Part shown: one piece after another, positions 1 to 44,482 of the stretch | Layout: each line of letters begins with the position of its first letter | Numbering within the stretch: the stretch's first letter is position 1 | Sequence record: PQ384582.1 | Strand: one strand, 5' to 3' | DNA length: 44,482 nt | DNA from: Escherichia phage EcoPhCCP1 | Program-made: the position numbers and the translations under genes | Notes under the pieces: model-generated | What the model was told of the DNA's origin: nothing | The model's input: the letters and a program-made list of their open reading frames with translations, nothing else | Databases searched by the model: none

Positions 1-111
1 TCCTCTACCTCACCCATATTCGTTGTTACGATTTTACCCACAGGCTCCGCGACACTGAAAACAATCTCAGTCGGTGCTGTCTCTTCTGTAGATTCGACTG
101 GTTTCTCTTTG

Positions 112-265
112 CCTAACCCCAGCTTCGCGGCAGCAAACGTAGCAGAGATACCAGCAGCCCCTGTCTCGGTGAAATATGCCTCTTCCAGCCTAACCCCAGC
201 TTCGCGGCAGCAAACGTAGCAGAGATACCAGCAGCCCCTGTCTCGGTGAAATATGCCTCTTCCAG
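112..265. repeat. perfect 77-bp tandem direct repeat, two copies (112-188 and 189-265)
   Basis: Read directly: both copies are cctaaccccagcttcgcggcagcaaacgtagcagagataccagcagcccctgtctcggtgaaatatgcctcttccag; phase ambiguous by 1 nt. Confidence 0.95.
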
Positions 266-619
266 CGCCTGCGCCGTTTCCCAGGCTTCTGCAAATGCGG
301 GAATCTCGCGCAGCCACAGCTTAATAATCGGGATAGTGACGCCAATGTGTAAGGCGAAGCGGGCCAGTGATGGTGGTTTATCCTGAATCAGCGGGCGTTC
401 GTCACCCTTAGACGTGGGCACAAGCTCCCATGACGTGCGGTCGAAGAAACGAATCAATTCGTCGCAATAGTCCGGGTCCCACAACGCGGCGGAATTACGG
501 GATGATTGATAAAGGCTCTGTTTACCGCGCGGTCGTTTACGGCGACGGTTTGCGCTAACAGCTTCTTCATGTGCAGCTTGCACCACCTCTGGTGATGGCT
601 GCTTGAGTTTCAGCTTCAT
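113..619 (-). CDS. terS: terminase small subunit (C-terminus altered by the 77-bp duplication)
   Basis: Small-terminase-like motif pattern (PSLARFALHIGVT...W...AF); AAGGGGA SD 4 nt before ATG 617-619 (track ORF extends to 658); circularly adjacent to terL. Confidence 0.6.
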   Translation of the reverse strand: MKLKLKQPSPEVVQAAHEEAVSANRRRKRPRGKQSLYQSSRNSAALWDPDYCDELIRFFDRTSWELVPTSKGDERPLIQDKPPSLARFALHIGVTIPIIKLWLREIPAFAEAWETAQALEEAYFTETGAAGISATFAAAKLGLGWKRHISPRQGLLVSLLRLLPRSWG

Positions 620-636
620 AGAATCCCCTTGCGTAT

Positions 637-690
637 GCGTCTGACCATCAGAGCGCATCAGACGCGCCCTACGCGTCTAAATGGATTATA
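637..690 (-). promoter_or_regulatory. candidate promoter/leader upstream of terS: TATAAT (690-685) plus two overlapping, mutually exclusive dyads
   Basis: Dyads AGACGCG/CGCGTCT (660-666/672-678) and GCGTCTGA/TCAGACGC (637-644/658-665) share the CGCGTCT arm. Confidence 0.3.
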
Positions 691-711
691 TAAGGGGATT
701 AGGCAGGATGT

Positions 712-736
712 ACAGAAAAGCCCTCCGTAGAGGGCT
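712..736 (-). terminator. rho-independent terminator (minus strand)
   Basis: 7-bp GC stem AGCCCTC/GAGGGCT (719-725/730-736), loop CGTA, followed on minus strand by TTTCTGT. Confidence 0.5.
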
Positions 737-898
737 TGTGGTGTGACTATTCGGTTATATCGCCGCCGTCTACCAGTGCGATTGGTATTCTCACTTCTCC
801 GTTGAATGTTTCTGCGCACCAGAACTTCTCACACTGCGTTACACTGAAAACATCGAGTTCTGACGTAGCGCCTGTTTTCCAGTAGACAGTTAACTTTT

Positions 899-1159
899 TC
901 ACTCCTCACTCTCCTCTTTAGCAATGCGTTGCTCAGTTTTAGTGATACCGCGGCGAGTGAATAACACCGGGCTTGTCTTAACATGCGTCATAAGACGGTT
1001 GTTATAAATTACGTGGCGCTCGCAGTTAACGTCTTTGCGGTACTTTGCAATCGTCATTTCGTTGATGCCGGTTTGTCGGCATGTCTCAGCCATCGTGCCG
1101 TATTCTTTAATCAGGTTCGGAATGCTGGTAATCATCCTAAGAAATTCCTCGTTGTCCAC
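899..1159 (-). CDS. small HTH DNA-binding protein (hypothetical)
   Basis: ORF track; HTH-like segment AETCRQTGINEMTIAKYRK; start is non-ATG or the internal Met. Confidence 0.4.
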   Translation of the reverse strand: MDNEEFLRMITSIPNLIKEYGTMAETCRQTGINEMTIAKYRKDVNCERHVIYNNRLMTHVKTSPVLFTRRGITKTEQRIAKEESEE

Positions 1160-1317
1160 ATCGCATTCGGATATTTGTTATCACGGTCCTGCACTACGGC
1201 AATCATGTTTCCTCGTTGCACCAGGCAGAAATGCCGTTGTTGCTCGCCGTTGTATCGACGCCAGATTGCTTCTTCTATTGCGGCGTTGATGTCACTGAAC
1301 ATTAATATATACCCCAC
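1132..1317 (-). CDS. hypothetical protein
   Basis: ORF track; co-directional tiling with neighbours; GTG start, possible internal ATG at 1302. Confidence 0.3.
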   Translation of the reverse strand: MGYILMFSDINAAIEEAIWRRYNGEQQRHFCLVQRGNMIAVVQDRDNKYPNAMWTTRNFLG

Positions 1318-1389
1318 AGAAATCCAACCAATAACCCAATGAAGTAACTAAGACCGACCAGACCAATAACCACCTCAAGACTCATACTC

Positions 1390-1584
1390 TCACCCCACTA
1401 TCTCATCACCAAGCCACGCCGTTTCTCGTATATCGTCAACCACACAGGCGGCGTGTTCGCGGCTAATTGCAAAAATGTAGAAGCTGAACTTCTTCCCGTC
1501 GGCGTCGATGTGGTTAACCGAGTAAGGTTTCCACAGGACGCCATCAATAACTACCGGCTTAGGCGACTCCATACGCTTTACCAC
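1390..1584 (-). CDS. hypothetical protein
   Basis: ORF track; tiles with flanking minus-strand ORFs. Confidence 0.4.
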   Translation of the reverse strand: MVKRMESPKPVVIDGVLWKPYSVNHIDADGKKFSFYIFAISREHAACVVDDIRETAWLGDEIVG

Positions 1585-1804
1585 ATTTAACGCATGTCAC
1601 TCGATGTTCCCCATCAAAATGTATGTAGTAGTCGTGCTCGCAAGGCTTTTCATCCGCTTTCAACTTATCAAGAAGCAACTTAAACGCCTCCAGTTGAAAC
1701 TCACCGTTGATAGACAGTTGCCCGCCTAACGTCTGTTTCTCCGACTCAAGCACCAGAATACGGCGCTCGAGTGATGCGATTGTGATTTTAGGCATTGCCA
1801 TCAC
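1559..1804 (-). CDS. hypothetical protein with C-terminal zinc-ribbon-like tail
   Basis: C-terminus CEHDYYIHFDGEHRVTCVKCG matches the CxH...CxKCG tail seen in two other ORFs. Confidence 0.45.
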   Translation of the reverse strand: MMAMPKITIASLERRILVLESEKQTLGGQLSINGEFQLEAFKLLLDKLKADEKPCEHDYYIHFDGEHRVTCVKCGKAYGVA

Positions 1805-1991
1805 CTTTGTTCAGGTTAAATCGGTTAATCAGTTCACGGCGGCGTTCCATAAGGATGTCTACTTGCCGTAGGTAGCGCTCGATGTTGGCGTCAATCCACG
1901 CTATTTCAGATTCACCAGTAGCGGATTCGACGCTAAGTTTCTCGTATTCGTTGTTGGTCATTTTGTTTCCCCAGTGGCTTTTTGCACGCAA
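1788..1991 (-). CDS. hypothetical protein
   Basis: ORF track; overlaps neighbours by a few codons as in a coupled operon. Confidence 0.4.
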   Translation of the reverse strand: MRAKSHWGNKMTNNEYEKLSVESATGESEIAWIDANIERYLRQVDILMERRRELINRFNLNKGDGNA

Positions 1992-2137
1992 ATAGCATCG
2001 AAACCGCTATAATTTCTATTGAAAATTGCACTTATGCTTTTAGCCGCAGTTTCACACGCATCATGATTAGAAAACTCAGCCGTTGTTACCGCCGGCCCTT
2101 GATATGAGGCAACAATGATAAATAGAATCCATGTCAT
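1958..2137 (-). CDS. small protein with N-terminal signal/TM segment
   Basis: Start taken at ATG 2135-2137 (MTWILFIIVASYQ...), ATGA overlap with upstream ORF; paralog of 4354..4572. Confidence 0.45.
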   Translation of the reverse strand: MTWILFIIVASYQGPAVTTAEFSNHDACETAAKSISAIFNRNYSGFDAICVQKATGETK

Positions 2138-2289
2138 TTCTTCTCTCCCCACATGCGATTGAGATACCTGTTCTTGTCCGGCCCCTGGAAACTGTTACGT
2201 TTCATCAGTTCCTCGCGTGTCGGGAACGGGGTGTGACTGACTTTACGGCCTACGCGTAATGGTTGGCTTACTTGACCTTGTTCGCTCAT
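2134..2289 (-). CDS. hypothetical protein (51 aa, below ORF-track cutoff)
   Basis: Translated by hand: MSEQGQVSQPLRVGRKVSHTPFP...; AGGAGA SD 6 nt upstream; ATGA overlaps at both ends. Confidence 0.4.
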   Translation of the reverse strand: MSEQGQVSQPLRVGRKVSHTPFPTREELMKRNSFQGPDKNRYLNRMWGEKK

Positions 2290-2435
2290 TTCTTCTCTCC
2301 TGCATAAGCTGCTTTCAGTGCCTGCATCGCCGCGGACCAGAACGCGTCCGCAGGAATGCTTCCGCCTAGGTTACTAACGGCAATGCGTACCATCAGTTGT
2401 GCGTCTTCGAATGCTTCGATATCTGTGATTTTCAT
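2286..2435 (-). CDS. hypothetical protein (49 aa, below ORF-track cutoff)
   Basis: Translated by hand: MKITDIEAFEDAQLMVRIAVSNLGG...; stop/start ATGA overlaps with both neighbours. Confidence 0.35.
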   Translation of the reverse strand: MKITDIEAFEDAQLMVRIAVSNLGGSIPADAFWSAAMQALKAAYAGEKK

Positions 2436-2620
2436 TTAACATCTCCATAAAACGCCATAACCTGCTCAACAATAATCTCAAAATCGTCCAGGCTCACATT
2501 AACATTAGCCCATTCGTCACTATCACCGTCGGTGCAAGTTATAAGTAATGAACCATCCCTGCACTTCTCTATCTCCATGAAATCACCCCAGTCATCGGTA
2601 TGTTTAATCTTAGTCATCAT
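2432..2620 (-). CDS. hypothetical acidic protein
   Basis: ORF track; first gene after promoter 2655-2683; GGAG-type SD upstream. Confidence 0.45.
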   Translation of the reverse strand: MMTKIKHTDDWGDFMEIEKCRDGSLLITCTDGDSDEWANVNVSLDDFEIIVEQVMAFYGDVK

Positions 2621-2654
2621 TTCTCTCTACTCCGTTCTCGTTGTCAATGGAGTA

Positions 2655-2683
2655 AATATAATAGGGTCGATGGTAATAGTCAA
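2655..2683 (-). promoter_or_regulatory. sigma70-like promoter TTGACT-N17-TATATT (minus strand)
   Basis: -35 at 2683-2678 and -10 at 2660-2655 on the minus strand, immediately after terminator 2705-2737. Confidence 0.45.
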
Positions 2684-2704
2684 CTAGTCATTACAGAAAA
2701 TAGA

Positions 2705-2737
2705 TAAAAAAAAATCCCGGCTGGGTCAGGGCCGGGA
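2705..2737 (-). terminator. rho-independent terminator ending the lysis cassette
   Basis: Stem TCCCGGC/GCCGGGA (2715-2721/2731-2737) followed on minus strand by a run of 9 T. Confidence 0.7.
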
Positions 2738-2922
2738 TAAAACTGGAGAGCAGAGGGATGGAACAGGAGGTGATTTAAGTATCGTCGGATTAGTCTTAGG
2801 TGTCAACAGAGATTCTCCGGCACGCGTTACCGCACTTTGGCCCGACCTTGTTACAGGTCCGCGAGGGTGATGATACCCGGAGTGCCCTCAATGTTGTTTA
2901 ATCTTCTGTTGCCGTTAGTCTA

Positions 2923-3411
2923 TCAACCTTTAACCGCGCGTCCAATAGCCTCCGCCTCCTGCCACGGTTTGCCGTCGAACAGCGCCAGACGTCCTGCTGT
3001 ACGGCGACGCAGGCCGAGTAATGGCTTGCCATTCTGGTTGATGAACAACGCCAGCTTAGCCCGCAGCGTCGCAATATCGCCAGAACGCAGCGCCTTGCCC
3101 GTGCCAGTAGTAGCCGCAATCACGCCAGCACCCGCGTTATAGACCAGGTCACACACTGCATCGAACTGCGCCTGTGTCAATGAATAGTGTGCTGCCGCAT
3201 CAACCGCAGCTACAGCCTTAGCCATATCGCGATTCAGTAACAGCAAGCCTTGTCCAGGGGTGATGGTCTTACCCGGTGTTACGTCTGGACCGTAATGCCC
3301 GTAGCCTATGGTAAGGTACTTCTCGTTTGATGTAGCGCGGTACGCAGTTCCGCGGAATCCCTCAAACGCGGCACAGAAATGCAATCCATTATCTGAAATG
3401 TTTCGAGACAC
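2923..3411 (-). CDS. endolysin (GH24 T4-type lysozyme)
   Basis: Lysozyme motif FEGFRGTAYR...TIGYGH near the N-terminus; adjacent to holin-like genes. Confidence 0.8.
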   Translation of the reverse strand: MSRNISDNGLHFCAAFEGFRGTAYRATSNEKYLTIGYGHYGPDVTPGKTITPGQGLLLLNRDMAKAVAAVDAAAHYSLTQAQFDAVCDLVYNAGAGVIAATTGTGKALRSGDIATLRAKLALFINQNGKPLLGLRRRTAGRLALFDGKPWQEAEAIGRAVKG

Positions 3412-3661
3412 GCTTATGCCCTCCGTATGACAACCACGCCTGGCGAATCTGACGCAGCGCGACTAATGTGATTAACGTCTCAGGCAGCGTCGGCGACACG
3501 CTGCCCTGTAACAGGTGGATACATCCGGCGGCGCAGACGATAGCGGTCAGGATATAGAGCACCCGACCAAATAGCCCGTCGTCCACGCTGGAGTGGTATA
3601 CGTTAAACAGCGATGTGCCCCCGATTGCGAGCATACCGCCAAACCAGAATAACTCATTCAT
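3389..3661 (-). CDS. lysis-associated membrane protein (holin/antiholin-like)
   Basis: Start at internal ATG 3659-3661 (MNELFWFGG...) with GAGG SD; two hydrophobic segments; ATGAATGA junction with upstream gene. Confidence 0.45.
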   Translation of the reverse strand: MNELFWFGGMLAIGGTSLFNVYHSSVDDGLFGRVLYILTAIVCAAGCIHLLQGSVSPTLPETLITLVALRQIRQAWLSYGGHKRVSKHFR

Positions 3662-3962
3662 TGCCACCTCCGCGACGTGCGATGTATTCTCCGGCGACAA
3701 TGCCAGAGAGACGGGAATAAATCGGCATCCAGAGAATAGCAATGATGAACCCAAGGCCCGCTATTTCGCGTTCACCCGCGATACCGAACCATTGAGCGGC
3801 AAGAGGCGCGCCAAATACGGCGCACGCAAAGCCAGTGGCGAGAAAACATAGAGCATCGACAGGGCCGGTAATAGTGGCTTTATGTTGCCGTAGCCCGATT
3901 ACCCCGCCAGCTAGTGCGGCAGCCAGAAGCCAGCCTGTCACAGTTTCAGTAAATTTATCCAA
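3654..3962 (-). CDS. holin (three predicted TM segments)
   Basis: Three hydrophobic segments and a charged C-terminus; start proposed at TTG 3960-3962, 6 nt after GGAGGA (track ORF extends to 4094). Confidence 0.55.
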   Translation of the reverse strand: MDKFTETVTGWLLAAALAGGVIGLRQHKATITGPVDALCFLATGFACAVFGAPLAAQWFGIAGEREIAGLGFIIAILWMPIYSRLSGIVAGEYIARRGGGNE

Positions 3963-4014
3963 GATGAATCCTCCAGGTGCGTATTTAGTATGCTGTACCC
4001 GGAGGATACCACGG

Positions 4015-4182
4015 TTAGGAATTATCCGAATATCTCTTATTCCAATATTCAGCCAGTCGTTGCGCCGGTGTCTTCCGGCGCTCATGTAATTCAAGGTACG
4101 TCGGATGCGCGTTGAAATGTCTTTTACGTGGTGACAGCGGCGCTTTGCCGCTGTGTTTCAGGATGTCAGTTGCAAGTGTCAT
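4015..4182 (-). CDS. small basic protein (hypothetical)
   Basis: Start at internal ATG 4180-4182 (MTLATDIL...), ATGA overlap with upstream micro-ORF. Confidence 0.35.
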   Translation of the reverse strand: MTLATDILKHSGKAPLSPRKRHFNAHPTYLELHERRKTPAQRLAEYWNKRYSDNS

Positions 4183-4352
4183 TCCACCCCTTCCACATGT
4201 GTAACTGACCCACAGTTTGCGCACTCGACGTAATCCGGGAACTGGTCTTTGTATTTCTGTAACTCGGCTTCGAGTTTCACGTAGTCTTCGTACTCTACAA
4301 ATACTCCTACGTCATCAGGTTCTCTCGTATAATAGTTATATCTCTGTACCAT
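4179..4352 (-). CDS. hypothetical protein (57 aa, below ORF-track cutoff)
   Basis: Translated by hand: MVQRYNYYTREPDD...YVECANCGSVTHVEGVE; AGGAGA SD upstream. Confidence 0.4.
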   Translation of the reverse strand: MVQRYNYYTREPDDVGVFVEYEDYVKLEAELQKYKDQFPDYVECANCGSVTHVEGVE

Positions 4353-4353
4353 C

Positions 4354-4572
4354 TTATTTCTCCTGCTTAGCTAATCGTTTCGTTGAACATGTTGCGCGCA
4401 CCTCGGTATCAATTGGCTTATCCTGAAACAGGAAGTGCGTATTCTCTGCGTTGCGTGCCGCAGCCTGGCACGCCTCCATCGAATAAAACGTTTCGGATGC
4501 CGCCAGTTGCATCTGGCCTGCGGTCAACACCCAGATAAATAAGATGCTGGTCATTCGGTTATCCATCCACAT
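4354..4572 (-). CDS. small protein with N-terminal signal/TM segment
   Basis: MTSILFIWVLTAGQ...ACQAAA resembles MTWILFIIVASYQ...ACETAA of 1958..2137; start ambiguous. Confidence 0.45.
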   Translation of the reverse strand: MWMDNRMTSILFIWVLTAGQMQLAASETFYSMEACQAAARNAENTHFLFQDKPIDTEVRATCSTKRLAKQEK

Positions 4573-5024
4573 TTAATACAATGACGGTGTGCCCCGCTTT
4601 CAGGGTATATGTATTCAAAGTCGTGGCAGCACTCCTGCACATCTTCCTTACGGCAACCAGATTGCTCAGTGTTGGCTTCGCTTTTCCCAAGCGCGGCTAA
4701 CATCGAGTCATAAAACGCAACCTTAAGGATATTAAATTGCGCACCGTTAATAGGGCCTTTAGCCACTAAAGCATCATGTAATTTCCACGCGGCAGAGTTA
4801 ACGCTAGGACTCGCCTTAGATGGAATAGAAACACCTTTCTGCAACTCCTTAATCTGCGCCGAAGCATCACGTAACTGATTCTTGAGTGACAACACCTCGT
4901 GCGCCAGGTCTTCGCACTGTTGCTTGTATGGGTTGTTAGTTAACTGCTGCCGTAGTTGGTTAAGCAGGAACTCGATTACTTCGTTTTTGTTACTCATATT
5001 ATGTACTCCACCTTTTCTCCGCAT
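4551..5024 (-). CDS. coiled-coil protein with C-terminal zinc-ribbon-like tail
   Basis: C-terminus CHDFEYIYPESGAHRHCIKCG; likely start at internal MSNKNEV. Confidence 0.45.
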   Translation of the reverse strand: MRRKGGVHNMSNKNEVIEFLLNQLRQQLTNNPYKQQCEDLAHEVLSLKNQLRDASAQIKELQKGVSIPSKASPSVNSAAWKLHDALVAKGPINGAQFNILKVAFYDSMLAALGKSEANTEQSGCRKEDVQECCHDFEYIYPESGAHRHCIKCGWITE

Positions 5025-5305
5025 TTACTACACGTATACAGCTTGCCGGTTGTATGCTCTGCAAAGTCGACAATCACCCGATGCTCACATTCTTCCACTT
5101 CCGGGGGTTCCGGAATCTCCATCGGCATCCAGTGTGTCGCGTCTTTTATGACAAACTGGCATTCATCGTCGGAGAACCCTTTTTGACTCCGCGAGTACGC
5201 GACACCGTGAACTACGCCGTGTGTAGGCGAGAACACCCATAAATCATAATCGTACTCTTCTGGTAATTTCTCGGAGCATTTAACCCACGCACCATTAGTA
5301 TTCAT
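4994..5305 (-). CDS. DUF551-like protein with C-terminal zinc-ribbon-like tail
   Basis: N-terminal W.KCSEKLP...HWMPMEIPEPPEV (DUF551-like) and C-terminal CEHRVIVDFAEHTTGKLYTCSKCG. Confidence 0.5.
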   Translation of the reverse strand: MNTNGAWVKCSEKLPEEYDYDLWVFSPTHGVVHGVAYSRSQKGFSDDECQFVIKDATHWMPMEIPEPPEVEECEHRVIVDFAEHTTGKLYTCSKCGEKVEYII

Positions 5306-5423
5306 ATTCTTCGCTCACCCCGTTATAGACGCCGTTGTAATCTCCGTCGCAGATGAACGGGTAGAGCATATCTTCGTACTCGTCCTGCAACTCGCCTAAA
5401 GTTACTTCGCTATAATCTTTCAT
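5295..5423 (-). CDS. hypothetical acidic protein (42 aa, below cutoff)
   Basis: Translated by hand: MKDYSEVTLGELQDEYEDMLYPFICDGDYNGVYNGVSEEYEY; AGAGGAGAG SD; first ORF after promoter 5454-5482. Confidence 0.4.
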   Translation of the reverse strand: MKDYSEVTLGELQDEYEDMLYPFICDGDYNGVYNGVSEEYEY

Positions 5424-5453
5424 CTCTGTCTCTCCTCTCGTTTGTGTAAATGA

Positions 5454-5482
5454 ATAGTAGCCTATTCTATCTTAGTGTGCAA
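5454..5482 (-). promoter_or_regulatory. phage promoter family member TTGCAC-N17-TACTAT (minus strand)
   Basis: Same architecture as 6830-6858, 29301-29329 and 39188-39216. Confidence 0.5.
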
Positions 5483-5489
5483 GTAAATT

Positions 5490-5660
5490 TTATTGGTGTT
5501 TTAAAGATAATCGTTCACTGCGAATCCAGTAGTACCTCGGGCGTCGTGCCCACTGACGCCATCGCATAACACGGTACTTGTTGCCGTCTGACGCAACAAT
5601 AAGCCCGAATCGCTTTTCTCCGTTTCTACCAGTCCAGGTTACGATGTCATTCAGTTTCAT
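5490..5660 (-). CDS. hypothetical basic protein (56 aa, below cutoff)
   Basis: Translated by hand: MKLNDIVTWTGRNGEKRFGLIVASDGNKYRVMRWRQW...; GGAG upstream. Confidence 0.3.
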   Translation of the reverse strand: MKLNDIVTWTGRNGEKRFGLIVASDGNKYRVMRWRQWARRPRYYWIRSERLSLKHQ

Positions 5661-5794
5661 TGTCGCATCTCCCGCAATAGTCGCTTCGATTGTTTCGTTT
5701 GGTGGAAGTGTCGCTTTTTGACGACACTAATCTAAAGTTGTACGCTGCTGTGTAGCAGCGTAAGTCACTCAGTAAAATCCCAAACTATTGAACA

Positions 5795-6004
5795 TCACAC
5801 TTCCGGCGGCTCGGGTAACGGCATCCAGTGCGTGGGTTTCCACGAAGCCCCAGGAATTAGCCACCCATCATCAGCGTCAGGATGACCGGGGATATAAGTA
5901 GCCCACTTCATCCGCCAATCGCCTTTATGTCCAAACTCTGTAGCTACAAGAACGCCTGTCATTTTCGGCGGCATCCGCTCACTACACTTAATCCACTTAC
6001 ACAT
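5795..6004 (-). CDS. DUF551-like protein
   Basis: MCKWIKCSERMPP...PTHWMPLPEPPEV parallels the N-terminus of 4994..5305. Confidence 0.5.
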   Translation of the reverse strand: MCKWIKCSERMPPKMTGVLVATEFGHKGDWRMKWATYIPGHPDADDGWLIPGASWKPTHWMPLPEPPEV

Positions 6005-6173
6005 ATCTCACACCTCTTTCAATCAAGGATTGCACACCAGCTTTCCACGCCCGCCACGCGAGACGCGTCTTAACGTTCAGGTACTCTTTCTTTGAACCCT
6101 TGTTAACCTGCAGACCCTCGACGACGGCCCACCGTTCAAATGCTTCTCTCAAAATAAAGGTGCGGCTATTCAT
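5997..6173 (-). CDS. hypothetical protein (58 aa, below cutoff)
   Basis: Translated by hand: MNSRTFILREAFERWAVVEGLQVNKG...; start overlaps the stop of 6166..6411. Confidence 0.3.
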   Translation of the reverse strand: MNSRTFILREAFERWAVVEGLQVNKGSKKEYLNVKTRLAWRAWKAGVQSLIERGVRYV

Positions 6174-6411
6174 AACTAATAACTCCGATAACTTTAGATT
6201 TCTCGCGCCGGGTGCAACCGTGTTCGATGTAGTAACGCGCCTGCTTAACGCTTTCGCAACGGGTCAGAGTAACCCACCAGAAAAACCCGACCCGCATCTG
6301 CACGGCAGGTGTAATTCGTTTCTCCCCGAAGGCGGTAACCCACTCTTCGCTAACTATGCGGTATTTACTTAACACGGCAACCTCCCTCAGAGTCGTCGGC
6401 ACGAGCATCAT
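6166..6411 (-). CDS. hypothetical protein
   Basis: ORF track; tiles in minus-strand operon. Confidence 0.4.
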   Translation of the reverse strand: MMLVPTTLREVAVLSKYRIVSEEWVTAFGEKRITPAVQMRVGFFWWVTLTRCESVKQARYYIEHGCTRREKSKVIGVISYE

Positions 6412-6607
6412 GATTCGATGCCGTTGTGTATATTTCCGCTTCGGCCTTAGTTACTGGCACTTTGTAATGCCTGACCTTAATCCACCAGCCACCCTCACAG
6501 GAATCCAGTACATCGAAAATATCACCAATGTTTACGCCTATGTTTTCCAGAGTATCGTTAGTTGTTTCGTAGGTAACGGTGTTATCTGTAATTATGATTT
6601 GCATCAC
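6365..6607 (-). CDS. hypothetical acidic protein
   Basis: ORF track; start likely second Met (6604). Confidence 0.4.
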   Translation of the reverse strand: MMQIIITDNTVTYETTNDTLENIGVNIGDIFDVLDSCEGGWWIKVRHYKVPVTKAEAEIYTTASNHDARADDSEGGCRVK

Positions 6608-6804
6608 TTCTCCCCTTTGAATTTAAAATTGTTGCCAATGAGTTTTATCTCATTTGGCCGGCAATAGTATGCTGTTGATAACCCATCTCCGCATAGAGAA
6701 CGGATGATATAAGCCCCTGGATATACGGTAGACTCTTTTTCAACAACCCCATATATGCTGGCTTTCGTTTTCACCAACTGACCCTTCTTAAACATAACCC
6801 TCAC
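6604..6804 (-). CDS. hypothetical protein
   Basis: ORF track; AGGAG SD 8 nt before internal ATG (MFKKGQ...); first gene after promoter 6830-6858. Confidence 0.45.
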   Translation of the reverse strand: MRVMFKKGQLVKTKASIYGVVEKESTVYPGAYIIRSLCGDGLSTAYYCRPNEIKLIGNNFKFKGEK

Positions 6805-6829
6805 TCCTCTGTCTCGTTTCGATAAGTGA

Positions 6830-6858
6830 ATAGTATCCTATTATGTTGGGGTGTGCAA
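6830..6858 (-). promoter_or_regulatory. phage promoter family member TTGCAC-N17-TACTAT (minus strand)
   Basis: Reverse complement of 6826-6858 matches the 32-bp promoter at 29301 and 39188 with 2 mismatches. Confidence 0.55.
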
Positions 6859-6904
6859 GAGATTAGTTACGTTGCCGTTGTGATTCTTTCGTGTAATAGG
6901 ATAG

Positions 6905-6940
6905 CGAGCGAAACGAAACGAACGTGGTGCCGAAGGCACC
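6905..6940 (-). terminator. terminator-like hairpin (minus strand) ending repeat element copy 1
   Basis: GGUGC-C(UUCG)G-GCACC hairpin on the minus-strand RNA, followed by ACGUUCGUUUCGUUUCG. Confidence 0.35.
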
Positions 6941-7010
6941 AAGAGTGAGTGAGTGAGCTTGCGGTTCTGACCTACGGCAAATCAGTAACTTATATACTTA
7001 GGCGGGAATT

Positions 7011-7156
7011 ACAATAGACTATGGCCCTTCCGAATGCGCCAGCGAGACTCACTCCACACGTCGAGACGTGCTCGTTTCGCCTGCCGCGCACCGCGGTCGC
7101 TTGTTCATACTTCACAAGCTCAGGTCGAGCTTAGCATATTTCTTAGTAAAAGTCAA
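7011..7156. repeat. non-coding repeat element, copy 1 (paralog of 38980-39121)
   Basis: Direct alignment: about 80% identity overall with a 45-bp near-identical core (CGCGGTCGCTTGTTCATACTTCACAAGCTCAGGT.GAGCTTAGCA). Confidence 0.85.
7128..7156 (-). promoter_or_regulatory. promoter-like module in repeat copy 1: TTGACT-N17(TGn)-TAAGCT (minus strand)
   Basis: -35 TTGACT (7156-7151), 17-nt spacer, extended -10 TGcTAAGCT (to 7128); conserved in copy 2. Confidence 0.4.
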
Positions 7157-7203
7157 TACCTGTAGCATCTTTTGTATCTTAGTAACTTTGTGTGGTGTTT
7201 TGG

Positions 7204-7232
7204 TTGCTTTTACAAAGTTACCGCCTTATACT
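7204..7232 (+). promoter_or_regulatory. sigma70-like promoter TTGCTT-N17-TATACT for the plus-strand replication operon
   Basis: Hexamers at 7204-7209 and 7227-7232; GGAG SD and ATG 7262 downstream. Confidence 0.4.
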
Positions 7233-7261
7233 TCGGTACATCTTACATAGGAGAACGTGAA

Positions 7262-7432
7262 ATGACTATCAATGAAGTAGCTGAACGTATTGGGGTGACG
7301 CGCCAGACAATTAATAACTGGATTAAGAGTGGAAAGTTTCCTGATTGCAGCGTTAAAGTAATGGGTCGCCGGATGCCGGGGACATTTGACCGTAATAAAG
7401 TTGAAGCGTGGATTAAGGAGAACGTGAAATGA
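7262..7432 (+). CDS. HTH DNA-binding protein (AlpA/Xis/MerR-like)
   Basis: Internal ATG 7262 with GGAG SD; MTINEVAERIGVTRQTINNWIKSGKFP is a typical HTH. Confidence 0.6.
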   Translation: MTINEVAERIGVTRQTINNWIKSGKFPDCSVKVMGRRMPGTFDRNKVEAWIKENVK

Positions 7433-7641
7433 TTGGGTGTATGGGTTGTTACTTTGAAAACGGTAAAGTTAAATACTGGTTTAAGTTTGCGTCAGAAATT
7501 ACCGACAGCGGTTTCTACGCAGAAATATGTAAGCCTAATCATTTGTCGGAACCGACGCGCATTATTAAGATGCCAATCGAGGTGTTAAGTAAATGCCGTT
7601 TCTATACTTCGGAGCGTGCGTGGTTTGCCGGCGATAAATAA
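7429..7641 (+). CDS. hypothetical protein
   Basis: ORF track; ATGA overlap with upstream gene. Confidence 0.45.
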   Translation: MIGCMGCYFENGKVKYWFKFASEITDSGFYAEICKPNHLSEPTRIIKMPIEVLSKCRFYTSERAWFAGDK

Positions 7642-7709
7642 AAGAAACCCCAGCGCCAGAACGTCGGGGTCGAAGCACAAATCATCAAAGTAAGCACAAG
7701 GATTATACA

Positions 7710-7838
7710 ATGACGAAGTTAATAGTTCCACAGCTACGCCGCCAGAAACACGGCGCTGATTTCTTCGCACCGGTAAAGATGAACCGCGCAATGCGCCGTA
7801 TGCAGGAAGCCTTAGAACGTGCGGAGAAAAAGAAATGA
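7710..7838 (+). CDS. hypothetical protein (42 aa, below cutoff)
   Basis: Translated by hand: MTKLIVPQLRRQKHGADFFAPVKMNRAMRRMQEALERAEKKK; AAGGA SD; stop overlaps primase ATG. Confidence 0.4.
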   Translation: MTKLIVPQLRRQKHGADFFAPVKMNRAMRRMQEALERAEKKK

Positions 7839-10096
7839 ATATTGTTTTTGCAGCGCTGCGAAACACATTCGATAAAAACCCGGTAGCGCGTGAAATGCCG
7901 CTGGAGCAGTTCGTAGAGTATGTCTGTGATACGTCGAAGCGTTTATCTGTAGACCCGTCGTGGACTAAGGAAGAGTACGACGCAGCCAAGATTAAGCAGA
8001 AGGCTATCGCACCTGTTGGTGGTCGCCGTAAAAACGCGATTCTGGAAGACAGTGTGGTTAAGTTCGACTTTGACCATCTCAACCGTACTCAGTACCGCGA
8101 CCTGACACGCAAATTCAAGAACGCGCCGTTCTTCAATATTCTGCACACGACGGCGTCGCACCAGCACGCGTGTAAAAACGGTGACTACGCTTTCCGCGTT
8201 CTCGTACCGGCCCGCACGCCGTTTAACTCTAACGACGCGTGGATGGTGCAACGTGCTATTTGTGCTGAGTTAGAAATAGACGAAGCATTGCGCGACCACT
8301 GCACAGAAGATGGCAACCGCCTTATCTACCTGCCGCATAAAGAGTCGAAGATAACGGTTACAGAAGGGCGTGTTATCCGTGCCGAGCGGTACATCAAGAA
8401 AGCCGAAGAGATGGGGCTGCGTAAACGTGAAGCTAAGACGCTTGCTGCCGATGAGCACGGGCTTAACGCAGATATAGCTCATTTCTGCGAAGCCGAGCTG
8501 GGCCTTGACGCTTTATCTTCCGGCCGAGGGTATGAAGTGCCATGCCCTAATGAACATCTGCATACTGGCAAAGGCTCTACCAGCATCATGCTCGATGGTA
8601 AAGAAGTGCGCTTTGTATGCCAGCATACGAACAACGGCGCTTGTACCGAGCTTAACCGTCGGCAACATTTGGCCTTGCGTATGTGCGGCCTGCCCGACGA
8701 GCTTAACGTAGACAAGCAACCTATCAGTATTAACAGCATTCGTGCGGCTTTGCCTGACTTACCTGACGAAGAGATTGAAGAACTGCACCGCACAGAGAAC
8801 GAGGAGCCTGTAACTTGTACGCTGGAAGACCTCGAAGACGAGCCGGAAGTAGAAAAAGAACCTGCTTACTCCGTCGTAGATGGTCTTATGCAGACTAACG
8901 AATCATTCTACATTTGCGCAAAGTCCCACACCGGTAAGTCGACATTTAGTATGGCGATTGACGCCGCCATCACCGCCGAAAAAAGATATGCGTTCGGTGG
9001 CGCTGAGGTCGCAGAAGGTCATGCATTTATCTTCGCAGGCGAAGGTGCACAGTCGTTCGAGAGACATAAAAAATCTTTGCAGATTGCACTTGGCGATAGC
9101 CTCGACCGCTTACACATTATCGATTGTGTTGCTGAGGGGTGTAACTTACTTGACGAAGCGTGGCGACGTAAGGCGGTGAGAATGATGCGCCGTGTTGCCG
9201 GTGAAGAGAGAATTGTAAAGGTTACGTTTGATACCCTGCAAACCTGTATACCTGGCTTCGACGAAAACGACAACAGGTCAATGAAAGAAGCGGCGCAGGC
9301 GCTTAACGAAATAGCGTCTACGCTTAACGCCGCGGTAGGTGCTATGGTGCACCCGACTAAAAACATCGATGAAACTGTACCATCCGAGAACGGCATGATG
9401 CCGAAGGGCGGTAGTGATTTTCACAACTCCATCGATAACGGGATGTTCCTGCATAAACCAGACAACGACAATAACTTAGAGATAAACCTGTATCACATAA
9501 AGAACCGAAACGGAGAACGGCAGAAAGCCAGAGGATTCGTAATACAGAAGATTCAGATAGCGGAGCCACCGGAAAAGAAAGAACCAACTCACAACTTCAT
9601 GGGACTCCCGGAAGGGTACAGTAGTGACGATGTACGAGATTTTGACGCAGGAAATCCGCACATCGATGTCTTTGTTAACTTTAACGCCTTCTCTGTCTTC
9701 GTGAAGAAAGTAGAAGGTATGACCGACGAACAGAAGGAAGCCGTTAAAGAAAAAGTAGGCCAGTTCGAGAAACTGGACACCAAAGAGGCTACGGTTATTT
9801 ACGCATTAGGTAAATTGCAGGAGCAGGGCGACGACAAGCGAGGGTTTTCTATGTCCGCTATCGTCAAAGCGGCGAAAGAAGATAGTTACGGCGTACCGAT
9901 TAACGCTAATAACGACCTTCGAAAAAAACTGGAAGAGATGCACGAGGCGGGGGTTATCGTCTCGGGTCTGGATAACAACAACAGACCTATCCCTAAGCAA
10001 TACAGGTTGCCGTGGGGCATAAACGACAACAAGATTCCTAAGACAATATACGAACAGAATGAAATGCTTACAGTGACCGAGGAAGATTTGGAATAG
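7835..10096 (+). CDS. DNA primase/helicase (AEP-like primase N-domain, zinc-binding segment, P-loop NTPase C-domain)
   Basis: FDFDH and SHQH primase-like motifs, Cys/His cluster (CPNEHLHTG...CQHTNNGAC), Walker A AKSHTGKST. Confidence 0.7.
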   Translation: MNIVFAALRNTFDKNPVAREMPLEQFVEYVCDTSKRLSVDPSWTKEEYDAAKIKQKAIAPVGGRRKNAILEDSVVKFDFDHLNRTQYRDLTRKFKNAPFFNILHTTASHQHACKNGDYAFRVLVPARTPFNSNDAWMVQRAICAELEIDEALRDHCTEDGNRLIYLPHKESKITVTEGRVIRAERYIKKAEEMGLRKREAKTLAADEHGLNADIAHFCEAELGLDALSSGRGYEVPCPNEHLHTGKGSTSIMLDGKEVRFVCQHTNNGACTELNRRQHLALRMCGLPDELNVDKQPISINSIRAALPDLPDEEIEELHRTENEEPVTCTLEDLEDEPEVEKEPAYSVVDGLMQTNESFYICAKSHTGKSTFSMAIDAAITAEKRYAFGGAEVAEGHAFIFAGEGAQSFERHKKSLQIALGDSLDRLHIIDCVAEGCNLLDEAWRRKAVRMMRRVAGEERIVKVTFDTLQTCIPGFDENDNRSMKEAAQALNEIASTLNAAVGAMVHPTKNIDETVPSENGMMPKGGSDFHNSIDNGMFLHKPDNDNNLEINLYHIKNRNGERQKARGFVIQKIQIAEPPEKKEPTHNFMGLPEGYSSDDVRDFDAGNPHIDVFVNFNAFSVFVKKVEGMTDEQKEAVKEKVGQFEKLDTKEATVIYALGKLQEQGDDKRGFSMSAIVKAAKEDSYGVPINANNDLRKKLEEMHEAGVIVSGLDNNNRPIPKQYRLPWGINDNKIPKTIYEQNEMLTVTEEDLE

Positions 10097-10121
10097 GTAA
10101 AAAGAAAGGGGCGTTAAGCCC
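10097..10121 (-). terminator. rho-independent terminator (minus strand) at the end of the XRE gene
   Basis: GGGGC-GTTAA-GCCCC hairpin (10107-10121) followed on minus strand by TTTCTTTTTT. Confidence 0.5.
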
Positions 10122-10329
10122 CTTCACCGAACGCCAGCCACTTGGCGTCTACTTCCAGCACTTCTGCCAGTTTAAACAGCGTCGCCGGGCGGACATCCTG
10201 AGTTACACCGAGTGCCAGTTGGTTAATCGCGCCCTGGGAAACCCCAGCCAGAACAGCCAGACGGCGCTGGGAGATGCCGAGTTCTTTACGGCGTTGTTCT
10301 ACACGGATGCCTAGTTCAGATGGTTGCAT
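10114..10329 (-). CDS. XRE-family HTH transcriptional regulator (Cro/CI-like)
   Basis: LGISQRRLAVLAGVSQGAINQL is a classic XRE HTH; gene is antiparallel to the flanking replication genes. Confidence 0.75.
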   Translation of the reverse strand: MQPSELGIRVEQRRKELGISQRRLAVLAGVSQGAINQLALGVTQDVRPATLFKLAEVLEVDAKWLAFGEGA

Positions 10330-10393
10330 GTCAATTACTCCTTAGTCAGTTGATATGTGAATAGTACCATATTAATTATTTTAGGAAAGCCCA

Positions 10394-10423
10394 TTGACAT
10401 CATGAATAGTTAGCTATTATAGT
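10394..10423 (+). promoter_or_regulatory. sigma70-like promoter TTGACA-N18-TATAGT with AATAG-N4-CTATT dyad in the spacer
   Basis: Spacer TGAATAGTTAGCTATTATAGTT is identical to 13465-13486; back-to-back with the XRE promoter region. Confidence 0.55.
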
Positions 10424-10455
10424 TAGCACATACCAAACGAGAGGAGAGAAACAAA

Positions 10456-10632
10456 ATGGCTAAACGTAAAGATTATGATGCTAACTGGAAAGTGTGGTTT
10501 CCCAACGTCATCCTAGAAGGACGTGGGGATGTTGAAGGTATGATTACTCAGGCATTCCGTTTCTTACCCGAAAACATGCAGAAAGACATTCTTAAAGAAC
10601 TTAACAATATCGCCGAACAGGAGAACAAATAA
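10456..10632 (+). CDS. hypothetical protein (58 aa, below cutoff)
   Basis: Translated by hand: MAKRKDYDANWKVWFPNVILEGRGDVEGM...; GAGAGGAGAG SD; TAATG junction with next gene. Confidence 0.45.
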   Translation: MAKRKDYDANWKVWFPNVILEGRGDVEGMITQAFRFLPENMQKDILKELNNIAEQENK

Positions 10633-11159
10633 TGTTAGAGAAATTCTTAGTATTACTGGAACGTTTCGTAGTTGCGCATGAACTGATTGCTGCGAACAGT
10701 GTGAAACAACCGACTAATAAATCTGTAGGTGAATTGACCGTTGACGTCGCGGTAACGGGGGTAGAGACAGTTAAAAAAGAACTGGCTAAAGCACTTGAAG
10801 AAGTCGAGAAGGCGAAAGAAATCCCGGTTGAAGGTGAAGACGTCGTTGACACTAAACCGGCAGAAGATGAGAAGCCGAAACGCAAGCCTGGCAAATCAAA
10901 ACCAGCCCCTAAACCTGTAGAGGAACCAACACCGGAGCCGGAAGAAGAAGTCGATTACCAGTCTCTGCGTGACCAGATTCAGGCTATCGACGATGCGATT
11001 AACGAAGGTCCGAGCGATGCCGCGTGCGACGATTCCGATGAACTACTGGAAGAGTTCACCGGTAAGAAAATGAAGATTGCCGCGATTAAAGACGAAGACC
11101 TGGTTGAATATCTGGAACTCCTCACGGCAATCAAGAACAAGTATTTCGAAGAAGAATAA
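10632..11159 (+). CDS. acidic Pro/Glu/Lys-rich protein (hypothetical)
   Basis: ORF track; strongly acidic low-complexity central region (KPAPKPVEEPTPEPEEE). Confidence 0.5.
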   Translation: MLEKFLVLLERFVVAHELIAANSVKQPTNKSVGELTVDVAVTGVETVKKELAKALEEVEKAKEIPVEGEDVVDTKPAEDEKPKRKPGKSKPAPKPVEEPTPEPEEEVDYQSLRDQIQAIDDAINEGPSDAACDDSDELLEEFTGKKMKIAAIKDEDLVEYLELLTAIKNKYFEEE

Positions 11160-11172
11160 CTACTTAACTTAT

Positions 11173-11196
11173 GTTGCCCTCATACGTGAGGGCAAC
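11173..11196 (+). other. perfect 10-bp stem-loop GTTGCCCTCA-TACG-TGAGGGCAAC
   Basis: Read directly; no U-tract on either strand; lies just 5' of the SD (TGAGGGTCGG) of the next gene. Confidence 0.8.
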
Positions 11197-11214
11197 AAAC
11201 TGAGGGTCGGAATT

Positions 11215-11487
11215 ATGATTTACCAACTCTACCGAGCCGTAGACAGGCGGGATAGCACAGAGGCGTTATGGCTGTTGCGCGCGCCGTCCGGTGCGCACCA
11301 GATGGAAGAGATGGCGTACTTAGGCAAAGTACCACGGCCTAAAGATATAGGCCGTCACGTGTCGCAGATTAAGCGCACGACTTTCGCCAAGCCTGACTTT
11401 TATGTCTTCGAGTCGATGTATGGGTGGGCTATGCACTGCGAACATAAGACACGGCATTTAATTGACCAGTGGGAGAACAGGGTATGA
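11215..11487 (+). CDS. hypothetical protein
   Basis: Internal ATG 11215 with GAGGG SD, in frame with track ORF 11077..11487. Confidence 0.45.
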   Translation: MIYQLYRAVDRRDSTEALWLLRAPSGAHQMEEMAYLGKVPRPKDIGRHVSQIKRTTFAKPDFYVFESMYGWAMHCEHKTRHLIDQWENRV

Positions 11488-11981
11488 ATTGGCATGAAGT
11501 TTTTGACTACGACCCCGCTACAGGTAAATTATTTTGGAAAATAAGTCCGTCAAAATCTGTAAAAATAGGGCAAGAAGCTGGCAGTACGAGGGCGGACAAC
11601 GACGGGAGTGAATTTAAAATACTACGTTTTAACGGGACTACTAAACTTATCCACCACGTAGTTTGGGAGATGTTTAACGGGCCGATAGCGCCTGGGGAAG
11701 TAATTCGTCATAAAAATAAAGATAGAACTGATAACAGAATAGAAAATCTTATAAAAATGCGTCGGGGCAGTATCGCACACGGCACCAGCATACGGACGGA
11801 CAATACTTCAGGGGTTAAAGGTGTTGGGTTTCATAAACGCTATGGTAAGTGGGTCGCAAGAATTTATGTAGACGGCAGGCCGATTTATTTAGGGGCTTAC
11901 GATAAGTTAGAGAACGCGGCTAAGGCTCGCAGGCAAGCCGAGATTAAATACGGGTTTACAGTTAACGGAGCTGAGAAATGA
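11484..11981 (+). CDS. HNH homing endonuclease with AP2 DNA-binding domain
   Basis: HH...N...DNRIENL HNH core and AP2-like KGVGFHKRYGKWVARIYVDGRPIYLGAYDKLENAAKA. Confidence 0.75.
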   Translation: MNWHEVFDYDPATGKLFWKISPSKSVKIGQEAGSTRADNDGSEFKILRFNGTTKLIHHVVWEMFNGPIAPGEVIRHKNKDRTDNRIENLIKMRRGSIAHGTSIRTDNTSGVKGVGFHKRYGKWVARIYVDGRPIYLGAYDKLENAAKARRQAEIKYGFTVNGAEK

Positions 11982-13228
11982 TTCTAAAAGAACGCGGCGG
12001 CAATAATGACGTACACGCCTTACTGTCGCCGTCAGGTGCTAAAAAGTGGCTAAGCTGCGCCGCGTCACTGGCCTGTGAAAAAGATATTCCTAACACGTCA
12101 GGTAAAGCCGCGGTATTAGGCACAGCTATGCATACAATAGCCGAGGTCCATTTAAATCAGTACATCAAAGGCACTGCGCTGCCGTTAGAACGTGAAGTTG
12201 GCGCTTACGTGCTGGATGGGGGTAAAGGTCAGATTAAGGCGCTAATCAGCCCGATTAAAGGCGCGGTACTGATTACGGCGGATATGATTGAGCAGGTGCG
12301 TAAGTACACCGACTACTGCAAACCGATTATCGATGTAGCGACTTACGCCAAGCTCGAGATGCGCGTCAATCTTACTGAGGTATTGCATCCTGGCTACGAA
12401 GGTGTCGAGACGTTCGGAACTGCTGACCTTGTTGCCGTACAGGAACTGGCAAACACTGACGAGCACATGTTAATTATCGGCGACCTGAAAACTGGGCGGC
12501 ATCGTATCGAAGCGAAAGAAAACAAGCAGCTTATGCTCTATGCTCTCGGTGTTTATCGCCGACTCAAGAGACGTTATAACATCGCAGTTGTTCGTCTGGT
12601 CATCTTCCAGCCGTACGCTGGCGGGGCGTCGGAGTGGGACATCTCGGTTGAAGGTCTGGAACTGTTCGCTAAGTTCGCACAGAAACGTGCACTGTTGGCT
12701 CTTGATGCCTATTTCCGCGGTAAGAAGAACCTGAAAGCGTCGGACTTCAAGCCGTCTGTCGATGGTTGTCAGTGGTGCCGGTTCTCTGAACAGTGTGCTG
12801 CGCGTACAAAAACCGTTAACGCGGTACTGGCGGAAGAGCTGGAGGACGACTTTGCACTGGAACTGACGCCGGAGCAACTCGTAACTGAGTATGAGAAGCT
12901 GCCGTTGTTGCGCCAGCACATAGACAAGGTTGAGAAAGCGATGGCCGCCGCATTGCATTCAGGTAAGAAAGTGCCAGGGTACAAGCTGGTTGAAGGCCGT
13001 CCTGGTAATCGTGCGTGGAAAGACTCCGATGCGATTGAAGTGTCACACGGCGACATTCTCAAAAAAGAGGTATTGATGTCGCCCACGGAGGCAGCAAAAG
13101 TTCTTTCGGCGGACGAGATGGCAGCGCTTGAGCCGTTTATCACGCGTAAGCCGGGCGCACCATGTGTCGCATCGGCAGACGACAAGCGTCCTGAGTGGAA
13201 TCAGGTAACAGAGGAGGATTTAGAATGA
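11978..13228 (+). CDS. PD-(D/E)XK nuclease, Cas4/DUF2800-like
   Basis: N-terminal HALLSPSGAKKWLSCAAS, DLKTG motif and C-terminal Cys cluster (C.WCRF...C). Confidence 0.65.
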   Translation: MILKERGGNNDVHALLSPSGAKKWLSCAASLACEKDIPNTSGKAAVLGTAMHTIAEVHLNQYIKGTALPLEREVGAYVLDGGKGQIKALISPIKGAVLITADMIEQVRKYTDYCKPIIDVATYAKLEMRVNLTEVLHPGYEGVETFGTADLVAVQELANTDEHMLIIGDLKTGRHRIEAKENKQLMLYALGVYRRLKRRYNIAVVRLVIFQPYAGGASEWDISVEGLELFAKFAQKRALLALDAYFRGKKNLKASDFKPSVDGCQWCRFSEQCAARTKTVNAVLAEELEDDFALELTPEQLVTEYEKLPLLRQHIDKVEKAMAAALHSGKKVPGYKLVEGRPGNRAWKDSDAIEVSHGDILKKEVLMSPTEAAKVLSADEMAALEPFITRKPGAPCVASADDKRPEWNQVTEEDLE

Positions 13229-13461
13229 TTCGTAAAATGTTCAGAGTAATTGGCGGTTTTGTGGCGTTTTTAAGCTATCACTTTATGATGTTGCCGGTTT
13301 ATTCTTTGCTTTTTCCATTAATGGCTTATATTGCGGTTAAGTATAAAACTGTAGACCTGGAAGACTTAATGGAAGTTAATGAGATAAAGTTTGTTCAGAA
13401 TTTGGAGTGGCCTTTCGAATACGTACTGATAGTTGAGAAAATAACTGGCTGGAAGGGTTGA
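13225..13461 (+). CDS. small membrane protein
   Basis: Internal ATG 13225 with GGAGGA SD and ATGA overlap; two hydrophobic segments. Confidence 0.4.
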   Translation: MIRKMFRVIGGFVAFLSYHFMMLPVYSLLFPLMAYIAVKYKTVDLEDLMEVNEIKFVQNLEWPFEYVLIVEKITGWKG

Positions 13462-13486
13462 CACCTGAATAGTTAGCTATTATAGT
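13458..13486 (+). promoter_or_regulatory. sigma70-like promoter TTGACA-N17-TATAGT with AATAG-N4-CTATT dyad
   Basis: Consensus -35 at 13458-13463 and -10 at 13481-13486; spacer shared with the 10394 promoter. Confidence 0.6.
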
Positions 13487-13545
13487 TCTAATCACTGGCC
13501 GGGCAGCTTCCCGGAGTAAACGAAACTTAAAAGCGAGAAATCACG

Positions 13546-14175
13546 ATGGGCATTAAACTGAATCTGCGTAAAGTAAACACTGCTTGGGTTAATGTATTCG
13601 AACGTGCTGCCGACTCTGAGGACAAGAAAACCGGTAAACTGATTAAGGGTAAATATCAGGTTACTGTTCTTATGCAGCCCGACCACCCTCAAATCGACGC
13701 GCTTTACGACACAGCGCTAGAAGTTGTAACAGAGGCAATCGGGACCGCCGCCGCTGAAAAATGGATGAAGGCCAACTACGGCGAAGACCACCATGCAGAT
13801 AAATGCTGCGTCCGTGACCTGGCAATGCGCGACAACCCGATTGAGGATTTTGAAGAAGGTCTGTATTTCCGCGCTACTAACAACCGCCAACCGGTAATTA
13901 TGACCTCGGCTAAAGGCGAAAAACAAACCGAGCCTGATTTCAACATCGACGGGCAGGAAGTAGAAGGCGAGCAGGTATATAGCGGGTGCGTAGCAAACGT
14001 ATCTGTAGAGTTATGGTGGCACAAAGAATGGAAAAACCTGTGCGCCACCATCCTCGGCATCAAGTATGCTGGTGAAGGTAAACGCTTCGGCGGCTCCAGT
14101 GTAGTAGCGAGCACCGACGACCTGGAAGACGACGAAGAAGATGGAGCACCGCGCCGTGAACGCCGCCGTCGCTAA
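13546..14175 (+). CDS. ssDNA-binding protein (DUF2815-like)
   Basis: Sits between the DUF2800-like nuclease and the DNA polymerase; acidic C-terminal tail DDLEDDEEDG. Confidence 0.55.
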   Translation: MGIKLNLRKVNTAWVNVFERAADSEDKKTGKLIKGKYQVTVLMQPDHPQIDALYDTALEVVTEAIGTAAAEKWMKANYGEDHHADKCCVRDLAMRDNPIEDFEEGLYFRATNNRQPVIMTSAKGEKQTEPDFNIDGQEVEGEQVYSGCVANVSVELWWHKEWKNLCATILGIKYAGEGKRFGGSSVVASTDDLEDDEEDGAPRRERRRR

Positions 14176-14195
14176 TATCTGAATCAATTTAACTA

Positions 14196-14217
14196 AGGCC
14201 CTTCATTGGGCCTTTTT
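14196..14217 (+). terminator. terminator/attenuator hairpin between the SSB and polymerase genes
   Basis: AGGCCC-TTCATT-GGGCCT followed by TTTTT. Confidence 0.5.
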
Positions 14218-14234
14218 ACTAAGGGTCGAAAATA

Positions 14235-16436
14235 ATGAGTTACCTGTTCTTAGACTTTGAAACATTCTCCGAAGCTGATTTAAAGAAAGTCGGTTCCTAC
14301 GCTTACGCTGAACATCCAACTACCGAAGTGCTAATCTGTACCTATGCTTTTGACGACGAGCCTGTGCAGGTGTGGGATTGCACCGACGGCAGCGACATGC
14401 CTGGCGATTTGCACCGCGCGTTACGCCGTCTGGTTAAACCGAACAGCCGCATCAAGATGGTGTGGCACAACGGCTCAATGTTCGACCGCCTCATCATGAA
14501 ACACTGCTGGGGTTTTGATATTCCGGTAAGCAACACCATTGATACGATGATTTGGGCGTTCCGCCACGCGCTGCCGGGTTCACTTGATGCATTGTGCGAA
14601 GTGCTGGGTGTATCCGCAGATAATGCGAAAGATAAACGCGGCAAGGCGCTGATTCAGCGTTTCTCTAAACCCACTCCGAAGAACTACAAAATCCGCCGCT
14701 ACACCGCCGAGACGCACCCTGGCGAGTGGGCGCTGTTCATCAAGTACGCCGTGAGTGACATAACTGCGATGCGTGAAGTTTTCCATAAGCTACCGCGGTG
14801 GGGTAACTCTGAGTTCGAAGACCGTGTACTGGAACTGGACCAGTTAATCAATGACCGCGGGTTTAAGGTTGACGTTGCACTGGCGGAAGCCGCAATTGAA
14901 GCCGTGGAAAAACACAAAGCGCAGTTACAGGAAGAAGCCCAGCGCAAATACGGCGGCTCTCTTACTGGTAAAGACTTCCTGCCAATTCTACGCGAACTGG
15001 CTCCTGCGCACCGTATTCATAACGCACAGAAGTCTACGCTTAACGACCTGCTGGCGGACGATGATTTACCTGACGACGCCCGCGCGATTATAGAAATGCG
15101 CCTCGGGGCCGCATCCACCGCATCAACGAAATATAACCCGCTGTTGTTAGGCCGCTCTTCGGACGACCGCCGTCGAGGGTGTTTACAGTATGGCGGGGCA
15201 AAACGTACTCTGCGATGGGCGGGTAAAGGCTTCCAGCCGCAGAACCTGGCGCGCGGGTACTATCACGATGATGAACTGGATAAAGGCATTTCAGCGTTAC
15301 TTAAGGGCCGCGCGCACCGCCGTTTTGATGTCGCTAAATTAACGGCATCGACGGTGCGTAGCTGCATCATACCGGAAGCAGGACATAAGTTTGTTGTTGC
15401 CGATTATTCTAACGTCGAAGGTCGCGGTTTAGCGTGGCTGGCCGGTGAAGAAACCGCGCTCGATACGTTCCGCGCTGGCCTTGATATTTACTGCGTAACC
15501 GCGGGTAAGATGTTCGGCATGGACCCAGATGATATTAAGAAAAACTTCAAGGAAATCAGACAGATAGGCAAGGCTTGCGAACTGGGCCTCGGTTATGAGG
15601 GGGGTGTCGGAGCGTTCGTTACGTTCGCCAAAAACTTAGGCCTAGACCTTATTGAGATGGCAAAAACAATGGACGGGACTTTCCCCGACCACATCTGGGC
15701 TGCTACCGCACGTGGGTATGAGTGGGCGCGTATTCAGGAAGCCAAGCGACCGCCACATCCCGGTGAAAAGGATGACCGACCATCGTATATTCTTGATAAG
15801 AAAGTGTGGCGCACATGTGACGCTATCAAGCGTATGTGGCGTGAGTCTCACCCTGAAACAGTAGCGTTCTGGCGAGACCTTAAAGATGGAATTTTAGCCG
15901 CTGTTCGCAATCCTGGTCGTGAATTTTGGGCAGGAGCACACTTGCGCAAGAATGGTGAAAGGGCTATCCGCATATGGCGTACTGTTGAATTTGATTCGTC
16001 CGGTAGGAAGGTTCCTGGTTGGTGGTTGTGTATGGAGTTGCCGTCGGGTCGTATCCTCTCGTATCCGGGGATCGGCGTTAGCGTGACAAAGGAAACAGAC
16101 GAAGACGGACGGGTAAACACGAATGTGCGAATCAAGTACCAAGGCGAAAACCAGTTAACCCGCCAATGGACTACCCTGTACACACACGGTGGCAAAGCCT
16201 GCGAAAACATTGTCCAGGCGCTGTGCCGTGATTTACTCGCGTATGCGATGATTAATGTTGAGGGTGGCGGGTATCCAATCGTGCTTTCGGTACACGATGA
16301 ACTGGTATGTGAAACTCCAGACACCCCCGAGTATACGGTGGCTGAACTGGAAAAATTAATGTGTTCGCTGCCTGAGTGGGCCGAGGGGTTCCCTCTTGTA
16401 GCGGAAGGTCAGGAGTTAAAACGTTATGCTAAGTAA
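14235..16436 (+). CDS. DNA polymerase, family A, with 3'-5' exonuclease domain
   Basis: Exo motif LDFETFS; Pol A motif A VADYSNVEGR, motif B RQIGKACELGLGYEGG, motif C VHDE. Confidence 0.9.
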   Translation: MSYLFLDFETFSEADLKKVGSYAYAEHPTTEVLICTYAFDDEPVQVWDCTDGSDMPGDLHRALRRLVKPNSRIKMVWHNGSMFDRLIMKHCWGFDIPVSNTIDTMIWAFRHALPGSLDALCEVLGVSADNAKDKRGKALIQRFSKPTPKNYKIRRYTAETHPGEWALFIKYAVSDITAMREVFHKLPRWGNSEFEDRVLELDQLINDRGFKVDVALAEAAIEAVEKHKAQLQEEAQRKYGGSLTGKDFLPILRELAPAHRIHNAQKSTLNDLLADDDLPDDARAIIEMRLGAASTASTKYNPLLLGRSSDDRRRGCLQYGGAKRTLRWAGKGFQPQNLARGYYHDDELDKGISALLKGRAHRRFDVAKLTASTVRSCIIPEAGHKFVVADYSNVEGRGLAWLAGEETALDTFRAGLDIYCVTAGKMFGMDPDDIKKNFKEIRQIGKACELGLGYEGGVGAFVTFAKNLGLDLIEMAKTMDGTFPDHIWAATARGYEWARIQEAKRPPHPGEKDDRPSYILDKKVWRTCDAIKRMWRESHPETVAFWRDLKDGILAAVRNPGREFWAGAHLRKNGERAIRIWRTVEFDSSGRKVPGWWLCMELPSGRILSYPGIGVSVTKETDEDGRVNTNVRIKYQGENQLTRQWTTLYTHGGKACENIVQALCRDLLAYAMINVEGGGYPIVLSVHDELVCETPDTPEYTVAELEKLMCSLPEWAEGFPLVAEGQELKRYAK

Positions 16437-16557
16437 ACTGATTATCGCGGTACTGGCAGGATTTGCCGCCGGTGTCTACTGTCACGAGGGTCAATACGGC
16501 ATGATTGTCGCCGTGTTAGGCATGTTCATCGCAATTTATCTGTGGGTGCTGGAATGA
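16426..16557 (+). CDS. small membrane protein (43 aa, below cutoff)
   Basis: Translated by hand: MLSKLIIAVLAGFAAGVYCHEGQYGMIVAVLGMFIAIYLWVLE; ATGA overlap downstream. Confidence 0.35.
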   Translation: MLSKLIIAVLAGFAAGVYCHEGQYGMIVAVLGMFIAIYLWVLE

Positions 16558-16643
16558 AAATCTACTGGTTCTACGAAGAAGACTGTCGAATCTGTCCGCG
16601 CTGCGGGATTGAGCATACAAAACGAGAGTGGTGCGTATTATGA
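16554..16643 (+). CDS. small Cys-rich protein (29 aa, below cutoff)
   Basis: Translated by hand: MKIYWFYEEDCRICPRCGIEHTKREWCVL; ATGA overlaps on both sides. Confidence 0.3.
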   Translation: MKIYWFYEEDCRICPRCGIEHTKREWCVL

Positions 16644-16831
16644 AAGAAGAATGTTTTAGCAACACCAAAGCGTTAGTAGATATGCCGGAGTGGGAATTTA
16701 TCATGGTAATGGGCGATGGGTTCTTTAGCGATGCTTGCACCGGGTGTACGCACAAAGGTGTTTACTATTCAGAACACGACATCTATCAAGCGTACTTCCT
16801 GCGAAACCCAGATGCGGAGCCGTTGTTATGA
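16640..16831 (+). CDS. hypothetical protein
   Basis: Internal ATG 16640 in frame with track ORF 16628..16831; ATGA coupling. Confidence 0.4.
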   Translation: MKEECFSNTKALVDMPEWEFIMVMGDGFFSDACTGCTHKGVYYSEHDIYQAYFLRNPDAEPLL

Positions 16832-16980
16832 CAATGTTTGTATTTTGGACGATAGTAACCATGCTCGCACTGTTACTCGGCGCTGGAATAGCTGCGATGT
16901 TCTGTTATGGCCTGTTCTTTAAGTTTTTCGGTGTTGCCGTTCTCGGTGGAGCTTTCCTTACTTGGATTCTGCGGTCGTGA
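16828..16980 (+). CDS. small membrane protein
   Basis: ATG 16828 (MTMFVFWTIVTMLALLLGAGIAAMF...), two hydrophobic segments. Confidence 0.4.
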   Translation: MTMFVFWTIVTMLALLLGAGIAAMFCYGLFFKFFGVAVLGGAFLTWILRS

Positions 16981-17261
16981 CTAAAGAGGGCCGCGTACAG
17001 AAATACGCAAAAGAGCGATTCGAGGCCATTGGCGGCCTCGTTCGTAAACTGTCTTATGAGGGGCGTTCCGGCGCCCCTGACCTGCTGGTAATTCTCCCCG
17101 GGGGCATCGTCTGGTTCGTCGAGGTGAAGAAAGACGAAAACACGAAGCCAGACCCGCACCAGTTACGGGAACACGGGCGGATGCGTAAACGCGGTGCAAA
17201 TGTTTTTGTCGTTGGTTCGTTTAAACAGGTTGACGACCTAATAGCGAACTATTATAGTTAA
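16962..17261 (+). CDS. VRR-NUC domain nuclease
   Basis: PDLLVILPGG...VWFVEVKK matches the VRR-NUC (PD-(D/E)XK) pattern; non-ATG start (TTG 16962 or GTG 16977). Confidence 0.6.
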   Translation: MDSAVVTKEGRVQKYAKERFEAIGGLVRKLSYEGRSGAPDLLVILPGGIVWFVEVKKDENTKPDPHQLREHGRMRKRGANVFVVGSFKQVDDLIANYYS

Positions 17262-17291
17262 GCACACACCAACAATATAAGGAATTGAGAA

Positions 17292-17483
17292 ATGAAACAC
17301 GAATATGATCGCAAACCAGCACGTGACATCGTACCTGGCGACATGATTTTCAACGTTAAGACTCGCCGTCCTGTTGCCGTTGATACGGTGTTCGTCGAGT
17401 CGAACGGTAAACTGGTTATCGAAGATGTAACGGGAAACGTTACGGCGTTCGGGCGTAAAGAGTTAGTTCTGGTGCTGAAATGA
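17292..17483 (+). CDS. hypothetical protein
   Basis: ORF track; ATGA overlap with the methyltransferase start. Confidence 0.45.
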   Translation: MKHEYDRKPARDIVPGDMIFNVKTRRPVAVDTVFVESNGKLVIEDVTGNVTAFGRKELVLVLK

Positions 17484-18403
17484 ACTATTACAACGAATGG
17501 GATAAAGGCGCAGCCGCGTGGCTGCGCGAATTAATAAAACAGGGTCTCATACCTTTTGGAGTTGTAGATGAAAGAAGCATTACCGAAATTAGACCAGAAG
17601 ACCTTGACGGGTTCACCCAGTGTCATTTTTTCGCTGGTATCGGCGGCTGGCCTCTCGCGCTCAGACTTGCGGGAGTTTCGGAAGATACGCCTCTCTGGAC
17701 GGGAAGCCCGCCTTGCCAACCGTTTAGCGCGGCAGGAAAACAACTCGGACAGTTCGACCCGAGACACCTCGCGCCAGTCTTCCTCGACCTCATCAGCGAG
17801 TGCCGCCCTCCAGTCCTCTTTGGGGAACAGGTTGCGCCAGCAATTGCAAAATCGTGGATGTGCGATTTACAAACTCACCTGGAAGGAGAAGACTACGCCG
17901 TCGGGTTTGCCGTACTCCCAGCTTGTGGCGTCGGCGCACCGCATAAAAGAGAGCGACTCTTCTTTGGTGCGTACCAACTGGCCGACACCGACAGCGAACG
18001 ATTACAAAGGGAGCGGAGAGACAGTGATTCGCAAGGACGGGAAGGACAGAACATTCGACAGGCTGGACTACTCAACGGAGCAGGGACTGAAAGCGGCATG
18101 GGGGACGCCGACGGTTCAGAATTCGCGTCACGGCAGCTACAGCGAGGCGGAAACAAAAAGAGACCCGAACAATCTGCACAATCAATGCTACCTCGTGGTG
18201 GCAATCCGAATCGCAGCTTCTGGTCGGATGCTGACTGGCTCGGATGCCGTGACGGAAAATTTAGGCCAGTTGAACCCGGCACATTCCCGCTGGCTAATGG
18301 GATACCCGCCAGAGTGGGACGATTGCGCGGTTACGGCAATGCTATCGTCCCGCAAGTAGCTGCCGAATTTATAAAGGCGTTTATGGGGGCCATAAATGAG
18401 TAA
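17480..18403 (+). CDS. DNA (cytosine-5)-methyltransferase, apparently frameshifted
   Basis: Frame of 17480: motif I FAGIGG, IV PPCQPFS, VIII HKRERLFF, X GYGNAIVPQVA; frame of 17568: WPTPTANDYKGSG, WGTPT and LNPAHSRWLMGYPPEWDD. Confidence 0.7.
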   Translation: MNYYNEWDKGAAAWLRELIKQGLIPFGVVDERSITEIRPEDLDGFTQCHFFAGIGGWPLALRLAGVSEDTPLWTGSPPCQPFSAAGKQLGQFDPRHLAPVFLDLISECRPPVLFGEQVAPAIAKSWMCDLQTHLEGEDYAVGFAVLPACGVGAPHKRERLFFGAYQLADTDSERLQRERRDSDSQGREGQNIRQAGLLNGAGTESGMGDADGSEFASRQLQRGGNKKRPEQSAQSMLPRGGNPNRSFWSDADWLGCRDGKFRPVEPGTFPLANGIPARVGRLRGYGNAIVPQVAAEFIKAFMGAINE

Positions 18404-19820
18404 GTTTCAAAGGCGCGAGTACCAGAAGCTCATGACCTCGTTCATGTTGCAACACCATCGCTGCAACATATGGGCAAGCATGGGCGCTGGGAAGACTGGC
18501 AGCGTACTGTGGGCATTAAACCGACTGTTCCGCAACGGCCAACTTAATGATGACGACCGCGTGTTAATACTCGCCCCGCTGCGCGTTGCGTCCGGCACAT
18601 GGCCCGCAGAACAAGAGAAATGGCGATTCCCGTGTCTGAGTGTCGTAGATGCGACCGGTTCAGAGAAGCGCCGCATCGCGGCGCTGGAGTCGGACGCTAA
18701 CGTGGTGTGCACCAACTACGAAGTTATCGAGTGGCTGATTGACTACTATGGCAAAGACGACTGGCCTTTTACGGTCATCGTTGCCGATGAGAGCACGAAA
18801 CTGAAATCATTCCGCAGCCGTTCAGGTGGTAGTAAGAGGGCGAAGGCGCTCAGTAAGGTGGCATTTGGAAAGGTTAAGCGTTTTATTAACCTGACGGGAA
18901 CGCCGTCACCGAACGGCCTCAAAGACTTGTGGGGTCAGAACTGGTTTATCGACGCGGGCGAGCGACTCGGGTCTTCTTACACAGCATTCACCGACCGCTG
19001 GTTCAACTCGGTACAGAAAGGAAAATCGGCTATGGCGCGCGAGTATCACGCCCGCCCGGGTGCAGATACTGAGATTCACCAGAAGATGAAGGACATTAGT
19101 CTCACGATTGACGCTGCTGAGTGGTTTGGGTGTGAAGCCCCGATTATTGTACCGGTTGAAATCGACCTGCCGAAGAAAGCGCGTCAGGCTTACATCGATA
19201 TGGAGGAGAAGTTATTCGCGGAACTGGAGAGCGGAGAAGTTGAAGCGGCTAACGCGGCGGCGAAGACGTCGAAGTGTTTGCAGATTGCGTCTGGTGCCGT
19301 GTATGTGTCGGGGCCTGATGGCGAAGCAACGAAAGACTGGGAGAAGGTGCACGACACGAAACTGGATGCGCTTGAGTCCATTGTTGAGGAGTTGCAGGGT
19401 GCGCCATTACTGGTAGCCTATCAGTTCAAGCACGAACTGGAGCGCATCCTTAAGCGATTCCCGCAGGCGCAGGCGTTTGCCAAAGGTGCTAAGGGTAATA
19501 AGCAGATGGACGCGTGGAACCGCGGCGAGATAGAGATTTTGTGTGTACATCCTGCGTCAGCCGGGCATGGTTTGAATTTACAGGACGGCGGACACCATCT
19601 GGCGTTTATTTCGCAAGGCTGGAACCTTGAACACTATTTGCAGGTTGTTGAGCGTATAGGCCCAGTGCGCCAGAAGCAGGCCGGGCATGGGCGCCCTGTG
19701 TTCCTGTATCACATAGTCGCTAAAGACACGCTGGACGAGGTTGTTGCCGCGCGTACGGACGAGAAGAAATCGGTACAGGAAGAGTTGCTTAATTACATGA
19801 AGAGAAGGAGTAAGAAATGA
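18396..19820 (+). CDS. SNF2-family (DEXH-box) helicase
   Basis: Walker A GAGKTG, DEST box, LTGTPSPNGLKDLW (motif III) and C-terminal GHGLNLQ / QVVERIGPVRQ helicase motifs. Confidence 0.8.
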   Translation: MSKFQRREYQKLMTSFMLQHHRCNIWASMGAGKTGSVLWALNRLFRNGQLNDDDRVLILAPLRVASGTWPAEQEKWRFPCLSVVDATGSEKRRIAALESDANVVCTNYEVIEWLIDYYGKDDWPFTVIVADESTKLKSFRSRSGGSKRAKALSKVAFGKVKRFINLTGTPSPNGLKDLWGQNWFIDAGERLGSSYTAFTDRWFNSVQKGKSAMAREYHARPGADTEIHQKMKDISLTIDAAEWFGCEAPIIVPVEIDLPKKARQAYIDMEEKLFAELESGEVEAANAAAKTSKCLQIASGAVYVSGPDGEATKDWEKVHDTKLDALESIVEELQGAPLLVAYQFKHELERILKRFPQAQAFAKGAKGNKQMDAWNRGEIEILCVHPASAGHGLNLQDGGHHLAFISQGWNLEHYLQVVERIGPVRQKQAGHGRPVFLYHIVAKDTLDEVVAARTDEKKSVQEELLNYMKRRSKK

Positions 19821-20002
19821 AACTTAATGTTGGCGATGAAATATACAGCATACACTCATTCAATACTTTCACCATCGAGTACATATCAAAAGACGGTAAC
19901 AGCTTTGTTTTGGTAAGCTCGAACGGTAAATACGAAAAGTCACGATGCTACACGCTGTCGGACATAAAGCGCAGTTTCAAGAAAAGAGAAGGTAAGAAAT
20001 GA
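19817..20002 (+). CDS. hypothetical protein
   Basis: ORF track; ATGA coupling at both ends. Confidence 0.45.
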   Translation: MKLNVGDEIYSIHSFNTFTIEYISKDGNSFVLVSSNGKYEKSRCYTLSDIKRSFKKREGKK

Positions 20003-20136
20003 ACATCATAGCCCCGATTCCAGCTTTGCAAAAACGTATCAAGGAACTTGAGGAGGAGGTTCTACGACTACGGCAGCAGAGAGACGCCGCTAATGCGCAA
20101 CTGTCGTTTGTACTGGAGAAGTTATCCGAAGAGTAG
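19999..20136 (+). CDS. small coiled-coil protein (45 aa, below cutoff)
   Basis: Translated by hand: MNIIAPIPALQKRIKELEEEVLRLRQQRDAANAQLSFVLEKLSEE; followed by terminator. Confidence 0.35.
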   Translation: MNIIAPIPALQKRIKELEEEVLRLRQQRDAANAQLSFVLEKLSEE

Positions 20137-20140
20137 AGAA

Positions 20141-20167
20141 AAGGCCCCAAACGGGGCCTTAGTTTTA
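20141..20167. terminator. bidirectional rho-independent terminator between the replication and tail operons
   Basis: AAAAGGCCCC-AAAC-GGGGCCTT with T-runs on both strands. Confidence 0.75.
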
Positions 20168-22156
20168 CAGGGCCGCCATAATAAAACAAAGAAGTTCCTC
20201 ATAGCGCACGCCGAAGTTTTCACCTGCCTCTAAGGTGCATCTCTTTTCCCCGGTGTCGTACTCTTCCTCGACTTCAATCGTCTTAGTGGTAGTAATAGTT
20301 TTGCCGGTTAGGTCGTCTATTTCCGTTACTTCTTGGTCCTTAAGTACGGTACGCTTAGCCATGATTGGCTCATACTTAGCGTCCCAGGTATCGTGGCAGT
20401 AGAAAGCGTACATTTCAGGGTCCAGTCCATGCTTACGCAAAATTTTACCTATAGATTGCGCACCTACGCCAAAATGGTATCTGGCATCGTTGCCTTTCTC
20501 GGAGATAGCATCTTTGAATCTAAATTTCCATATGTCATTCTTTATTTCCATGGCCGCGGCACGTTCGGCTTCAAGTATCTTATCCCGTACTTTGAGGTCT
20601 TCATTTGATGTGTTTATCGCCCCGGTTCCCGCGTATACCACAGACCACCGACGAGACGCGGTGCCATTCGATATGGTATTGTCCGTAGAGGGCCTTATGT
20701 TGGCGGCGGCTATGACTTCGGTAGAAGCATTAAGCTGAATAACACCCGCGTTAACCCCATAAGTGCCTTGCCCGGAAGACGACGCCCCGCCGCTAACTAC
20801 AACCCTTGCATCATAATCGTTAGGGTTTCCGCTTGAGTGAAAGTCTATGTATGCTGTACCTGAGGCTGTGGTGCTTCCCAGTCCGATAGCAGACCCAGAA
20901 GCGCTCATGATTAATTTATCGTTCTGTAAATTAACGTCTCCGGATGTTAAAATAGTAGTTGAGCACTTTGGTATCTCGAACCCAGATGCGATCGACGTCA
21001 CATCGGTAAACGCTACAAGTATTTTGCTGTCCGATGCCAACGCGTGTCCCCCATTCATGTTCCCTATACGAAAGGCGTTTCTCCATCGGACCGTAGCTGT
21101 CGAAAGATTCGACAAGGCAACCCCAACGTCTACGGCGCTCCCTCGTACAGCCCCACCACCAATGACCTGAATCCCTGACCTATACCATACAGACGACCCT
21201 TCGGAGGCTACTGTGTTAAACTCACATGCGGTCACGTTATATACACCAACGGCGGATGGGCTCAAACTACCGTACATATTCCCGCCAAAGTACCCACCTT
21301 TGAATGTGCTCGGGGACGTTGATACTGCCCCTCCGTCGCCATTTTGCGACACTGCCAACCCAACCACACCCACATAGTTACGGTCCGGGTTGTCGGCACT
21401 GGTAGGTGATTTATGGGTAGATACAAATTCTGCCGCGTGCCTGCCACCTTTGGCTGCGGTGCCGCCGAAAACATGGTTTACCTGTAGCCCGTCAACTTTT
21501 GTCCCGGCCGTTAAATCGTCAACAGCATTAACCTGGTCGTCTATGATAGCAAGGTAGTTAAATTTTGCAGTGCCGGCGTTGGGTATAGTGCCAGTGATAG
21601 GGTCCGTAAGGATAACTCCTATCCCATATGTCATACCATCGTTTTGATACTCCCCGGTTCTCCCTTGCATGATAGAAAACTTATCGTTTCCGCGGGACAT
21701 TACACCTGGACCAATCAATGATGCTCCACCAAAAGCAGCCAGGTCCTGTCGTAAAATAACACCTCCAACCGACAACCATGCGCCGTCGCCTACACCGCCT
21801 GAGGTTGACGGTGTTGACGCCGCGGGGATAGTCTTCGGTAAACTACCAGCCCAATAGTACCAATCCCCATCCCCCCCATCAGTCGAAGGCCACAGCACCG
21901 CCTTGTTTCTATCGTCCGTAGTTAATGTTCCACCAGTTGTGAAATCAAAAGATGCTGGGGCTAGGCCCAAGCTACGCAACACCGCGGGTAGCGTCTTCTG
22001 ATTCTGCCCTGTAACCTGGTTTGTCGCGTAATCAATATCTGCACCCCCGGCTACTCCGCCAGATTTACCGGTAATTACCTCTGCTTCGAAAATCTGGTGT
22101 TTCTTGGCGGTTTGTAAATCCGCCAGGCTTAAAACATCACCGCATCCGCTTGACAT
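20165..22156 (-). CDS. tail fibre/tailspike with C-terminal intramolecular chaperone (peptidase S74-like) domain
   Basis: Gly-rich beta-helix-like middle; C-terminal SNEDLKVRDKILEAERAAAMEIKNDIWKFRFKD...ARYHFGVGAQ...EMYAFYCHDTWD. Confidence 0.7.
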   Translation of the reverse strand: MSSGCGDVLSLADLQTAKKHQIFEAEVITGKSGGVAGGADIDYATNQVTGQNQKTLPAVLRSLGLAPASFDFTTGGTLTTDDRNKAVLWPSTDGGDGDWYYWAGSLPKTIPAASTPSTSGGVGDGAWLSVGGVILRQDLAAFGGASLIGPGVMSRGNDKFSIMQGRTGEYQNDGMTYGIGVILTDPITGTIPNAGTAKFNYLAIIDDQVNAVDDLTAGTKVDGLQVNHVFGGTAAKGGRHAAEFVSTHKSPTSADNPDRNYVGVVGLAVSQNGDGGAVSTSPSTFKGGYFGGNMYGSLSPSAVGVYNVTACEFNTVASEGSSVWYRSGIQVIGGGAVRGSAVDVGVALSNLSTATVRWRNAFRIGNMNGGHALASDSKILVAFTDVTSIASGFEIPKCSTTILTSGDVNLQNDKLIMSASGSAIGLGSTTASGTAYIDFHSSGNPNDYDARVVVSGGASSSGQGTYGVNAGVIQLNASTEVIAAANIRPSTDNTISNGTASRRWSVVYAGTGAINTSNEDLKVRDKILEAERAAAMEIKNDIWKFRFKDAISEKGNDARYHFGVGAQSIGKILRKHGLDPEMYAFYCHDTWDAKYEPIMAKRTVLKDQEVTEIDDLTGKTITTTKTIEVEEEYDTGEKRCTLEAGENFGVRYEELLCFIMAAL

Positions 22157-22168
22157 ATAGAGTCCTCT

Positions 22169-24715
22169 TTAATTAAAACCATTGCTGAATCCGTCGGAGA
22201 AACCGCGGCCTAAAGGTGCGACGCCGTCGTATTTATAGAATCCGTCGTCATAGTTGTAGCCAGTAATCTTGACCGTGCGGTCATCGCCCGGGTCTATTGA
22301 AGAAACAACTATCTTCTGAGCATTATGCCTTGCTTCGTTGCCGAATGAAAACTCAGTTTTTAGCGCGCTATTCCCCGTGTAGATTGCCTCCTCCGGCGCG
22401 GAGAGCATAACCACTTCGCGGTCATGACTTCCTTTGATAACGGAGATACTCTGTACGGAGCCGTCGCGCTTCTTAAGAATGATGGAGTGGTCGTCTCCGG
22501 GGGTAAACGTAACAGGCTGGGACAATGTCAGTGTAAGCCCATTAACGGCAACAACATAACCATCTTGCGGCGCAATGCGAGAGCCTTTAACAACGCTGAT
22601 TACCCCGCCGGGGGTGGCGAGCGCACCTTCTTCCGTAGCTTCAAACTCTACGACAACTTTACTTAACGTGTTGCGCTGGTAGCGGCGCCACGCCAGCCAG
22701 TACGCCTGCTGGTAGTTGCGCACCCCCTTCGATTCGTACTCCTCGGTGTTTGCGCCGAGTTCTTCCGGGATATAAATCGTTTCCTGTACGTTAGTATCAG
22801 GGTCAATGTACGAGAACGACAGGCTATCGTAGGTTGTCGAATCGTTGAACGTGCGGGTCCATTTCTCCGTACCAGTTGTCTTACTGCGGTGGGTGAATAC
22901 CATTTCAGGCCCCGCGACAGGACGGTCGAATCGCAGCATAATATCCGCGCCTTTACGGTACGCAGTACAGAACACGGCTTCCGCTATGGTCTGAACGATG
23001 TCCTGCATCGTGGTGTCGTAGTCGTCGAACGTGTAGCAGAACTGCCCCGCTAATTCACTTCCGAAATAGGACTCGATTTCTTCCTGCACGGATAGTAACT
23101 TATCCATGTTTGCCGTTGTCAGTTCCAGATTACCCACCGCTGGGTCGCGCGCCAGCCTGATTAGCGACTGCACGGCCTGAGTGTTTGGTGTCATTACCGT
23201 ATCGAATACCCCATTGCCTAAGTATTTGTAGCACATCTCGGTCGCGATCATGCGCAGTTCAGGGTTATCGATACTGGCAGCGCGCGGCGTCTGTTTACGG
23301 GCACAATGTACGGTAGTTCGGTTGCCGTAGTGTGGGGTTGTGTCCAGTGACTGCCCGTACAGGTTGATGAAGGTTATCTCGTCACTTACCGTCCCGTCGT
23401 AGTCCTTGTCGAAATTCGTTACGCGGCGCATGCGGGCACGGAAACGAGACGCTGTCGGCAATTGGCCATAGATAGACGTACCGACGTAATCCGTATTGTT
23501 GCCTGTAATTGTAGCCTGTACCGTGTAAATATCGCCCAACGGGTTACGCTGAGAGTCAATCATCTGATACTGGAGTTCTACGGTTACGCTGGTACGGTTA
23601 TAGCCGCCGTCGTATTTGTAGAGGCCGTTCTGCCCGGCAACGTTAGCAAGTACCCGGTCAACTTCTCCGCGTACCATGTAATACCAGTCCGTAAGAGATA
23701 CGTCATAGGTGTTGCTCGGGCCGATAAACGTATCTGAACGCTCTGTTAGCGTGTACGTCTGTCCGCTGGTCAACGCGGCCCAGTTAGACGCACCGTTTAC
23801 GGCTAATCTTACTTCGAAGTCGTCAACGTATAAAACCTCAAACGAGCCGTTCAGGTTAGTGACATCAGCAACGTCAAAGTTGCTCAGCACCGCCACATCA
23901 CCGACGCTAAGAAACTCAGAAAAAGCAGAGTCTCCTGACGGGTCATAGATGTAGCCGGTGTTTGAAATACGTTTAGCGGTGCCGTCGGCGCTTGGGTTGG
24001 CCCCGATGTCGTTCGGCGCTTTCAGTACAATACCGTCAACGTCGTCGTTGGAGTACGTCACATAGAGTTTCTGGTCAATGACGTCGCCGATTTGTAGTTG
24101 CGGGGTAGTTGTATTGTTTGGTGATGTATAGGGGGCGTACACGGCAACAGAAGAACCTGTGATGTCGCTTATCAGGGTGTCGCCTTCCGTGACGCCATCA
24201 GCCTCAATATGCAGATGCCCGCGACCAGCGTCATAGTACGAATACTCCAGCAAAGCACCAGTGGAGTTGAACGCCTTGTACGTCTGCATAAGGTCGTTAG
24301 GGATTGTCTGCACAGTCCCGCATATGTCATAAGAGCGCTCGTAAGGACGCGGCTTGTTGGAGCGGTCTGTTAGGCTGTTATTAGCGGATTTTGCTTGGTT
24401 ATTTGTCGCTGTTACCGCCAGACTCGGTTTCTTAGTTAGTAAAACCGTAGCCGCAACGACGACCAAAGCAACAAGCGCACCTACTACAAGCGCACCTCCA
24501 CCAGCTCCTTCTACTATGTGATACACCGCGTCTTCGTCTTTAAGCGCGTCGAAGTCGTCAGTGATATCGGTGTCGTCACCAATCTCACCGAGATATACGC
24601 GCACAGGAACGCCGTCAGGGATATGGTTGACAACAAACTCCATTGGCATCCCGACGTGTTTTGTACGGTCGAAAACACCGTTAGCATTTCGCGTGTAGTG
24701 CAGGATTATCGCCAA
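22169..24715 (-). CDS. tail tip / host-specificity protein (gpJ-like central fibre)
   Basis: 848 aa directly downstream of the tape measure and minor tail genes; N-terminal ~100 aa has a Gly-rich hydrophobic segment and may be a fused upstream ORF. Confidence 0.55.
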   Translation of the reverse strand: MAIILHYTRNANGVFDRTKHVGMPMEFVVNHIPDGVPVRVYLGEIGDDTDITDDFDALKDEDAVYHIVEGAGGGALVVGALVALVVVAATVLLTKKPSLAVTATNNQAKSANNSLTDRSNKPRPYERSYDICGTVQTIPNDLMQTYKAFNSTGALLEYSYYDAGRGHLHIEADGVTEGDTLISDITGSSVAVYAPYTSPNNTTTPQLQIGDVIDQKLYVTYSNDDVDGIVLKAPNDIGANPSADGTAKRISNTGYIYDPSGDSAFSEFLSVGDVAVLSNFDVADVTNLNGSFEVLYVDDFEVRLAVNGASNWAALTSGQTYTLTERSDTFIGPSNTYDVSLTDWYYMVRGEVDRVLANVAGQNGLYKYDGGYNRTSVTVELQYQMIDSQRNPLGDIYTVQATITGNNTDYVGTSIYGQLPTASRFRARMRRVTNFDKDYDGTVSDEITFINLYGQSLDTTPHYGNRTTVHCARKQTPRAASIDNPELRMIATEMCYKYLGNGVFDTVMTPNTQAVQSLIRLARDPAVGNLELTTANMDKLLSVQEEIESYFGSELAGQFCYTFDDYDTTMQDIVQTIAEAVFCTAYRKGADIMLRFDRPVAGPEMVFTHRSKTTGTEKWTRTFNDSTTYDSLSFSYIDPDTNVQETIYIPEELGANTEEYESKGVRNYQQAYWLAWRRYQRNTLSKVVVEFEATEEGALATPGGVISVVKGSRIAPQDGYVVAVNGLTLTLSQPVTFTPGDDHSIILKKRDGSVQSISVIKGSHDREVVMLSAPEEAIYTGNSALKTEFSFGNEARHNAQKIVVSSIDPGDDRTVKITGYNYDDGFYKYDGVAPLGRGFSDGFSNGFN

Positions 24716-25071
24716 AATTCAATCTCCGTGTACAAGTCTCTTAGGTCAACAAGCCTGTCAAGCCGTACCTGACGGGAGGCCATTTCGCAATGACTAACCA
24801 TTCCGTCAAAGTAGACCCCGGCGTGCCACACGATTCTGCCGCCGCGGCGCCTACCCATAAGAACCGCGCACAAGTTTTCAGGCTTATCAATTTTCGTAAG
24901 CCCCTTCGTGTCACGATGGCCTTCATCAAACGCTTCGTTAATTGCCGTTGGGCTTGTAGCGTCGAACGCCGGGGTTGCTAACCCGGCATCCGCACGGACA
25001 ATACGCACATGATGCCAGCAATTGCGTTTGCGAAAGTCGTAAGGTATTCCCGTGTAGTCGTTAATGTTCAT
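24706..25071 (-). CDS. tail assembly protein, NlpC/P60-like (gpK-like)
   Basis: GIPYDFRKRNCWHHV...H pattern resembles NlpC/P60 Cys-His; position in tail tip cluster. Confidence 0.45.
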   Translation of the reverse strand: MNINDYTGIPYDFRKRNCWHHVRIVRADAGLATPAFDATSPTAINEAFDEGHRDTKGLTKIDKPENLCAVLMGRRRGGRIVWHAGVYFDGMVSHCEMASRQVRLDRLVDLRDLYTEIEFWR

Positions 25072-25598
25072 GTGATTAACAGACCGCGTAATAACGGTAT
25101 CTCTTTAGGTGTCATAAGTATACCAGTGCTTCGTTGGTTCAGCATAGGCGTCCCTAAATTAGCAGAGAACCGCCCCTTGTCCTGAGCTATGGTCTGCACC
25201 TCATATACCACGGGGCCATCTGCCGGGTATGACAGGTCGGTGCTGACATAACGGCGAAATATGAACTTCGGCAACTCAGTGCTATCCATCGGAATATTAT
25301 CCAGCTCATCGTCCAGTAAATTTCCGACGTCAGGAAGGGTAAACGTCGTCGTCTGGTCCATGTCGTTATTGTTAGCGGCCCCCGACGCCTCCATCGGGGT
25401 TGGTTCGAACGTGATTGTTTCGCCTGTCTCCAGCGTTGCCGTAAGTTCCTGCAGTCCGCGCACAAGATAGTACGTCTTTGACAGCAACGGGTGGCTGACT
25501 TGCAACGTGATGTAGTCCATCTCGCCGTCGGGATTTGAGGCCAGCTTACGGCGATAGGCGGCTTCTACTGATTCCTGGCTCATTGCATCGGGTCCCAA
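25068..25598 (-). CDS. minor tail protein (gpL-like by position)
   Basis: Position between tape measure and tip genes; no motif recognised. Confidence 0.4.
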   Translation of the reverse strand: MGPDAMSQESVEAAYRRKLASNPDGEMDYITLQVSHPLLSKTYYLVRGLQELTATLETGETITFEPTPMEASGAANNNDMDQTTTFTLPDVGNLLDDELDNIPMDSTELPKFIFRRYVSTDLSYPADGPVVYEVQTIAQDKGRFSANLGTPMLNQRSTGILMTPKEIPLLRGLLIT

Positions 25599-26080
25599 AT
25601 TCGTGGAAACGTTGATTGCGCGGTTCCGTAGGCTTTAAGGAAACATCCCAGCCCATCACCATAGCAACCATACAAGTCCGGCAGATTGTTAACAAGGCAC
25701 TGGTTCTCAAGGTTCTGGAACGGCGATTTCTCTGCGGTTGCCGTGAAAGTAATAGTCCAGTTGACCCCGTCTTCGGTGGACTCGGCGATGGTTGACGTGA
25801 TTGTTACCTGATAATCCTCAATACCCATTCCGAAGTCATGCGCCATCCAGAAACTTGACGCACCGCCATCGACTTTCTCGAGGAACGACAGAAACGCCTG
25901 CCGCCCTAGTGCTGAGGTAATCAGGGTTACGCTTATTGGGAACACGTCGTAATACGTGTCGCGACCCTGACGCACCCCGCCACCGGCTAAATCAACGCTC
26001 CAGACGTTGTTACGTCTGGTCATTGAGTAGCCTTTTGACACCACCGGCTTAAGGCTACGTGGAAAAAATAAGTCAGTCAT
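25580..26080 (-). CDS. minor tail protein (gpM-like by position)
   Basis: Immediately downstream of the tape measure gene. Confidence 0.4.
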   Translation of the reverse strand: MTDLFFPRSLKPVVSKGYSMTRRNNVWSVDLAGGGVRQGRDTYYDVFPISVTLITSALGRQAFLSFLEKVDGGASSFWMAHDFGMGIEDYQVTITSTIAESTEDGVNWTITFTATAEKSPFQNLENQCLVNNLPDLYGCYGDGLGCFLKAYGTAQSTFPRIWDPMQ

Positions 26081-28419
26081 TATTTGAACCCCGGCGCATT
26101 TCTTGTGGCCTTTCGGGCCTTGCTAATCTTACTGTTGCTGTTCTGCAAAGAGGCAGCCACTTGCTCTTCGATGATGATACGCAAACGGCCTTCATCATCT
26201 TGTTCAGTGGATACGTTGCCAATCTGACTCGATGTGTTATTTACGATGGTAACATTAGATGTGCCAGAAGAAGACCCGTTTTGCCCCATAATTTCTTTCA
26301 TCTGCTGCGCGGTACGAACACGCGATGCCCCAGCGGGCATGATAACTTCGGGTTTACCACGTTCCGCGATGGTGGAAGCCTGCCCTGCGGATAACTGACC
26401 ACCCTGTTCACGCGCAGACCTGATAGCGGAAACCTGCGCCATACCTGCCCCAACGGCAGCAGCAGCAGCTACCGGTGCAAGGAACGGTCCGACAACCGGG
26501 ATAGCAGCAGTTGACTTATATGCCTCAATAGCTGCGGTGTACGTAGCGATAGTGGCTTGTACGATAGCGAACGCTTTATAAGCGCCAGATGCTTCACCTA
26601 ACGCGGACCCAATGTTGGATGCCATATTGCCAAAAGCTGTTGCCGTTGCGTCAGCACGCTTGGTTGCGTACTGTTCGTTGATGGCGTTAAGCGCAGCCTG
26701 GTATTGTTCTTCATTAATAAGACCCTGTTCCCGGTACTTATCCGCTACCGCCAGTTTCTGCTGTTCCTGAATATCCAGAAGCTCAAGCTCGGTGGCATTC
26801 TGGCCCATAATCTGAGCCATGAAATCGTCACCTTTCTGTTGCTTTTCCTGGGCCTCCTTCCTTTTCTTGTCCAGTTCTTCCTGGCGGGCCTGCTCAGCGG
26901 ATAACATAATCTGCGTCTTGGCGTTTTCGTATTGCTGGTCGCTAAGAAGCTTATTGCTATAGAAATCCTGCAACTTAGACAGTTGCTCTTCCTGGTTAGC
27001 TTCTATTTTCTGGAATACGTCATCATTAAGATGGATTGACTGATAGTAGAAGTCTTCCGCCGCTTTTTTCTGGCGCTCGAACGCGTCCGCTGCTTTCTTA
27101 GCGGCTTTTGCGGAGGACCCGTCATCGTCAGAACCGCCACCAGTTCCGGTTACCTTAAATTTGTTTAACCCCTCAGCTTTTGCGGATTCCTTATCGATGT
27201 CATATGCCGCGCGTTTTAACGCTACAATATCCTGTTGAGCTTCTACCTGTTCGCGGAAACTTTTACGCGTAACGTCGGCGACATCGCGCTGGGTATCCAA
27301 AGCCAAGCCAAGCTGGAAGTTGATATTTTTAGCTACGTCTACTGATTCCCCGGGGGTGAAAGCGGCTCGTACAAGACGGCCCGCGTCCTGCGCACCTTTA
27401 ACCATATCTTCAAAGAATCTCTCCATCGCGGTGAACTCTTCCGCGATGAAGTCAAGCGCATCGGCAGCGGATTCCGCGATGGTGGTAGCTGTTTGTCCTC
27501 CGCTATCGGTAATACTCTTGCTGCTGAAATCCCACAGTTCATTAAGCCCGTTGATGGCGTCGCCGACAAAGCCAAACGCAGCGTCGAATGACATCTCGAT
27601 AGCGCTTCCTACTTCCGACGCGATGTCGCCCCACATCTGCATTTCAGCGGCTAATTCACCGGAAGCAACAGACGCGTTTAATTCCTGAATCAAGTCATCG
27701 ATATACCTGATAGGTTCAGCAAGTGCGCCAACATCAAGACTGGTGGCAAGCGTCATTTTTAGCTGCGACCATGAGTCACTGGCACTCGCGATAGCGCCAT
27801 TAAGGGTGTTGGCTTGGTCCGCCATAGCCCCCGCAAAATTTACGTTACCAATATTGAGTAAATACTGCTCGATATCGGCAGCGCTTTTCTTAACTACCGT
27901 TGTCGTTCCCTGGAACGTAAACTCTACGTCGTTTTTGTTCTGCTTGGCTTTGATGCCGAATTCTTTGAGGCGTTCGAACTCGAACGTACTGGCGTCGGCT
28001 ACCGCCTCAATCATCTGATTAAGGTCCTTACCCATAGCCGATGCGGTATTGCCGTAGGACCGCAACGCCTCCTCGGATGGGGTAAGGCCCAGAGCCACCA
28101 GCTTACGGAAGCCTTCCACCGCCTGCTCAAGCCCGTATGGGGTGTCGCGCGCAAAATCTTGCAGGATACTAAGCGCCTGTTTAGCGCCCTGGGTACTTCC
28201 GGTTAAGGTCTTCAAACTAGCGGACATCTTGTCCAGTTGCCGCTGTGAGTCAACCAGTTCTTGCGCGGCTTTATATGCGGTAGCCGCTACGATAGAAGCA
28301 AGGCCTGCTACAGCGGCCCCCGCTACTTTTGCGGACTTTGAAAGGTTGTCAAGACGGTCTGACGTGGCTTTCGCGCCTTGCTCTGATACTTTTACGACTA
28401 AACTAGCTACATCAGCCAT
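26080..28419 (-). CDS. tail tape measure protein
   Basis: 779 aa, Ala/Gln/Glu-rich helical protein downstream of the chaperone pair. Confidence 0.8.
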   Translation of the reverse strand: MADVASLVVKVSEQGAKATSDRLDNLSKSAKVAGAAVAGLASIVAATAYKAAQELVDSQRQLDKMSASLKTLTGSTQGAKQALSILQDFARDTPYGLEQAVEGFRKLVALGLTPSEEALRSYGNTASAMGKDLNQMIEAVADASTFEFERLKEFGIKAKQNKNDVEFTFQGTTTVVKKSAADIEQYLLNIGNVNFAGAMADQANTLNGAIASASDSWSQLKMTLATSLDVGALAEPIRYIDDLIQELNASVASGELAAEMQMWGDIASEVGSAIEMSFDAAFGFVGDAINGLNELWDFSSKSITDSGGQTATTIAESAADALDFIAEEFTAMERFFEDMVKGAQDAGRLVRAAFTPGESVDVAKNINFQLGLALDTQRDVADVTRKSFREQVEAQQDIVALKRAAYDIDKESAKAEGLNKFKVTGTGGGSDDDGSSAKAAKKAADAFERQKKAAEDFYYQSIHLNDDVFQKIEANQEEQLSKLQDFYSNKLLSDQQYENAKTQIMLSAEQARQEELDKKRKEAQEKQQKGDDFMAQIMGQNATELELLDIQEQQKLAVADKYREQGLINEEQYQAALNAINEQYATKRADATATAFGNMASNIGSALGEASGAYKAFAIVQATIATYTAAIEAYKSTAAIPVVGPFLAPVAAAAAVGAGMAQVSAIRSAREQGGQLSAGQASTIAERGKPEVIMPAGASRVRTAQQMKEIMGQNGSSSGTSNVTIVNNTSSQIGNVSTEQDDEGRLRIIIEEQVAASLQNSNSKISKARKATRNAPGFK

Positions 28420-28771
28420 CGTTTCTACCCTCGAAAATAGCGTCTAAGCTCATGATGATGTCAGATTCAAACATGCCTATATTCTGGCCCGAAACGGTGC
28501 TGTACGCCACTAAATCCGACCATCGTAACTGTTCGCGCGGGTACATCTTGATGTCGTCGTCATCTACTCGGCGGGTAAATTTGATTTCCCGGTACTTCTC
28601 GAAGGTGGTTAATAGCTCAGGGGGACATTCCGGCCCGGTGTCCTGCGTTGCTTCCGGCGCGTCTTGCATAACCCCCATAGCAATTAGCGCGGCTTTATGC
28701 CCGTCGGCGATACTGTCAAATTCCCGCCGTTTGTGGCGGGTTATGAAGTTCCAACGAGCGAACTGGAGCAA
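28412..28771 (-). CDS. tail assembly chaperone, frameshift-extension part (gpT-like)
   Basis: Open in the -1 frame relative to 28777..29193 across a 32-nt overlap window (28777-28810). Confidence 0.45.
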   Translation of the reverse strand: MLQFARWNFITRHKRREFDSIADGHKAALIAMGVMQDAPEATQDTGPECPPELLTTFEKYREIKFTRRVDDDDIKMYPREQLRWSDLVAYSTVSGQNIGMFESDIIMSLDAIFEGRNDG

Positions 28772-28776
28772 CGCGT

Positions 28777-29193
28777 CTACTTTTCCTGTAACTGGCGCAG
28801 TTGTTCGTTATGAAACACAACAACAAGTTCCGCGAGTCGTTTATATTGCGTCAGGAGTGTGTTCAGATTCTCTTTATTGAATTCGTCGTCCAGGCTCCAC
28901 CCGTTAACCAATTCAATTGCTAACTGTCGGTTAAGGTCCGTGGCCGCATCTTCCATCTTCAGGTTGTATTCAGAGAAATCTTTCATCTCTTCGCACTTAT
29001 CACGAAGCGGTTTTAATTTCCCTAACACTGCCCGGTATGCAAGGGTGAACGCGCGCATAGCCTTAACGGCAACGTCTGCCTCAGGAGAAACAACATTAAG
29101 CCATTCCCCAGAATCGGTACCGTCTTTTAACGGTATCGGCATACGCGCACCCTTTTCGGCTTCAGCTTCGTAATAAAAATCAGAAAGTTTCAT
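28777..29193 (-). CDS. tail assembly chaperone (gpG-like)
   Basis: Acidic 138-aa protein directly upstream of the tape measure gene. Confidence 0.55.
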   Translation of the reverse strand: MKLSDFYYEAEAEKGARMPIPLKDGTDSGEWLNVVSPEADVAVKAMRAFTLAYRAVLGKLKPLRDKCEEMKDFSEYNLKMEDAATDLNRQLAIELVNGWSLDDEFNKENLNTLLTQYKRLAELVVVFHNEQLRQLQEK

Positions 29194-29300
29194 TCTTTAA
29201 TCCTTTGGTTAAGAGGTTACTGGTTAAAGGAAATGCGCCAGACGGGAACCACCCGCTTTTCGTGTGCGACACTAGGCGCAAAATTATTCTAACACACTAC

Positions 29301-29329
29301 TTGCACACCCCAATATAATAGGGTACTAT
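29301..29329 (+). promoter_or_regulatory. phage promoter family member TTGCAC-N17-TACTAT (plus strand) driving the moron island
   Basis: 32 bp (29301-29332) identical to 39188-39219. Confidence 0.6.
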
Positions 29330-29360
29330 TCACTTACACCAACAATGGAGGGGTTTTAAG

Positions 29361-29552
29361 ATGTCCAGTTTACCAATTTCCTTAATTCTGTTCGCACTGC
29401 TTGCTTATTTCGCACCTTTCCTGGTTGCGTACTTCCGTAATCATAAAGCGAAGTTAGCGATATTCATGGCTAACTTATTTCTTGGGTGGGTTCTGTTGCC
29501 GTGGGTATTCATTTTAATCTGGGCTTGTAACTCGAACGTGAAAGAGAAGTGA
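29361..29552 (+). CDS. small two-TM membrane protein, superinfection-immunity-like
   Basis: YFAPFLVAYFRNH...NLFLGWVLLPWVFILIWA resembles the Imm_superinfect pattern; GGAGGGG SD. Confidence 0.5.
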   Translation: MSSLPISLILFALLAYFAPFLVAYFRNHKAKLAIFMANLFLGWVLLPWVFILIWACNSNVKEK

Positions 29553-29590
29553 GCTACTATAGGACAAATCCTAAACACGAGGAAGTAAGC

Positions 29591-30721
29591 ATGGCCCGGA
29601 AGAAAATAACCGACGAACAGTTACAGGAAGAATTGAACGCCGGGGTTAAAACTATCGATATAGCCCGTAAATATGGCATCTCAGACCGCGTTATTCGTAT
29701 CCGTAAAGCGAAGCTGGCGAAGAAAGGCGTGGGTCATGGGCGTGACGTTAGCCACCTTGTGCCGGACGGCTACAAGATTAAAGGAACATCGTCACTTGTG
29801 GACGAGTTCGGCAACACTAAGTTGCAATGGGTTAAGACCGATACCGATGCCGAACGTCAGGTCGAATTGATGAAAGCCGTAATCGAGGGCATGAAGTCAG
29901 AGATTACTCCAGTTGCGCCTGTTAAAGCCGCCCGCACCAAACGCGACGACAAGCTGCTCAATCTTTACACGGTATCTGATTTCCATCTCGGTATGCTGGC
30001 CTGGGCTGACGAGAGCGGCGACGACTGGGATATGAAGATTGCGGAAGACCTGTTTTCTCGCTGGTTCGATGCGGCGTTTCAGAAAGCACCAGATGCGGGA
30101 ACCGGGGTTATTAACCTGCTGGGTGACTTTGCTCACTTCGATAGCCTGGACGCCGTTACACCTGAGTCGCGCCATGTGTTGGACGCCGATACTCGCTATC
30201 AGAAACTGGTTCGCTACATGATTCGTATGGTGCGCCGTGTTGTTGATATGGCGCTTGTTAAACATAAAACCGTTCGCTTGCTTATCGTGCAAGGGAACCA
30301 CGACGAAAGCGGAATGATTTGGTTGGCTGAGATGTTCAGTACGCTGTACGACAACGAGCCGCGTGTGTTCGTCGATACGTCGCCGGATGTGTACAAGATG
30401 GTGCGACACGGCAAAACGACGCTGTTCTTCACACATGGTCATAAATGCCGGTTTGAGGTGGTCGAACCAATTATGATATCTAAGTTCAGAAAAGCATTCG
30501 GGGAAAGCGAGTACAGCTACGCTCACGTAGGCCACCTGCATCACCAGAAAATTGTAGAAAGCCGTAACATGATTGTTGAGCAACACCGCACCTTAGCGGC
30601 TAAAGATGCCTACGCCTCTCGTGGCGGATGGATGTCAGGACGCAGTGCAAATGTAATTACTTATAGCGCCGAATACGGCGAGGTCGCACGTTTAACTATT
30701 TCACCGGAGATGCTGGGATGA
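29591..30721 (+). CDS. calcineurin-like metallophosphoesterase with N-terminal HTH
   Basis: Motifs SDFHLG, LLGDFAHFD, VQGNHDE, THGH, VGHLHH; ATG 29591 with GGAAG SD (track ORF starts at GTG 29549). Confidence 0.6.
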   Translation: MARKKITDEQLQEELNAGVKTIDIARKYGISDRVIRIRKAKLAKKGVGHGRDVSHLVPDGYKIKGTSSLVDEFGNTKLQWVKTDTDAERQVELMKAVIEGMKSEITPVAPVKAARTKRDDKLLNLYTVSDFHLGMLAWADESGDDWDMKIAEDLFSRWFDAAFQKAPDAGTGVINLLGDFAHFDSLDAVTPESRHVLDADTRYQKLVRYMIRMVRRVVDMALVKHKTVRLLIVQGNHDESGMIWLAEMFSTLYDNEPRVFVDTSPDVYKMVRHGKTTLFFTHGHKCRFEVVEPIMISKFRKAFGESEYSYAHVGHLHHQKIVESRNMIVEQHRTLAAKDAYASRGGWMSGRSANVITYSAEYGEVARLTISPEMLG

Positions 30722-31203
30722 AAGATATTGTAATTTTCGATTTAGATGGAACATTGGCAGATGGTATGCATCGTTTACACCTGCTGCCGAAAGATAACTA
30801 CAACGAAACATGGGCGTGGAAACCCTTTAACATGGCGTGCAAAGATGATGAACCAATTAGAGATAACATCGAACTGTGTAACGCCCTTAATCGTCGCTAC
30901 GCCGTTATTATTTTAACTGGTCGCAGTGATGATGCAGAAAAAGAAACCAGAATGTGGTTGCAGCGCCACCGCGTCGAATTTTATCAGTTAATCATGCGCA
31001 GCAAACACGACAACAGAAAAGACATCGTAATTAAAGAAGAGGTGTTACGCGCTATCGGGCTGGAAAGAATATTGTGCGCATTCGACGACTCTCCGGCGGT
31101 AATAAAGCATTTCCGCGGACTCGGTATAACCACTCACGCGGTTACTGAATACGACTGTAACGGGAATTCTACACACTTAAAATCACACGGGAGCGATAAA
31201 TAA
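30718..31203 (+). CDS. HAD-superfamily phosphatase / 5'-nucleotidase-like
   Basis: HAD motif I FDLDGTLAD at the N-terminus. Confidence 0.6.
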   Translation: MKDIVIFDLDGTLADGMHRLHLLPKDNYNETWAWKPFNMACKDDEPIRDNIELCNALNRRYAVIILTGRSDDAEKETRMWLQRHRVEFYQLIMRSKHDNRKDIVIKEEVLRAIGLERILCAFDDSPAVIKHFRGLGITTHAVTEYDCNGNSTHLKSHGSDK

Positions 31204-31772
31204 TGGCTAAGGTAATTATTCTTAATGGCCCGGCGGGTTGTGGGAAAGACACACTTGCTATGGTGCTGGTAGAAATGGGCTTTGCGAAGGGTGCTACCAG
31301 TTTCAAAAATCCAATGTTCAATATTGCTCTGGCAGCGTTAGGTCCGGATGCGTACCACGAGTTTCTCGACGGCTACGACGACCGGGCGCGGAAAGAAAAG
31401 CCAGAGGGTTTCCTTAATGGTTTGTCTCGTCGTCAGTTCATGATTGCCATTTCTGAGCAATTCATTAAACCGGTTCTCGGCGGCGATTATTTCGGTAAGT
31501 ATCTTGCTGAAAACTTGCCCGACGGCGATGACGTTTTTGTAGTGTCAGACGGTGGATTCGCCAGTGAAGTGTCCCCTATCGTCGCCGCAGGGCATGACGT
31601 AAAAATCGTTCGCTTGCGCAGAGACGGCTATACGTTTGACGGGGATAGTCGTGGTTACCTGTACGGTATTGATGGTGCGGTATGTCATGACGTTGTGGCC
31701 ATCCCAGGCGAGATTACATTAACAGCAGCTGCGATTGCTAATAGAATCCTGGGGATTTATCCAAATGCGTGA
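31203..31772 (+). CDS. P-loop kinase, dNMP-kinase-like
   Basis: Walker A NGPAGCGKDT (GKDT variant as in T4 gp1-type dNMP kinases). Confidence 0.55.
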   Translation: MAKVIILNGPAGCGKDTLAMVLVEMGFAKGATSFKNPMFNIALAALGPDAYHEFLDGYDDRARKEKPEGFLNGLSRRQFMIAISEQFIKPVLGGDYFGKYLAENLPDGDDVFVVSDGGFASEVSPIVAAGHDVKIVRLRRDGYTFDGDSRGYLYGIDGAVCHDVVAIPGEITLTAAAIANRILGIYPNA

Positions 31773-31941
31773 ATGTACAATGGGGACAATATTTGTAATC
31801 CGCGTATATGACGAAGAATGGGATGAGTGGGTTGATATTTATGCTGTTGGTAGTAAGGAAGAGGCCGCAAAAGAGATGACAGAACGGAGTGACAGAGGTC
31901 AGTTAACTAACTTCTACGAAATGCCATTCAAAAGTGAGTGA
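31765..31941 (+). CDS. hypothetical protein
   Basis: ATG 31765 in frame with track ORF 31735..31941; ends at the terminator. Confidence 0.35.
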   Translation: MRECTMGTIFVIRVYDEEWDEWVDIYAVGSKEEAAKEMTERSDRGQLTNFYEMPFKSE

Positions 31942-31946
31942 GTGAG

Positions 31947-31976
31947 AAAAAGGCCCCGAAAGGGGCCTTAGTTTTA
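31947..31976. terminator. bidirectional rho-independent terminator
   Basis: AAAAAGGCCCC-GAAA-GGGGCCTT flanked by A-run and T-run. Confidence 0.75.
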
Positions 31977-33146
31977 TGCGTAGGTGATACGCTGGATAAC
32001 AATAGACGACTGGTATTGATTGCCTGTGGACTGCCCTTCTATGCTCTGGGTAATTGATTCAGGTCCGCCAATCTCTGGCGTAACCGCCGTGAGTTCTGCG
32101 CGTTTCAGACTGAAAGACATAGCCCCGTTTACCCCCGCCAGAATAGAGTTAATCTCTACCTGCTGTTCGTTGATAAACTTCTGAATCATCGCCATGTCAT
32201 ACAGCTTACCGGAGATGGAGAAGGTGTTAGCCGCGCGGCTACGTTCCACAAACGCTACGTTAGTGTTGCCGAGTTCGAACTGTGCGGACGCGCTGTTATC
32301 GTTGGTGATGGTCAGGCTGTCGCAGCGCAACGGCGTAGAGCCATCGAACACAGAAACGTCAACCGAGGAGAACGGCTCATCAGTGAACGTAACAGAGGAG
32401 AAGTCGGAACCAGACGGCGCCGCGGTAAGAATCTCCTGGCTGCGCCCGATGAACGGGAAGCTGCCCGTCACCATCGCGTTAACGGTCTGTTCAACAGTGA
32501 AACCAGAAACTTCCACGCCTTTGGTAAGCGTGTACGCGTCTGTCCCGCCGCACTGGCCCTTGTACCAGGTGAGAATAGAGAACGTCTTACACTGGCTGCC
32601 GGTTTCCAGTTTGTCGCCGGTCTTAGCCGCGGTAGTAGCAGTCTCGGTGATCAGAGTGTGTTGAATACCCGCACCAGTTACCACCAGTGCCTCTACCGCA
32701 GTAACAATAAACGGTTTAGCGTTATCGCCGGTTAAGTCAGTAAACGCAATCAGGTCGCCTACTTCCACACCGTCAGTAATAAAGCTACCTCCGGCACGGG
32801 TGAACGTCTTGTCCACCGGTGCGACGGTAATCGACAGCCCCGACAGAGAAACACCGGATTGCCACGTAGAGCCTAAAGCACCCGCCAGCCAGTCGTCCTG
32901 GCTTTTAGAGCTAAGCTCGACCGCGTATTCACCGCTAACCTGTTTGTTACCGGTTCGGATGGATGTAGTTTCACGGCTGCCGTCCAGTTCGTTGGAGGTC
33001 AGCGTGTCGCGGGTGATAGCAGGAACGCCACCTGTGTTACGCAACGGTGACCAGACCGGGTTAGTCGGTGTTACGCCCGGGGTAGTTTCCGCCACATAGA
33101 ATTGCGCGGTAGTCGCGCCCTTAAAAGGAGTTGTAGCCATATTCAC
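31974..33146 (-). CDS. major tail protein (by position)
   Basis: 390-aa Thr/Ser-rich protein downstream of connector/terminator genes; no motif recognised. Confidence 0.5.
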   Translation of the reverse strand: MNMATTPFKGATTAQFYVAETTPGVTPTNPVWSPLRNTGGVPAITRDTLTSNELDGSRETTSIRTGNKQVSGEYAVELSSKSQDDWLAGALGSTWQSGVSLSGLSITVAPVDKTFTRAGGSFITDGVEVGDLIAFTDLTGDNAKPFIVTAVEALVVTGAGIQHTLITETATTAAKTGDKLETGSQCKTFSILTWYKGQCGGTDAYTLTKGVEVSGFTVEQTVNAMVTGSFPFIGRSQEILTAAPSGSDFSSVTFTDEPFSSVDVSVFDGSTPLRCDSLTITNDNSASAQFELGNTNVAFVERSRAANTFSISGKLYDMAMIQKFINEQQVEINSILAGVNGAMSFSLKRAELTAVTPEIGGPESITQSIEGQSTGNQYQSSIVIQRITYA

Positions 33147-33556
33147 AGCCTCTTGGTGAATGCAATAAAGTTAATTGACAATGGTCGTTTGGCCCATCCG
33201 TTTTCTACAATCAGCGGCCCCAGGCTAACCGATTGAACCTCGGCGCAGATGTCGTTACGTGAAAATGACTTGCCTGCTTTAAACGCCGTATTAAGTAAGT
33301 CTGCCATTTTATTGATTGGCGCGCTACCTTTCGCCGATGCGTAGTTAATGTCGACCTGATAGATACCAGAGCGTTGCTCGGTGAAGAACAAATCCGCCTG
33401 TTCCGTATCCGCCAGCAACATGTAACTCGCCAGATACGGCGTATCTGTTGACGTCGGCGCGTCGATGTTTTCAAACGCAACCTTGATGCCGTTTGCGTTC
33501 CCGAAGGCTACCAACGGCACATCAAACGCTTTGGTTAAGTCCTCAAAGTAGCCCAT
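33143..33556 (-). CDS. tail terminator/completion protein (by position)
   Basis: Gene order only. Confidence 0.4.
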   Translation of the reverse strand: MGYFEDLTKAFDVPLVAFGNANGIKVAFENIDAPTSTDTPYLASYMLLADTEQADLFFTEQRSGIYQVDINYASAKGSAPINKMADLLNTAFKAGKSFSRNDICAEVQSVSLGPLIVENGWAKRPLSINFIAFTKRL

Positions 33557-33951
33557 TATTTCACCTTGTTGGCTTCTTCATTAATGAGTTGCTGGAAGCG
33601 AGACACGTTAGTCCTGACCATCCCGGCGGGCGCTTGCTGCGACCAACCATACTCCAGTCGTTGTGCATACGGCAGATTATTTGTCAGCGTGAACTCGCGC
33701 CAGTCGGCGGCTTTCAATACGAAACCTGTAGCGTTTCCGATTGCTATGTTTCCTGATTTATCCGTAGCGTCCGTAATCCCGGAAGCAGGAGTACCGCCAG
33801 ATGCCATCCAGTTCATACGAAATCGGCCTGTATCTACCGGACTCGCCTTTATAATAGCGGAAAACAGCTTGATAGACACCTGACGCATCACCTTCTCTGG
33901 GTTCTTCTTCGCCTTTTCCACGAACTTAGAGACATCAAGCGCGAAACTCAT
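33556..33951 (-). CDS. HK97 gp10-like tail component
   Basis: PVDTGRFRMNW resembles the gp10 family motif (PxDTGxLRxS). Confidence 0.5.
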   Translation of the reverse strand: MSFALDVSKFVEKAKKNPEKVMRQVSIKLFSAIIKASPVDTGRFRMNWMASGGTPASGITDATDKSGNIAIGNATGFVLKAADWREFTLTNNLPYAQRLEYGWSQQAPAGMVRTNVSRFQQLINEEANKVK

Positions 33952-34388
33952 TTTCTCACCTGGATAAAGTATGCCACGACATCATCGTTAACCATCTTCT
34001 TCTCAATGGCTACGACAGACCATTGCTCGCCGCCGAATTGCACCTTGTCTTCCATCTTCGGTACAACACTGCAATCCGCTTTAACAATCATGTCGCCAGC
34101 CTGAATCGTCGTACCGTTTACCAGCCCCGCGTTTACCGGAACCGGAACCGCCTTCAACGGCAACACTTCATCCGCAGACCAGACGTACTCACCGAGAACT
34201 TCATCCCACACTTTCGAGCCAGCGCGAACAAGAGATACCGTGCTACCGAATTTGGTTAGCAGGCGTGTACCGACGCCTTGCATACGTTTACTGAAAGCGG
34301 TGCTCATTTTAGCACCTCTTGCAACGTCAAAAGAACACCGTAACTGTGCAAGACTACCGCGGTAAGAAAACCAAAAACTACACCACAT
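33948..34388 (-). CDS. head-tail joining protein (by position; start uncertain)
   Basis: Gene order; likely starts at internal Met (MSTAFSKRMQ). Confidence 0.35.
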   Translation of the reverse strand: MWCSFWFSYRGSLAQLRCSFDVARGAKMSTAFSKRMQGVGTRLLTKFGSTVSLVRAGSKVWDEVLGEYVWSADEVLPLKAVPVPVNAGLVNGTTIQAGDMIVKADCSVVPKMEDKVQFGGEQWSVVAIEKKMVNDDVVAYFIQVRK

Positions 34389-34401
34389 GTGAACTTATTC
34401 A

Positions 34402-35016
34402 TCAGGCGGCCTCCAGTCTCGAAATAACCAGTAGTGCGGAAGGCGCTGTACCCCATGCGGCTACAGTAGCCGCTTGCGGGTATACGCCACCGAAGTTGCT
34501 TCCGGCGCTATCCCGCATAATCTGCACGGAAAACGTCTGACCTGCGGTAGGATTGATAACGACGCGAGATTCAATCGGGATTGTGGTGTCCGCGCTTACC
34601 AGTTTCGTGGCGGCGGGTGAGCCGTACTGGGCGCCGTTAAGGAGAATGCGTGATAAAAGGATTGATGTACCACTCGCCCCTGTGCGACCCGCCTGTAACT
34701 TGATGCGAACGGCGTAGTTACCAGCGGTGTTGAATGTAACAAGCCCCGCGGCATTAATCATTACCGGGTCTGACGCGCTACCCTGCGCGGAGCCGAAAGT
34801 TAACTGCAACGCCGTATCTACTGCGGAAGGCGCTTGTACTACGGTAGACGCAGCGCGGAGAACTTCAACCTCTTTAACACCCGGAGTGGCGTAAATAGGC
34901 GAGTCGGCCATCTGCGTCATTACCTCGCGTAGCTTCGCGGGTGTGATAAGCCCGGTCGTGTTATCGGGAAGATTTGCACCGATAAGCGTAAGCATTTCTG
35001 ATTTAGTCTTCGCCAT
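34402..35016 (-). CDS. hypothetical structural protein
   Basis: ORF track; within structural operon. Confidence 0.4.
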   Translation of the reverse strand: MAKTKSEMLTLIGANLPDNTTGLITPAKLREVMTQMADSPIYATPGVKEVEVLRAASTVVQAPSAVDTALQLTFGSAQGSASDPVMINAAGLVTFNTAGNYAVRIKLQAGRTGASGTSILLSRILLNGAQYGSPAATKLVSADTTIPIESRVVINPTAGQTFSVQIMRDSAGSNFGGVYPQAATVAAWGTAPSALLVISRLEAA

Positions 35017-35018
35017 TT

Positions 35019-35531
35019 TTAACCCCGGTACACGTTAAACGAGAAGCCATTGTTAAGACCGCCACACAGTAACGGGCGTAAGGCGTCGTCGGCAGCGGTA
35101 ATGGCAGTTGTAGCGCCACTGTTACCGTTGTTGAAGTATGTCACCGTCACCGCACCCTCCACACGCTCGGTCTGCACAGAGCGCCCATCGGAGTTAGCCC
35201 GCACTTCCGTACCTGCGCCATAAGTAGTGGCAGCGATCACCTGCGCAAGAATTATCTGTTTCGGGATAACACTGTTCGCTACAGGGAAGCCATTTAACGT
35301 TACGCCGGTGCGAGGATACGCAAGAGACTGTTCTGCCGACACGCGTCTACCGCACATCTGCGGTTCTGCAAGCCCGACATAAGTAGCACCGTTGCGCAGG
35401 GCCACCTCTGCGGCGGTATCATCTGCCGGTAACTCAAGGCCATAATTAGCCGCTAACGCGCGGGCGTCAGCCAGGCTAATGTAACTGTCAGCGCCAGGTA
35501 CTATTGACCCATCTTCCACGATTAGCGGCAT
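35019..35531 (-). CDS. head-tail adaptor/connector protein (by position)
   Basis: Gene order downstream of capsid/decoration genes. Confidence 0.4.
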   Translation of the reverse strand: MPLIVEDGSIVPGADSYISLADARALAANYGLELPADDTAAEVALRNGATYVGLAEPQMCGRRVSAEQSLAYPRTGVTLNGFPVANSVIPKQIILAQVIAATTYGAGTEVRANSDGRSVQTERVEGAVTVTYFNNGNSGATTAITAADDALRPLLCGGLNNGFSFNVYRG

Positions 35532-35534
35532 AAA

Positions 35535-35714
35535 TTATTCCTCTGACTTACGGCGGCGACGCTTAGTACCACCACCGTTGTTGTGCGCTTCTTCGCTGTC
35601 CGGTTGAACCGCTACCAGTTCATCCGCTTCTACCGCACCGCGAACAGGCATCACCTGACCGTCAACAATATCAACGTGGGTGTACTTTTCACGGATTACA
35701 TAATTATCTGCCAT
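35535..35714 (-). CDS. hypothetical protein (59 aa, below cutoff)
   Basis: Translated by hand: MADNYVIREKYTHVDIVDGQVMPVRGAVEADELVAVQPDSEEAHNNGGGTKRRRRKSEE; AAGGAAAGG SD. Confidence 0.4.
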   Translation of the reverse strand: MADNYVIREKYTHVDIVDGQVMPVRGAVEADELVAVQPDSEEAHNNGGGTKRRRRKSEE

Positions 35715-35750
35715 GACCTTTCCTTATTACGGCCCCGAAGGGCCGTTGCA

Positions 35751-36095
35751 TTAAGACACAGTTGCTACGGTGCTACTGGAGATAATATTACCATATACAT
35801 CGTGAACAACCACTTTATACGTGCCGGAGTCGGCAGACGCGACAGTGGTGGCTTTGGTGTAGGTAGCCGCAGTAGCGCCCGCGATAGCGTTGTTGTTCTT
35901 GTACCACTGGTAAGTGTACGGAGCCAGACCGCCAGTTACGGTTACAGTAAGGGTTAGCGCGCCAGGTGGGCTTACTGTGGTAGTCGCCGCGAGTGGGGTG
36001 GAAAAAGATGCAGGGGCGATATTCGCCATATCGATTTTAGCGCCTACGGTATCTGCGGACACACCGGTAATACGACGTTTGATTACATCAACCAT
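35751..36095 (-). CDS. Ig-like domain protein (putative head decoration)
   Basis: YTYQWYKNN...GTYKVVVHDVYGN is an Ig-like (I-set/Big) pattern. Confidence 0.5.
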   Translation of the reverse strand: MVDVIKRRITGVSADTVGAKIDMANIAPASFSTPLAATTTVSPPGALTLTVTVTGGLAPYTYQWYKNNNAIAGATAATYTKATTVASADSGTYKVVVHDVYGNIISSSTVATVS

Positions 36096-36106
36096 TTTTA
36101 ATCTCC

Positions 36107-36478
36107 TCAGGATGCGATGATTTTAGCGGCACGAAGCTGCGCCAGAAGTTCGTTTAGTTTAGTGCCTACCGTGTTAACCGCGGTCTGTGCGGACGTAGCG
36201 ACCGCGGCGGCCTCTTCACCAGTAACGGTCTGCGCGCCGGCGTCTGTAACCGCAGCACCCTGGACGAACTTATTCCCGGCCATCGCGGTAGTCGAAGTTG
36301 TTCCGATCACAAGGCTTGACGTACCCGCACCAATAGCGGTACGTGCCGCCTCTTGGGTCGCCCCCGCGGCGATTGCCGCCGGTTTACCTGTTACTTCTTC
36401 CCAGCCTACGCTGATATCCAAGTCGCCGAAGTCGACATTCTGAAGGCTGCGCGGCAAGCCTTTTCCGGTCTTAGCCAT
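36107..36478 (-). CDS. hypothetical structural protein
   Basis: Ala/Thr/Gly-rich 123-aa ORF immediately downstream of the capsid gene. Confidence 0.4.
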   Translation of the reverse strand: MAKTGKGLPRSLQNVDFGDLDISVGWEEVTGKPAAIAAGATQEAARTAIGAGTSSLVIGTTSTTAMAGNKFVQGAAVTDAGAQTVTGEEAAAVATSAQTAVNTVGTKLNELLAQLRAAKIIAS

Positions 36479-36537
36479 AAATTACCTCTTAGTAAATGAA
36501 AAGAGGGACCGAAGTCCCTCTCGATTATATATTAACC

Positions 36538-37587
36538 TTAAGCACCGACACCAGTTACCAGAAATGCAATCGGTACATGCTTACGATCAACAACGCGGTT
36601 CCAGTTGGAGGCGTTCGCCAGGTCCTGCCAGGAGGCAGAACGTGCGACAGTCTCGGTGCCGTTGCCGGTGATTACCGCGCTGGTGAAGCTGTAACCAAAC
36701 GGGTGCAGCAACCATGTCTTACGGGTCCACAGGGTTTCGACGCCGCCGCCGTTACCACGAGACGCTTCGCGTTCGTATTCCAGCGGGTTAGACGGATTGC
36801 CTTCACCATAACCGATAGCTCCGTTGCCGAAGATGATGGAGATGAACTTGCGGCTCGGGCCAGTTCCGACCACGGTCATGCTGTCGTCAACAATCACACG
36901 GTAGCCCTGGTAGGTGGCGAACAAGGTGTCGTTGTCGGCGTCTTTGATGAAGTCGATAAGTTGCTGCTTACGCGCCTGCGCATAAACGAAGCTGTGCATC
37001 GCGATAGCGCCCAGCACTTCACCGCCGTTGCCCATCAGCGCATCGCCCATAGTCTGGGTAGCGTCGATGAATGCGCCCGCGTCGAAGCCCAGAGAAGCAG
37101 ACACGTCGATAACCATATCGTTCTGCGTATGGTATTCATCGGTAGCGGCTACGTTGTCGTTGTACAGACCGAGCGCGGTAGCAATCAGACGGCGTTGCGC
37201 CTGGCGCTGCCAGAAGTTATCCAGACGGGCCGCTACGGAGCGCAGCGGCTGCTGACTGGTCAGTTCGACGGTCAAATCCGCCTGGCCGAAACCTTCGTTC
37301 AGGTAAGCTACACGAACATCCATCTCACCGGTCTGCACGTTACGCGGGGTAGCGATGTCCTGGTATACGTCGTTCGAGTAGTTCGGCTCGATAGAGGTGT
37401 CAATCGCTTTCCAGTACGGCAGAACCGCTTTGTTGGACGGGCCGTTAGCGATAGCAGCGGCGTACGGAGTCTGGGTCAGAATACCGGACTGGAAGAACGC
37501 GGTTTTTTCTACCGGGTCCTCGGTCATGTAAGACAGAATTACCGATTCTTTACCAGTTACGATATCGCCAATAGTAGTAATTGCCAT
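36538..37587 (-). CDS. major capsid protein
   Basis: 349-aa ORF immediately downstream of the scaffold-like gene. Confidence 0.7.
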   Translation of the reverse strand: MAITTIGDIVTGKESVILSYMTEDPVEKTAFFQSGILTQTPYAAAIANGPSNKAVLPYWKAIDTSIEPNYSNDVYQDIATPRNVQTGEMDVRVAYLNEGFGQADLTVELTSQQPLRSVAARLDNFWQRQAQRRLIATALGLYNDNVAATDEYHTQNDMVIDVSASLGFDAGAFIDATQTMGDALMGNGGEVLGAIAMHSFVYAQARKQQLIDFIKDADNDTLFATYQGYRVIVDDSMTVVGTGPSRKFISIIFGNGAIGYGEGNPSNPLEYEREASRGNGGGVETLWTRKTWLLHPFGYSFTSAVITGNGTETVARSASWQDLANASNWNRVVDRKHVPIAFLVTGVGA

Positions 37588-38345
37588 TATTTTTTCCTCA
37601 GGGCTTTAAGTTGCCGTTCAAATTCGGCAGGGTTCGATTCGTACAGAGCGATACGCTCCGCTTCACTCATGTCTTTAAACGCTGGTGCGGCCCCGCCGCC
37701 TTTGCCACCGGAAGCCCCGCCGCCGGAAGCTGCATTTGCTTTAATCAAATGCGAAAACGCTTTGTGTTCACGCAGATATTTGCGGAACTGTTCCGGGTCA
37801 GTCGTGATTACGTTGCCGTCTGCACCAACAAACTTAGTAACCACATCATCGCCTTCGAACTCAGTCTTAACGAACGGTGCAAGAATGTCCACTGCTTCAG
37901 GGGTGATGAAGTCACCTGCGAAAGAGCCTAACACCGCTTTACGTTCGCTGCCGAGGATGCGCTCTGCCATTCTGGAGATGCAACCATCTTTCTCGGCCAG
38001 CACCGGGTCATACTGGCTACGAATCGTTTTTTCGAACTCGTCCATCTTACCGGCGGCTTTTAGTGCCTCCTGGTGCGCGCGCTGCCGTTCTTCTTCGGCC
38101 TCTTTTGCTTTACGAGCGGCTTCTTTCTTCTCCGCCAGCAATGCTTCCTGATTAGCCTTAAGACCGGCGACTTCTTTCTCAATCAGCGCCTGAACTTCTT
38201 CGGCTGTGAACATTTTTGGCGCGTCACCGCCACCAGCTTTATCTTCTGCCCCAGCTTCTTCCTGGAACGGATAACGTAAAAAACGATTCATAGTCAGTAT
38301 GTCCCCTGGACGTTGGAACCCGGGCCACCCGGATTTACATGTCAA
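37587..38345 (-). CDS. capsid scaffolding protein
   Basis: Helical, charged, Ala/Glu/Lys-rich; immediately upstream of the capsid gene; true start probably an internal Met. Confidence 0.6.
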   Translation of the reverse strand: MTCKSGWPGFQRPGDILTMNRFLRYPFQEEAGAEDKAGGGDAPKMFTAEEVQALIEKEVAGLKANQEALLAEKKEAARKAKEAEEERQRAHQEALKAAGKMDEFEKTIRSQYDPVLAEKDGCISRMAERILGSERKAVLGSFAGDFITPEAVDILAPFVKTEFEGDDVVTKFVGADGNVITTDPEQFRKYLREHKAFSHLIKANAASGGGASGGKGGGAAPAFKDMSEAERIALYESNPAEFERQLKALRKK

Positions 38346-38373
38346 GAATAAATTATTCCAACATGCAAGGCAA

Positions 38374-38637
38374 CTATTCCAGAATATTCCTCACGTAATC
38401 CTGCAACATGAACACTTTCAGCCTCAGCTGCCGTACGCATTCGGCGTTCTGGACGTCGATAGCTAAATCCTCGTCAGCGTCGCTACTTGGCGGCGCCAGT
38501 TTGCACGGAGGCTGCATCATTGTCGTATCCGGGGATGGAATTGGCGTTTGCGACGGCGCGGGACTTGAGCAGGACGCGAGCATCGTCGAAAGTGCACACG
38601 CTGCGGCCAGGCGTTTTAATGTACTTAACGACTTCAC
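38374..38637 (-). CDS. o-spanin (Rz1-like outer-membrane lipoprotein)
   Basis: Signal peptide with lipobox LASC, Pro-rich mature region; starts inside the i-spanin gene in another frame. Confidence 0.7.
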   Translation of the reverse strand: MKSLSTLKRLAAACALSTMLASCSSPAPSQTPIPSPDTTMMQPPCKLAPPSSDADEDLAIDVQNAECVRQLRLKVFMLQDYVRNILE

Positions 38638-38869
38638 GGGTAATCACCTCTGATTTCGTCTTGCCTTCGTTGTCGGCGGCTGCGGCCTTCGATTCATCTT
38701 GCTGCTGCCGTTGTGTTTTCTTCGCTAACTCAGCCTGTGCTTTCTGCTGTTGCTGCGAAACGAGATTCGCCCGGCCTTCGTTCCAGCCGCTGTGATACTG
38801 GTAGATGCCGTGTGCGTAAGCCAGGATGGTGAAACATGCTCCTGCTACGACAGTTGCTTTAAGATTCAT
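38483..38869 (-). CDS. i-spanin (Rz-like)
   Basis: N-terminal TM segment, Gln/Lys-rich coiled coil; AAGGAG SD; overlapped gene architecture with Rz1. Confidence 0.7.
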   Translation of the reverse strand: MNLKATVVAGACFTILAYAHGIYQYHSGWNEGRANLVSQQQQKAQAELAKKTQRQQQDESKAAAADNEGKTKSEVITREVVKYIKTPGRSVCTFDDARVLLKSRAVANANSIPGYDNDAASVQTGAAK

Positions 38870-38883
38870 GTTTCTCCTTTCTC

Positions 38884-38913
38884 GATAAGTAAAGCCCCGC
38901 CATAAAGCGGGGC
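38884..38913 (-). terminator. terminator/attenuator hairpin (minus strand) just upstream of the spanin RBS
   Basis: GCCCCGC-UUUAUG-GCGGGGC followed by UUUACUUAUC on the minus-strand RNA. Confidence 0.45.
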
Positions 38914-38979
38914 GCTAGTCCTTATCATTTAAACATAGAAACGGCGTAATCTCAGTAAACCAGTTACTTTTTACACAAG

Positions 38980-39121
38980 CAATAGAGTATGGCCCTTCCG
39001 AACGCGTCAGCGTAACTACACTCGGGACTTACGTCCGGCTCCGTTACCTGCCGCGCCGCGGTCGCTTGTTCATACTTCACAAGCTCAGGTGGAGCTTAGC
39101 ACATTTTCAGTGAAAAGTCAA
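38980..39121. repeat. non-coding repeat element, copy 2 (paralog of 7011-7156)
   Basis: Direct alignment with copy 1; conserved ends and core, variable middle with a 2-nt indel. Confidence 0.85.
39093..39121 (-). promoter_or_regulatory. promoter-like module in repeat copy 2: TTGACT-N17(TGn)-TAAGCT (minus strand)
   Basis: -35 TTGACT (39121-39116), 17-nt spacer, TGcTAAGCT; same architecture as 7128-7156. Confidence 0.4.
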
Positions 39122-39134
39122 CTATTCGAATAGT
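39121..39134. promoter_or_regulatory. perfect 14-bp palindrome ACTATTCGAATAGT abutting the -35 of the repeat-copy-2 promoter
   Basis: Read directly; half-sites related to the AATAG/CTATT dyad found in other promoters. Confidence 0.6.
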
Positions 39135-39187
39135 TTATTCCAACATTTACAATTCGGCGGAATACCTGGAATAGGTAAATAAATTGT

Positions 39188-39216
39188 TTGCACACCCCAA
39201 TATAATAGGGTACTAT
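39188..39216 (+). promoter_or_regulatory. phage promoter family member TTGCAC-N17-TACTAT (plus strand)
   Basis: 32 bp identical to 29301-29332. Confidence 0.6.
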
Positions 39217-39265
39217 TCATCTCAGCATACAACATGTTTAACCCATTAAATCGGGAGTATCTAAA

Positions 39266-39391
39266 ATGAACTACGCACCTCTTAAAAATAAATGTCGAGC
39301 TGCGGTTATCCGTAAAGCGTGGAGAGACGCTCCTGACTCACGTATTAAAAAGGTGATGCTTGAGTGGGCCGAAAGACTCAGCTTAACATAA
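39266..39391 (+). CDS. small basic protein (41 aa, below cutoff), moron
   Basis: Translated by hand: MNYAPLKNKCRAAVIRKAWRDAPDSRIKKVMLEWAERLSLT; GGGAG SD; own promoter and terminator. Confidence 0.4.
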   Translation: MNYAPLKNKCRAAVIRKAWRDAPDSRIKKVMLEWAERLSLT

Positions 39392-39395
39392 AACT

Positions 39396-39420
39396 AAGGC
39401 CCCGTTACGGGGCCTTTTAT
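39396..39420. terminator. bidirectional rho-independent terminator
   Basis: AGGCCCC-GTTAC-GGGGCCT followed by TTTT. Confidence 0.7.
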
Positions 39421-39881
39421 CATTCTGGCTTCGTAACCTTCGCCGCTTTACTTACGGCCTCTACACCATCGGCATCGGTAACCTTGACGAAGTATTCACC
39501 GACTGCATTAACTGTCAGAGACAGAGCTTCTTCTGGAGCGTTTACCACTTCCTTCCCGTCTTTGTACCAGGTCAAGGTATACGGTGCTTTGCCCGCCTTA
39601 ACTTCGACAGTGATAGTTGCGCTGCCGTCCACCAGTTCAGCGTCTTTTGGTTGCGCCGAGAAATACACGTCGCCAGCGTCCGCCAGATACGGAATCTCGT
39701 AAAGCATACCAGCCGCGGGGAGTGCAATACCGGTTTTATCTGCAAACGGCATGTCGTCTACTGGCGTACCTAGTACACTTTCATCTCCAATAAACACCAC
39801 GTTCTCGCCGGAGCCAGACACGCGAGCATACTGGACTACGCGACGCGACGGTACGTCAGTTACTTTGAAAAAGCCCATCAT
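39420..39881 (-). CDS. Ig-like domain structural protein
   Basis: C-terminal Ig-like pattern (YTLTWYKDGKEV...GEYFVKVTDADG). Confidence 0.5.
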   Translation of the reverse strand: MMGFFKVTDVPSRRVVQYARVSGSGENVVFIGDESVLGTPVDDMPFADKTGIALPAAGMLYEIPYLADAGDVYFSAQPKDAELVDGSATITVEVKAGKAPYTLTWYKDGKEVVNAPEEALSLTVNAVGEYFVKVTDADGVEAVSKAAKVTKPE

Positions 39882-40924
39882 TAATCCCCTTTCAGATAAT
39901 CAGCAACACGTTTATCGAGTTCCGCCATCTGCTTAAGCGTGAGCGGATTCCCGAAACCATCTACAGATATTACGCGAAACTCTTCCGGCGATATACCGCT
40001 GTTACGGAAAATCTTACCGCGAACAGGACCTAGCGCCTGGTCCTGAAACCATGCCGGTTGTTGTTTAAGGAACTCGTAATAGGTGGTGTCTGCGCTTACC
40101 TGAGTACCACCTTCTGCGCCCTTAGCCGCGCGTTTTGCGCCCTTATCCAGGAAATCGAACTCGGAACTGATTACGGGCGCACTGGTGCTTCGACAGCCAA
40201 AATGCGCGGGGGGCATCGGCCCTTTACCGATTTCCCACGTCATTCCATCCCTAGCTCTACAAATTGTGCTGGTACGGCTGTCCAACGTCGATACCCATTC
40301 GTACTTCTCGATGATGTCGTCGTTCTGGCGGTACGTCTCGTTGCGGGCTTCGTTAGATACATGCGACAGCGCAGTGTGGATTACCGTAGCCGCGTTGCGT
40401 TCAGAGATGTCAGCCAGTCCGCCAGCGCCTACGACATTCTTAACAATCTGCCGTGTGGTTTGACCTTGTACGAAACCAATCTTAACGCCTGTTATCAGGC
40501 GCGCGACCTCCGTTTCACCCCAGCCCGACATCAGCTTAGTGAAGTCGACTGGTTTGTCGCTTAATGATAACGGTTGAAACGCGGCAGCAGCCCACACCTG
40601 CTCAGCGGTGGGCGTAACAAATTCCGCGTTAACGTTGGCGTTAAGTGTCTTTACGTTCCACTCCGCCTCGTACGCCGCCAGTTCCTTAAGGTCTTCTGTC
40701 AGCTTTGTCTGCCAGTCGCCTGTAATCCCCGCCAGTGCTTCTCCAAGGTCGCGTAACAGCTTATTCAGACGCGCGGTGCTTCGCCCGTCGTCACCGAATA
40801 ACAGAACCTGCCGTTTGATTTCGTTCCGCATTTCCTGAATGAATGGTGCGAGGTCTTTTACTTCACCGGATGCGGCGCGTTGCAGCCAAATCTGGTGGCT
40901 GATTAGAGATGTCAGTAAGCTCAT
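39881..40924 (-). CDS. head morphogenesis protein (Mu F / SPP1 gp7-like minor head protein)
   Basis: TICRARDGMTW...HFGCRST motif pattern; positioned after the portal gene. Confidence 0.7.
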   Translation of the reverse strand: MSLLTSLISHQIWLQRAASGEVKDLAPFIQEMRNEIKRQVLLFGDDGRSTARLNKLLRDLGEALAGITGDWQTKLTEDLKELAAYEAEWNVKTLNANVNAEFVTPTAEQVWAAAAFQPLSLSDKPVDFTKLMSGWGETEVARLITGVKIGFVQGQTTRQIVKNVVGAGGLADISERNAATVIHTALSHVSNEARNETYRQNDDIIEKYEWVSTLDSRTSTICRARDGMTWEIGKGPMPPAHFGCRSTSAPVISSEFDFLDKGAKRAAKGAEGGTQVSADTTYYEFLKQQPAWFQDQALGPVRGKIFRNSGISPEEFRVISVDGFGNPLTLKQMAELDKRVADYLKGD

Positions 40925-41009
40925 ATACCCTCCTGTTTCGATATGACAATCATATCAGTCGGTAACGTATTGGCATAATCATTCGCATTTAAGGTTAAAA
41001 AGAGCTTGA

Positions 41010-41039
41010 TTAAATTCTACATTTGAATGTAGAATTTAA
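41010..41039. promoter_or_regulatory. 30-bp dyad TTAAATTCTACAT-TTGA-ATGTAGAATTTAA upstream of the KilA-N gene (candidate operator)
   Basis: Read directly: perfect 13-bp arms with a 4-nt centre, 28 bp before ATG 41067. Confidence 0.7.
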
Positions 41040-41066
41040 ACGTACACTTAAACAGGAGAAATACGC

Positions 41067-41720
41067 ATGAAACTGCAAACATTAGAGTTCCCTTATGGAG
41101 AAATCACTTTTGACCGTGAAAACTTTATTAACGTAAACGAGCTGGTTGACCAGATGAACCGTTGGCGTTTAGACAACGGCATGGGGACAAGAGAGCTTCG
41201 CCAGGTCATGGCAACGGATGGCTTCAAGATTTTCAAGGAGGAATGCGAAAAACAACTCGGAATCGAGAATGCCATAAGGGCGACGAAAGGCCGAAACGGT
41301 CGCACCTTTGCATGTCTCCATCTGGCAGTATATATTGCTGAGCAATACAGCGCCTATTTCCATTTCCTCGTTATCGACCGCTTTATCACACAACGGCAGG
41401 TAGAACTACGAAACATTGGCGCGGTGAGCTTTGTCGAGCTTAACGCTGCCGTTAGTCGAATGATTGAGCGCACGGAGGGAAGAATTGGCCACAGTGGACA
41501 CTTCATACAGGTGGCTAAAGCGGTAAAGGAATCCGTAGATATCCGCGACGTAACGGGTTTCGATACATGGGACTCTCAGGATGCGAAGACCAATCAGTTG
41601 CGAAGTGACATCCAGAAAGCTCTGGTGACACTTCTTGACATGGAGGCCGTTAATACATGGGGTGAACTGAAAGAGGCGATACCTCGGGTTGTGCGTAAAT
41701 GTGCGGCTAATATACGTTAA
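41067..41720 (+). CDS. KilA-N domain protein (moron)
   Basis: GRNGRTFACLHLAVYIAEQYSAYFHFLVIDRF resembles the KilA-N/APSES core; opposite strand to the flanking structural genes. Confidence 0.55.
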   Translation: MKLQTLEFPYGEITFDRENFINVNELVDQMNRWRLDNGMGTRELRQVMATDGFKIFKEECEKQLGIENAIRATKGRNGRTFACLHLAVYIAEQYSAYFHFLVIDRFITQRQVELRNIGAVSFVELNAAVSRMIERTEGRIGHSGHFIQVAKAVKESVDIRDVTGFDTWDSQDAKTNQLRSDIQKALVTLLDMEAVNTWGELKEAIPRVVRKCAANIR

Positions 41721-41724
41721 AGCT

Positions 41725-41750
41725 AAGGCCCCTAGCGGGGCCTTTCTATT
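41725..41750. terminator. rho-independent terminator after the KilA-N gene
   Basis: AGGCCCC-TAGC-GGGGCCT followed by TTCTATTT. Confidence 0.65.
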
Positions 41751-43219
41751 TACTCCTGTTGTTGCGCCGACTGCGGAATATCCCCCGCTACCTGAGTATT
41801 TACACCCAACGGCAGCGGTGCGTCCTCAATAGCGTTCTGAATGTCCTCATCGGTCCAGTCGGTTACGCCAGCCTTACGCAGAGCGGCGTAGTAAGCAGTA
41901 GCTGGTAACAAGCCAGCGTTAATATCCGCCATCCACTGAGAACGGTCCTGAGCTGTCATCGGTTGCAGGAAGAACTCCATATTCAGCTTGAACTCAATCT
42001 CTGTGCCTTCACGCAGCCCTAGCATCGCAGCCACCCAGCGCAATGCATCGGTGTACGCCATGCTTACGTTACGTGCGATTGTCGCCATAACAGACGTATC
42101 CGCTCCGCGTTGCAGGCGGGCCGATTCCGCGGTGATTTGCTGCGTCGGGGTGATAAGCTGCGCCCCAATCTGGATGGCCTGATTCTCTTTATCGAGCATG
42201 TTCTGTTTGGCAAGGTTGTTCTCCCCAGCCTGGACCAGAAACGCATTGCCGCCGTAACCGATGTTATGGCCCGAACGCGACCCCATGCGCACGCCGTGTG
42301 GGTTAGCCTCTTTCCACTGTTCCATGCTCATGTTCTCGCCGGGGGCGATAAACAGCGTGGGCTGGCCTACAACGAAGCTCGACTCCTCATTGTCCGCGCT
42401 GTTACGGAAATGCCCGATATTGAGCTCAGCCAACGGCAGCAAAGGGGCATCGTCGATGGTCGCATCGTTGTTGCTCGCCCCGATGAACGTGAACGGGATT
42501 TTACCGCGCAACTGTTCGCCGAGTTCCGGGTATATTTCGATTACTTCATCCTGTTCGCCACCTTCGGCATCGAAGCGATAAATGCGCTGGCGATAACGAC
42601 CGTCAATCAGGTCAAGGACACGGTATTGCTCACCAAACTTGGTTTCGAACTCTGCGCCAGGTTCCGAGTATTCCCATACTTCGCGCAGCACGACCATTGT
42701 CACACGGTTAACCGAACCGATGCGGGTCAGTCGCCAGTTGATAATGTTCTCCGCGGTGTAGAATGCGATGACTGGGTTTAACAACCCCGCGTTCTGTTCT
42801 GCCGCTGTTGCCGCGGCTGTCTCCGGGGCGTCCACCAGCAACCCGCCACGGCCTACCGAGTCAATCTCCATCAAAGTGTCCTGCGCGTGCTGCCACAGCC
42901 CGACACCGGAGCCATCCGCATTGCGTAACAGGTACTCCATTTCAGGCGGGATAATCTGCTCTGGGTCTTTGCGCATCACCGACCCCACCATCCCGGCCAG
43001 GGTACGTTTAGTGAAGTTGTAGCAAATAGCGCCGTTCTCGTATTCTTCCTGACGCTGGGCTGCGTAGACCGGGTCAGGTTCGTTCTTACCGACGTTGCGA
43101 AGATAGCGGATAAGGTCGCCCTCCAGCGCGTGGCGTACCTTCTGCCATTTATCGAAGTGATGCAGCCATTCCCGGTGTTTTGTCTTAACACCCTGATTCT
43201 GACCGTTCATAGTTAGCAT
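41750..43219 (-). CDS. portal protein
   Basis: 489-aa ORF immediately downstream of terL; no motif recognised. Confidence 0.65.
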   Translation of the reverse strand: MLTMNGQNQGVKTKHREWLHHFDKWQKVRHALEGDLIRYLRNVGKNEPDPVYAAQRQEEYENGAICYNFTKRTLAGMVGSVMRKDPEQIIPPEMEYLLRNADGSGVGLWQHAQDTLMEIDSVGRGGLLVDAPETAAATAAEQNAGLLNPVIAFYTAENIINWRLTRIGSVNRVTMVVLREVWEYSEPGAEFETKFGEQYRVLDLIDGRYRQRIYRFDAEGGEQDEVIEIYPELGEQLRGKIPFTFIGASNNDATIDDAPLLPLAELNIGHFRNSADNEESSFVVGQPTLFIAPGENMSMEQWKEANPHGVRMGSRSGHNIGYGGNAFLVQAGENNLAKQNMLDKENQAIQIGAQLITPTQQITAESARLQRGADTSVMATIARNVSMAYTDALRWVAAMLGLREGTEIEFKLNMEFFLQPMTAQDRSQWMADINAGLLPATAYYAALRKAGVTDWTDEDIQNAIEDAPLPLGVNTQVAGDIPQSAQQQE

Positions 43220-43231
43220 TGAATAATCCTC

Positions 43232-44482
43232 TTAAAGTGCGAAAGTCACCGGGATGTTGATTACTGGTTTAACCACTGGCATCTCGTAAACTACAGGATA
43301 GCCGAGAGCATCCGCCATATGGTCGATGATGCCGTCTTTGGATGGCTCCCCGTTATCGTCGTATGCCTGCTGCTCCAGCGTCTTGGCTATCTCAGGACAT
43401 AAGTGGTCGTTGACCCACAGCTTACCTTTTTCCAGCGCGGTATTCACGGCTAAAACACGGTCTTTAACCGGGGGGTTGGCGGATTTAGCGCGAACATCGA
43501 ACCCGGCCTGCTGGAGTAACGCGATATCAGAGATTGACGCCGAGTTGGTTTTGCGGTTCTTACCGCTGGCGTCCGGGTACACGACGATGCGATGGCCTTG
43601 CGACTTCCACTTCTCAGTAATCACTCTCACCGTGTCCGGCGTATCGAACAGGCCTTTCAGTTCGGCAACCGCGTGCCAGCCGTCTTTACGTTGCACATAC
43701 ACGGCGCTGGCGTTCTTCGTAACGTTGAAGTCTTGCCCGATGTACAGTGTATCGCCTGGCTGAATTGTCTCTTTGCTGCGGTGTTTGCGACGGTCATACG
43801 CATAATACACGCTGCCGGATGTCAGGTTAACGAACTCACCGTTCAGATACGCGTTAATCAGTTGCGCGGGGTAAGTCTCGGTCAGCGAGCTGATGTAATC
43901 CGGCGGCAGGAATCTCGCGTTCTCGTGTGTGGAAGCCTGCACCATAGAGTAACTCGGCGTCGGATTCTCTTTGAACTTGGCATAGACGAACTTAAACCCT
44001 TCCGGCGTCGTGGTGACGGAGATGTGGTTAGTTACGCCCGGGATAACCAGACGCATACGGGCTACGATTTTGTTCCACGCCAGCTCAGCTTTCTCGCGGC
44101 TCAATACGTCCAGCTCATCCACGACCGCAGCCGCGATTTTGAAGCCGACTATCGAGCCGGGGTTATCCATCGAGCGGCAGATAACAGTTCCGAGCACCGT
44201 CTTACCGCGGGTAACAACGACTTCTTTGTCGCCTGATTTAACCAGCACATCGAGGCCAAGCAGGTTAGCCGCTTCCTCGAATGTCGGATAGAAGATGTCA
44301 CGGATTGCAGGGTATGTGGGGCCGAAGTATCCAAGGCGTGTGCCGGGGTGCTTGAGCATAAACGTGAGCAGGTCCAGACATCCGACAAACGTCTTGCCGC
44401 TGCCGAATCCCCCGACATAGGCTTTGTATTTGTTATTGCAATTCAGGAACAGTGCCTGTGGTGCGGATAGCTGAATACTCAT
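43232..44482 (-). CDS. terL: terminase large subunit
   Basis: Walker A VGGFGSGKT near the N-terminus; window ends exactly at its ATG. Confidence 0.9.
   Translation of the reverse strand: MSIQLSAPQALFLNCNNKYKAYVGGFGSGKTFVGCLDLLTFMLKHPGTRLGYFGPTYPAIRDIFYPTFEEAANLLGLDVLVKSGDKEVVVTRGKTVLGTVICRSMDNPGSIVGFKIAAAVVDELDVLSREKAELAWNKIVARMRLVIPGVTNHISVTTTPEGFKFVYAKFKENPTPSYSMVQASTHENARFLPPDYISSLTETYPAQLINAYLNGEFVNLTSGSVYYAYDRRKHRSKETIQPGDTLYIGQDFNVTKNASAVYVQRKDGWHAVAELKGLFDTPDTVRVITEKWKSQGHRIVVYPDASGKNRKTNSASISDIALLQQAGFDVRAKSANPPVKDRVLAVNTALEKGKLWVNDHLCPEIAKTLEQQAYDDNGEPSKDGIIDHMADALGYPVVYEMPVVKPVINIPVTFAL

Follow-up and report, generated by a model that had tools for sequence, protein, structure and literature searches.

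An exact 77-nt tandem duplication near the 3' end of terS

The window, that is, the whole 44,482-nt stretch of Escherichia phage EcoPhCCP1 DNA analysed here (PQ384582.1), holds the small terminase gene (terS) at its start and the large terminase gene (terL) at its end, both on the minus strand, and an exact tandem repeat lies inside terS. The features of the locus are listed below by window position.

1..111, minus strand: true 3' end of terS, a 37-codon tail (KEKPVES...NMGEVEE) that is in frame only with one copy of the repeat removed
112..188, no strand: copy 1 of the 77-nt unit (Tandem Repeats Finder, string comparison)
189..265, no strand: copy 2 of the 77-nt unit (Tandem Repeats Finder, string comparison), with the copy-copy junction between 188 and 189
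113..658, minus strand: terS in its unrepaired form, a 181-aa frame that opens with the ATG at 658 and closes with 24 residues of frameshift junk
43232..44482, minus strand: terL, 416 aa, with Terminase_6N/Terminase_3/Terminase_6C domains, its ATG being the final three bases of the window

Tandem Repeats Finder was run on the whole 44,482-nt window and reported 111..266 as one array with a period of 77, 2.0 copies, 100% matches and 0 indels. Direct string comparison showed that 112-188 and 189-265 are the same sequence, which bears out the identity described in an earlier note on this DNA. Identity at a period of 77 began at 111 and was 79 positions long, so that it extends 2 nt beyond the 77-nt unit; the register of the unit is ambiguous by ~1 nt on each side, and 111-187 and 113-189 are equally valid. 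The copy-copy junction reads ...ATATGCCTCTTCCAG followed directly by CCTAACCCCAGCTTC..., and the unit itself is ordinary conserved coding sequence (LEEAYFTETGAAGISATFAAAKLGLG) that is single in every relative. Besides this repeat, no second exact tandem duplication of at least 20 nt was found in the window. An exact 77-nt tandem repeat cannot have arisen by chance.

The genome closes on itself and was re-opened at terL

Megablast searches with 1-1200 and 19500-44482 retrieved Kagunavirus and Jerseyvirus phages (Guernseyvirinae) at ~88-93% identity, and no match at the same-species level was obtained with these two segments. The window is a complete Kagunavirus genome. No tRNA genes were found in it. 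The tailspike (20165-22156, minus strand) contains a Tail_spike_N domain and gave a weak match to an endosialidase catalytic domain, which points to a phage specific for the K1 capsule, like the Kagunaviruses K1G, K1H and K1ind.

The window ends on the ATG of terL, and its end and start together rebuild ATGA, indicating that the genome was circularised and then opened on purpose at the start of terL. Starting at terL is the convention in many records of the genus Kagunavirus, and the authors of Sphae describe phage genomes re-circularised to start at terL with Dnaapler. Headful/pac packaging has been predicted for the Guernseyvirinae phages Shashou and SeF1, and PhageTerm identified no termini in fBC-Eco01. 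Since phages of this subfamily are predicted to be headful/pac or show no fixed termini, their assemblies close on themselves.

Removal of one copy restores terS

Because 77 is not divisible by 3, terS appears frameshifted at the join between the two copies. The earlier note had read the gene as leaving the repeat out of register and stopping at 113 after 24 residues, and the minus-strand open reading frame 113..658, which ends in ...KLGLGWKRHISPRQGLLVSLLRLLPRSWG and a stop, confirmed this reading. When one copy was deleted, the frame ran on as ...KLGLGKEKPVESTEETAPTEIVFSVAEPVGKIVTTNMGEVEE, with the copy junction falling at residue 144 and the C terminus reading ...NMGEVEE; the 37 further open codons that had been predicted for the one-copy form were thus found on the edited sequence.

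Going beyond the earlier note, we found that the repaired frame does not merely run off the window, since its stop forms across the end-to-start junction. The last tail codon and the stop are completed by window positions 44482-44479: the GAA codon consists of positions 2, 1 and 44482, and the TGA of 44481-44479, so that the join reads ...ATG GGT GAG GTA GAG GA/A TGA in gene orientation, the slash marking the window end. This TGA overlaps the terL ATG (44482-44480) as ATGA. The same 4-nt terS/terL overlap is annotated in HSE2 (terS 1497..2057, terL 250..1500) and in phage G. For the start of terS, the ATG at 619, behind AAGGGGA, is more likely than the ATG at 658, and the repaired TerS is 181 aa long when counted from 619.

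The repaired one-copy TerS matched PHROG 3064 ('terminase') with E = 1.8e-73 over profile positions 1-168 of 175, and no Pfam family was matched even at E ≤ 1. Its gene lies immediately upstream of terL, with a translational overlap after repair, which together with the profile match places the protein in PHROG 3064. The protein is identified as TerS by PHROG 3064, by synteny and by how relatives are annotated.

We also considered that the duplicated form might still allow the tail to be made as a separate product. Its tail frame is open for 107 codons, and the only upstream start codon is a GTG at 317, which has no Shine-Dalgarno sequence; separate expression was therefore rejected. The frameshift in the duplicated form removes a conserved 37-aa tail, one that co-varies with the TerL type (see below), and no restart codon makes up for it.

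Relatives carry a single copy of the 77-nt unit

All of the relatives that were aligned across the site (8/8; three GenBank records and five Logan contigs) contained one copy, and each of them produced two BLAST segments re-using the same ~77-79 nt of the subject. The five Logan contigs were found by an exact TerL look-up in public assemblies, their TerL being identical to that of the window; they represent relatives, 90-98.5% identical in the aligned segments, and none is a re-assembly of the window's own reads. Two of these independent assemblies, L005 (ERR13966357) and L008 (SRR28382068), matched the de-duplicated, circularly joined window perfectly over 1,826 nt and 2,135 nt, respectively, and the mismatch-free stretches ran across the end-to-start join as well as the duplication site. 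These two matches are the most direct support for the one-copy state.

The junction between the copies was then sought in public sequences. A 78-nt junction-centred query matched 78 phage records, and none of the matches listed crossed the junction in one piece; they were either one-sided single pieces or two-piece matches whose places fall inside one ~72-75 nt unit. A junction 30-mer gave 0 matches in viral, genome and metagenome contig collections, and the frameshifted 181-aa product had no exact match on record in the gene-position index.

At the protein level, the repaired TerS aligned to its last residue with the proteins of HSE2, BUCT823 and phage G. HSE2 and BUCT823 have exactly the same 37-residue tail, phage G has one that differs at a single residue, and the 24-residue tail of the window aligned to nothing in these three phages. 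In a tblastn search, at least 80% of the repaired TerS was covered in 442 phage records, and among the family rows listed all extend to residue 145 or beyond, that is, past the copy junction. The comparison of the TerS C terminus with related phages that the earlier note had proposed thus showed that homologues all use the one-copy frame; no homologous TerS ends at the equivalent of position 113, an ending that the note had named, together with uniform read support, as a sign of a genuine, tolerated feature.

One match in this search, PQ002172.1 (Salmonella phage SEW_9), covers residues 1-145 and was considered as another case of duplication or frameshift. This was rejected, as the record contains no tandem repeat and has a genuine alternative tail and a different terL.

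The duplication is very probably an untrimmed assembler overlap

SPAdes is documented to leave a 77-bp end overlap on contigs of circularly permuted phage genomes, of which the authors deleted one copy (PMC9409062), and the same phenomenon has been described with a 127-bp end overlap (PMC5923482). The repeat in the window resembles these overlaps in that its copies are 100% identical without indels, its length of 77 is a documented SPAdes k, the genome belongs to a headful clade that assembles as a circle and its record was re-opened elsewhere, and independent sequences of the locus are single-copy (the eight relatives above). It differs in position: in the published cases the copies lie at the ends of the record, whereas here they are adjacent and internal, as the sequence was turned to begin at terL while still untrimmed.

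We consider it very probable that the 77-nt duplication is an artefact of assembly and finishing and not a biological feature. A circularly permuted, headful-packaged Kagunavirus genome would have been assembled from short reads by a de Bruijn assembler with a final k of 77, and the self-closing genome would have been emitted as a contig with the same 77-mer at both ends. If this contig was then taken as circular and re-cut to start at the terL ATG with the overlap left untrimmed, pasting its ends together would have placed the two copies of the 77-mer side by side, as an exact tandem duplication that is internal and 111 nt away from the new end; the junction between 188 and 189 would then be the join of the original contig ends. 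Both the assembler and the rotation step in this account are what we infer to have been used. Of the two options given in the earlier note, an assembly artefact or a real duplication near a pac site, the former is supported, whereas the latter found no support, since homologues have one copy and the junction is absent from the public sequences searched. The note had placed the artefact at a packaging or terminal-redundancy boundary; such a boundary is not needed, and the repeat bears the signature of a k = 77 de Bruijn overlap left on the contig ends of a circularly permuted genome.

As a base-rate check, six complete relatives were examined for similar faults. None contained an internal exact tandem duplication of at least 20 nt, and one of the six, OQ696342.1 (Escherichia phage vB_EcoS-K1_SXAU_B4, Kagunavirus), retains an untrimmed end overlap. 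This record is labelled circular and its first 87 nt are the same as its last 87 nt (positions 1-87 and 44495-44581). Unlike the repeat in the window, this overlap is 87 rather than 77 nt long, is still terminal and lies outside terS, which is near 12.6 kb. It is an untrimmed assembler overlap, which probably brings the true genome length to 44,494 bp, and closing the record or rotating it would leave an 87-nt tandem duplication in its interior.

The 77 nt could instead be a real short direct terminal repeat or pac-proximal redundancy that was present at both ends of a linear record, which was then rotated. The pac sites of P22-like headful phages lie inside the small-terminase gene (gene 3 in P22), and the 77-nt feature likewise occupies a 3'-proximal stretch of terS in a headful clade; the rotation that this explanation requires did take place. 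However, nothing in the sequence or in the relatives marks the 77-nt unit as a pac element. The Guernseyvirinae relatives are called headful/pac or without termini by PhageTerm rather than of the short direct terminal repeat type, headful redundancy is kilobase-sized and variable rather than fixed at 77 nt, and the length is that of a documented SPAdes k-mer overlap. We regard a terminal repeat as highly improbable, and in that case too the tandem arrangement would remain an artefact, while the replicating DNA would carry an intact terS.

Neighbouring SPAdes contigs also share k nt, and two graph-adjacent contigs with a k = 77 overlap might have been concatenated by hand with the shared k-mer kept. 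The break does lie beside a module boundary (see below), where a mixed sample would branch the graph, but only a single join of this kind can be seen here, and a circle in two contigs needs two, the second of which must then have been made correctly. The chance of this explanation is the slightest of those weighed here. It is a variant of the artefact with the same practical outcome, the deletion of one copy.

The duplication lies beside a boundary between the TerS core and its tail

Two phages share the TerS core with the window but differ downstream of it. XY2 (Kagunavirus, MN927226.1) and SEW_9 keep the core up to ...AAAKLGL and after it carry a different tail of ~25 aa, NKTVV(A)EEVRDEPISEVTIKVVSGER, together with a TerL that is 31-38% identical to that of the window. 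The corresponding modules are as follows.

XY2, 250-867: alternative tail and terL module
SEW_9, 662-1835: alternative tail and terL module
Window, 1-115 and 43232-44482: tail and terL to which these correspond

Since the different tail accompanies the different TerL in XY2 and SEW_9, tail and terL travel together and behave as a single exchangeable module. The general role of TerS C termini is known from P22-like systems, and the tail may be a segment that docks TerL, which would account for the joint exchange. The duplicated form would lose both this tail and the translational overlap with terL, and a plaque-propagated phage in that state is unlikely.

The recombination boundary between core and tail lies at window ~111-115, beside the left edge of the 77-nt unit. 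That edge (111/112) is 1-4 nt from the boundary and adjoins a substitution patch in most relatives. The contig break assumed by the artefact reading falls inside terS, ~110-270 nt from the rotation point; a uniformly random break would fall so close with a probability of ~1%, which counts against that reading.

This location, at the boundary of the TerS core and an exchangeable tail, bears on a further explanation, a genuine recent 77-nt tandem duplication that arose in all or part of the population by replication slippage or illegitimate recombination at the 2-nt microhomology. Two identical copies and a 2-nt identity at the junction would fit a very recent event, the extra 2 nt being as compatible with microhomology in a real duplication as with the artefact. 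Such an event gives no reason for a length of exactly 77 nt, which is a documented SPAdes end-overlap k. It would also frameshift an essential packaging gene and uncouple the ATGA overlap of terS and terL, with no plausible start codon for a separate tail. Furthermore, its junction is absent from the relatives, isolates and public contigs searched, and the six complete relatives (0/6) offer no precedent for an exact tandem duplication of this kind. We therefore consider a genuine duplication very unlikely.

Under the assembly artefact that we favour, one may speculate that a second related phage in the reads caused a graph branch at the core/tail boundary, which would have fixed the position of the break. 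This is plausible, although the XY2-type sequences diverge from window 114 downwards and not exactly from 110/111. Nor does a graph branch save a biological reading, as nothing would constrain a real duplication or terminal repeat to exactly 77 nt.

Other features of the genome and of related records

Several other observations were made on this genome. A 217-aa open reading frame (41067-41720, plus strand) with a weak, sub-threshold KilA-N match sits between the portal gene (41750-43219, minus strand) and the gene for a Mu-F-like head protein (39881-40924, minus strand). The gap between these two genes has no insert in the relatives L004, L005 and L007 and contains other small opposite-strand open reading frames in L006 and L008; it looks like a variable slot for morons or mobile genes. 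An exact 32-nt promoter-like repeat (TTGCAC...TATAAT) occurs at 29301-29332 and 39188-39219, and a repeat of ~145 nt with 87% identity occurs in two intergenic regions, 7012-7156 and 38980-39121. A GC hairpin, AAAAGGCCCC...GGGGCCTT, is present three times at boundaries of gene blocks (20139-20167, 31948-31976 and 41723-41751) and is likely a bidirectional terminator.

Some related records also contain irregularities of their own. In PQ474795.1 (vB_Eco_AMO_3701M), TerS matched by tblastn in two pieces within 881-2017; the terS region is annotated as two short hypothetical open reading frames (930-1046 and 1080-1427), and the 'terminase' CDS (1424-2017) comprises 594 nt, or ~197 codons, versus 416 aa for TerL in the window. 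These pieces of terS and terL are probably due to frameshift errors in the record. The records of SHAK7693 (OR594180.1) and SEW_9 carry the taxonomy lines Autographiviridae/Kayfunavirus and Mesyanzhinovviridae, respectively. At terS both match Guernseyvirinae of the Kagunavirus/Jerseyvirus type, as does SHAK7693 over ~23 kb of structural genes, and both are likely misclassified.

Consequences for the record and for TerS

The true genome has one copy of the unit and is 44,405 bp long, with the stop codon of terS overlapping the start of terL. The record is corrected by deleting one 77-nt copy and annotating terS as intact; left uncorrected, it spreads a truncated TerS and a 'repeat near pac' that are both false. 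The artefact is of a well-known kind, and an exact internal tandem duplication of assembler-k length (55, 77, 99 or 127) in a rotated genome provides an error signature that can be searched for. The duplication as such adds no new biology. If the duplication were real, a TerS without its tail would mean either that the tail is dispensable or that mutant genomes are complemented in mixed infection.

Follow-up and report, generated by a model that had tools for sequence, protein, structure and literature searches.

The window analyzed here is the whole 44,482-nucleotide stretch of DNA of Escherichia phage EcoPhCCP1 (sequence record PQ384582.1), which is an essentially complete Kagunavirus genome (Guernseyvirinae, K1G/Jersey-like siphoviruses). 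When a 1.2-kb query around the element described below was used for a search, matches were obtained in 178 phage records (Escherichia, Salmonella and Raoultella). The gene order was taken from the annotated maps of Bas72 and Ent1. On the minus strand the terminase, portal, head morphogenesis and Hoc-like genes extend from 44482 down to 39420, the spanin, scaffold, major capsid, connector and major tail genes from 38869 down to 31974, and the tail genes from 29193 down to 20165. The small early/accessory genes form a block that runs leftward from 6804, also on the minus strand, and the replication genes are read on the plus strand from 7262. The tail-chaperone operon is preceded by a minus-strand leader, the int-alpA RNA (Rfam RF02996), at 29218–29282. 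An arrangement of promoter, short RNA, terminator and promoter is found at 2806–2655.

Two copies of a repeated element, both read on the minus strand, are located at 7012–7156 (copy 1) and 38980–39121 (copy 2). A sequence-only reading of the window had placed two copies at these positions, and this was borne out by two results. The copies share an exact core of 31 nt (7095–7125 in copy 1, 39060–39090 in copy 2), for which 100 shuffles gave 0 matches, and a search of the window with the covariance model R1 returned exactly two copies, at 38980–39086(−) with 128.9 bits and at 7012–7121(−) with 98.7 bits. On either side of a divergent middle with indels, one of them of 2 nt as that reading had also described, are blocks of 70 and 38 nt with 87% identity. 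The −35 hexamer is the exact point from which the copies resemble each other, and the resemblance fades at approximately +150, indicating that the duplicated unit consists of the promoter and the RNA.

The promoter of copy 1 (7128–7156, minus strand) was read from the sequence as TTGACT (7156–7151), a 17-nt spacer, TGc and TAAGCT (7133–7128). That of copy 2 (39093–39121, minus strand) has the same composition, with TTGACT at 39116–39121 and TAAGCT at 39093–39098 again separated by N17 and TGc, and the TTGACT-N17-TGnTAAGCT promoter proposed at the outset is present on both copies. Neither was flagged by a simple consensus promoter scanner, because TAAGCT matches TATAAT at three of six positions. 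Comparison with other phages supports the assignment, as homologues keep the promoter hexamers, the TG and the 17-nt spacing without change and differ in the letters of the spacer. Three lineages, with the hexamers TTGACT/TAAGCT, TAGACT/TACGCT and TGGACT/TAACCT, keep the pattern T-N-G-A-C-T, a spacer of exactly 17 nt and TG-N-T-A-N-N-C-T, and here too the spacer sequence drifts. On these comparative grounds the cassette promoter was accepted as a predicted sigma-70 type promoter with an extended −10. In copy 2 the −35 hexamer is abutted by a palindrome, CTATTCGAATAG (39122–39133), preceded by TTATTCC/GGAATAA repeats. The palindrome is near-invariant across the aligned late-type homologues, with one variant (CTATTTGAATAG), and more distant relatives have a related layout of repeats. 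The palindrome and repeats look like candidate sites for a DNA-binding regulator.

The RNAs of the two window copies are 107–110 nt long; each begins with a 5′ hairpin (P1), continues with a long irregular one (P2) and ends in a conserved tail, UUCGGAAGGGCC..CUAUUG. In copy 1 (RNA core 7012–7121, minus strand; predicted +1 at G7121 or A7120) P1 is located at 7119–7099, P2 at 7096–7030 and the tail, AAGGGCCAUAGUCUAUUG, at 7029–7012. In copy 2 (38980–39086, minus strand) the corresponding positions are 39084–39064, 39061–38998 and 38997–38980. In the K-type copies 2 nt separate P1 from the predicted 5′ end, and in copy 1 P1 is the hairpin GCUUGU-GAAGUAUGA-ACAAGC that had been recognized from the letters of the sequence. 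P2 of copy 1 is a hairpin of 67 nt; it is the main structure of the element, and the sequence-only reading had described it only as a variable middle. It forms a coaxial helix of approximately 23 bp with bulges and internal loops. At the base CCG-(bulged C)-GGNGC is paired to GCNUU-CGG, followed by a CAG/CUG or CGCG/CGCG segment, above which are a 5-bp segment, an internal loop and an apical hairpin. The apex varies in sequence yet stays paired. The consensus tail, of which GGAAGGGCC is a segment, is single-stranded and 18 nt long. This tail and the base of P2, with its bulged C and tandem G-U, are strictly conserved across genera.

A covariance-model search, as suggested in the sequence-only reading, was applied to loci fetched from related phages, and 37 distinct homologous sequences were aligned. 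In this alignment, which was fitted to model R1 so that the pairing figures are somewhat inflated, standard pairs occupied 95.9% of the pair cells (94.7% in a set of 24 sequences), and 16 of the 29 pairs showed changes on both sides, in 102 cells. Slid controls, in which the partners were shifted by 1–3 columns, gave at most 37.5% paired cells and at most five pairs with changes on both sides. The alignment contained 104 G-U cells, and the minus strand fitted the fold at 95.9% compared to 86.8% for the complement, in agreement with the strand originally proposed. Minimum free energy and centroid folds of the single window copies independently gave P1 and the long P2, and the plus-strand folds were weaker (−30.8 and −30.3 kcal/mol compared to −40.4 and −38.8 kcal/mol). 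A DNA cruciform or a plus-strand RNA is disfavored by the G-U asymmetry and by these weaker plus-strand folds. The single-sequence folding energy was unexceptional (z = −1.2 and −1.8); the evidence for structure is the covariation, without help from stability.

The first 42 IMG/VR loci were fetched by P1 sequence, and P1 is therefore invariant among them by construction. Anchors placed elsewhere in the RNA then recovered variants of P1, namely type E early-slot copies with a different P1 loop, GAGAUAUC, and the Jerseyvirus version, ACGCU-UUC-AGCGU. The Jerseyvirus RNA retains the P2 base and the tail (ACCGCGGUGCG ... CGCAUUCGGAAGGGCC ... UAUAUUG). Its P1 5′ arm begins 4 nt past the −10, where a start at the usual distance would cut P1 to 3 bp. 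Since P1 is possibly truncated in these phages, P2 and the tail are the securely universal parts of the RNA. A search of the whole window against Rfam 15 at gathering thresholds identified only the int-alpA RNA, elsewhere in the genome, and with E-values up to 10 both copies gave only noise, the best score being 15.7 bits against a threshold of 42. The int-alpA RNA resembles the element in being structured and in marking where transcription of a long minus-strand operon of the same genome begins, but its fold and sequence are unrelated.

The conservation of the element is non-coding, as the sequence-only reading had held. That reading had nevertheless proposed a short uORF with its Shine-Dalgarno sequence and AUG in the loop of P1. 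Open reading frames of 19 and 9 codons do exist in the two window copies, but they are not conserved: among homologues they are 9, 17, 19, 22 or 34–41 codons long in different frames, they diverge beyond residue 6–7, and the AUG is missing in 11 of the 37 distinct sequences (the type E early copies, one late copy, which has GUG, and all Jerseyvirus copies). A uORF or leader peptide was rejected on this basis. The loop was not upheld as a carrier of translation signals either, being 9, 8 or 3 nt long in the different types, with unrelated sequences. Coding on the plus strand was also rejected, as an ORF of 37 amino acids at 7021–7134 is shortened to 8 codons in copy 2. In many GenBank records the element is covered by an annotated hypothetical protein, such as Bas72_0007.

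The K-type element was found in 180 phage records at 222 matched places, which implies that approximately 42 records contain two copies, and the Jerseyvirus-type element was found in 269 records, with one copy in each. Together the two types account for approximately 449 records, compared to approximately 461 records with a capsid protein at least 80% identical to that of the window. The position of the universal copy does not vary: it is bounded by the end of the Hoc-like gene region on one side and by the spanin gene on the other. Homology between the genera extends over the entire leader of approximately 200 nt and takes in the P2 base and tail as well as the GAUU(A)CGCCGU motif of the spacer, the GC hairpin and the ribosome-binding site. 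The K-type and Jerseyvirus-type RNAs are 62% identical, below the 72–83% of the neighboring genes, indicating that the fold and a short core are conserved and not the whole sequence. Copy 2 is the ancestral copy for the whole subfamily and the leader of the spanin-scaffold-capsid-connector-tail operon. The sequence-only reading had missed this standing of copy 2 at the head of the structural operon.

Copy 1 is an accessory duplicate, promoter included, ahead of the early-left block. It is present in approximately one quarter of the Kagunavirus records and absent from all Jerseyvirus records, and its slot is always between the promoter of the divergent HTH-primase operon and the early-left TTGCAC-N17-TACTAT promoter. 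In the window the latter promoter is at 6830–6858 on the minus strand, outside the repeat; it belongs to a family of three copies, the others being at 29301 and 39188 (+), and is conserved in relatives with or without copy 1. The apices of P2 differ between the copies in every two-copy phage examined, and one type of apex can occupy either slot. In Bas72 the slot of copy 1 holds a different promoter-hairpin-terminator module.

Searches of more distant sequences delimited the range of the element. Among 185,579 bacterial species genomes no copy was found except in one 738-bp phage fragment, a metagenome scan gave further copies only of the near-identical K-type, and the matches of a degenerate pattern scan were mostly chance hits in GC-rich contigs. 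In relatives with a scaffold protein 55–81% identical to that of the window R1 gave no match. These relatives have other 5′ leader modules, termed types M and N, both fused to a common 3′ leader part. Type M shares the rearranged blocks CAUUCGG, ACCGCG and GGAAGGGUC with the element; type N has other hairpins and shares only AUAGUCUAUU. A common fold for these leaders could not be derived. Taken together, the comparative data make it probable (approximately 0.85) that the element is a non-coding cassette composed of an extended −10 sigma-70 promoter and a structured RNA that begins at approximately +1, with copy 2 as the ancestral leader of the late operon and copy 1 as its duplicate.

Downstream of each RNA there is a spacer followed by a GC-rich hairpin. 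In copy 2 the spacer (38914–38979, minus strand) is A/U-rich and contains the conserved motif GAGAUUACGCCGU; it is near-invariant in the K-type phages, and its motif is common to the Jerseyvirus type. The spacer of copy 1 (6942–7011, minus strand) shows weak homology to it (AAGUnACUG..GAUUnGCCGU) and includes a (CUCA)n run at approximately 6943–6958, the repeat number of which differs between phages. A terminator scan identified the hairpin of copy 2, GCCCCGC-UUUAU-GGCGGGGC followed by UUUACUUAU, at 38885–38913 on the minus strand. Its stem of 8 bp (38913–38894) is located approximately 75 nt downstream of the RNA, and the hairpin lies 15 nt before the Shine-Dalgarno sequence of the spanin gene. 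It has the features of an intrinsic (Rho-independent) terminator, with a GC-rich hairpin and then the U-rich tract UUUACUUAU. The stem is kept by compensatory changes, as GCCCUGC/GCAGGGC and, in Jerseyvirus, as GCCCGAC/GUCGGGC, and the Jerseyvirus late terminator has a poor U tract. A d'Aubenton-Carafa-type discriminant with modern energy parameters, for which the threshold is approximate, gave +35 (copy 2) and +25 for the late hairpins of K-type and +18 and +4 for those of the Jerseyvirus type, and +22 for a terminator after the capsid gene. For the early copies it gave −16 (copy 1) and −6 (other early types). The copy 1 hairpin, UGGUGCCUUCGGCACCA followed by CGUUCGUUUCGUUUCG at 6925–6941 on the minus strand, had been proposed as a terminator with a U-rich tract. 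It was flagged by a liberal scan only, and with a discriminant of −16 the proposal did not hold beyond this: the hairpin is a weak terminator at best. The other early-type copies have a different hairpin, GGGGUGGGCUAACGCCCACCC, without a U tract.

The first gene served by copy 2 is an Rz-like spanin gene (38483–38869, minus strand), assigned from the ORFs and the Bas72 and Ent1 maps. It is followed on the same strand by the scaffold gene (38345–37587), the major capsid protein gene (37587–36538) and then the connector and tail genes, and the second strong terminator, after the capsid gene, is located at 36522–36501. The copy 2 RNA and its hairpin sit between the only recognizable promoter and the first gene. 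A consensus promoter scan of the minus strand over 39121–31974 found no promoter, although promoter types invisible to such a scan are possible. In some relatives the terminator of the upstream operon lies directly before the cassette. As the scan found no other promoter and two terminators are present, we infer that transcripts of the essential structural genes probably originate from the cassette or from a site farther upstream and traverse at least two terminators.

Tentatively, and at clearly less than even odds, the element may be a cis-acting leader RNA that governs terminator read-through, put- or nut-like in its working and not homologous to either. The nascent RNA would act in cis on the polymerase that had just made it, either alone, like HK022 put, or by providing the site at which a factor of the phage or the host is loaded, like lambda nut. 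This polymerase would then pass the terminator-like hairpin approximately 75 nt farther on and later ones such as that after the capsid gene, polymerases without the RNA signal would stop at the terminators, and the palindromes beside the −35 would set the timing of promoter firing. This reading is suggested by the retention of the structure while the sequence diverges and no ORF is conserved, by the location of the RNA, which in approximately 450 genomes occupies the same place, downstream of a strong promoter and before terminators, and by the duplicated unit, which starts at the −35 and again faces a co-directional operon. By analogy, two hairpins at the 5′ end and two copies recall the layout of HK022 put, and the conservation of the P2 base and tail (ACCGCGG...UUCGGAAGGGCC) across phages of E. 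coli and Salmonella would fit a host partner such as RNA polymerase.

Other observations weigh against control of read-through. Among them are the lack of similarity, in sequence or structure, to the HK022 put region and to any Rfam family, and the poor U tract of the Jerseyvirus terminator. Copy 1, which has a non-terminator hairpin, faces a block with its own promoter and is often absent, lends little support to a role in antitermination. The differently built leaders of types M and N in distant relatives would be unexpected if the target were the invariant host polymerase, and this modularity is more easily reconciled with specificity for a cognate factor, or with a generic structural role, than with a fixed contact to the host polymerase. 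A leaky terminator combined with a purely stabilizing leader would explain the same layout. A riboswitch-like antiterminator was rejected, as the alignment, folded up to the 3′ arm of the terminator, contained only a 4-bp GGGC/GCCC contact between the tail and a terminator arm. The most specific version of the read-through reading, that the RNA is an autonomous, protein-independent processive antiterminator which binds the RNA polymerase of E. coli or Salmonella while emerging from it and is a second put-like RNA unrelated by descent, appears improbable; if true, an autonomous antiterminator RNA would license expression of the structural genes across a whole subfamily of virulent phages.

Antitermination by HK022 put is protein-independent, involves contact with the zinc-binding domain of the beta′ subunit and is blocked by rpoC mutations in this domain. 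The putL and putR RNAs of approximately 70 nt contain two stem-loops beginning approximately 3 nt from the 5′ end behind strong promoters, and each genome contains two diverged copies in which the stems are kept by compensatory changes (PMC9378689). The element is similar in that a nascent RNA would follow a sigma-70 promoter and precede terminators (here by position only), and in that two-copy genomes contain two diverged copies with stems kept by compensatory changes, the first hairpin being predicted to start at approximately +3. The two hairpins of the element are supported by covariation, but in Jerseyvirus P1 would depend on where transcription starts. It differs in its length of 95–110 nt compared to approximately 70 nt, in having one short and one very long hairpin, and in heading the late structural operon of a virulent phage. 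When R1 was run with filters off on positions 24000–34000 of HK022, which from the gene order are expected to span the early regulatory region (put is unannotated in the record), the best score was 5.5 bits with E = 4. The element also shares with the lambda nut and rrn antitermination leaders the presence of two leader RNA signals per genome, with hairpins and a single-stranded block. Unlike in nut, the tail block (CUCUAUUG or GCUAUAUUG) matches the boxA core GCUCUUUA at only approximately 5 of 9 positions by eye, and boxB is far smaller than the hairpins of the element. A search of seven small early ORFs against Pfam, and of four of them also against PHROGs, identified no N-like arginine-rich protein.

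Three other functions were weighed against control of read-through. The sequence-only reading had described the layout as that of a leader or small RNA of approximately 200 nt upstream of a gene block, which agrees with the layout found here, and had read the element as a small RNA or attenuator, which is possible. In the case of a terminated small RNA, stand-alone or dual-use, most transcription would end at the downstream hairpin, and the abundant RNA of approximately 200 nt so released would act in trans on host or phage targets or proteins, with the late genes being expressed only from the fraction of transcripts that read through; comparable cases are the StxS small RNA of Stx phages and, in lambdoid phages, the PR′ transcript that ends at a terminator. 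This function is rather unlikely. At copy 2 the promoter and the terminator-like hairpin delimit such a unit, and copy 1, upstream of a separate promoter, is placed like an independent gene, but the hairpins of the early copies are poor terminators, so that a defined 3′ end is not predicted there, and the long U tail of Hfq type is missing. The different promoter-hairpin-terminator module in the Bas72 slot, the similar arrangement at 2806–2655 and the divergence of the P2 apices between the copies of every examined two-copy phage would suit small RNAs. A search of the window for complements of the conserved tail found none when up to 3 mismatches per 15 nt were allowed, however, and as the late operon has no other recognizable promoter the transcript would have to double as its leader. 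A second possible function is that of a leader that stabilizes or processes the mRNA, in which P1 would block 5′-end-dependent decay, P2 would be an RNase III-type site and the GC hairpin would provide a second protection. Sites of RNase III type are known in the early and late mRNAs of T7 and in the lambda N leader, and the element resembles the T7 R sites, the lambda N leader and the ompA 5′ hairpin in its long irregular leader hairpin and its hairpin at the 5′ end. The closeness of P1 to the predicted 5′ end of the K-type copies (2 nt) and the irregular helix of approximately 23 bp in P2, with an apex that is free in sequence but paired, are consistent with this function, and the 5′ modules of other lineages, built differently and equally structured, would fit a generic role. 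RNase III sites and 5′ stabilizers nevertheless have no known need for a conserved tail or a sequence-specific helix base, and a stabilizing leader leaves the strict conservation of the P2 base and tail across genera unexplained. Nor does it account for the duplication of the unit, together with its promoter, at a site upstream of a second promoter, and the P1 of Jerseyvirus, with its 5′ arm 4 nt after the −10, may be truncated. The chance that stabilization or processing is the function was judged to be low.

A loading platform for an antiterminator of the Q or AlpA type would rely on DNA signals, namely a site at the promoter and a −10-like pause element, with the RNA fold being secondary. 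The lambda PR′-6S RNA-tR′ module, on which Q acts, and the AlpA/PalpB system are similar to the late cassette in their succession of a strong promoter, a leader of approximately 200 nt, an intrinsic terminator, and lysis genes (here those of the spanins) and then structural genes. The layout of copy 2, with its constitutive-looking promoter, matches that of the lambdoid late promoters and of PalpB of Pseudomonas aeruginosa (PMC9371919). A second −10-like hexamer is located 9–11 bp farther on (TAAGCT..TGAGCT in K-type, TACGCT..TACGCT in Jerseyvirus) and operator-like palindromes flank the −35. The second hexamer of K-type does not have the essential A at position 2, however, and type M has no second hexamer; a pause element of this kind does not appear to be conserved. 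In contrast to Q-type systems the leader RNA is itself under structural selection, and the 16 covarying pairs would be left unexplained. No Q or AlpA homologue was recognized among the proteins examined, and none is annotated in the Bas72 or Ent1 maps. The match to int-alpA and the neighboring HTH gene had provided a lead to AlpA, which was rejected: the adjacent protein is an HTH_17/excisionase-type domain of 56 amino acids and far too small, and it gave no significant match in the PDB (best E-value 0.17, to an unrelated protein; no AlpA). AlpA of P. aeruginosa has eight helices that extend past residue 142 and a Q21-like fold (PMC9371919). Loading of a Q- or AlpA-type factor is considered very doubtful.

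The Guernseyvirinae, among them Kagunavirus and Jerseyvirus, are some of the phages most often isolated for therapy and biocontrol of E. coli and Salmonella, and a literature search yielded no paper dealing with their transcription or non-coding RNA. Throughout the subfamily the RNA is a landmark that marks where the structural operon begins; its structure and ubiquity are solid and previously unreported, and it is absent from Rfam. If the RNA controls read-through, this would explain how the late genes are expressed without an RNA polymerase of the phage's own or a recognizable Q or N protein, and would add a second natural case in which an RNA controls the processivity of the polymerase. If it only stabilizes or processes the mRNA, the cassette would still be a compact promoter-plus-leader part of possible use in the engineering of these phages.

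The element, a minus-strand cassette consisting of a sigma-70-type promoter and a structured leader RNA, is covered by a gene annotated as 'hypothetical protein' in many GenBank genomes, for example Bas72_0007 (L043 5282–5392) in the annotated relative Bas72. The ORF behind this annotation encodes 36 amino acids and is not conserved; it is probably a false gene call. Two sequence repeats were also observed in the window. The spacer of copy 1 contains a (CUCA)n microsatellite at approximately 6943–6958 (-), with three to six units depending on the phage, and a perfect 77-bp tandem duplication (111–187 and 188–264) lies within the minus-strand ORF 113–658. This duplication could be genuine, or could be an artefact introduced either in assembly or by the joining of the window's two ends.

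Inspection of the sequence identified a further minus-strand unit at 2706–2806, consisting of a TTGACA-17-GATACT promoter, a short RNA and a strong terminator (CCCGGC..GCCGGG followed by nine U) approximately 65 nt past the promoter. The short RNA, a candidate small RNA, is C-rich and includes AUCACCUCCU, which exactly matches the anti-Shine-Dalgarno sequence at the 16S rRNA 3' end. A second promoter, TTGACT-17-TATATT at 2655–2683 (-), serves the gene at 2620–2432, probably the holin gene judging from its place on the Bas72 map.

Analysis of repeat families gave two promoter families, one with sites at 10393–10424, 13456–13487 and 17228–17259 on the plus strand, the other with sites at 29301–29332 and 39188–39219 on the plus strand and at 6830–6858 on the minus strand. 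One promoter family has the form TTGACA..AATAGTTAGCTATTATAGTT and the other TTGCACACCCCAATATAATAGGGTACTATTCA; both carry the inverted repeat AATAG-N4-CTATT, either overlapping the -10 or next to it. This repeat is probably the operator of one of the phage's HTH proteins, either the Cro-like protein (10114–10329, minus strand) or the HTH_17 protein (7262–7432, plus strand).

The Rfam int-alpA RNA (RF02996) was matched at 29218–29282 (-), scoring 36.6 bits (threshold 35.8). The start of the match coincides with the transcription start predicted for a TGtTAGAAT promoter, and the RNA is the leader of an operon that starts at 29193 and is, judging by position in the Bas72 map, that of the tail assembly chaperone. 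Another long minus-strand operon is therefore also headed by a structured RNA, one unrelated to the element.

The motif (AAUGACUU)ACGGCAAC recurs in the leaders preceding the spanin-scaffold-capsid operon of distant relatives, both in the differently built types M and N (L265–L280) and in the more distant L281 and L282. It often supplies the 5' arm of a hairpin that GUUGCCG closes. Within the window ACGGCAAC is also present at approximately 6868–6884 (-), shortly before the TTGCAC early promoter.

In Bas72 a different module takes up the copy 1 slot (L043 37250–37520); it consists of a TGTATAAT promoter and two hairpins, one strong and the other terminator-like. The promoter segment of this module, approximately 35 nt in length (CTTGACACATnTTTGTATAATG), was found again at the head of the type N late leaders of more distant relatives (L266, L271 and L280). 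Promoter-leader modules therefore seem to move between the copy 1 slot and the late-leader slot.

Follow-up and report, generated by a model that had tools for sequence, protein, structure and literature searches.

What does a lone Cro/CI-like regulator do in a phage that carries no recognisable integrase? The window analysed here, the whole 44,482-nt stretch of record PQ384582.1 from Escherichia phage EcoPhCCP1, is a complete, circularly permuted Kagunavirus (Guernseyvirinae) genome. It starts with the small terminase gene and the large terminase gene reaches its end, so there is no missing flank in which an integrase would still have to be sought. The regulator gene, referred to below as XRE, is found in about 500 phage records, where existing labels call it 'Cro' or 'repressor'. 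Guernseyvirinae genome papers ignore it or name it 'repressor', 'Cro' or 'DicA', and one genome paper on the group states that the genome contains no repressor whatsoever. What is new is that the intergenic sites beside the gene belong to a 14-bp palindrome recurring at about nine promoters, and it is this recurrence that guides our answer.

The regulator is Cro-like

The XRE gene occupies positions 10114-10329 on the minus strand, with an ATG start codon and the ribosome binding site AAGGAG at 10343-10338. As a sequence-only reading of this DNA had pointed out, it is the sole minus-strand gene in the plus-strand replication module, which is true for the region 7262-19820. Its product of 71 aa contains a single HTH_3 domain (Pfam E-value 2.3e-12, 47.2 bits against a cut-off of 23) and matches PHROG families of transcriptional regulators. 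The best sequence match in the PDB is 434 Cro, which also has 71 aa (E 5e-7, residues 6-68). The structural model (mean pLDDT 80) consists of five helices, at residues 5-17, 21-28, 32-39, 48-57 and 62-66, and Foldseek matches it to 434 Cro and 434 repressor at 36-41% identity with a probability of 1.00, a probability also reached by P22 c2 and SinR-N. The Cro/CI-like identity proposed from the sequence is thus borne out, both by the HTH_3 domain and by 434 Cro as the best solved relative. Neither Pfam nor the model revealed a C-terminal oligomerisation or S24 peptidase domain, HTH families alone being matched; the protein is therefore Cro-like and not CI-like.

Among the codon variants of XRE, 82 are synonymous and 31 nonsynonymous, which marks strong purifying selection, and the recognition helix is almost invariant. 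Fully invariant is the Gln that aligns with Q28 of 434 Cro, the residue that contacts operator base 1. The large protein search returned close XRE relatives alone (at least 78% identity), distant family members being outside its reach.

Downstream of the coding sequence lies an intrinsic terminator on the minus strand (10097-10125), composed of a hairpin (10106-10112 / 10118-10124) followed by UCUUUUU; its plus strand has no U-tract. The overlap of this terminator with the stop codon, part of the same early description, is real: the TAA (10116-10114) sits within the loop of the hairpin. The annotations of phages Snoke and PVP-SE2 include its equivalent.

Divergent promoters predicted beside the gene

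On the minus strand, the XRE promoter core is predicted, from sequence and conservation, as an extended -10 element, TGgTACTAT (10361-10369). The TACTAT hexamer is present at 10366-10361, where it had been expected, and has a TG (10369-10368) in front of it; 39/39 unique Kagunavirus intergenic sequences retain both. The -35 hexamer that had been implied for this promoter did not hold up, as it shows no conservation among the 39 unique relatives, in which the region 17 nt upstream varies. On the plus strand, a promoter of what we call type A, TTGACA-N18-TATAGT (10394-10423; TTGACA at 10394-10399, TATAGT at 10418-10423), agrees with the consensus at 11/12 positions and was the top match in a 3-kb promoter scan. 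The total of that scan barely exceeds chance (7 sites vs 3.8 ± 1.8), and the case for these putative promoters rests on conservation, not on the scan count. The rightward hexamers are essentially invariant in the 39 unique Kagunavirus intergenic sequences, and the PVP-SE2 annotation contains the equivalent of this promoter. 'Back-to-back overlapping promoters', the wording under which the locus was originally flagged, is correct for the back-to-back, divergent arrangement and incorrect for the overlap, the predicted start sites being about 76 bp apart.

The rightward promoter serves a 58-aa ORF (10456-10632, plus strand), its first gene, followed by a 175-aa gene, an HNH gene, an exonuclease gene and further genes. 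The 58-aa ORF matched no Pfam or PHROG family and occupies a variable slot, missing from most relatives. A weak plus-strand promoter-like match, TTGATA 10350 / AATTAT 10374, also lies in this intergenic region; we do not count it as a promoter because its -35 is not conserved.

A palindrome recurs at promoters across the genome

An unbiased enumeration of perfect palindromes identified the 14-bp element AATAG-N4-CTATT as the most over-represented palindrome in the genome, with 7 perfect copies. At up to one mismatch, 12 copies were observed against 1.04 expected, a number reached in 0/100 shuffles; besides the 7 perfect copies, 2-3 of the one-mismatch copies are plausible. When the enumeration itself allowed one mismatch, GC-rich half-sites in coding sequences swamped the result, and the count of perfect palindromes is the useful statistic. 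The same palindrome tops the enumeration in the relatives RP180 (8 copies) and Jersey (4 copies), and in Jersey a 16-mer was matched 6 times against 0.12 expected.

Two copies lie beside XRE, their centres 45 bp apart. The left operator candidate, AATAGTACCATATT (10360-10373, one mismatch), overlaps the -10 of the XRE promoter; among the 39 relatives its half-sites are invariant and one centre position varies. The right operator candidate, AATAGTTAGCTATT (10405-10418), matches the palindrome perfectly and takes up the spacer of the rightward promoter; here the half-sites and a flanking TG are invariant while six different centres occur among the same relatives. Two further copies occupy type A spacers, one at 13468-13481 (TTGACA 13458 / TATAGT) upstream of the genes for ssDNA-binding protein and DNA polymerase, the other at 17240-17253 (TTGACG 17230 / TATAGT) upstream of a 63-aa gene, a methylase and an SNF2 helicase. 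In a second class, type B, the palindrome lies over the -10: at 6829-6842 in the promoter at the head of the leftward early genes (TTGCACA...TACTAT), at 5453-5466 in a leftward promoter upstream of small genes towards the lysis cassette, and at 29317-29330 in a rightward promoter ahead of a superinfection-immunity homologue (phrog_1039, E 1.5e-22) followed by exonuclease, PNK and ATPase genes. Another type B promoter bears the palindrome at 39204-39217 and points rightward within the leftward head-gene cluster. Finally, a copy with one mismatch (2675-2688) overlaps the -35 (TTGACT) of a leftward promoter located directly after a terminator; the orthologous site in Jersey is an annotated promoter. 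Overall, the palindrome overlaps the -35, spacer or -10 of about nine sigma-70-type promoters, and each perfect copy overlaps a promoter-like core a short distance upstream of a ribosome binding site and start codon. Since the copies thus stand in three registers, RNA polymerase contacts alone are not a sufficient explanation for them.

In the 39 unique Kagunavirus relatives, half-sites are invariant and centres variable. In Jerseyvirus, the same element marks the orthologous promoters; in Jersey the half-sites are kept and the centres differ, and the intergenic DNA around these promoters is no longer alignable, yet the half-sites are retained. In VSiP (Cornellvirus), whose XRE is 43% identical, related elements (ATTAG-N4-sTAWT) are found at equivalent promoters, including the -10 of XRE itself, although the VSiP enrichment figure is partly circular because the motif was derived from the very sites it counts. 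In all three genera, the copy over XRE's own promoter is a degenerate one, and a degenerate site at a regulator's own promoter is the usual arrangement for autoregulation. The palindrome is also embedded in a cassette of about 23 bp with -10-like hexamers on both strands, so that promoter duplication could account for some of its spread. Taken together, comparative sequence evidence strongly supports the palindrome as a functional element, and it is a candidate operator of XRE.

No support for a lysogeny switch at the locus

The divergent geometry had been likened to the PR/PRM switch of lambda, with the reservation that no integrase was visible. The reservation was justified: a recombinase domain is absent from every ORF of at least 157 aa, and no integrase is annotated in the relatives RP180, Jersey and VSiP. 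A second HTH protein of the genome (HTH_17, discussed below) matches 'excisionase and transcriptional regulator' families through its HTH only. The likeness to a lambda-type switch is not supported. No cI-type partner was found, the divergent genes being the 58-aa ORF and that for a 175-aa protein without an HTH, and none is annotated in the relatives. There is no tripartite operator: two sites, not three, lie beside XRE. Moreover, the palindrome is present at about seven other promoters, which suggests a genome-wide regulon and not a local bistable switch. Nor does the gene turn up in bacterial chromosomes: no prophage copy of XRE was found in 5,426 complete E. coli genomes, none of 185,579 species-representative genomes yielded a close homologue to a single-protein query, and the clusters of XRE homologues are all on phage-sized contigs of at most 45.3 kb.

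A probable role in expression timing

If XRE is not part of a switch, what is it for? The palindrome at about nine promoters, together with the missing lysogeny partners, makes expression timing the most likely function. On balance, we favour the interpretation that XRE is an orphan Cro-type repressor which controls its own expression and dampens early and middle promoters across the genome, in contrast to a lambda-type bistable switch. Of the two roles that the sequence-only reading had offered, early/middle timing and a pseudolysogenic state, the evidence favours the former. XRE would be synthesised from its weak, extended -10 promoter, and its dimer is inferred to bind the AATAG-N4-CTATT palindromes. 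With a perfect site in the spacer of the strong rightward promoter of the replication genes and an imperfect site on its own -10, rising XRE levels would first lower the activity of the rightward promoter and after that limit XRE's own synthesis. The other targets would be about seven promoters, including those of the leftward early genes and of the DNA polymerase, methylase-helicase and exonuclease/superinfection-immunity operons. Early and middle transcription would thus be reduced throughout the genome, and no lysis-lysogeny decision would be involved. The gene with its fold class, conservation and purifying selection, the promoters, the terminator, the enrichment, placement and conservation pattern of the palindrome and the absence of lysogeny genes and prophage copies are observed; that XRE is the binder, that binding represses and that the purpose is timing are the parts we infer.

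How does this compare with expression data? In the only transcriptome available for these phages, that of Kagunavirus K1B4, the genes for DNA polymerase and methylase are 'late' and the structural genes 'middle', classes that do not fit a simple early shut-off; they are based on peak time over 120 min and look unreliable. By the same RNA-seq classes, the XRE orthologue K1B4_004 is named among the 'middle' genes.

The identity of the binder is the point at which the favoured interpretation meets its main rival. The palindrome might be a real operator bound by another protein, in the first place by a second HTH protein of the MerR/excisionase type (HTH_17; 56 aa, 7262-7432, plus strand, phrog_66), which would switch the palindrome-bearing promoters on or off, with XRE as one of the targets and acting itself on some other target. 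We consider this unlikely, but several observations speak for it. The HTH_17 gene heads the helicase-primase operon, whose promoter (TTGCTT-N17-TATACT, 7204-7232, plus strand; hexamers conserved out to Jersey, spacer not) is the one conserved promoter that carries no palindrome and would thus escape control by XRE. Its orthologue K1B4_008 is one of only four 'early' genes in the K1B4 transcriptome, whereas that of XRE is 'middle'. Furthermore, the operator is identical in Kagunavirus and Jerseyvirus, where XRE is 51% identical, with four differing positions in the recognition helix, while HTH_17 (89% identical in RP180) still shares 77% in Jersey, so that simple co-variation favours HTH_17 if anything; comparing recognition helix and half-site across the three genera, the VSiP element differs modestly (AWTAS vs AATAG). 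Against HTH_17, however, related palindromes occupy these promoter positions in VSiP, which has no HTH_17 homologue detectable by tblastn, nor any HTH domain in the ten small ORFs scanned. A 56-aa HTH of the MerR/excisionase type without a dimerisation region would be atypical for a 14-bp two-fold-symmetric site, whereas the clade that uses exactly such sites is that of XRE. In addition, type A promoters at 10-11/12 consensus should not need an activator. Among host transcription factors considered as binders, ArgR, Cra and LexA have boxes that do not appear to fit the palindrome.

The remaining two explanations leave either the palindrome without a regulatory function or XRE with a different one. 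The palindrome could be incidental to a mobile bidirectional promoter cassette of about 23-32 bp that was copied around the genome, with XRE acting elsewhere, for example on host or rival phage functions, or being a relic. This is improbable, even if the type B promoters at 29301 and 39188 share 32 identical nt, two type A copies share 22 identical nt, the type B -10 (TACTAT) lies inside the right half-site, and a PHIRE-based study of phage Golestan gave these 20-mers no other label than 'conserved promoter sequences'. Against copying stand the type A palindromes, which lie wholly in the spacer, where sigma-70 does not read them: in 39 relatives neither half-site changes, although the centre and the linker upstream do. 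The persistence of half-sites between genera despite unalignable flanks, the three registers relative to the hexamers, and the strong purifying selection on a protein with an almost invariant recognition helix also speak against it. Least probable of all, to a degree that we regard it as very doubtful, is that XRE is an immunity repressor holding the phage in a non-integrated carrier state, pseudolysogenic and plasmid-like, by near-complete silencing through its operators while the operator-free HTH_17/helicase-primase operon stays on. Sites at nearly all non-structural promoters, with the helicase-primase promoter free, would permit such near-global silencing. The only hint of it is PLSDB record pC16EC0033-2 (44,086 bp, circular, from a blood isolate), the one match among 72,556 plasmid records, which is a complete Kagunavirus genome with XRE intact and all eight palindromes and would be such a case. 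It is a single record, however, and an equally good explanation is that a contaminating or co-cultured lytic phage was assembled along with the isolate. The genome search found neither a long repressor of the cI type nor a partition system, an integrase or an anti-repressor circuit, papers on Kagunavirus describe clear lytic behaviour, and we found no report of a carrier state in the literature. With no copy in the E. coli genomes, no close homologue in the species genomes searched and homologues on phage-sized contigs, the pseudolysogenic state raised at the outset has almost no support. If true, it would mean an integrase-less carrier state in a family regarded as strictly lytic and widely put forward for therapy.

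The timing role matters for practical reasons as well. Few phages are isolated as often as Guernseyvirinae (Kagunavirus, Jerseyvirus), or put forward as often for therapy and biocontrol against E. coli and Salmonella. If XRE is an orphan Cro-type timing regulator without a lysogeny apparatus, a recurring safety worry would be removed. The map of 14-bp candidate operators offers a concrete, cheaply testable model of gene scheduling in a small lytic siphophage that uses host RNA polymerase, and a set of repressible promoters with one regulator would be ready for use in engineering these phages.

Comparison with known systems

In kind, the finding is unsurprising, since neither Cro-type repressors nor multi-site regulons are a novelty. 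The closest parallel to the protein is 434 Cro, which shares with XRE its length of 71 aa, the single-domain, five-helix fold and a gene beside divergent promoters. The 434 operator is ACAA-N6-TTGT, and the candidate operator of XRE is likewise a 14-bp two-fold-symmetric site with A as its first base. In the temperate relatives RothC and CobraSix, the proteins in the Cro position are 39-45% identical to XRE, and the cI-cro intergenic regions contain three 14-bp palindromes each, ACAA-N6-TTGT and ACAG-N6-CTGT, with RothC showing the 434 pattern; the XRE site resembles these operators in its length and in starting with A. The half-site differs, with AATAG and a 4-bp centre for XRE and ACAA and a 6-bp centre for 434, as does the recognition helix (SQGAINQLA in XRE, KQQSIQLIE in 434 Cro). 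Unlike 434, moreover, the present phage is not temperate and XRE has no cI partner; the two sites beside XRE are separated by 45 bp, where 434 has three next to each other, and about seven more promoters carry the palindrome.

An orphan regulator of this kind has a precedent in virulent relatives of temperate siphophages, for example cos-type Streptococcus thermophilus phages such as Sfi19/DT1, which carry a cro-like repressor and divergent early promoters and have no cI or integrase. The XRE phage is likewise obligately lytic with a regulator from the Cro side, its cI and integrase having been lost or never present. In the streptococcal phages, close temperate siblings reveal the deletion. 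For Guernseyvirinae, neither the relatives nor the E. coli and species genomes searched yielded a temperate sibling. We know of no genome-wide operator set described for Sfi19/DT1-type phages. For the latter feature, the parallel is mycobacteriophage L5, a temperate phage with an integrase, in which one small repressor, gp71, acts through many genome-wide 'stoperator' sites and controls most transcription units. Many copies of one short site are spread over both genomes. In L5 these are asymmetric 13-mers that follow the direction of transcription, and many lie inside operons, where they stop elongation, whereas those of the XRE phage are palindromic and lie on core promoters. Controller (C) proteins of restriction-modification systems such as C.AhdI and C.BclI, among the top structural matches, are also small XRE-fold proteins that act as timing devices, binding as dimers to palindromic boxes over their own promoter; unlike these, XRE is not linked to a restriction-modification pair, and its identity to them (23-28%) is below that to 434 Cro.

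The immunity region of lambda, with which the locus was originally compared, differs from it in having cI, cII, an integrase, an att site and a tripartite operator, and nothing at the XRE locus speaks for bistability. Unlike in lambda, the helicase-primase gene of Kagunavirus and Jerseyvirus lies on the opposite strand, convergent with XRE. What the two regions have in common are back-to-back divergent promoters with a Cro-type gene on one side and recombination and replication genes on the other, and in Cornellvirus VSiP and phage St162, XRE is even the first gene of an operon in which cro is followed by replication genes (helicase/primase). The work of lambda Cro at PL and PR is also the job that we propose for XRE.

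Candidate regulator gene and its divergent promoters

On present sequence evidence, we lean towards reading the XRE gene as an orphan regulator of the 434-Cro type, with a set of candidate operators across the genome, in a phage family that is obligately lytic. The gene (10114-10329, minus strand; 71 aa, ATG start, RBS AAGGAG at 10343-10338) matches Pfam HTH_3 (E 2.3e-12), and its codon variants argue that it is real and functional: among 35 unique orthologous DNA sequences, 82 variants are synonymous and 31 nonsynonymous, where random changes would give about 27% synonymous, and the recognition helix is nearly free of amino-acid change in the orthologous DNA sequences compared. The stop codon TAA (10116-10114) lies in the loop of an intrinsic terminator hairpin with a 7-bp GC-rich stem (10106-10112/10118-10124, minus strand), followed by UCUUUUU. 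The ORF, its HTH class, the TACTAT at 10366-10361 on the minus strand and the overlap of stop codon and terminator are all as the sequence-only reading had described them. Because no U-tract follows the hairpin on the plus strand, the terminator looks one-way, and therefore the convergent helicase-primase transcripts (gene end 10096) may read through antisense into XRE. In the RefSeq record of Raoultella phage RP180 (NC_048181.1), XRE is unannotated (34870-35085, in a 358-bp 'gap' between gp41 and gp42), with an intact ORF of 98.6% identity.

Facing the gene is a rightward promoter, TTGACA (10394) and TATAGT (10418) on the plus strand, 18 nt apart, with 11 of 12 consensus positions matched. 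A local promoter scan barely exceeds chance (7 sites vs 3.8 ± 1.8), and the promoters are taken as real because of their conservation. Across 39 unique intergenic sequences from Kagunavirus (38 IMG/VR loci and GenBank relatives), the two rightward hexamers are essentially invariant, as are the leftward TACTAT and the TG two bases upstream, while the stretch expected to hold the leftward -35 varies, which indicates that the XRE promoter is of the extended -10 type, TGgTACTAT. The two promoters had been proposed to be back-to-back and overlapping; back-to-back they are, but their predicted start sites lie about 76 bp apart and the promoters do not overlap.

The slot directly after the rightward promoter (10456-10632 in the window) varies between relatives, while promoter, operator and RBS stay constant around it (relatives L013-L049). 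A 58-aa ORF (MAKRKDYD...) occupies it in only a few (EC3-1, L019, L030), unrelated small ORFs (MTNNRK..., MNIITGA...) fill it in others, and in most relatives it is empty, the promoter leading directly to a 175-aa gene.

A palindrome at promoters across the genome

An element, GTGAATAGT...TATTA, occurs twice in the XRE intergenic region, and its core is the 14-bp palindrome AATAG-N4-CTATT: a perfect copy (10405-10418) fills the spacer of the rightward promoter, and a copy with one mismatch (10360-10373) lies over XRE's own -10. Over the whole window, the palindrome at up to one mismatch has 12 matches against 1.04 expected, a number reached in 0 of 100 shuffles. In an unbiased enumeration of all palindromes with 5-mer half-sites and spacers of 0-8, it was the most frequent, with seven perfect copies in the window, eight in RP180 and four in the Jerseyvirus Jersey, where the top palindrome is the extended TAATAG-N4-CTATTA; the other recurrent palindromes were terminator stems only.

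All perfect copies coincide with promoter-like sites that precede an RBS and a start codon. Three rightward promoters (type A; 10394, 13458, 17230) consist of TTGACA, 4 or 5 nt, the palindrome and TATAGT, and drive replication genes. Four others (type B; leftward at 6829 and 5453, rightward at 29317 and 39204) read TTGCACA-CCCCAAyAT-AATAGGnTACTATT-CA, their -10, TACTAT, lying within the right half-site. Of the copies with one mismatch, that at 2675 covers part of the -35 (TTGACT) of another leftward promoter; those at 6663 and 23065 lie within ORFs and are probably due to chance, about one such match being expected. Because the palindrome occurs in three registers relative to the polymerase hexamers (over the -35, in the spacer, over the -10), promoter function alone cannot explain it.

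At the right-hand site (10405-10418), TG-AATAG and CTATT are identical in 39/39 relatives, with six forms of the centre among them (TTAG, TTCG, TTCA, TTTG, CTCG, CTAG), and the linker to the -35 differs among them in length as well as sequence. The orthologous promoters of Jersey keep the half-sites and differ in the centres (AATAGTTAACTATT before the DUF2815/polymerase operon, AATAGAGTACGATT beside XRE), in intergenic DNA too diverged for blastn. Fixed half-sites around a varying centre are the classic mark of an operator bound by a dimeric repressor.

The first gene after the type B promoter at 29317 (29361-29552) encodes a 63-aa 'immunity to superinfection' homologue (phrog_1039, E 1.5e-22) and precedes genes for a metallophosphatase-type exonuclease, a PNK-phosphatase and an ATPase. 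The type B promoter in 39188-39420, identical to the 29301 promoter over 32 nt, points rightward within the leftward head-gene cluster. A hairpin (39389-39417) some 200 nt downstream of this 39188 promoter, flanked by T-runs on both sides, looks like a two-way terminator, so that the transcript would be short; it could carry a 41-aa ORF (39266-39391) or be a small or antisense RNA. A 112-aa ORF (39364-39702) overlapping the minus-strand Ig-domain gene had no match in a family search. Just before the 39204 promoter, and likewise in RP180, about 145 bp of the early control region 5' of the HTH_17 gene (7012-7156) are repeated directly within the head-gene cluster (38980-39121, 87% identity). The repeated DNA includes a promoter-like TTCACA...CATATT whose spacer contains the inverted repeat AGCTC-N5-GAGCT. 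RP180 gp06 (5783-6136) spans a type B promoter, and its strand call may be wrong.

The likely binder and its predicted effect

We consider XRE the likely binder of the palindrome. Its clade uses 14-bp two-fold sites starting with A, such as ACAA-N6-TTGT in phage RothC and ACAG-N6-CTGT in CobraSix, each present three times in the respective cI-cro intergenic region, and the Gln aligned with Q28 of 434 Cro is invariant in the XRE alignment. The position of the sites argues likewise for XRE, since its gene has a strong site next to it at the opposing promoter and a weak one at its own, the latter being the degenerate site in Kagunavirus, Jerseyvirus and Cornellvirus.

The main rival is a second HTH protein, the 56-aa HTH_17 protein (7262-7432). 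Its gene heads the helicase-primase operon, whose promoter (TTGCTT 7204/TATACT 7227) is conserved to Jersey with a non-conserved spacer and no palindrome. Its orthologue in Kagunavirus vB_Eco_K1B4 is classed 'early' (PMC12645636), and between Kagunavirus and Jerseyvirus, two genera with a common operator, it is 77% identical vs 51% for XRE. The Cornellvirus VSiP, however, has no detectable HTH_17 homologue, and no HTH domain was found in the ten small ORFs scanned there, yet it keeps related elements at the equivalent promoters (ATTAG-N4-sTAWT, a motif defined from these very sites, so that its statistics are partly circular). This favours XRE, and we regard binding by the HTH_17 protein as unlikely.

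Because the sites cover the -35, spacer or -10 of near-consensus promoters, binding, by XRE as we propose, should repress through promoter occlusion. A likely course is that all sigma-70 promoters would fire upon infection, XRE would build up from its own weak promoter and turn down those early and middle promoters that carry an operator, and afterwards its own, while the operator-free helicase-primase operon would keep going. Cro exerts the same turn-down at PL and PR during lytic growth of lambda. In the only transcriptome at hand, that of K1B4, the XRE orthologue, which we picked from its size, its strand and the 17 bp that separate it from the helicase-primase gene, is listed among 'middle' genes (PMC12645636). 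As the DNA polymerase and methylase genes are classed there as 'late' and structural genes as 'middle', these peak-time classes (120 min) neither support nor clearly refute the model.

A complete genome and the question of lysogeny

The window is the whole genome, in circularly permuted form, of a Kagunavirus-type siphophage of the subfamily Guernseyvirinae. The 7-kb region around XRE matches 452 phage records, RP180 being closest (91% identity), and gene order is the same as in RP180, K1H, Jersey and their relatives. The sequence-only reading had proposed looking for an integrase in any missing flanks; the small terminase gene lies at the window start and the large terminase gene extends to its end, so no flank is missing. 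The small-terminase ORF (113-658, minus strand) has an exact 77-bp tandem duplication (111-187 and 188-264) at its 3' end, next to the position at which the window cuts the large terminase start. The duplication alters the reading frame because 77 is not a multiple of 3, and it could have arisen in assembly at the genome ends or be genuine and lie close to the packaging site. Within the minus-strand cluster, a plus-strand 217-aa ORF (41067-41720) with a weak KilA-N match (E 3e-4, under the Pfam cut-off) separates the portal gene from the head-morphogenesis gene. Other inserts on the opposite strand occur at similar positions in relatives, e.g. those for an amidase and for a homing endonuclease in Jersey.

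The absence of a visible integrase is borne out: no ORF of 157 aa or more has a recombinase, cI-type or partition domain, and no such gene is annotated in RP180, Jersey or VSiP. A search of 5,426 complete E. coli genomes gave no match to the XRE region, and one of 185,579 species-representative genomes gave no close homologue of the protein. All its homologue clusters come from contigs no longer than 45.3 kb, and papers on the genus report lytic behaviour. The only exception is 'plasmid pC16EC0033-2' (PLSDB CP088689.1; circular, 44,086 bp) from a human blood isolate of E. coli. This record is an entire Kagunavirus genome in which XRE is intact and the palindrome occurs eight times, and its replication region shares about 89% identity with that of the window; it could reflect a carrier culture or simple co-assembly.

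Relation to earlier annotations

GenBank records call the gene 'transcriptional repressor', 'Cro', 'DicA' or 'hypothetical', and the PVP-SE2 record already contains predicted divergent promoters and a terminator. The PHIRE table of the Golestan paper lists seven 20-mers as 'conserved promoter sequences', two of them 'before ORF48', i.e. in the XRE intergenic region; those reading TAATAGGGTACTATTCA..., TAATAGCGAACTATTCACAT and TAATATGGTACTATTCACAT are the same elements as our palindrome. Our literature search found no paper that reads these 20-mers as a palindromic operator set for XRE. The applied literature is muddled about this gene, as the phage 590B paper lists a 'transcriptional repressor DicA' yet states, as a safety argument, that the genome is without a repressor gene (PMC9787291). 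The main value of the genome-wide palindrome map is that it offers a clear, testable regulatory map.

Comparison with known Cro proteins

The best solved-structure match of XRE is phage 434 Cro, also 71 aa (residues 6-68 aligned, E 5e-7), followed by the 434 repressor DNA-binding domain and P22 c2. Its AlphaFold model has five helices and no additional domain (mean pLDDT 80), with SinR-N, 434 repressor and Cro (36-41% identity, TM about 0.75), R-M controller proteins, HipB and P22 c2 as Foldseek neighbours. The protein is therefore Cro-like, not CI-like, and of the lambda PR/PRM switch proposed from the sequence, the divergent back-to-back geometry stands while the framing as a whole is only partly right. 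By tblastn, XRE occurs in 501 phage records, at identities of at least 95% in Kagunavirus, ~51% in Jerseyvirus and about 41-43% in VSiP and phage St162. Identity to it is 39-45% for the proteins encoded at the Cro position, opposite cI and ahead of cII, in RothC and CobraSix, which are temperate lambdoid phages. In VSiP (34477-37128) and St162 (1492-3207), XRE lies upstream of and co-directional with helicase/primase, forming a lambda-like cro-then-replication operon, whereas in Kagunavirus and Jerseyvirus the helicase-primase genes are on the other strand, convergent with XRE and headed by the HTH_17 gene instead.

Follow-up and report, generated by a model that had tools for sequence, protein, structure and literature searches.

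A 14-bp dyad shared by the predicted promoters of a Kagunavirus genome as a candidate operator for a Cro-like protein

The dyad and the promoters that carry it

Positions 13458-13486 of the window, the whole 44,482-bp stretch of DNA that was analysed, hold a sigma-70-type promoter that is predicted to drive the genes for the SSB-like DUF2815 protein (13546..14175) and for DNA polymerase. The window is a complete Kagunavirus (Guernseyvirinae) genome. Kagunaviruses are virulent siphoviruses of E. coli and their kin are the Salmonella Jerseyviruses. A search with the replication region matched 450 phage records, with the Kagunaviruses RP180 and the fFiEco, fTaEco and fKuEco phages at the top (85-91% identity), and gene order is that of the annotated RP180 and Jersey genomes. 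No integrase, CI repressor or RNA polymerase is listed in the annotation of RP180 or of Jersey. Additionally, primase-helicase, DNA polymerase, tail, tape-measure, portal and terminase genes account for the large ORFs of the window, and none of its ORFs is left over to encode an RNA polymerase. We found no description in the literature of the transcriptional programme of Kagunaviruses or Jerseyviruses; the single RNA-seq study that was found, on the Kagunavirus K1B4, gives coarse temporal classes only and reports four early genes, one of which has an HTH domain.

A promoter scan of the window returned TTGACA-18-TATAGT (10394-10423) and TTGACA-17-TATAGT (13458-13486), each matching 11/12 positions, as the two best promoters in the first 20 kb, and the second of these coincides exactly with the span under study. 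A preliminary description of this DNA had pointed to an identical 22-bp spacer just downstream of a consensus TTGACA at both promoters. The hexamers do lie at 10394-10399 and 13458-13463, and the 22-mer TGAATAGTTAGCTATTATAGTT does occur exactly twice, although its correct coordinates (10403-10424 and 13466-13487) are one base higher than those first given. None of 100 shuffled sequences contained a match to the 22-mer with 3 mismatches allowed. However, when 19 relatives in which both promoters fit the pattern were compared, only two had identical 22-mers at both promoters. The rest differ in the N4 centre, the commonest pair being TTCG versus TTAG, and these four central bases are the only positions of the 22-mer that are free once the dyad halves and the -10 are set aside. 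Thus, the 22-bp identity, taken at first as the signal, carries none and is incidental; the signal is the dyad and not the whole spacer.

The dyad itself, AATAG-N4-CTATT, is present in seven exact copies, at 5453, 6829, 10405, 13468, 17240, 29317 and 39204, against 0.03 expected from the mean of shuffled sequences (shuffle maximum 2), and a gap of 4 is the sole enriched 5-Nx-5 dyad geometry in the genome. Judged by these sequence statistics, the dyad is a real and strongly non-random regulatory element. The features concerned, which include a third TTGACR-type promoter (at 17240) and two one-mismatch dyads (10360-10373 and 2675-2688) that the preliminary description had overlooked, are as follows.

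P13468: 13458..13486, plus strand; promoter with -35 TTGACA at 13458-13463, dyad AATAGTTAGCTATT at 13468-13481 and -10 TATAGT at 13481-13486
P10405: 10394..10423, plus strand; promoter with -35 TTGACA at 10394-10399, dyad AATAGTTAGCTATT at 10405-10418 and -10 TATAGT at 10418-10423
P17240: 17230..17258, plus strand; promoter with -35 TTGACG, dyad AATAGCGAACTATT at 17240-17253 and -10 TATAGT
P29317: 29301..29330, plus strand; promoter with TTGCAC at 29301-29306, dyad AATAGGGTACTATT at 29317-29330 and -10 TACTAT at 29324-29329, inside the dyad
P39204: 39188..39217, plus strand; promoter with 32 bp identical to P29317
P5453: 5453..5482, minus strand; promoter with TTGCAC at 5482..5477, N10, AATAGGCTACTATT at 5466..5453 and -10 TACTAT at 5459..5454
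P6829: 6829..6858, minus strand; promoter with TTGCAC at 6858..6853, N10 and AATAGGATACTATT at 6842..6829
XRE-promoter near-dyad: 10360..10373, minus strand; AATATGGTACTATT, one mismatch, over the -10 (TACTAT) of the promoter that serves the XRE gene itself
Late-promoter near-dyad: 2675..2688, minus strand; ACTAGTTGACTATT, one mismatch, overlapping the -35 TTGACT
XRE/Cro-like gene: 10114..10329, minus strand; 71 aa, HTH_3 domain, best solved relative phage 434 Cro

All seven exact sites and the two near-sites overlap sigma-70-type hexamers at the correct spacing, these promoters being predicted and not mapped. P13468 is kept in 33 distinct relatives. P10405 is divergent from the XRE gene and is predicted to drive 10456..13461, with AATAG retained in the spacer of its orthologues in other lineages, while P17240 overlaps the 3' end of the upstream ORF 16962..17261 and has a dyad centre that varies in relatives. 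P29317 (repeat family D10) would drive a plus-strand island at 29361..31772, and P39204 a 41-aa ORF (39266..39391) that ends at a bidirectional terminator. On the minus strand, P5453 is predicted to serve the leftward genes from about 5423 and P6829 the leftward small genes from about 6795. The earlier statement that the dyad overlaps the -10 of four TTGCAC-type promoters holds: in P29317 and P39204 (plus strand) and in P5453 and P6829 (minus strand), TTGCAC and N10 are followed by AATAGGnTACTATT, with the -10 TACTAT lying within the dyad and overlapped by its right half-site in each case. Of the two near-sites, that at 10360-10373 is invariant in 36 distinct relatives, the equivalent Jersey site being weaker, and is a putative XRE autoregulatory site. 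The other belongs to a late/lysis-side promoter, TTGACT-17-TATATT (2683..2655), and its Jersey orthologue is AATAGTTGACTAGT.

Most dyad promoters share a leader of about CAyTTACACnAAACGAGAGGAG, which fixes their direction and makes them one promoter-leader cassette family. Consequently, the identical spacers cannot be said to stand in otherwise unrelated contexts, as had been proposed, since all belong to a single family of paralogous cassettes. The promoter-leader cassette of P5453 is conserved between the loci L002-L038 and window positions 5400-5500, although Kagunaviruses differ in the sequence on its upstream side and in the first gene after it, so that these cassettes sit at mosaic junctions. 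P13468, P17240, P5453 and P6829 lie inside co-directional gene arrays, and P10405, P29317 and P39204 lie in divergent intergenic regions.

Several further features were observed beside these promoters and elsewhere in the genome. Just upstream of P39204, positions 39120-39135 form a perfect 16-bp palindrome, AACTATTCGAATAGTT, with its half-sites everted (CTATT-CG-AATAG), which overlaps a one-mismatch dyad at 39113-39126. Bidirectional terminator hairpins of the form AAGGCCCC-N4-GGGGCCTT occur at strand switches (20139-20167, 31948-31976, 39392-39419 and 41721-41751), and this hairpin family is the top repeat in the Cornellviruses St162 and VSiP. The leader of the DUF2815 gene (13494-13520, ACTGGCCGGGCAGCTTCCCGGAGTAAAC), with a small CCGGG/CCCGG hairpin, is nearly unchanged in Jersey, St162, VSiP and the loci L107 and L108, the upstream promoters differing among phages that keep it, and may be a translational operator of the SSB-like protein; the leader hairpin 3' of P13468 is thermodynamically unremarkable (z = 0.43). 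When the DUF2815 gene (13546..14175) was compared with the loci L063-L102, most Kagunavirus contigs were only about 65% identical and a few 97% identical, two allele classes that point to exchange of the allele within an otherwise similar replication module. A homing-endonuclease gene with HNH_3 and AP2 domains (11469..11981) is inserted in the replication operon; the genes of RP180 at this position (ORF40/ORF39) are different and shorter, and no HNH gene is annotated there. Finally, a tandem duplication of 77 nt without mismatches (111-187 = 188-264) is located at positions 111-264, where the minus-strand terminase small-subunit ORF 113..658 has its 3' end. Its length is not a multiple of three, and it may be either an artefact of assembly or of a terminal-repeat join, or a real frameshifting duplication.

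Conservation and placement of the dyad

Each promoter was aligned to its counterparts in 28-36 distinct Kagunavirus sequences. On average, the fraction of non-consensus bases per column is 0.006 in the left half-site, 0.092 in the centre and 0.003 in the right half-site, so that the centre is ~15-30 times more variable than the half-sites among these Kagunavirus relatives. The stretch between the -35 and the dyad is likewise variable. Thus, the left half-site matches the -35 and -10 in conservation, whereas the four central bases drift freely, and since RNA polymerase reads no bases in the spacer, the invariance of the left half calls for another reader. The right half-site always coincides with a -10-like sequence, and part of its conservation is therefore owed to RNA polymerase.

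The position of the dyad within the promoter is not fixed. It spans about -25 to -12 in the TTGACA-type promoters, about -19 to -6 in the TTGCAC-type promoters and about -22 to -9 at one promoter of Jersey, and at the late promoter it overlaps the -35. The 5-4-5 geometry nevertheless stays constant while the dyad moves 3-6 bp relative to the -10 and -35 between promoter classes. Such flexible placement is tolerated by a steric repressor but not by an activator, whose action is phase-dependent. In addition, the TTGACA-type promoters match the consensus at 10-11/12 positions and so need no activator. Activation from the spacer of the MerR type was considered and rejected as the spacers are 17-18 bp and not 19-20 bp. 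Taken at the level of sequence, the shared dyad looks like an operator and not like promoter spacer filler. The operator proposed in the preliminary description accordingly finds partial support in a left half-site that is conserved within the spacer, a centre that drifts and a dyad that shifts relative to the -10.

Candidate readers of the dyad

The candidate that we rank first is the XRE protein. It matches Pfam HTH_3 with E = 2.3e-12, and its best match in the PDB is 434 Cro (E = 5.4e-7, residues 6-68 against 4-64), both proteins being 71 aa long. Its distant homologues in the phage collection are true lambdoid Cro proteins encoded between cI and cII. For example, the XRE protein of the window shares about 40% identity with the Cro proteins of Klebsiella phage RothC and Enterobacter phage CobraSix, and the cI-cro intergenic regions of these phages contain 14-bp dyads (ACAA-N6-TTGT in RothC, ACAG-N6-CTGT in CobraSix). 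A CI-like XRE relative on the uncultivated contig L058 is similarly adjacent to ACAAC-N4-GTTGT, which is present twice. Since these relatives adjoin 14-bp dyads, the dyad of the window has the geometry used by the 434 Cro-like family. The recognition helix begins with an invariant Gln, and every one of these operators has A as its outermost base. Moreover, the XRE gene is located in a divergent promoter pair that has one perfect dyad and one near-dyad 45 bp apart. We infer that a protein binds the dyad, that this protein is a dimer of XRE (10114..10329) and that the effect is repression of most of the sigma-70-type promoters, a reading to which we give a probability of roughly 0.5.

Comparison with the 434 Cro/CI system (OR1-OR3 and OL1-OL3, 14-bp ACAA-N6-TTGT) reveals both likenesses and differences. 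As in 434, the window encodes a 71-aa HTH_3 homologue, its gene lying at a pair of divergent promoters that each have a site, the dyad is 14 bp long with 4-5 conserved outer bp, a free centre and an outermost A, and the sites overlap core promoter elements. On these grounds the dyad and XRE may work like the 434 Cro/operator pair. Unlike in 434, the half-site is AATAG and not ACAAG, helix residue 29 is Gly or Ser and not Gln, and the predicted operators are single sites over at least eight promoters of a 44-kb virulent genome that has no lysogeny module. A CI partner and tandem (in 434, triple) operators were looked for and are absent. The window is thus not a member of the 434-type immunity switch, and the lack of both, which is unlike either 434 or lambda, counts against XRE, as does the distance of 45 bp between the two sites at the XRE locus. 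RothC and CobraSix differ in the same direction, as these are temperate phages with a CI-Cro-CII layout whose operators are clustered at one locus and have the half-sites ACAA and ACAG.

A comparison of recognition helices with operators across genera gives an ambiguous picture, parts of which speak against XRE. As a point in favour, the dyad is a top repeat in Jerseyviruses as well, with 4 exact copies in the Jersey genome and 37 in 12 Jersey-like loci. Kagunaviruses and Jerseyviruses therefore share AATAG-N4-CTATT, yet helix 3 of their XRE proteins (52% identical overall) reads SQGAINQ in the former and SQSLITH in the latter, with 4/7 recognition-helix positions differing. Conversely, the Cornellviruses St162 and VSiP have an XRE protein with a Jersey-like helix (TQSAISH) but 0 exact dyads and no strongly repeated promoter motif. 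A de novo repeat search of the Cornellviruses returned terminator hairpins and, in St162, one weak TATTA-N6-TAATA cluster, with no alternative regulon motif, and the dyad is absent from several other lineages that have a syntenic XRE gene. A word-seeded protein search that started from XRE had no discriminating power, as it retrieved close Kagunavirus relatives alone and the helix is identical in each of them. As a separate observation, two Cornellvirus loci (L041 9728-9745 and L042 34426-34443) have an 18-bp near-palindrome, TACACTATTAGTAGAGTA, in the promoter spacer of the XRE gene itself, which may be a lineage-specific operator.

The second protein considered is encoded by the first gene of the rightward operon.

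HTH_17 (excisionase-like) gene: 7262..7432, plus strand; 56 aa

Two copies of HTH_17 bound head to head could read the dyad as an operator and either repress or remodel the promoters that carry it. The protein is 77% identical between the window and Jersey, with its HTH nearly unchanged, and it is found in 442 phage records, all of which are Kagunavirus-like or Jerseyvirus-like, while it is absent from St162 and VSiP, which themselves have no dyad. This phyletic profile initially favoured HTH_17, but it rests on essentially one evolutionary contrast and is weakened by more distant relatives. We gathered 15 such loci (L103-L117) through the DUF2815 gene. An XRE orthologue of 37-49% identity is present in 13/15, and three of these orthologues are 97-99% identical to the Cornellvirus form; in the loci that reach far enough, the gene is located about 3 kb upstream of DUF2815. 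L116 and L117, which gave no XRE match, are short and stop too near DUF2815 to include the XRE position. HTH_17 was detected in 0/15 of these loci by tblastn or by profile HMM within the stretches examined. One of them, L108, is Cornellvirus-related, has XRE and has no detectable HTH_17 in the 20.5 kb examined, but contains five AATAG-N4-[CG]TATT sites in promoter spacers against 0.06 expected. Its XRE-divergent promoter reads TTGCTA-ttcac-AATAGCTGAGTATT-ATAGTT, and L107 and L114 have the same arrangement at this promoter. L107 has two dyad-like promoter sites and likewise no HTH_17 in the stretch examined. The right half in L107, L108 and L114 is mostly GTATT, with a symmetry of 4/5 that could partly reflect constraints on the -10. 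Within the stretches examined, L107 and L108 thus indicate that the element occurs alongside XRE in the absence of HTH_17.

Other properties of HTH_17 point the same way. Proteins of the excisionase family typically bind direct repeats as monomers or filaments and not 14-bp inverted repeats, and the only, faint, solved relative of HTH_17 is the mycobacteriophage excisionase 4j2n (E = 0.17). Phage K1ind2 has a 62%-identical HTH_17 variant with a changed recognition helix (SPMTLNRW), yet its dyads are unchanged. The promoter region of the HTH_17 gene itself (7111-7140) lacks the AATAG dyad, an absence that we place on the side of HTH_17. We therefore rank HTH_17 second, as an unlikely reader, with the absence of any dedicated binder (considered below) no better placed and unknown factors making up the remainder. 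That the reader is either HTH_17 or an unrecognised phage or host factor, and not the Cro-like protein, seems unlikely. Among host transcription-factor sites, those of ArgR and SlyA and the marbox are not known to fit across all of the copies.

A second promoter type was observed near the HTH_17 gene. A repeat of about 145 nt (7012-7156 and 38980-39121, 87% identity) contains a promoter-like TTCACA-18-CATATT that lacks the AATAG dyad and has in its spacer an inverted repeat of its own, AAGCTC-N5-GAGCTT. One copy precedes the HTH_17 gene and the other is located about 80 bp upstream of P39204. This promoter type may be immediate-early.

It is also conceivable, but doubtful, that the dyad has no dedicated binder and is a by-product of the extended -10 region (CTATTAT or TACTATT) of paralogous cassettes, with the upstream mirror image being due either to common descent or to a second -10 that faces the other way, like that of symmetric bidirectional promoters. 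The right half does always overlap a -10-like hexamer, and the promoters clearly form families with a shared leader. The arm ATAATAG holds a perfect TATAAT, on the bottom strand in the TTGACA-type and on the top strand in the TTGCAC-type promoters, and an opposite-strand promoter would be useful at P10405, P29317 and P39204, given their divergent intergenic regions. However, such an opposite-strand -10 has no usable -35, and the co-directional arrays around P13468, P17240, P5453 and P6829 need no opposite promoter. Ancestry alone would not keep the left half as constant as the -35 and -10 when the spacer beside it and the centre drift, nor does this explanation sit well with a 5-4-5 geometry that is retained as the dyad moves by 3-6 bp between promoter classes.

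The motif has been published previously as a predicted phage promoter consensus. In the Kagunavirus fBC-Eco01, PHIRE identified seven sites with the consensus tgAATAGTa-ccTATTat-T, which were assigned to a phage RNA polymerase (PMC9825357), and seven PHIRE sites were also reported in the paper on the Kagunavirus Golestan. The motif is the same and the seven sites per genome match the seven of the window, but in these papers the dyad symmetry, the sigma-70 hexamers and a link to a repressor go unmentioned. More broadly, in the literature that we searched, the dyad is nowhere described as an operator or linked to the Cro-like gene. A phage RNA polymerase promoter is highly improbable given that sigma-70-type hexamers are present with correct spacing at every site, that the RP180 and Jersey annotations lack an RNA polymerase gene and that no ORF of the window is unaccounted for. 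The same low probability applies to a loading site for a Q- or AlpA-type antiterminator. The AlpA binding element does lie between the -35 and the -10 (PMC9371919), and one database record names HTH_17 a "pyocin activator protein", but Q and AlpA elements are asymmetric and are not 14-bp dyads. Contact residues of AlpA extend to position 142, and its N-terminal ring is inserted into the RNA exit channel (PMC9371919). Loading of this type was rejected for HTH_17, which at only 56 aa is an HTH alone and has no ring-forming segment.

Predicted regulation by the XRE protein and its meaning

If XRE is the reader, the dyad would be a repressor operator present in seven perfect and two to three weaker copies across the core of at least eight host-type promoters. 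An XRE dimer would place one HTH on each half-site and leave the four central bases uncontacted, and since the dyad covers the spacer and the -10 (at one promoter, the -35), its occupancy would block host RNA polymerase. XRE would be made from its own weak promoter soon after infection. As it accumulates, the perfect dyads would be filled, namely those of the leftward early promoters P6829 and P5453, those of the replication promoters P10405, P13468 and P17240 and those of P29317 and P39204, which would serve two small rightward islands inside the late region. Early and middle transcription would in this way be turned down as XRE builds up. The imperfect sites, at XRE's own -10 and at the -35 of the late-side promoter, would be the last to be filled, with the imperfect copy on the XRE -10 giving a weaker and later autorepression. 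We infer this order of events and the sign of regulation from sequence features.

Should the reader instead not be XRE, it would be a new type of minimal global regulator acting on nearly all Kagunavirus and Jerseyvirus promoters by way of a site within the promoter core, with the universally conserved XRE having a local role only. With XRE as the reader, the dyad would be an ordinary kind of regulatory site that is used unusually widely, and classical Cro/operator logic would operate outside of a lysogeny switch, which is no conceptual surprise. If true, the published assignment of the motif to a phage RNA polymerase would be corrected, and a defined, portable promoter/operator pair would be available to engineers of therapeutic phages; Kagunaviruses and Jerseyviruses are among the phages most often isolated for therapy and biocontrol of E. 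coli K1 and Salmonella. Moreover, one Cro-like protein and a 14-bp site would account for the shut-down of early and middle promoters in a virulent phage whose transcription relies throughout on the host RNA polymerase.

Follow-up and report, generated by a model that had tools for sequence, protein, structure and literature searches.

Among the C5-cytosine methyltransferases, the system closest to the locus described here is M.EcoHK31I, an enzyme of E. coli HK31 that recognizes the sequence YGGCCR and is part of a restriction-modification system; its alpha chain reportedly consists of 309 and its beta chain of 176 amino acids. M.AquI recognizes CYCGRG. In phages, Rz1 of lambda is nested in the +1 frame and has its own start, and the tail chaperone genes G/GT are a recoding pair. 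For M.EcoHK31I it was shown that beta is coded entirely in another reading frame of alpha, that motif IX is located on beta and that the activity needs both chains (PMC2836561; PMC3404938). Internal start codons are used for the translation of beta (PMC2836561), and the predicted recognition domain was assigned to alpha (PMC2836561; PMC3404938). M.AquI is a two-subunit C5-methyltransferase as well, the chains of which must associate (PMC3404938), and an overlap was also described for the lambda genes Rz and Rz1 (PMC11445585).

The window, i.e., the whole stretch of 44,482 nucleotides of Escherichia phage EcoPhCCP1 (PQ384582.1) that was analyzed, belongs to a Kagunavirus-like E. coli siphophage and contains two overlapping open reading frames, ORF A and ORF B, encoding the chains alpha and beta (Table 1). 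This region probably encodes a heterodimeric C5-cytosine methyltransferase from two nested genes on the same strand. The likeness to M.EcoHK31I is one of architecture, with a beta chain wholly nested in alpha in another frame and alpha chains of 307 amino acids here and a reported 309 there. In the literature on M.EcoHK31I the predicted recognition domain is placed in alpha; in the locus described here it is beta that encodes the conserved, exchangeable modules, and the middle of alpha is unconstrained and predicted to be disordered. Moreover, the beta chain of M.EcoHK31I, with its reported 176 amino acids, is shorter than the beta chain here (263 amino acids, about 188 of which form a conserved core), and M.EcoHK31I acts within a restriction-modification system, whereas the locus here is an orphan phage gene within a cluster of replication genes. 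Among the database matches listed, none was named EcoHK31I. With M.AquI the locus shares the natural split of a C5-methyltransferase over two polypeptides. In M.AquI the split lies in the variable region, leaving motifs I-VIII on alpha and the distal part of the variable region with motifs IX and X on beta, whereas here motif X is encoded by alpha and the alpha coding sequence encloses that of beta completely. The pairs Rz/Rz1 and G/GT are similar in that two products are obtained from two frames of one stretch of phage DNA; here, in contrast, the overlap measures about 790 nt, with dual constraint on about 290 nt, and the products would be parts of one enzyme.

Table 1. Coordinates of the features of the nested alpha/beta locus in the window.
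Feature	Coordinates	Strand	Remarks
ORF A (alpha)	17480..18403	+	307 aa; predicted C5-cytosine methyltransferase catalytic subunit
Start of ORF A	17480..17483	+	ATGA; start ATG shares bases with the stop of the upstream ORF
Alpha-only zone	17480..17779	+	motifs I and IV; entropy by codon position
Predicted internal start of beta translation	17558..17570	+	GGAG 17558-17561, 6-nt spacer, ATG 17568-17570
ORF B (beta)	17568..18359	+	263 aa; +1 frame, wholly inside ORF A; proposed target-recognition subunit
Motif I (frame A)	17630..17647	+	F51AGIGG
Motif IV (frame A)	17708..17728	+	P77PCQPFS; catalytic Cys79 at 17714-17716
Dual-coding zone 1	17780..17959	+	alpha motifs VI and VIII; beta SAALQSSL...IYKLTWKEKTTPSG...ASAHR, +1 frame
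Motif VI (frame A)	17822..17833	+	GEQV
Motif VIII (frame A)	17942..17965	+	H155KRERLFF
Beta-only zone	17960..18214	+	beta modules at 17979 and 18099; alpha an unconstrained low-complexity linker, stop-free
WPTP-type module (frame B)	from 17979	+	W138PTPTANDYKGSG
Second WPTP-type module (frame B)	from 18099	+	W178GTPT
Exchangeable cassette in beta	18093..18214	+	from the four-phage DNA alignment
Dual-coding zone 2	18215..18328	+	beta ...ASGRMLTGSDAVTENLGQLNPAHSRWLMGYPPEWDD (motif-IX-like); alpha FWSDADWLGCRDGKFRPVEPGTFPLANGIPARVGRL
Motif-IX-like segment (frame B)	18270..18323	+	L235NPAHSRWLMGYPPEWDD
Alpha-only zone	18329..18403	+	putative motif X and C-terminal helix; alpha-type codon periodicity back
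Putative motif X (frame A)	from 18329	+	G284YGNAIVPQVA
Start of the helicase gene	18396	+	ATG; the 3' codons of ORF A overlap this downstream gene

ORF A contains the C5-methyltransferase motifs I, IV, VI and VIII and a putative motif X. A first-pass annotation had assigned motifs I, IV, VIII and X to this frame, and each of these sequences is found there (Table 1). The Pfam profile PF00145 matched ORF A with 59.7 bits, i.e., above the gathering threshold of 22, the match being confined to residues 74-167 of ORF A and to positions 66-163 of the 324 profile positions; the NCBIfam dcm model TIGR00675 reached 39 bits, short of its cut-off of 100.65. Over its full length ORF A matched phrog_363, which carries the label DNA methyltransferase. 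Using phmmer, ORF A was aligned with M.HhaI over motifs I and IV-VIII, pairing FAGIGG with FAGLGG, PPCQPFS with FPCQAFS, GEQV with MENV and PHKRER with PQKRER. Motifs I and IV showed no variation among 36 homologs, and the residues E116, R157 and R159 of alpha are invariant in homologs as well. In the comparison with E. coli Dcm by hhalign, motifs IV-VIII were aligned with an E-value of 4e-5 and motif I was collinear but weak. The YGNAIVPQVA of motif X is invariant in the family and collinear with QFGNSVVVPV of Dcm, again weakly (E=0.17), and a phmmer search of the PDB with the alpha C-terminus resulted in nothing relevant. The AlphaFold model of alpha is confident at residues 1-166, which form the large domain, and at residues 291-306, the C-terminal helix (pLDDT about 90), and residues 170-241 are modeled as disordered (pLDDT 26-43). 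HhaI, HaeIII and DNMT1/2 were the top Foldseek matches of this model, according to which the fold of alpha is that of the C5-methyltransferase large domain. With the monomeric enzymes M.HhaI, M.HaeIII and E. coli Dcm, alpha thus has the fold of the large domain as well as motifs I and IV-VIII in common; in contrast to these enzymes, it has neither a recognition domain within the chain nor a motif IX.

The middle of ORF A is a low-complexity stretch (RERRDSDSQGREGQ...), and the sequence of the alpha linker includes LQRERRDSDSQGR. Residues about 165-245 of alpha are unalignable among homologs and no frame-A constraint is found there. The homolog alignment contains no conserved segment in the alpha chain from motif VIII to the stretch preceding motif X. 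Hence, between motifs VIII and X, the recognition domain and motif IX are absent from the alpha chain.

Candidates for such segments are found in frame B. The WPTP-type segments and the motif-IX-like stretch that had been read by eye in the frame of 17568 were verified at their coordinates, and both ORFs are open over 307 and 263 codons, respectively. The beta C-terminus, LNPAHSRWLMGYPPEW, follows by eye the motif-IX pattern L-x-P-x5-LMG-[FY]-P. Profile methods gave no corresponding alignment: in the comparison of the beta family with E. coli Dcm by hhalign the best alignment was spurious, without pairing with motif IX of Dcm, beta had no match in Pfam or NCBIfam, and sequence searches of the PDB with the beta profile and the beta C-terminus returned nothing or spurious matches. 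Beta modeled alone by AlphaFold had a mean pLDDT of 45, making this model unreliable. ORF B has its own full-length PHROG match, phrog_1008, which is separate from phrog_363 of ORF A and is likewise labeled DNA methyltransferase. In the database 5574 beta homologs were found, none of them with a Pfam domain, and the family comprises 10149 representatives of clusters at 50% identity and is not represented by a Pfam family. Related beta proteins contain one to three modules of the type (L/A)GWPTP.A.D.KG. In the alignment of four phages, the cassette encompassing the second module is missing in K1G, which is 99 nt shorter, and is replaced by another WPTP module in phage K-01, which is 21 nt longer; every length change at this site is a multiple of 3. 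The region of the second module is thus swapped among near-identical Kagunaviruses and thereby behaves as expected of a specificity determinant. Based on these features of its sequence, beta is proposed to be the target-recognition subunit with a motif-IX-like C-terminus.

The nested layout is conserved far beyond the window. Loci were searched in three forward frames using HMMs for the N-terminal part of A, the C-terminal part of A and the core of B. In all of the first 88 loci, consisting of 80 IMG/VR loci, seven phage records and the window, the B core lies in the +1 frame relative to the N-terminal part of A and the C-terminal part of A is back in frame A. The same order was found in 83 of 83 further loci from 80 bacterial genomes of many phyla and three phages, giving 171 of 171 loci, which are phylogenetically related so that the counts are not fully independent. 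ORF A is uninterrupted in 86/88 and 82/83 loci of the two sets; an endosymbiont copy is truly interrupted. The layout is present in Kagunavirus, N15, Pseudomonas, Rhodobacter, Xanthomonas and Acidobacteria phages and in prophages of many bacterial phyla, and ZCEC5, K1G and K-01 have two open frames as in the window. Furthermore, 248 phage records were matched when the conserved B segment was used as tblastn query. In N15 (gene 58), RcDora, PhiXhv-18, HdK5 and XAP3 the matching segment is in the +1 frame relative to the CDS annotated as methyltransferase; in PMG1 and Tunturi_1 the B frame is the annotated CDS and the catalytic domain is encoded in the unannotated frame. A fusion of A and B in a single frame was found neither among the 171 loci nor among the phage tblastn matches, including the weakest of them (HdK5, XAP3 and Tunturi_1). 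Ten proteins, taken from the longest of the top 150 representatives of the beta clusters, were scanned with Pfam, and none of them contains PF00145 in frame; two of the ten are fusion proteins, with DUF2800/PD-(D/E)XK and with Dam, respectively, and the other eight had no Pfam match.

The distribution of selection between the two frames was analyzed in 77 non-redundant loci. In the 5' alpha-only zone the entropy is 1.3-1.8 at third and 0.3-0.9 at first and second codon positions of alpha. This codon periodicity is gone at 17780-17930 within dual-coding zone 1, where the entropy at alpha third positions drops to 0.77-1.2. Codon periodicity of the B type is seen at 18200-18230 and at 18290-18320, and in between, at 18230-18290, the entropy is very low at all three codon positions (0.25-0.46 at 18260-18290). 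As a control for dual constraint, the protein of one frame was fixed, the codons were resampled and the identity of the other frame was measured. In dual-coding zone 1 the excess over the level forced by the other frame is +0.24 to +0.29 for B and +0.35 to +0.39 for A, and in dual-coding zone 2 each frame lies +0.39 to +0.41 above the level that the other one forces. The corresponding values in the alpha-only zones are only +0.06 to +0.10, with +0.06 for B over the A-forced level at 17480-17779, and this is due to the relatedness among the loci. The excess in the overlap zones shows that about 180 and 110 nt, i.e., approximately 290 nt, are selected in both frames.

A second line of evidence comes from the comparison of the window with phage ZCEC5, which are 94.6% identical over the gene. 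At nucleotides 491-735 of the gene, 13 substitutions alter the protein of frame A but are silent in frame B versus one of the reverse type, and of the remaining ones two are synonymous and two non-synonymous in both frames. The ratio flips at nucleotides 736-790, where six substitutions are synonymous in A only and one in B only, and nucleotides 791-845 contain no substitution. The assignment made in the first-pass annotation, that the middle third of ORF A is not conserved as a protein and that about 17970-18214 is functional in the +1 frame, is borne out by the 13 versus one substitutions.

Moreover, the frames do not merely happen to be open, as had been supposed. Given the B protein, about 3.5 stop codons are expected in the middle of frame A; nevertheless frame A lacks stops there in 77/77 loci, whereas an open frame is expected in 3.0 of them, and for the window alone the probability of an open frame A over 17970-18200 is P=0.0014 if the B protein is fixed and its codons are resampled. 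Conversely, the N-terminal extension of beta is open in 71 of the 77 loci, whereas 25.5 are expected given the A protein. The open state of the frames is maintained by selection.

The internal start signal of beta, GGAG-N6-ATG, is spelled within the alpha codons G27-V28-V29-D30-E31. In relatives, embedded starts recur at alpha codon indices 29, 35 and about 91. Wherever the alpha residues R32-S33 are encoded in a way that spells (A)GGAG, mostly as AGG-AGC, an ATG is found at index 35 (31/31 such loci), and AGG is the codon of R32 in 26% of the loci compared to about 8% at other invariant arginine positions. N15-like loci contain stops in the N-terminal extension of beta, and the start used there is located just 5' of the B core. 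Judged from these signals, beta is predicted to have a translation start separate from that of alpha.

Taken together, this suggests a model in which alpha would be produced as a single continuous chain of 307 amino acids supplying the AdoMet-binding and catalytic large domain with motifs I, IV (including Cys79), VI and VIII, followed by a disordered linker of about 75 residues, which is unconstrained in sequence but stop-free, and by the motif X helix. Beta would be initiated separately in the +1 frame at the internal Shine-Dalgarno-like signal and would add the parts that are absent from alpha, i.e., the recognition modules with WPTP repeats and the motif-IX-like segment. We infer that both chains associate and that the assembled alpha and beta would form an active methyltransferase acting on phage DNA, the target sequence of which might be set by the exchangeable modules of beta. 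Its biological role would presumably be to shield the phage DNA from host restriction.

Other explanations have to be considered for these data. The first-pass annotation had placed a single interrupted gene here, the product of which would be one polypeptide obtained by programmed recoding, with a +1 ribosomal frameshift at about 17966-17976 and a -1 return at about 18324-18328. Selection of the middle in frame B only is consistent with this, and so is the order of motifs in a spliced A-B-A protein, which by eye is canonical (I, IV, VI, VIII, recognition domain, IX, X), but the spliced protein has no gain in its PF00145 score (58.6 versus 59.7 bits) and the spacing of motifs IX and X in it would be just about 5 residues. 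A single shifted product requires neither a frame A that is open through the middle nor a frame B that is open far upstream. Furthermore, the frames do not change over at the proposed junctions near 17970 and 18325: B is constrained already at 17780-17959, 5' of the shift, and A at 18215-18328, 5' of the return. The stretch following motif VIII differs in length between loci (27% gaps), and a conserved shift site is absent: no heptamer is present at 17900-18000, and the window's sole -1 heptamer, an AAATTTA starting at 18257, does not occur in ZCEC5 or K1G and is taken as a chance occurrence. In the available part of a comprehensive review on recoding, no case of a DNA methyltransferase is named. 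As beta is provided with a Shine-Dalgarno sequence and an ATG of its own, and as the layout is the same in all 171 loci, one recoded or interrupted gene is very unlikely; a minor frameshifted fusion product may be formed alongside alpha and beta. Of the earlier interpretation, the frame assigned to the middle region was therefore retained and the proposed mechanism was abandoned. Sequencing indels or a frameshifted pseudogene had been considered there as well. Pieces called as 'incomplete' pseudogenes by PGAP in an E. coli prophage homolog and the interrupted endosymbiont copy L135 might speak for artefact or decay, yet the frame structure is identical in 171 independently sequenced loci of distant taxa and both frames show purifying selection and avoidance of stop codons. 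With ZCEC5, K1G and K-01, and then with all 171 loci, this explanation was ruled out and its probability is practically negligible.

Alternatively, beta might be real and separately translated but have another function, e.g., in DNA binding, regulation or anti-defence, instead of being a methyltransferase subunit. This would agree with its uninformative predicted structure and with the lack of sequence or profile similarity detected to solved C5-methyltransferases or to PF00145. Such a function is nevertheless considered quite improbable, as beta co-occurs obligately and in fixed register with alpha in 171/171 loci, and alpha alone, which is unconserved between motif VIII and the segment preceding motif X, would be left without a recognition domain. 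Moreover, the C-terminus of beta shows the spacing pattern of motif IX, near-identical phages have swapped the module cassette of beta in the manner of recognition domains, and M.EcoHK31I provides a precedent for two chains encoded in this way.

The heterodimeric arrangement of alpha and nested beta as such is already known from enzymes of the EcoHK31I kind, and it is the scale of the family that appears to be under-appreciated. In the open-access library searched, nothing on 'Mte8' or on an overlap or frameshift in phage cytosine methyltransferases was found that connects phage enzymes with EcoHK31I; none of the papers in it that name EcoHK31I is about phage enzymes, and the literature there on overlapping genes and recoding yielded no account of this family. 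It is an evenly balanced question whether this family is very large and ancient, with all members being obligately two-subunit enzymes that have beta nested in the +1 frame, approximately 290 nt selected in both frames simultaneously and the recognition domain in beta. Belief and doubt are equally weighted for the extension of this reading to more than 10,000 beta clusters (50% identity) spanning Proteobacteria to Acidobacteria, Bacteroidota, Planctomycetota and Verrucomicrobiota. The same reading would make the 'variable region' of alpha, to which the recognition domain of EcoHK31I was assigned, an unconstrained by-product of beta coding that is merely kept stop-free, a view for which the arguments are poised in the middle. 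If true and so far unrecognized, few of the known same-strand overlapping gene pairs of dsDNA phages would be as large and as old as these. The dual-frame constraint on about 290 nt over deep phylogenetic distances provides a large natural data set on the origin and persistence of overlapping genes. For enzymology it would mean that specificity resides in a separate subunit that swaps cassettes, which bears on the prediction of the host restriction systems that are evaded. Naturally split methyltransferases might furthermore be of use for the engineering of targeted methylation, for which M.EcoHK31I is already used.

Finally, the nested layout has consequences for annotation. If the reading of the family is true, standard annotation by Pfam and PGAP is systematically incorrect for thousands of proteins called 'DNA cytosine methyltransferases'. 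For loci such as the one in the window, it would be a mistake to call a pseudogene or to 'correct' the frame, and ORF B deserves to be annotated. PGAP usually annotates alpha alone or pseudogene fragments, as in the E. coli prophage homolog with two 'incomplete' pieces. In the record of phage K1G both ORFs are annotated, A as 'C-specific methylase' and B as 'Mte8-like'/'DNA methyltransferase'.

The second WPTP module of beta, the proposed target-recognition subunit that is encoded in the +1 frame inside the methyltransferase gene alpha, behaves as a swappable cassette when compared with the Kagunavirus relatives K1G and K-01. In K1G this module is missing and the region is 99 nt shorter, and in K-01 an unrelated module is found in its place, making it 21 nt longer. 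Since the cassette varies in this way while its flanks remain >93% identical despite the loss or replacement of the module, the sequence comparison suggests that methylation specificity is exchanged by recombination among Kagunaviruses. The alpha/beta pair itself is part of a tightly coupled gene string (see the table).

Features of the alpha/beta region and its neighbours (window coordinates)
Feature	Position	Remark
99-aa ORF	16962-17261	5' of the methyltransferase pair; Holliday junction resolvase according to the annotation of K1G and K-01
63-aa ORF	17292-17483	5' of alpha; stop codon shares ATGA with the alpha ATG
Second WPTP module of beta	18093-18214	swappable cassette, from comparison with K1G and K-01
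Heptamer A_AAT_TTA	18257-18263	canonical -1 slippery sequence, beta frame
Helicase, 474 aa	18396-19820	ATG at 18396 overlaps the last codons of alpha

The N-terminal extension of beta contains stop codons in a minority of loci, such as L004 (the gene 58 region of phage N15), L012 and L078, and in these an alternative start composed of a strong Shine-Dalgarno sequence and an ATG lies about 13 codons 5' of the conserved beta core (in N15, GGGAGG...ATG at about codon 91 of alpha). The family thus comprises both long and short beta isoforms. In some members of the beta family, as in the cluster representatives P0139 (497 aa) and P0137 (758 aa), the ORF reads on without a change of frame into a second domain, which is either a Dam N6-adenine methyltransferase domain (PF05869) or a DUF2800/PD-(D/E)XK nuclease domain. 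Such ORFs could be genuine fusions or the result of gene calls that run on too far.

The slippery heptamer in the beta frame is not conserved in two relatives, reading AAATTCC in ZCEC5 and AAGTTCC in K1G, and for this reason it is probably a chance occurrence.

At the C-terminal end of alpha, a substitution in ZCEC5 creates a TAA (L001:2386-2388, aligned to about window 18365-18367), and alpha consequently ends 12 codons early, its CDS being annotated with 295 aa. Two readings offer themselves: alpha can do without its outermost C-terminal residues, or the ZCEC5 copy is impaired. Among the 83 loci of the second set the alpha frame is interrupted only in that of the Arsenophonus endosymbiont of Aleurodicus floccissimus (L135), probably a decaying prophage copy within the endosymbiont genome.

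Standard annotation pipelines appear to mishandle the family. For the E. coli Ec1117 prophage (NZ_CP126602.1), RefSeq/PGAP divides the alpha homologue (L171:2879-4048) into two same-frame "incomplete" pseudogene fragments and leaves beta without annotation; in other E. coli genomes one "DNA cytosine methyltransferase" is annotated.

Follow-up and report, generated by a model that had tools for sequence, protein, structure and literature searches.

A hairpin module with predicted two-way terminator function at convergent junctions and mosaic boundaries of a Kagunavirus-like coliphage

Gene context and sequence of the repeated module

The window (the whole stretch of 44,482 nt analyzed here) represents a virulent Kagunavirus-like siphophage of the subfamily Guernseyvirinae, a 44-kb siphovirus infecting E. 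coli with Kagunavirus relatives at 87–90% nucleotide identity. The genus has been described as lytic (PMC7203180), and no integrase or lysogeny module was found in the annotations of the relatives. The gene order includes ten strand switches, five convergent and five divergent. The pattern AAGGCCCC-N3-5-GGGGCCTT has exactly four matches in the whole window, all with a loop of N4-5 (T2–T5 in Table 1); in 100 dinucleotide-preserving shuffles of the window the mean number of matches was 0.00 and the maximum 0.

Table 1. Position and structure of the modules, cassettes, related hairpins and promoter-like elements of the window
Feature	Coordinates	Strand	Description
Hairpin T1 (relative)	14195–14214	+	AAGGCCC-TTCATT-GGGCCTT, then TTTTTAC; 7-bp stem, 6-nt loop
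Module T2	20134–20167		hairpin 20141–20160, AAGGCCCC-AAAC-GGGGCCTT; canonical orientation (TAAAACTAA side) on the - strand
Module T3	31939–31976		hairpin 31950–31969, AAGGCCCC-GAAA-GGGGCCTT; canonical orientation on the - strand
Module T4	39389–39422		hairpin 39396–39416, AAGGCCCC-GTTAC-GGGGCCTT; canonical orientation on the + strand
Module T5	41718–41752		hairpin 41725–41744, AAGGCCCC-TAGC-GGGGCCTT; canonical orientation on the + strand
T4 cassette	39173–39416	+	promoter-like element 39188–39219, 41-aa cargo ORF 39266–39391 (+), predicted terminator module
T5 cassette	40925–41749	+	back-to-back promoter-like sites, 217-aa ORF 41067–41720, predicted terminator module
Counter-example hairpin	10106–10124		AAGGGGC-GTTAA-GCCCCTT; fifth convergent junction; unrelated to the module
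Promoter-like element TGAATAGTATCCTATTATGTTGGGGTGTGCAA	6823–6859	+	divergent junction 6804/7068; start of the + replication operon ending at T2
Same promoter-like element	29300–29336	-	divergent junction 29193/29361; start of the + island 29361–31941 ending at T3
Same promoter-like element	39188–39219	-	100% identical over 32 nt to 29301–29332; right end of the T4 cassette

Each module fills the 28–32 nt separating the stop codons of a convergent gene pair, and 3–8 nt lie between the hairpin edge and the stop codon on both sides. T2 is bounded by the TAG stop of the + strand ORF 19999–20136, the last gene of the replication operon, and by the TTA (= TAA) stop of the - strand tailspike ORF 20165–22156, dividing the replication operon from the tail operon. 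T3 lies between the TGA stop of the + strand ORF 31735–31941 and the TTA stop of the - strand tail tube gene 31974–33146, and divides a conserved five-gene island from the head-tail operon. The edges of T4 are the TAA stop of a 41-aa cargo ORF and the TCA stop of the - strand Hoc-like decoration gene 39420–39881; those of T5 are the TAA stop of a 217-aa ORF and the TTA stop of the - strand portal gene 41750–43219. All four + strand units that start at a divergent promoter region (the replication operon, the five-gene nucleotide-metabolism/immunity island, the 41-aa ORF and the 217-aa ORF) finish at a module, and so do the four opposing - strand units. The module is carried by four of the five convergent junctions and by none of the five divergent ones. 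At the fifth convergent junction (10096/10114), where a helicase-primase gene (7835–10096, +) meets a gene for an HTH regulator (10114–10329, -), a different hairpin is located.

The relative T1 stands between co-directional + strand genes for the ssDNA-binding protein (13546–14175) and DNA polymerase (14235–16436). It is nearly invariant in Kagunavirus loci, with both flanks conserved (48 and 53 loci aligned), and is probably an attenuator, since there is no promoter room ahead of the polymerase gene. The other hairpins of the window with a stem of at least 7 bp (718, 6925, 10106, 36502 and 38894) have stems unrelated to the module. Searching the whole window against Rfam at gathering thresholds revealed no family at the hairpins, and E-value scans of 38850–39450 and 6880–7200 gave nothing credible; the sole Rfam match in the window was int-alpA at 29218–29282.

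The repeated sequence is longer than its stem and is oriented, with the consensus TAA-AAC-TAA-GGCCCC-N4-5-GGGGCC-TTTT(T/C). Its flanks are asymmetric, one A-rich and the other T-rich; TAAAACTAA (TAAAGCTAA in the T5 copy) stands on one side, and (stop)-RGAAAA or ATAAAA on the opposite side. In a sample of 134 hairpins drawn from the window and 147 loci, 112 could be oriented by their flanks, TAAAACTAA predominating on one side. A search of 2.9 million viral contigs for a 23-base extended pattern yielded 79 stretches, with few exceptions on contigs of 40–45 kb; among eleven loci with this pattern that were checked, nine share proteins with the window and two do not. Only two stretches matched it in 185,579 prokaryotic genomes. 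Judged by these searches, the extended form is almost confined to one phage lineage, the Guernseyvirinae. A host origin of the module was rejected, the two matches in 185,579 genomes being at chance level; a REP/MITE-like repeat element was rejected on the same matches and on the fixed place between stop codons.

Terminator anatomy of the modules

Intrinsic terminators consist of a GC-rich stem-loop, with a stem of about 5–14 bp and a loop of 3–8 nt, followed by a U-rich tract. The modules have stems of 8–9 bp with six G-C pairs and loops of 3–5 nt, and RNA from either strand can form an identical 8-bp AAGGCCCC/GGGGCCUU stem. On either strand, their minimum free energies lie between -15.4 and -20.4 kcal/mol, with z-scores of -2.4 to -5.2, and 0–4 of 200 shuffles were as stable as the module. 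The stem is followed by UUUU(U/C)... in transcripts of one direction and by UUAGUUUU in those of the opposite direction. Counted from the GGGGCC arm, the canonical-direction tails are UUUUCUCU, UUUUUCUC, UUUUAUCA and UUUCUAUU, and the opposite-direction tails are UUAGUUUU at three sites and UUAGCUUU at T5. A stable GC-rich stem-loop, a U-rich 3' tract and a place just past a stop codon thus coincide in the modules, and at all four a convergent site is combined with terminator features on both strands. A terminator scan flagged T4 on both strands and T3 and T5 on the + strand; T2 was flagged by the simple scan on neither strand, because its A-U closing pairs consume part of the U-tract.

By anatomy, the modules are predicted to be bidirectional intrinsic terminators; termination itself is a prediction, and its efficiency in the UUAGUUUU direction (UUAGCUUU at T5) especially so. 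The sole Kagunavirus RNA-seq paper found (PMC12645636) presents gene-level time courses without 3'-end data, and Kagunavirus genome papers confine themselves to listing ARNold terminators and PHIRE promoters (PMC7203180, PMC9825357).

The hairpins might instead act mainly as 3' stabilizers or processing sites of mRNA, shielding its 3' ends from exonucleases or setting the relative stability of operon segments, with little termination. The position of T1 within an operon, 20 nt 5' of the DNA polymerase gene, speaks for such a role, since the lack of promoter room there requires read-through at a useful rate, and so does the interrupted U-tract (UUAG) in one direction. However, stabilization is compatible with termination rather than exclusive of it, and read-through at the convergent junctions would produce antisense RNA over structural or replication genes. 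Moreover, the filled cassettes described below have a restart promoter (putative) for the downstream core gene, which is needed only if the hairpin truly stops transcription. We therefore consider a mainly stabilizing function unlikely.

A preliminary description of this DNA had noted near-identical hairpins at 20141, 31947, 39396 and 41725 and a relative near 14196. All of them were recovered here, 31947 being the start of an A-run with the stem beginning at 31950, and the relative being the 7-bp stem of T1. The flanking A-runs and T-runs it had reported are present as A-rich and T-rich sides, but these sides are asymmetric. Its reading of a two-strand terminator anatomy agrees with the GC-clamped 8-bp stem, the U-rich tail on both transcripts and the convergent stop codons, whereas its placement of the module at every strand switch was overstated in view of the divergent switches and the different hairpin at the fifth convergent junction.

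Mosaic boundaries, antisense cassettes and loop inversions

Comparison with about 150 related loci showed a sharp break in homology at each of the four modules. Between 31 and 43 HSP ends fall within 25 nt of each module, against a genome-wide background in 70-nt windows with a median of 0 and a 95th percentile of 26. The breaks are one-sided, with HSP coverage of 33 loci on the left and 2 on the right at T2, 3 and 38 at T3, 0 and 44 at T4, and 4 and 39 at T5.

The tailspike-end module is kept in nearly all Kagunavirus and Jerseyvirus loci, and the left flank of T2 in relatives (AAGAGTAGAGAAAAGG) adjoins 21 different tailspike 3' ends among 35 instances. At the tube end, most of 38 loci have kept GCATAAAACTAAGGCCCC-loop-GGGGCCTTTT behind the tube gene, even at portal identities as low as about 63–75%, and the tube gene of the relatives has at least eight unrelated convergent partners. 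By this distribution, the tailspike-end and tube-end copies are ancestral.

The T4 and T5 modules have a different distribution. The former is restricted to relatives with an inserted convergent gene at that place, the empty alleles carrying AAGCCCCGAAAGGGGCTT; the latter occurs only where the gap between the portal and head-morphogenesis genes is filled. This gap measures 84 nt in 24 of 40 related loci and 825 nt in the window. Alignment identified the T4 cassette as an insertion relative to the empty allele of locus L002. Its GC content is 0.418 vs. 0.507 for the window, and that of the T5 cassette is 0.458, compared with 0.560 and 0.532 in the portal and head-morphogenesis genes, respectively. 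The 41-aa cargo had no nucleotide match in 50,697 GenBank phage records, and the first 48 nt of its cassette, the promoter element, matched 133 of these records. The 217-aa ORF recurs in the same slot of two relatives (100% identical in L030, 88% in L027) and, among tail genes, in Macdonaldcampvirus (90% protein and about 79% nucleotide identity), where the hairpin is AAAGCCCC..GGGGCTTT. It is labeled as PHROG 6095 "amidase," its Pfam match to KilA-N is weak and sub-threshold, and a comparison with PDB sequences found nothing.

A promoter-like element shared with two divergent junctions lies at the right end of the T4 cassette (Table 1), and an identical motif was reported by PHIRE in phage fBC-Eco01 (PMC9825357). 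On the + strand, 39188–39216 reads TTGCAC-N17-TACTAT and is directed at the 41-aa ORF. The T5 cassette of the window is devoid of the shared element. It has a + strand promoter-like site at 41006–41035 (TTGATT-18-TAGAAT within the palindrome ATTCTACATTTGAATGTAGAAT) and a - strand site at 40976–40949 with a TG-extended -10. The sites 39188–39216 and 41006–41035 are promoter-like matches in a window where matches to the consensus are no commoner than in shuffles. In empty alleles, a different hairpin is directly followed by a promoter motif (in the portal slot, TAGCCCCGAAAGGGGCTTT then CTTATAGTATGCTATTAAC); in filled slots, the hairpin and the promoter element TGAATAGTACCCTATTATATTGG.GT.TGCAA stand at opposite ends of the cargo.

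Among 29 instances the Hoc slot has 14 cargo clusters, and among 12 the portal slot has 9; flank clustering placed three clusters in both slots. Some Jerseyvirus sites were split into separate flank clusters by ambiguity of the orientation rule. Five slot-to-slot pairs were compared, three of them base by base: in four, homology forms a single block running from the hairpin to the promoter element (88–91% identity over 268–862 nt), and in the fifth it falls into two blocks of 91% and 84% identity. Only slot-to-slot cases such as these five pairs implicate the module itself, as replacement of cargo within a slot needs just recombination in the flanking core genes. When genes on the TAAAACTAA side were cross-compared with those on the other side for side-switching cargo, only core genes were classified both ways, and no new exchange appeared.

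These data bear on pure convergence, in which four look-alike terminators would have arisen independently, without a common history or a role in gene exchange. The stem is a simple GC clamp, the hairpin is dispensable for the replacement of cargo within one slot, and two-way terminators are frequent between convergent genes in E. coli according to Ju et al. (2019), as cited in bioRxiv 10.1101/2022.10.23.513370. On the other hand, the copies also agree outside the stem, at the TAA-AAC-TAA positions that are not required for termination, and the extended pattern is near-exclusive to the lineage in the viral and prokaryotic collections searched. In addition, other terminator-like hairpins of this genome and of distant relatives have many different stems, and whole cassettes, including the hairpin, are 88–91% identical between two slots. 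Convergence thus appears improbable.

Within Kagunavirus and Jerseyvirus the stem is invariant, while the loops vary and flip. Loops occur as reverse-complement pairs, TTTC 18 times and GAAA 10 times at the tube site, AAAC 19 times and GTTT 7 times at the tailspike site. Between L042 and L043 the loop is exactly inverted (GAAA vs. TTTC), with three further substitutions in a 45-nt segment. Among 21 unique aligned sequences of the tube site, the stem is constant save for the register-shifted L044 and two single-base variants; such an invariant stem therefore offers no covariation by which selection on RNA structure could be distinguished from selection on DNA sequence.

A palindrome that is primarily the DNA target of a nuclease, homing endonuclease or recombinase moving the cassettes, with termination as a secondary property, would fit several of these observations: the invariance of the stem across genera despite flanking genes at about 75% nucleotide identity, the loop inversions, which are DNA-level events at the palindrome, the start of cassette homology exactly at the hairpin, and the genes for HNH or Hef-like endonucleases that some relatives have in these slots. 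Nevertheless, no integrase or recombinase was found in the cassettes of the window or their surroundings, and the far end of a cassette is the promoter element, not a second copy of the palindrome. Two ancestral copies border core operons, and termination fully explains the placement at stop codons and the U-tracts on both strands. There is, accordingly, little probability that the module is in the first place a DNA target.

The preliminary description had suggested that the modules bound morons acquired or maintained as promoter-gene-terminator cassettes. T4 and T5 agree with the cassette part of this suggestion, being ends of small low-GC insertions on the opposite strand that are absent from many relatives. 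T2 and T3 end core units at positions conserved across the subfamily and are therefore not moron boundaries. The comparison of relatives also speaks for the cassette part, the same cassette being found in either slot with homology from the hairpin to the conserved promoter element.

Interpretation and comparison with known systems

Taken together, we consider it likely that the four repeats are bidirectional intrinsic terminators, as predicted, of a virulent Kagunavirus-like phage and that they are also fixed mosaic boundaries. RNA polymerase arriving from either side would halt at the module, which would shield the opposing unit from antisense transcription. The ancestral tailspike-end and tube-end copies persist while one neighboring gene is swapped, and the T4 and T5 copies form the left ends of self-contained antisense cassettes between co-directional core genes. 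Such a cassette comprises a predicted two-way terminator, a cargo gene and a promoter region that would restart the downstream core gene. Among relatives, one and the same cargo is found in cassettes of either the portal/head-morphogenesis slot or the Hoc/spanin slot. The recurrence of one module most likely reflects recombination via short shared regulatory sequences together with selection for a strong two-way terminator. The route may be template switching at the palindrome or short-homology recombination carried out by the exonuclease and annealing protein of the phage.

A more far-reaching proposal, which we put forward tentatively and hold to be possible rather than probable, is that the terminator module and the promoter element are the two ends of portable antisense units actively moving among a few fixed slots of the Guernseyvirinae. 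Their movement would rely on recombination inside 30–50 nt of regulatory sequence that the units have in common, or else on template switching at the palindrome, and might pass through excised intermediates. If true, this would account for the trial of ORFans, the 41-aa gene among them, while late-gene transcription goes on undisturbed.

As terminators, the modules are ordinary features. The comparative result provides a concrete and testable picture of the acquisition and swapping of accessory genes and tailspike ends in a widely used group of therapeutic-candidate coliphages and Salmonella phages, in which exchange at standard regulatory parts would keep each inserted gene transcriptionally insulated. 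From a practical point of view, the module is a compact candidate two-way terminator, and the portal/head-morphogenesis and Hoc/spanin slots are natural sites tolerating inserted cargo.

The cassettes may be compared with the morons of lambdoid phages, extra genes with a promoter and a terminator of their own, reportedly described by Juhala et al. 2000 and Hendrix et al. 2000. Like morons, 39173–39416 and 40925–41749 are extra genes between genes that are adjacent in relatives, and their GC content is below that of their neighbors; promoter-like matches and a predicted terminator accompany the cargo. In contrast to morons, they belong to a virulent lineage without prophage expression, so the term in its prophage-expression sense is inapplicable; furthermore, the modules at 20141 and 31950, two of the four, lie at the ends of core operons, and the cassettes add a putative restart promoter for the downstream core gene.

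The loop variants recall the hairpin-associated minute inversions said to have been found in chloroplast DNA by Kelchner and Wendel 1996, and the quasipalindrome template switching in E. coli that is reportedly known from the work of Ripley and of Lovett. The likeness consists in the loops GAAA/TTTC and AAAC/GTTT, both orientations of which occur among close relatives. Unlike those cases, the palindromes here are predicted phage terminators, and the mechanism of inversion is read from sequence.

With bidirectional intrinsic terminators the module shares a perfect GC-rich hairpin between convergent stops, A-rich and T-rich sides, and a U-tract on both transcripts; it differs in that a single extended sequence, specific to one subfamily of phages, recurs at four sites. 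The bidirectional class of E. coli, as far as it is characterized in bioRxiv 10.1101/2022.10.23.513370 after Ju et al. (2019), lacks resemblance to intrinsic terminators and depends on polymerase collision, whereas the modules are intrinsic in appearance, with a function predicted from sequence.

Along with the lambdoid morons, the closest analogues are the promoter-early stem-loops (PeSLs) of T4-type phages (Arbiol et al., 2010, PMC2839356; Comeau et al., 2014, PMC4122927). In both cases a repeated terminator stem-loop and a sigma70-like promoter flank small non-essential ORFs, these elements delimit the insertions, deletions and replacements that distinguish close relatives, and the empty slots of our phages have a composite terminator/promoter, as PeSLs do. 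The ORFans of PeSLs are on the same strand and flanked by two composite elements (PMC2839356, PMC4122927), whereas the cargo here is antisense to the core genes, with the terminator half at one end of it and the promoter half at the other. Recombination between PeSLs yields excised mini-circles, as detected by inverse PCR (PMC2839356). Unlike PeSLs, the present elements have unrelated sequences and occur in a Guernseyvirinae siphovirus, not a T4-type myovirus, and the terminator is predicted to be two-way, the promoters being putative. By this analogy, the resemblance is one in the way of working rather than of membership, and portable units, if real, would represent the siphovirus counterpart of T4 PeSL shuffling.

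A repeated hairpin at convergent gene ends

The phage belongs to the genus Kagunavirus (Guernseyvirinae; K1G-like E. coli siphophages), with 87-90% identity to the nearest records by megablast; the window is in the reverse orientation relative to phage Golestan, and no tRNA genes were found in it. A pattern search of the window revealed four exact matches to AAGGCCCC-N3-5-GGGGCCTT, as against none in 100 dinucleotide-preserving shuffles, which bears out the near-identical hairpins reported at four sites in the preliminary description. Three of the starts reported there were exact, whereas the fourth, 31947, is the beginning of an A-run, and the stem itself begins at 31950. The relative reported at 14196 is also present (AAGGCCC-TTCATT-GGGCCTT, 14195-14214). 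According to the repeat finder, the similarity is longer than the stem and has an orientation: AAAAGGCCCC-loop-GGGGCCTTAGTTTTA lies on the plus strand at 20139 and 31948, and the copies at 39389 and 41718 are its reverse complement. This oriented repeat is referred to below as the module.

The strand map, drawn from the listed ORFs and from how three relatives are annotated, contains five divergent and five convergent switches. It had been suggested that the module bounds every strand switch, but it occupies only four of the five convergent ones, where the stop-to-stop gaps are just 28-32 nt; an unrelated hairpin (10106-10124) lies at the fifth (10096/10114).

Strand map of the window and features of the modules and cassettes
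Feature	Position (nt)	Strand	Remark
Strand block	113-6804	-	
Strand block	7068-10096	+	
Strand block	10114-10329	-	
Strand block	10456-20136	+	
Strand block	20165-29193	-	
Strand block	29361-31941	+	
Strand block	31974-38869	-	
Strand block	39266-39391	+	41-aa ORF; canonical-side gene
Strand block	39420-40924	-	
Strand block	41067-41720	+	217-aa ORF; canonical-side gene; PHROG 6095 "amidase" match, sub-threshold KilA-N match
Strand block	41750-44482	-	
Module	20141-20160		Other-side gene: last gene of replication operon
Module	31950-31969		Other-side gene: last ORF of 29361-31941 island
Module	39396-39416		Other-side gene: Hoc-like decoration gene
Module	41725-41744		Other-side gene: portal gene
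Tailspike gene	20165-22156		Canonical-side gene
Tail tube gene	31974-33146		Canonical-side gene; Pfam Phage_tube_2
Promoter element (putative)	6823-6859		Begins + unit ending at module 20141
Promoter element (putative)	29300-29336		Begins + unit ending at module 31950
Promoter element (putative)	39188-39219		Begins + unit ending at module 39396
Small cassette (insert)	39173-39416		Promoter element, 41-aa ORF and module; GC 0.418
Small cassette	40925-41749		Contains 217-aa ORF; GC 0.458
Promoter-like site	41006-41035	+	Inside palindrome
Extended -10 site	40976-40949	-	In cassette 40925-41749

In the canonical orientation the module reads TAA-AAC-TAA-GGCCCC-N4-5-GGGGCC-TTTT(T/C), in which one gene stops at the first TAA while the second TAA, in frame, abuts the stem; opposite, the sequence is (stop)-RGAAAA-AGGCCCC or ATAAAAGGCCCC. 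The RNA of both strands folds into one and the same stem of 8-9 bp (-15.4 to -20.4 kcal/mol), with the tail UUUU(U/C)... in the canonical direction and UUAGUUUU (UUAGCUUU at 41725) in the opposite one. A terminator consensus scan flagged the module at 39396 on both strands and those at 31950 and 41725 on the plus strand; it missed 20141 because A-U closing pairs use part of the U-run. This anatomy has the features of bidirectional intrinsic terminators, and termination in both directions is the best-supported reading of it. With the start of the DNA polymerase gene 20 nt downstream, the 14195 hairpin has to be leaky or antiterminated.

Two paralogous structured leaders of ~125 nt were also revealed on the minus strand (38970-39095 and 7002-7130), each directly downstream of a predicted extended -10 promoter, TTGACTTTT...TGCTAAGCT (~39120-39092 and 7156-7128). 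Each is followed, after ~55-60 nt, by a hairpin of the intrinsic-terminator type (38894-38913; 6925-6941) and the opening gene of a long minus-strand operon. Among 29 unique relative sequences, both the internal hairpin (GGAC/GUCC, GGGC/GCCC, GUGC/GCAC, CACG../..CGUG) and the closing helix (UAAC/GUUA, GAAC/GUUC, AAAC/GUUU) covary; RNAalifold predicted 27 pairs, four of them with compensatory changes, and the leader RNAs had no match in Rfam. The layout is reminiscent of that in HK022, which has two put antitermination RNAs (PMC9378689).

Within a small-terminase-like ORF, a 77-nt unit is exactly duplicated in tandem (111-187 = 188-264); relatives have a single copy of the unit, and deletion of one copy restores a longer ORF. 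Since an exact overlap of 77 nt is typical of the untrimmed end of a circular contig from an assembler at k=77, the duplication is probably an assembly artefact.

Distribution of the module and variation at its sites

The other hairpins of the window with stems of at least 7 bp (718, 6925, 10106, 36502 and 38894) are terminator-like with unrelated stems, and distant relatives (63-74% portal identity) have many different hairpin stems. A 23-base extended pattern of the module occurred in 79 stretches among 2.9 million viral contigs, with few exceptions on contigs of 40-45 kb; nine of the 11 loci checked had proteins in common with the window and two (L149 and L162) had none. Only two stretches were found among 185,579 prokaryotic genomes, which rules out a host terminator as the source of the module. 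Origin as a chance product of GC clamps is made improbable by the near-confinement of the extended pattern to the lineage, and the distribution as a whole indicates that the extended module is a lineage-specific sequence.

The four sites were compared in 70 portal-anchored and 73 helicase-anchored IMG/VR loci and three GenBank genomes. At the tube site, most of 38 loci have GCATAAAACTAAGGCCCC-loop-GGGGCCTTTT on the 3' side of the tube gene, some of them at only 63-75% portal identity (small variants exist, and L008 has no hairpin), and the convergent partners of the gene come from at least eight unrelated clusters. At the tailspike site the left flank, AAGAGTAGAGAAAAGG, is conserved; beyond it and the module, 35 instances show 21 different 3' ends of the tailspike gene, all finishing in TAAAACTAA. 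The Hoc slot is empty in 11 of 40 loci, with a different hairpin, AAGCCCCGAAAGGGGCTT; the remaining 29 are filled with at least one convergent gene each, from 14 clusters, and always have the module. The portal/head-morphogenesis slot is a gap of 84-87 nt in 24 of 40 loci, within which lie TAGCCCCGAAAGGGGCTTT and, directly after it, the promoter motif CTTATAGTATGCTATTAAC; in 13 loci it is filled (288-1476 nt) by cargo from nine clusters. In filled portal alleles the final codons of the portal gene give way to ...CAGGAGTAA-AGAAAAAGGCCCC-loop-GGGGCCTTAGTTTTA, and most of these alleles share the right end GTACCCTATTATATTGGTGTCTGCAAATATTATTTTTATGCG...ACAGGAGGGC-ATG.

Breaks in homology coincide with the modules. 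When the window was compared with all loci, the numbers aligning just left and right of the module were 33/2 (20141), 3/38 (31950), 0/44 (39396) and 4/39 (41725); for the co-directional hairpin at 14195 they were 48 and 53. Within 25 nt of each module lie 31-43 HSP ends, and the genome-wide values per 70-nt window are a median of 0 and a 95th percentile of 26.

The 4-nt loops at homologous sites form reverse-complement pairs: TTTC (18) and GAAA (10) at the tube site, AAAC (19) and GTTT (7) at the tailspike site. Between loci L042 and L043 the loop is exactly inverted (GAAA vs TTTC), with three other differences in the 45-nt segment. A single inversion is a simpler account of four coordinated loop changes than four separate point mutations; the palindromes thus appear to undergo strand-switch or inversion events at the DNA level; the loop flips indirectly support the view that they may be recombination-prone.

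Two further arrangements were observed in related loci. In L003 (26392-27042), tail genes flank an HNH gene on the opposite strand, after which comes AAGGCCC-TTTC-GGGCCTT, with the stem of the 14195 hairpin. In L010, L011 and L061 the head-morphogenesis gene is split by a ~700-900 nt insertion, possibly an intein or intron; for phage Snoke, an intein is reported in a capsid morphogenesis gene.

Cassettes and their movement between slots

Flank clustering revealed three cargo clusters present in the Hoc and portal slots alike. By blastn, four of five slot-to-slot pairs share a single homology block (88-91% identity, 268-862 nt) and the fifth shares two (91% and 84%). The homology starts at AAAAGGCCCC, a few nucleotides past the stop of the core gene, and ends just past ...TGAATAGTACCCTATTAT(A/G)TTGG.GT.TGCAAA, with slot-specific sequence beyond; these limits were verified base by base in three pairs. 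They indicate that the mobile unit is a putative two-way terminator, an antisense cargo with its own RBS, and the promoter element. The RecE-like exonuclease and Gp2.5/Enc34-type annealing protein annotated in relatives at the positions of window 11978-13228 and 13546-14175 would be candidates for the recombination machinery.

The promoter element reads TTGCA(C/G)-N17-TACTAT toward the cargo and TATATT, without a good -35, toward the core gene, and may be active in either direction. It is the motif given as "phage promoter" by PHIRE in fBC-Eco01 (PMC9825357). Its core is shared by a family of strong sigma70-like promoters, TTGAC(A/G)-N17-TATAGT, with plus-strand members at 10393-10424, 13456-13487 and 17228-17259 and variants at 5445, 6821 and 10352; the palindrome AATAGT-nnn-CTATT in the spacer could be bound as an operator by a phage regulator, e.g., the HTH protein of 10114-10329. 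An Rfam int-alpA RNA match (RF02996; 29218-29282, minus strand; 36.6 bits vs a gathering score of 35.8) sits in the leader between the element at 29300 and the first tail-operon gene.

Of the two small cassettes, the first replaces ~40 nt of the empty allele of related locus L002, according to the alignment; its 41-aa ORF matched neither a PHROG nor, at the nucleotide level, any of 50,697 GenBank phage records. In the second, the minus-strand site could restart head-morphogenesis transcription. The gene for its 217-aa protein is found in this slot in L030 too (amino-acid identity 100%, although the portal has no more than 82% identity) and in L027 (88%). Macdonaldcampvirus phages carry it between tail genes (90% protein, ~79% nucleotide identity), with its own predicted promoter and a hairpin, AAAGCCCC-loop-GGGGCTTT, unlike the Guernseyvirinae module. 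Many records label the protein "amidase" (PHROG 6095, lysis category); because the weak KilA-N match covers the N-terminal half and a PDB search found no relative, this label may have been carried over between annotations.

Comparison with known systems

The modules would work like the bidirectional intrinsic terminators of textbook knowledge, and the best-supported reading is that they are ordinary two-way intrinsic terminators as well as conserved boundaries of exchangeable units. What the sequences show is the anatomy, its conservation, the coincidence of breakpoints with the modules and the identity of cassettes in different slots; that transcription terminates there in vivo, that the promoters are active and how the recombination proceeds are inferred. 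Kagunavirus genome papers only tabulate predicted terminators and promoters (PMC7203180, PMC9825357), and a search of open-access full text yielded no account in which the module bounds cassettes. Our analysis confirms the hairpin observation and partly supports its interpretation as moron cassettes of promoter, gene and terminator: the two small units, with their putative promoters, have the structure of morons but not their expression from a prophage. The cassette arrangement appears to work like that of the T4-type PeSLs (PMC2839356, PMC4122927), but the cassettes are not members of that family, because lineage, sequence and antisense geometry all differ.
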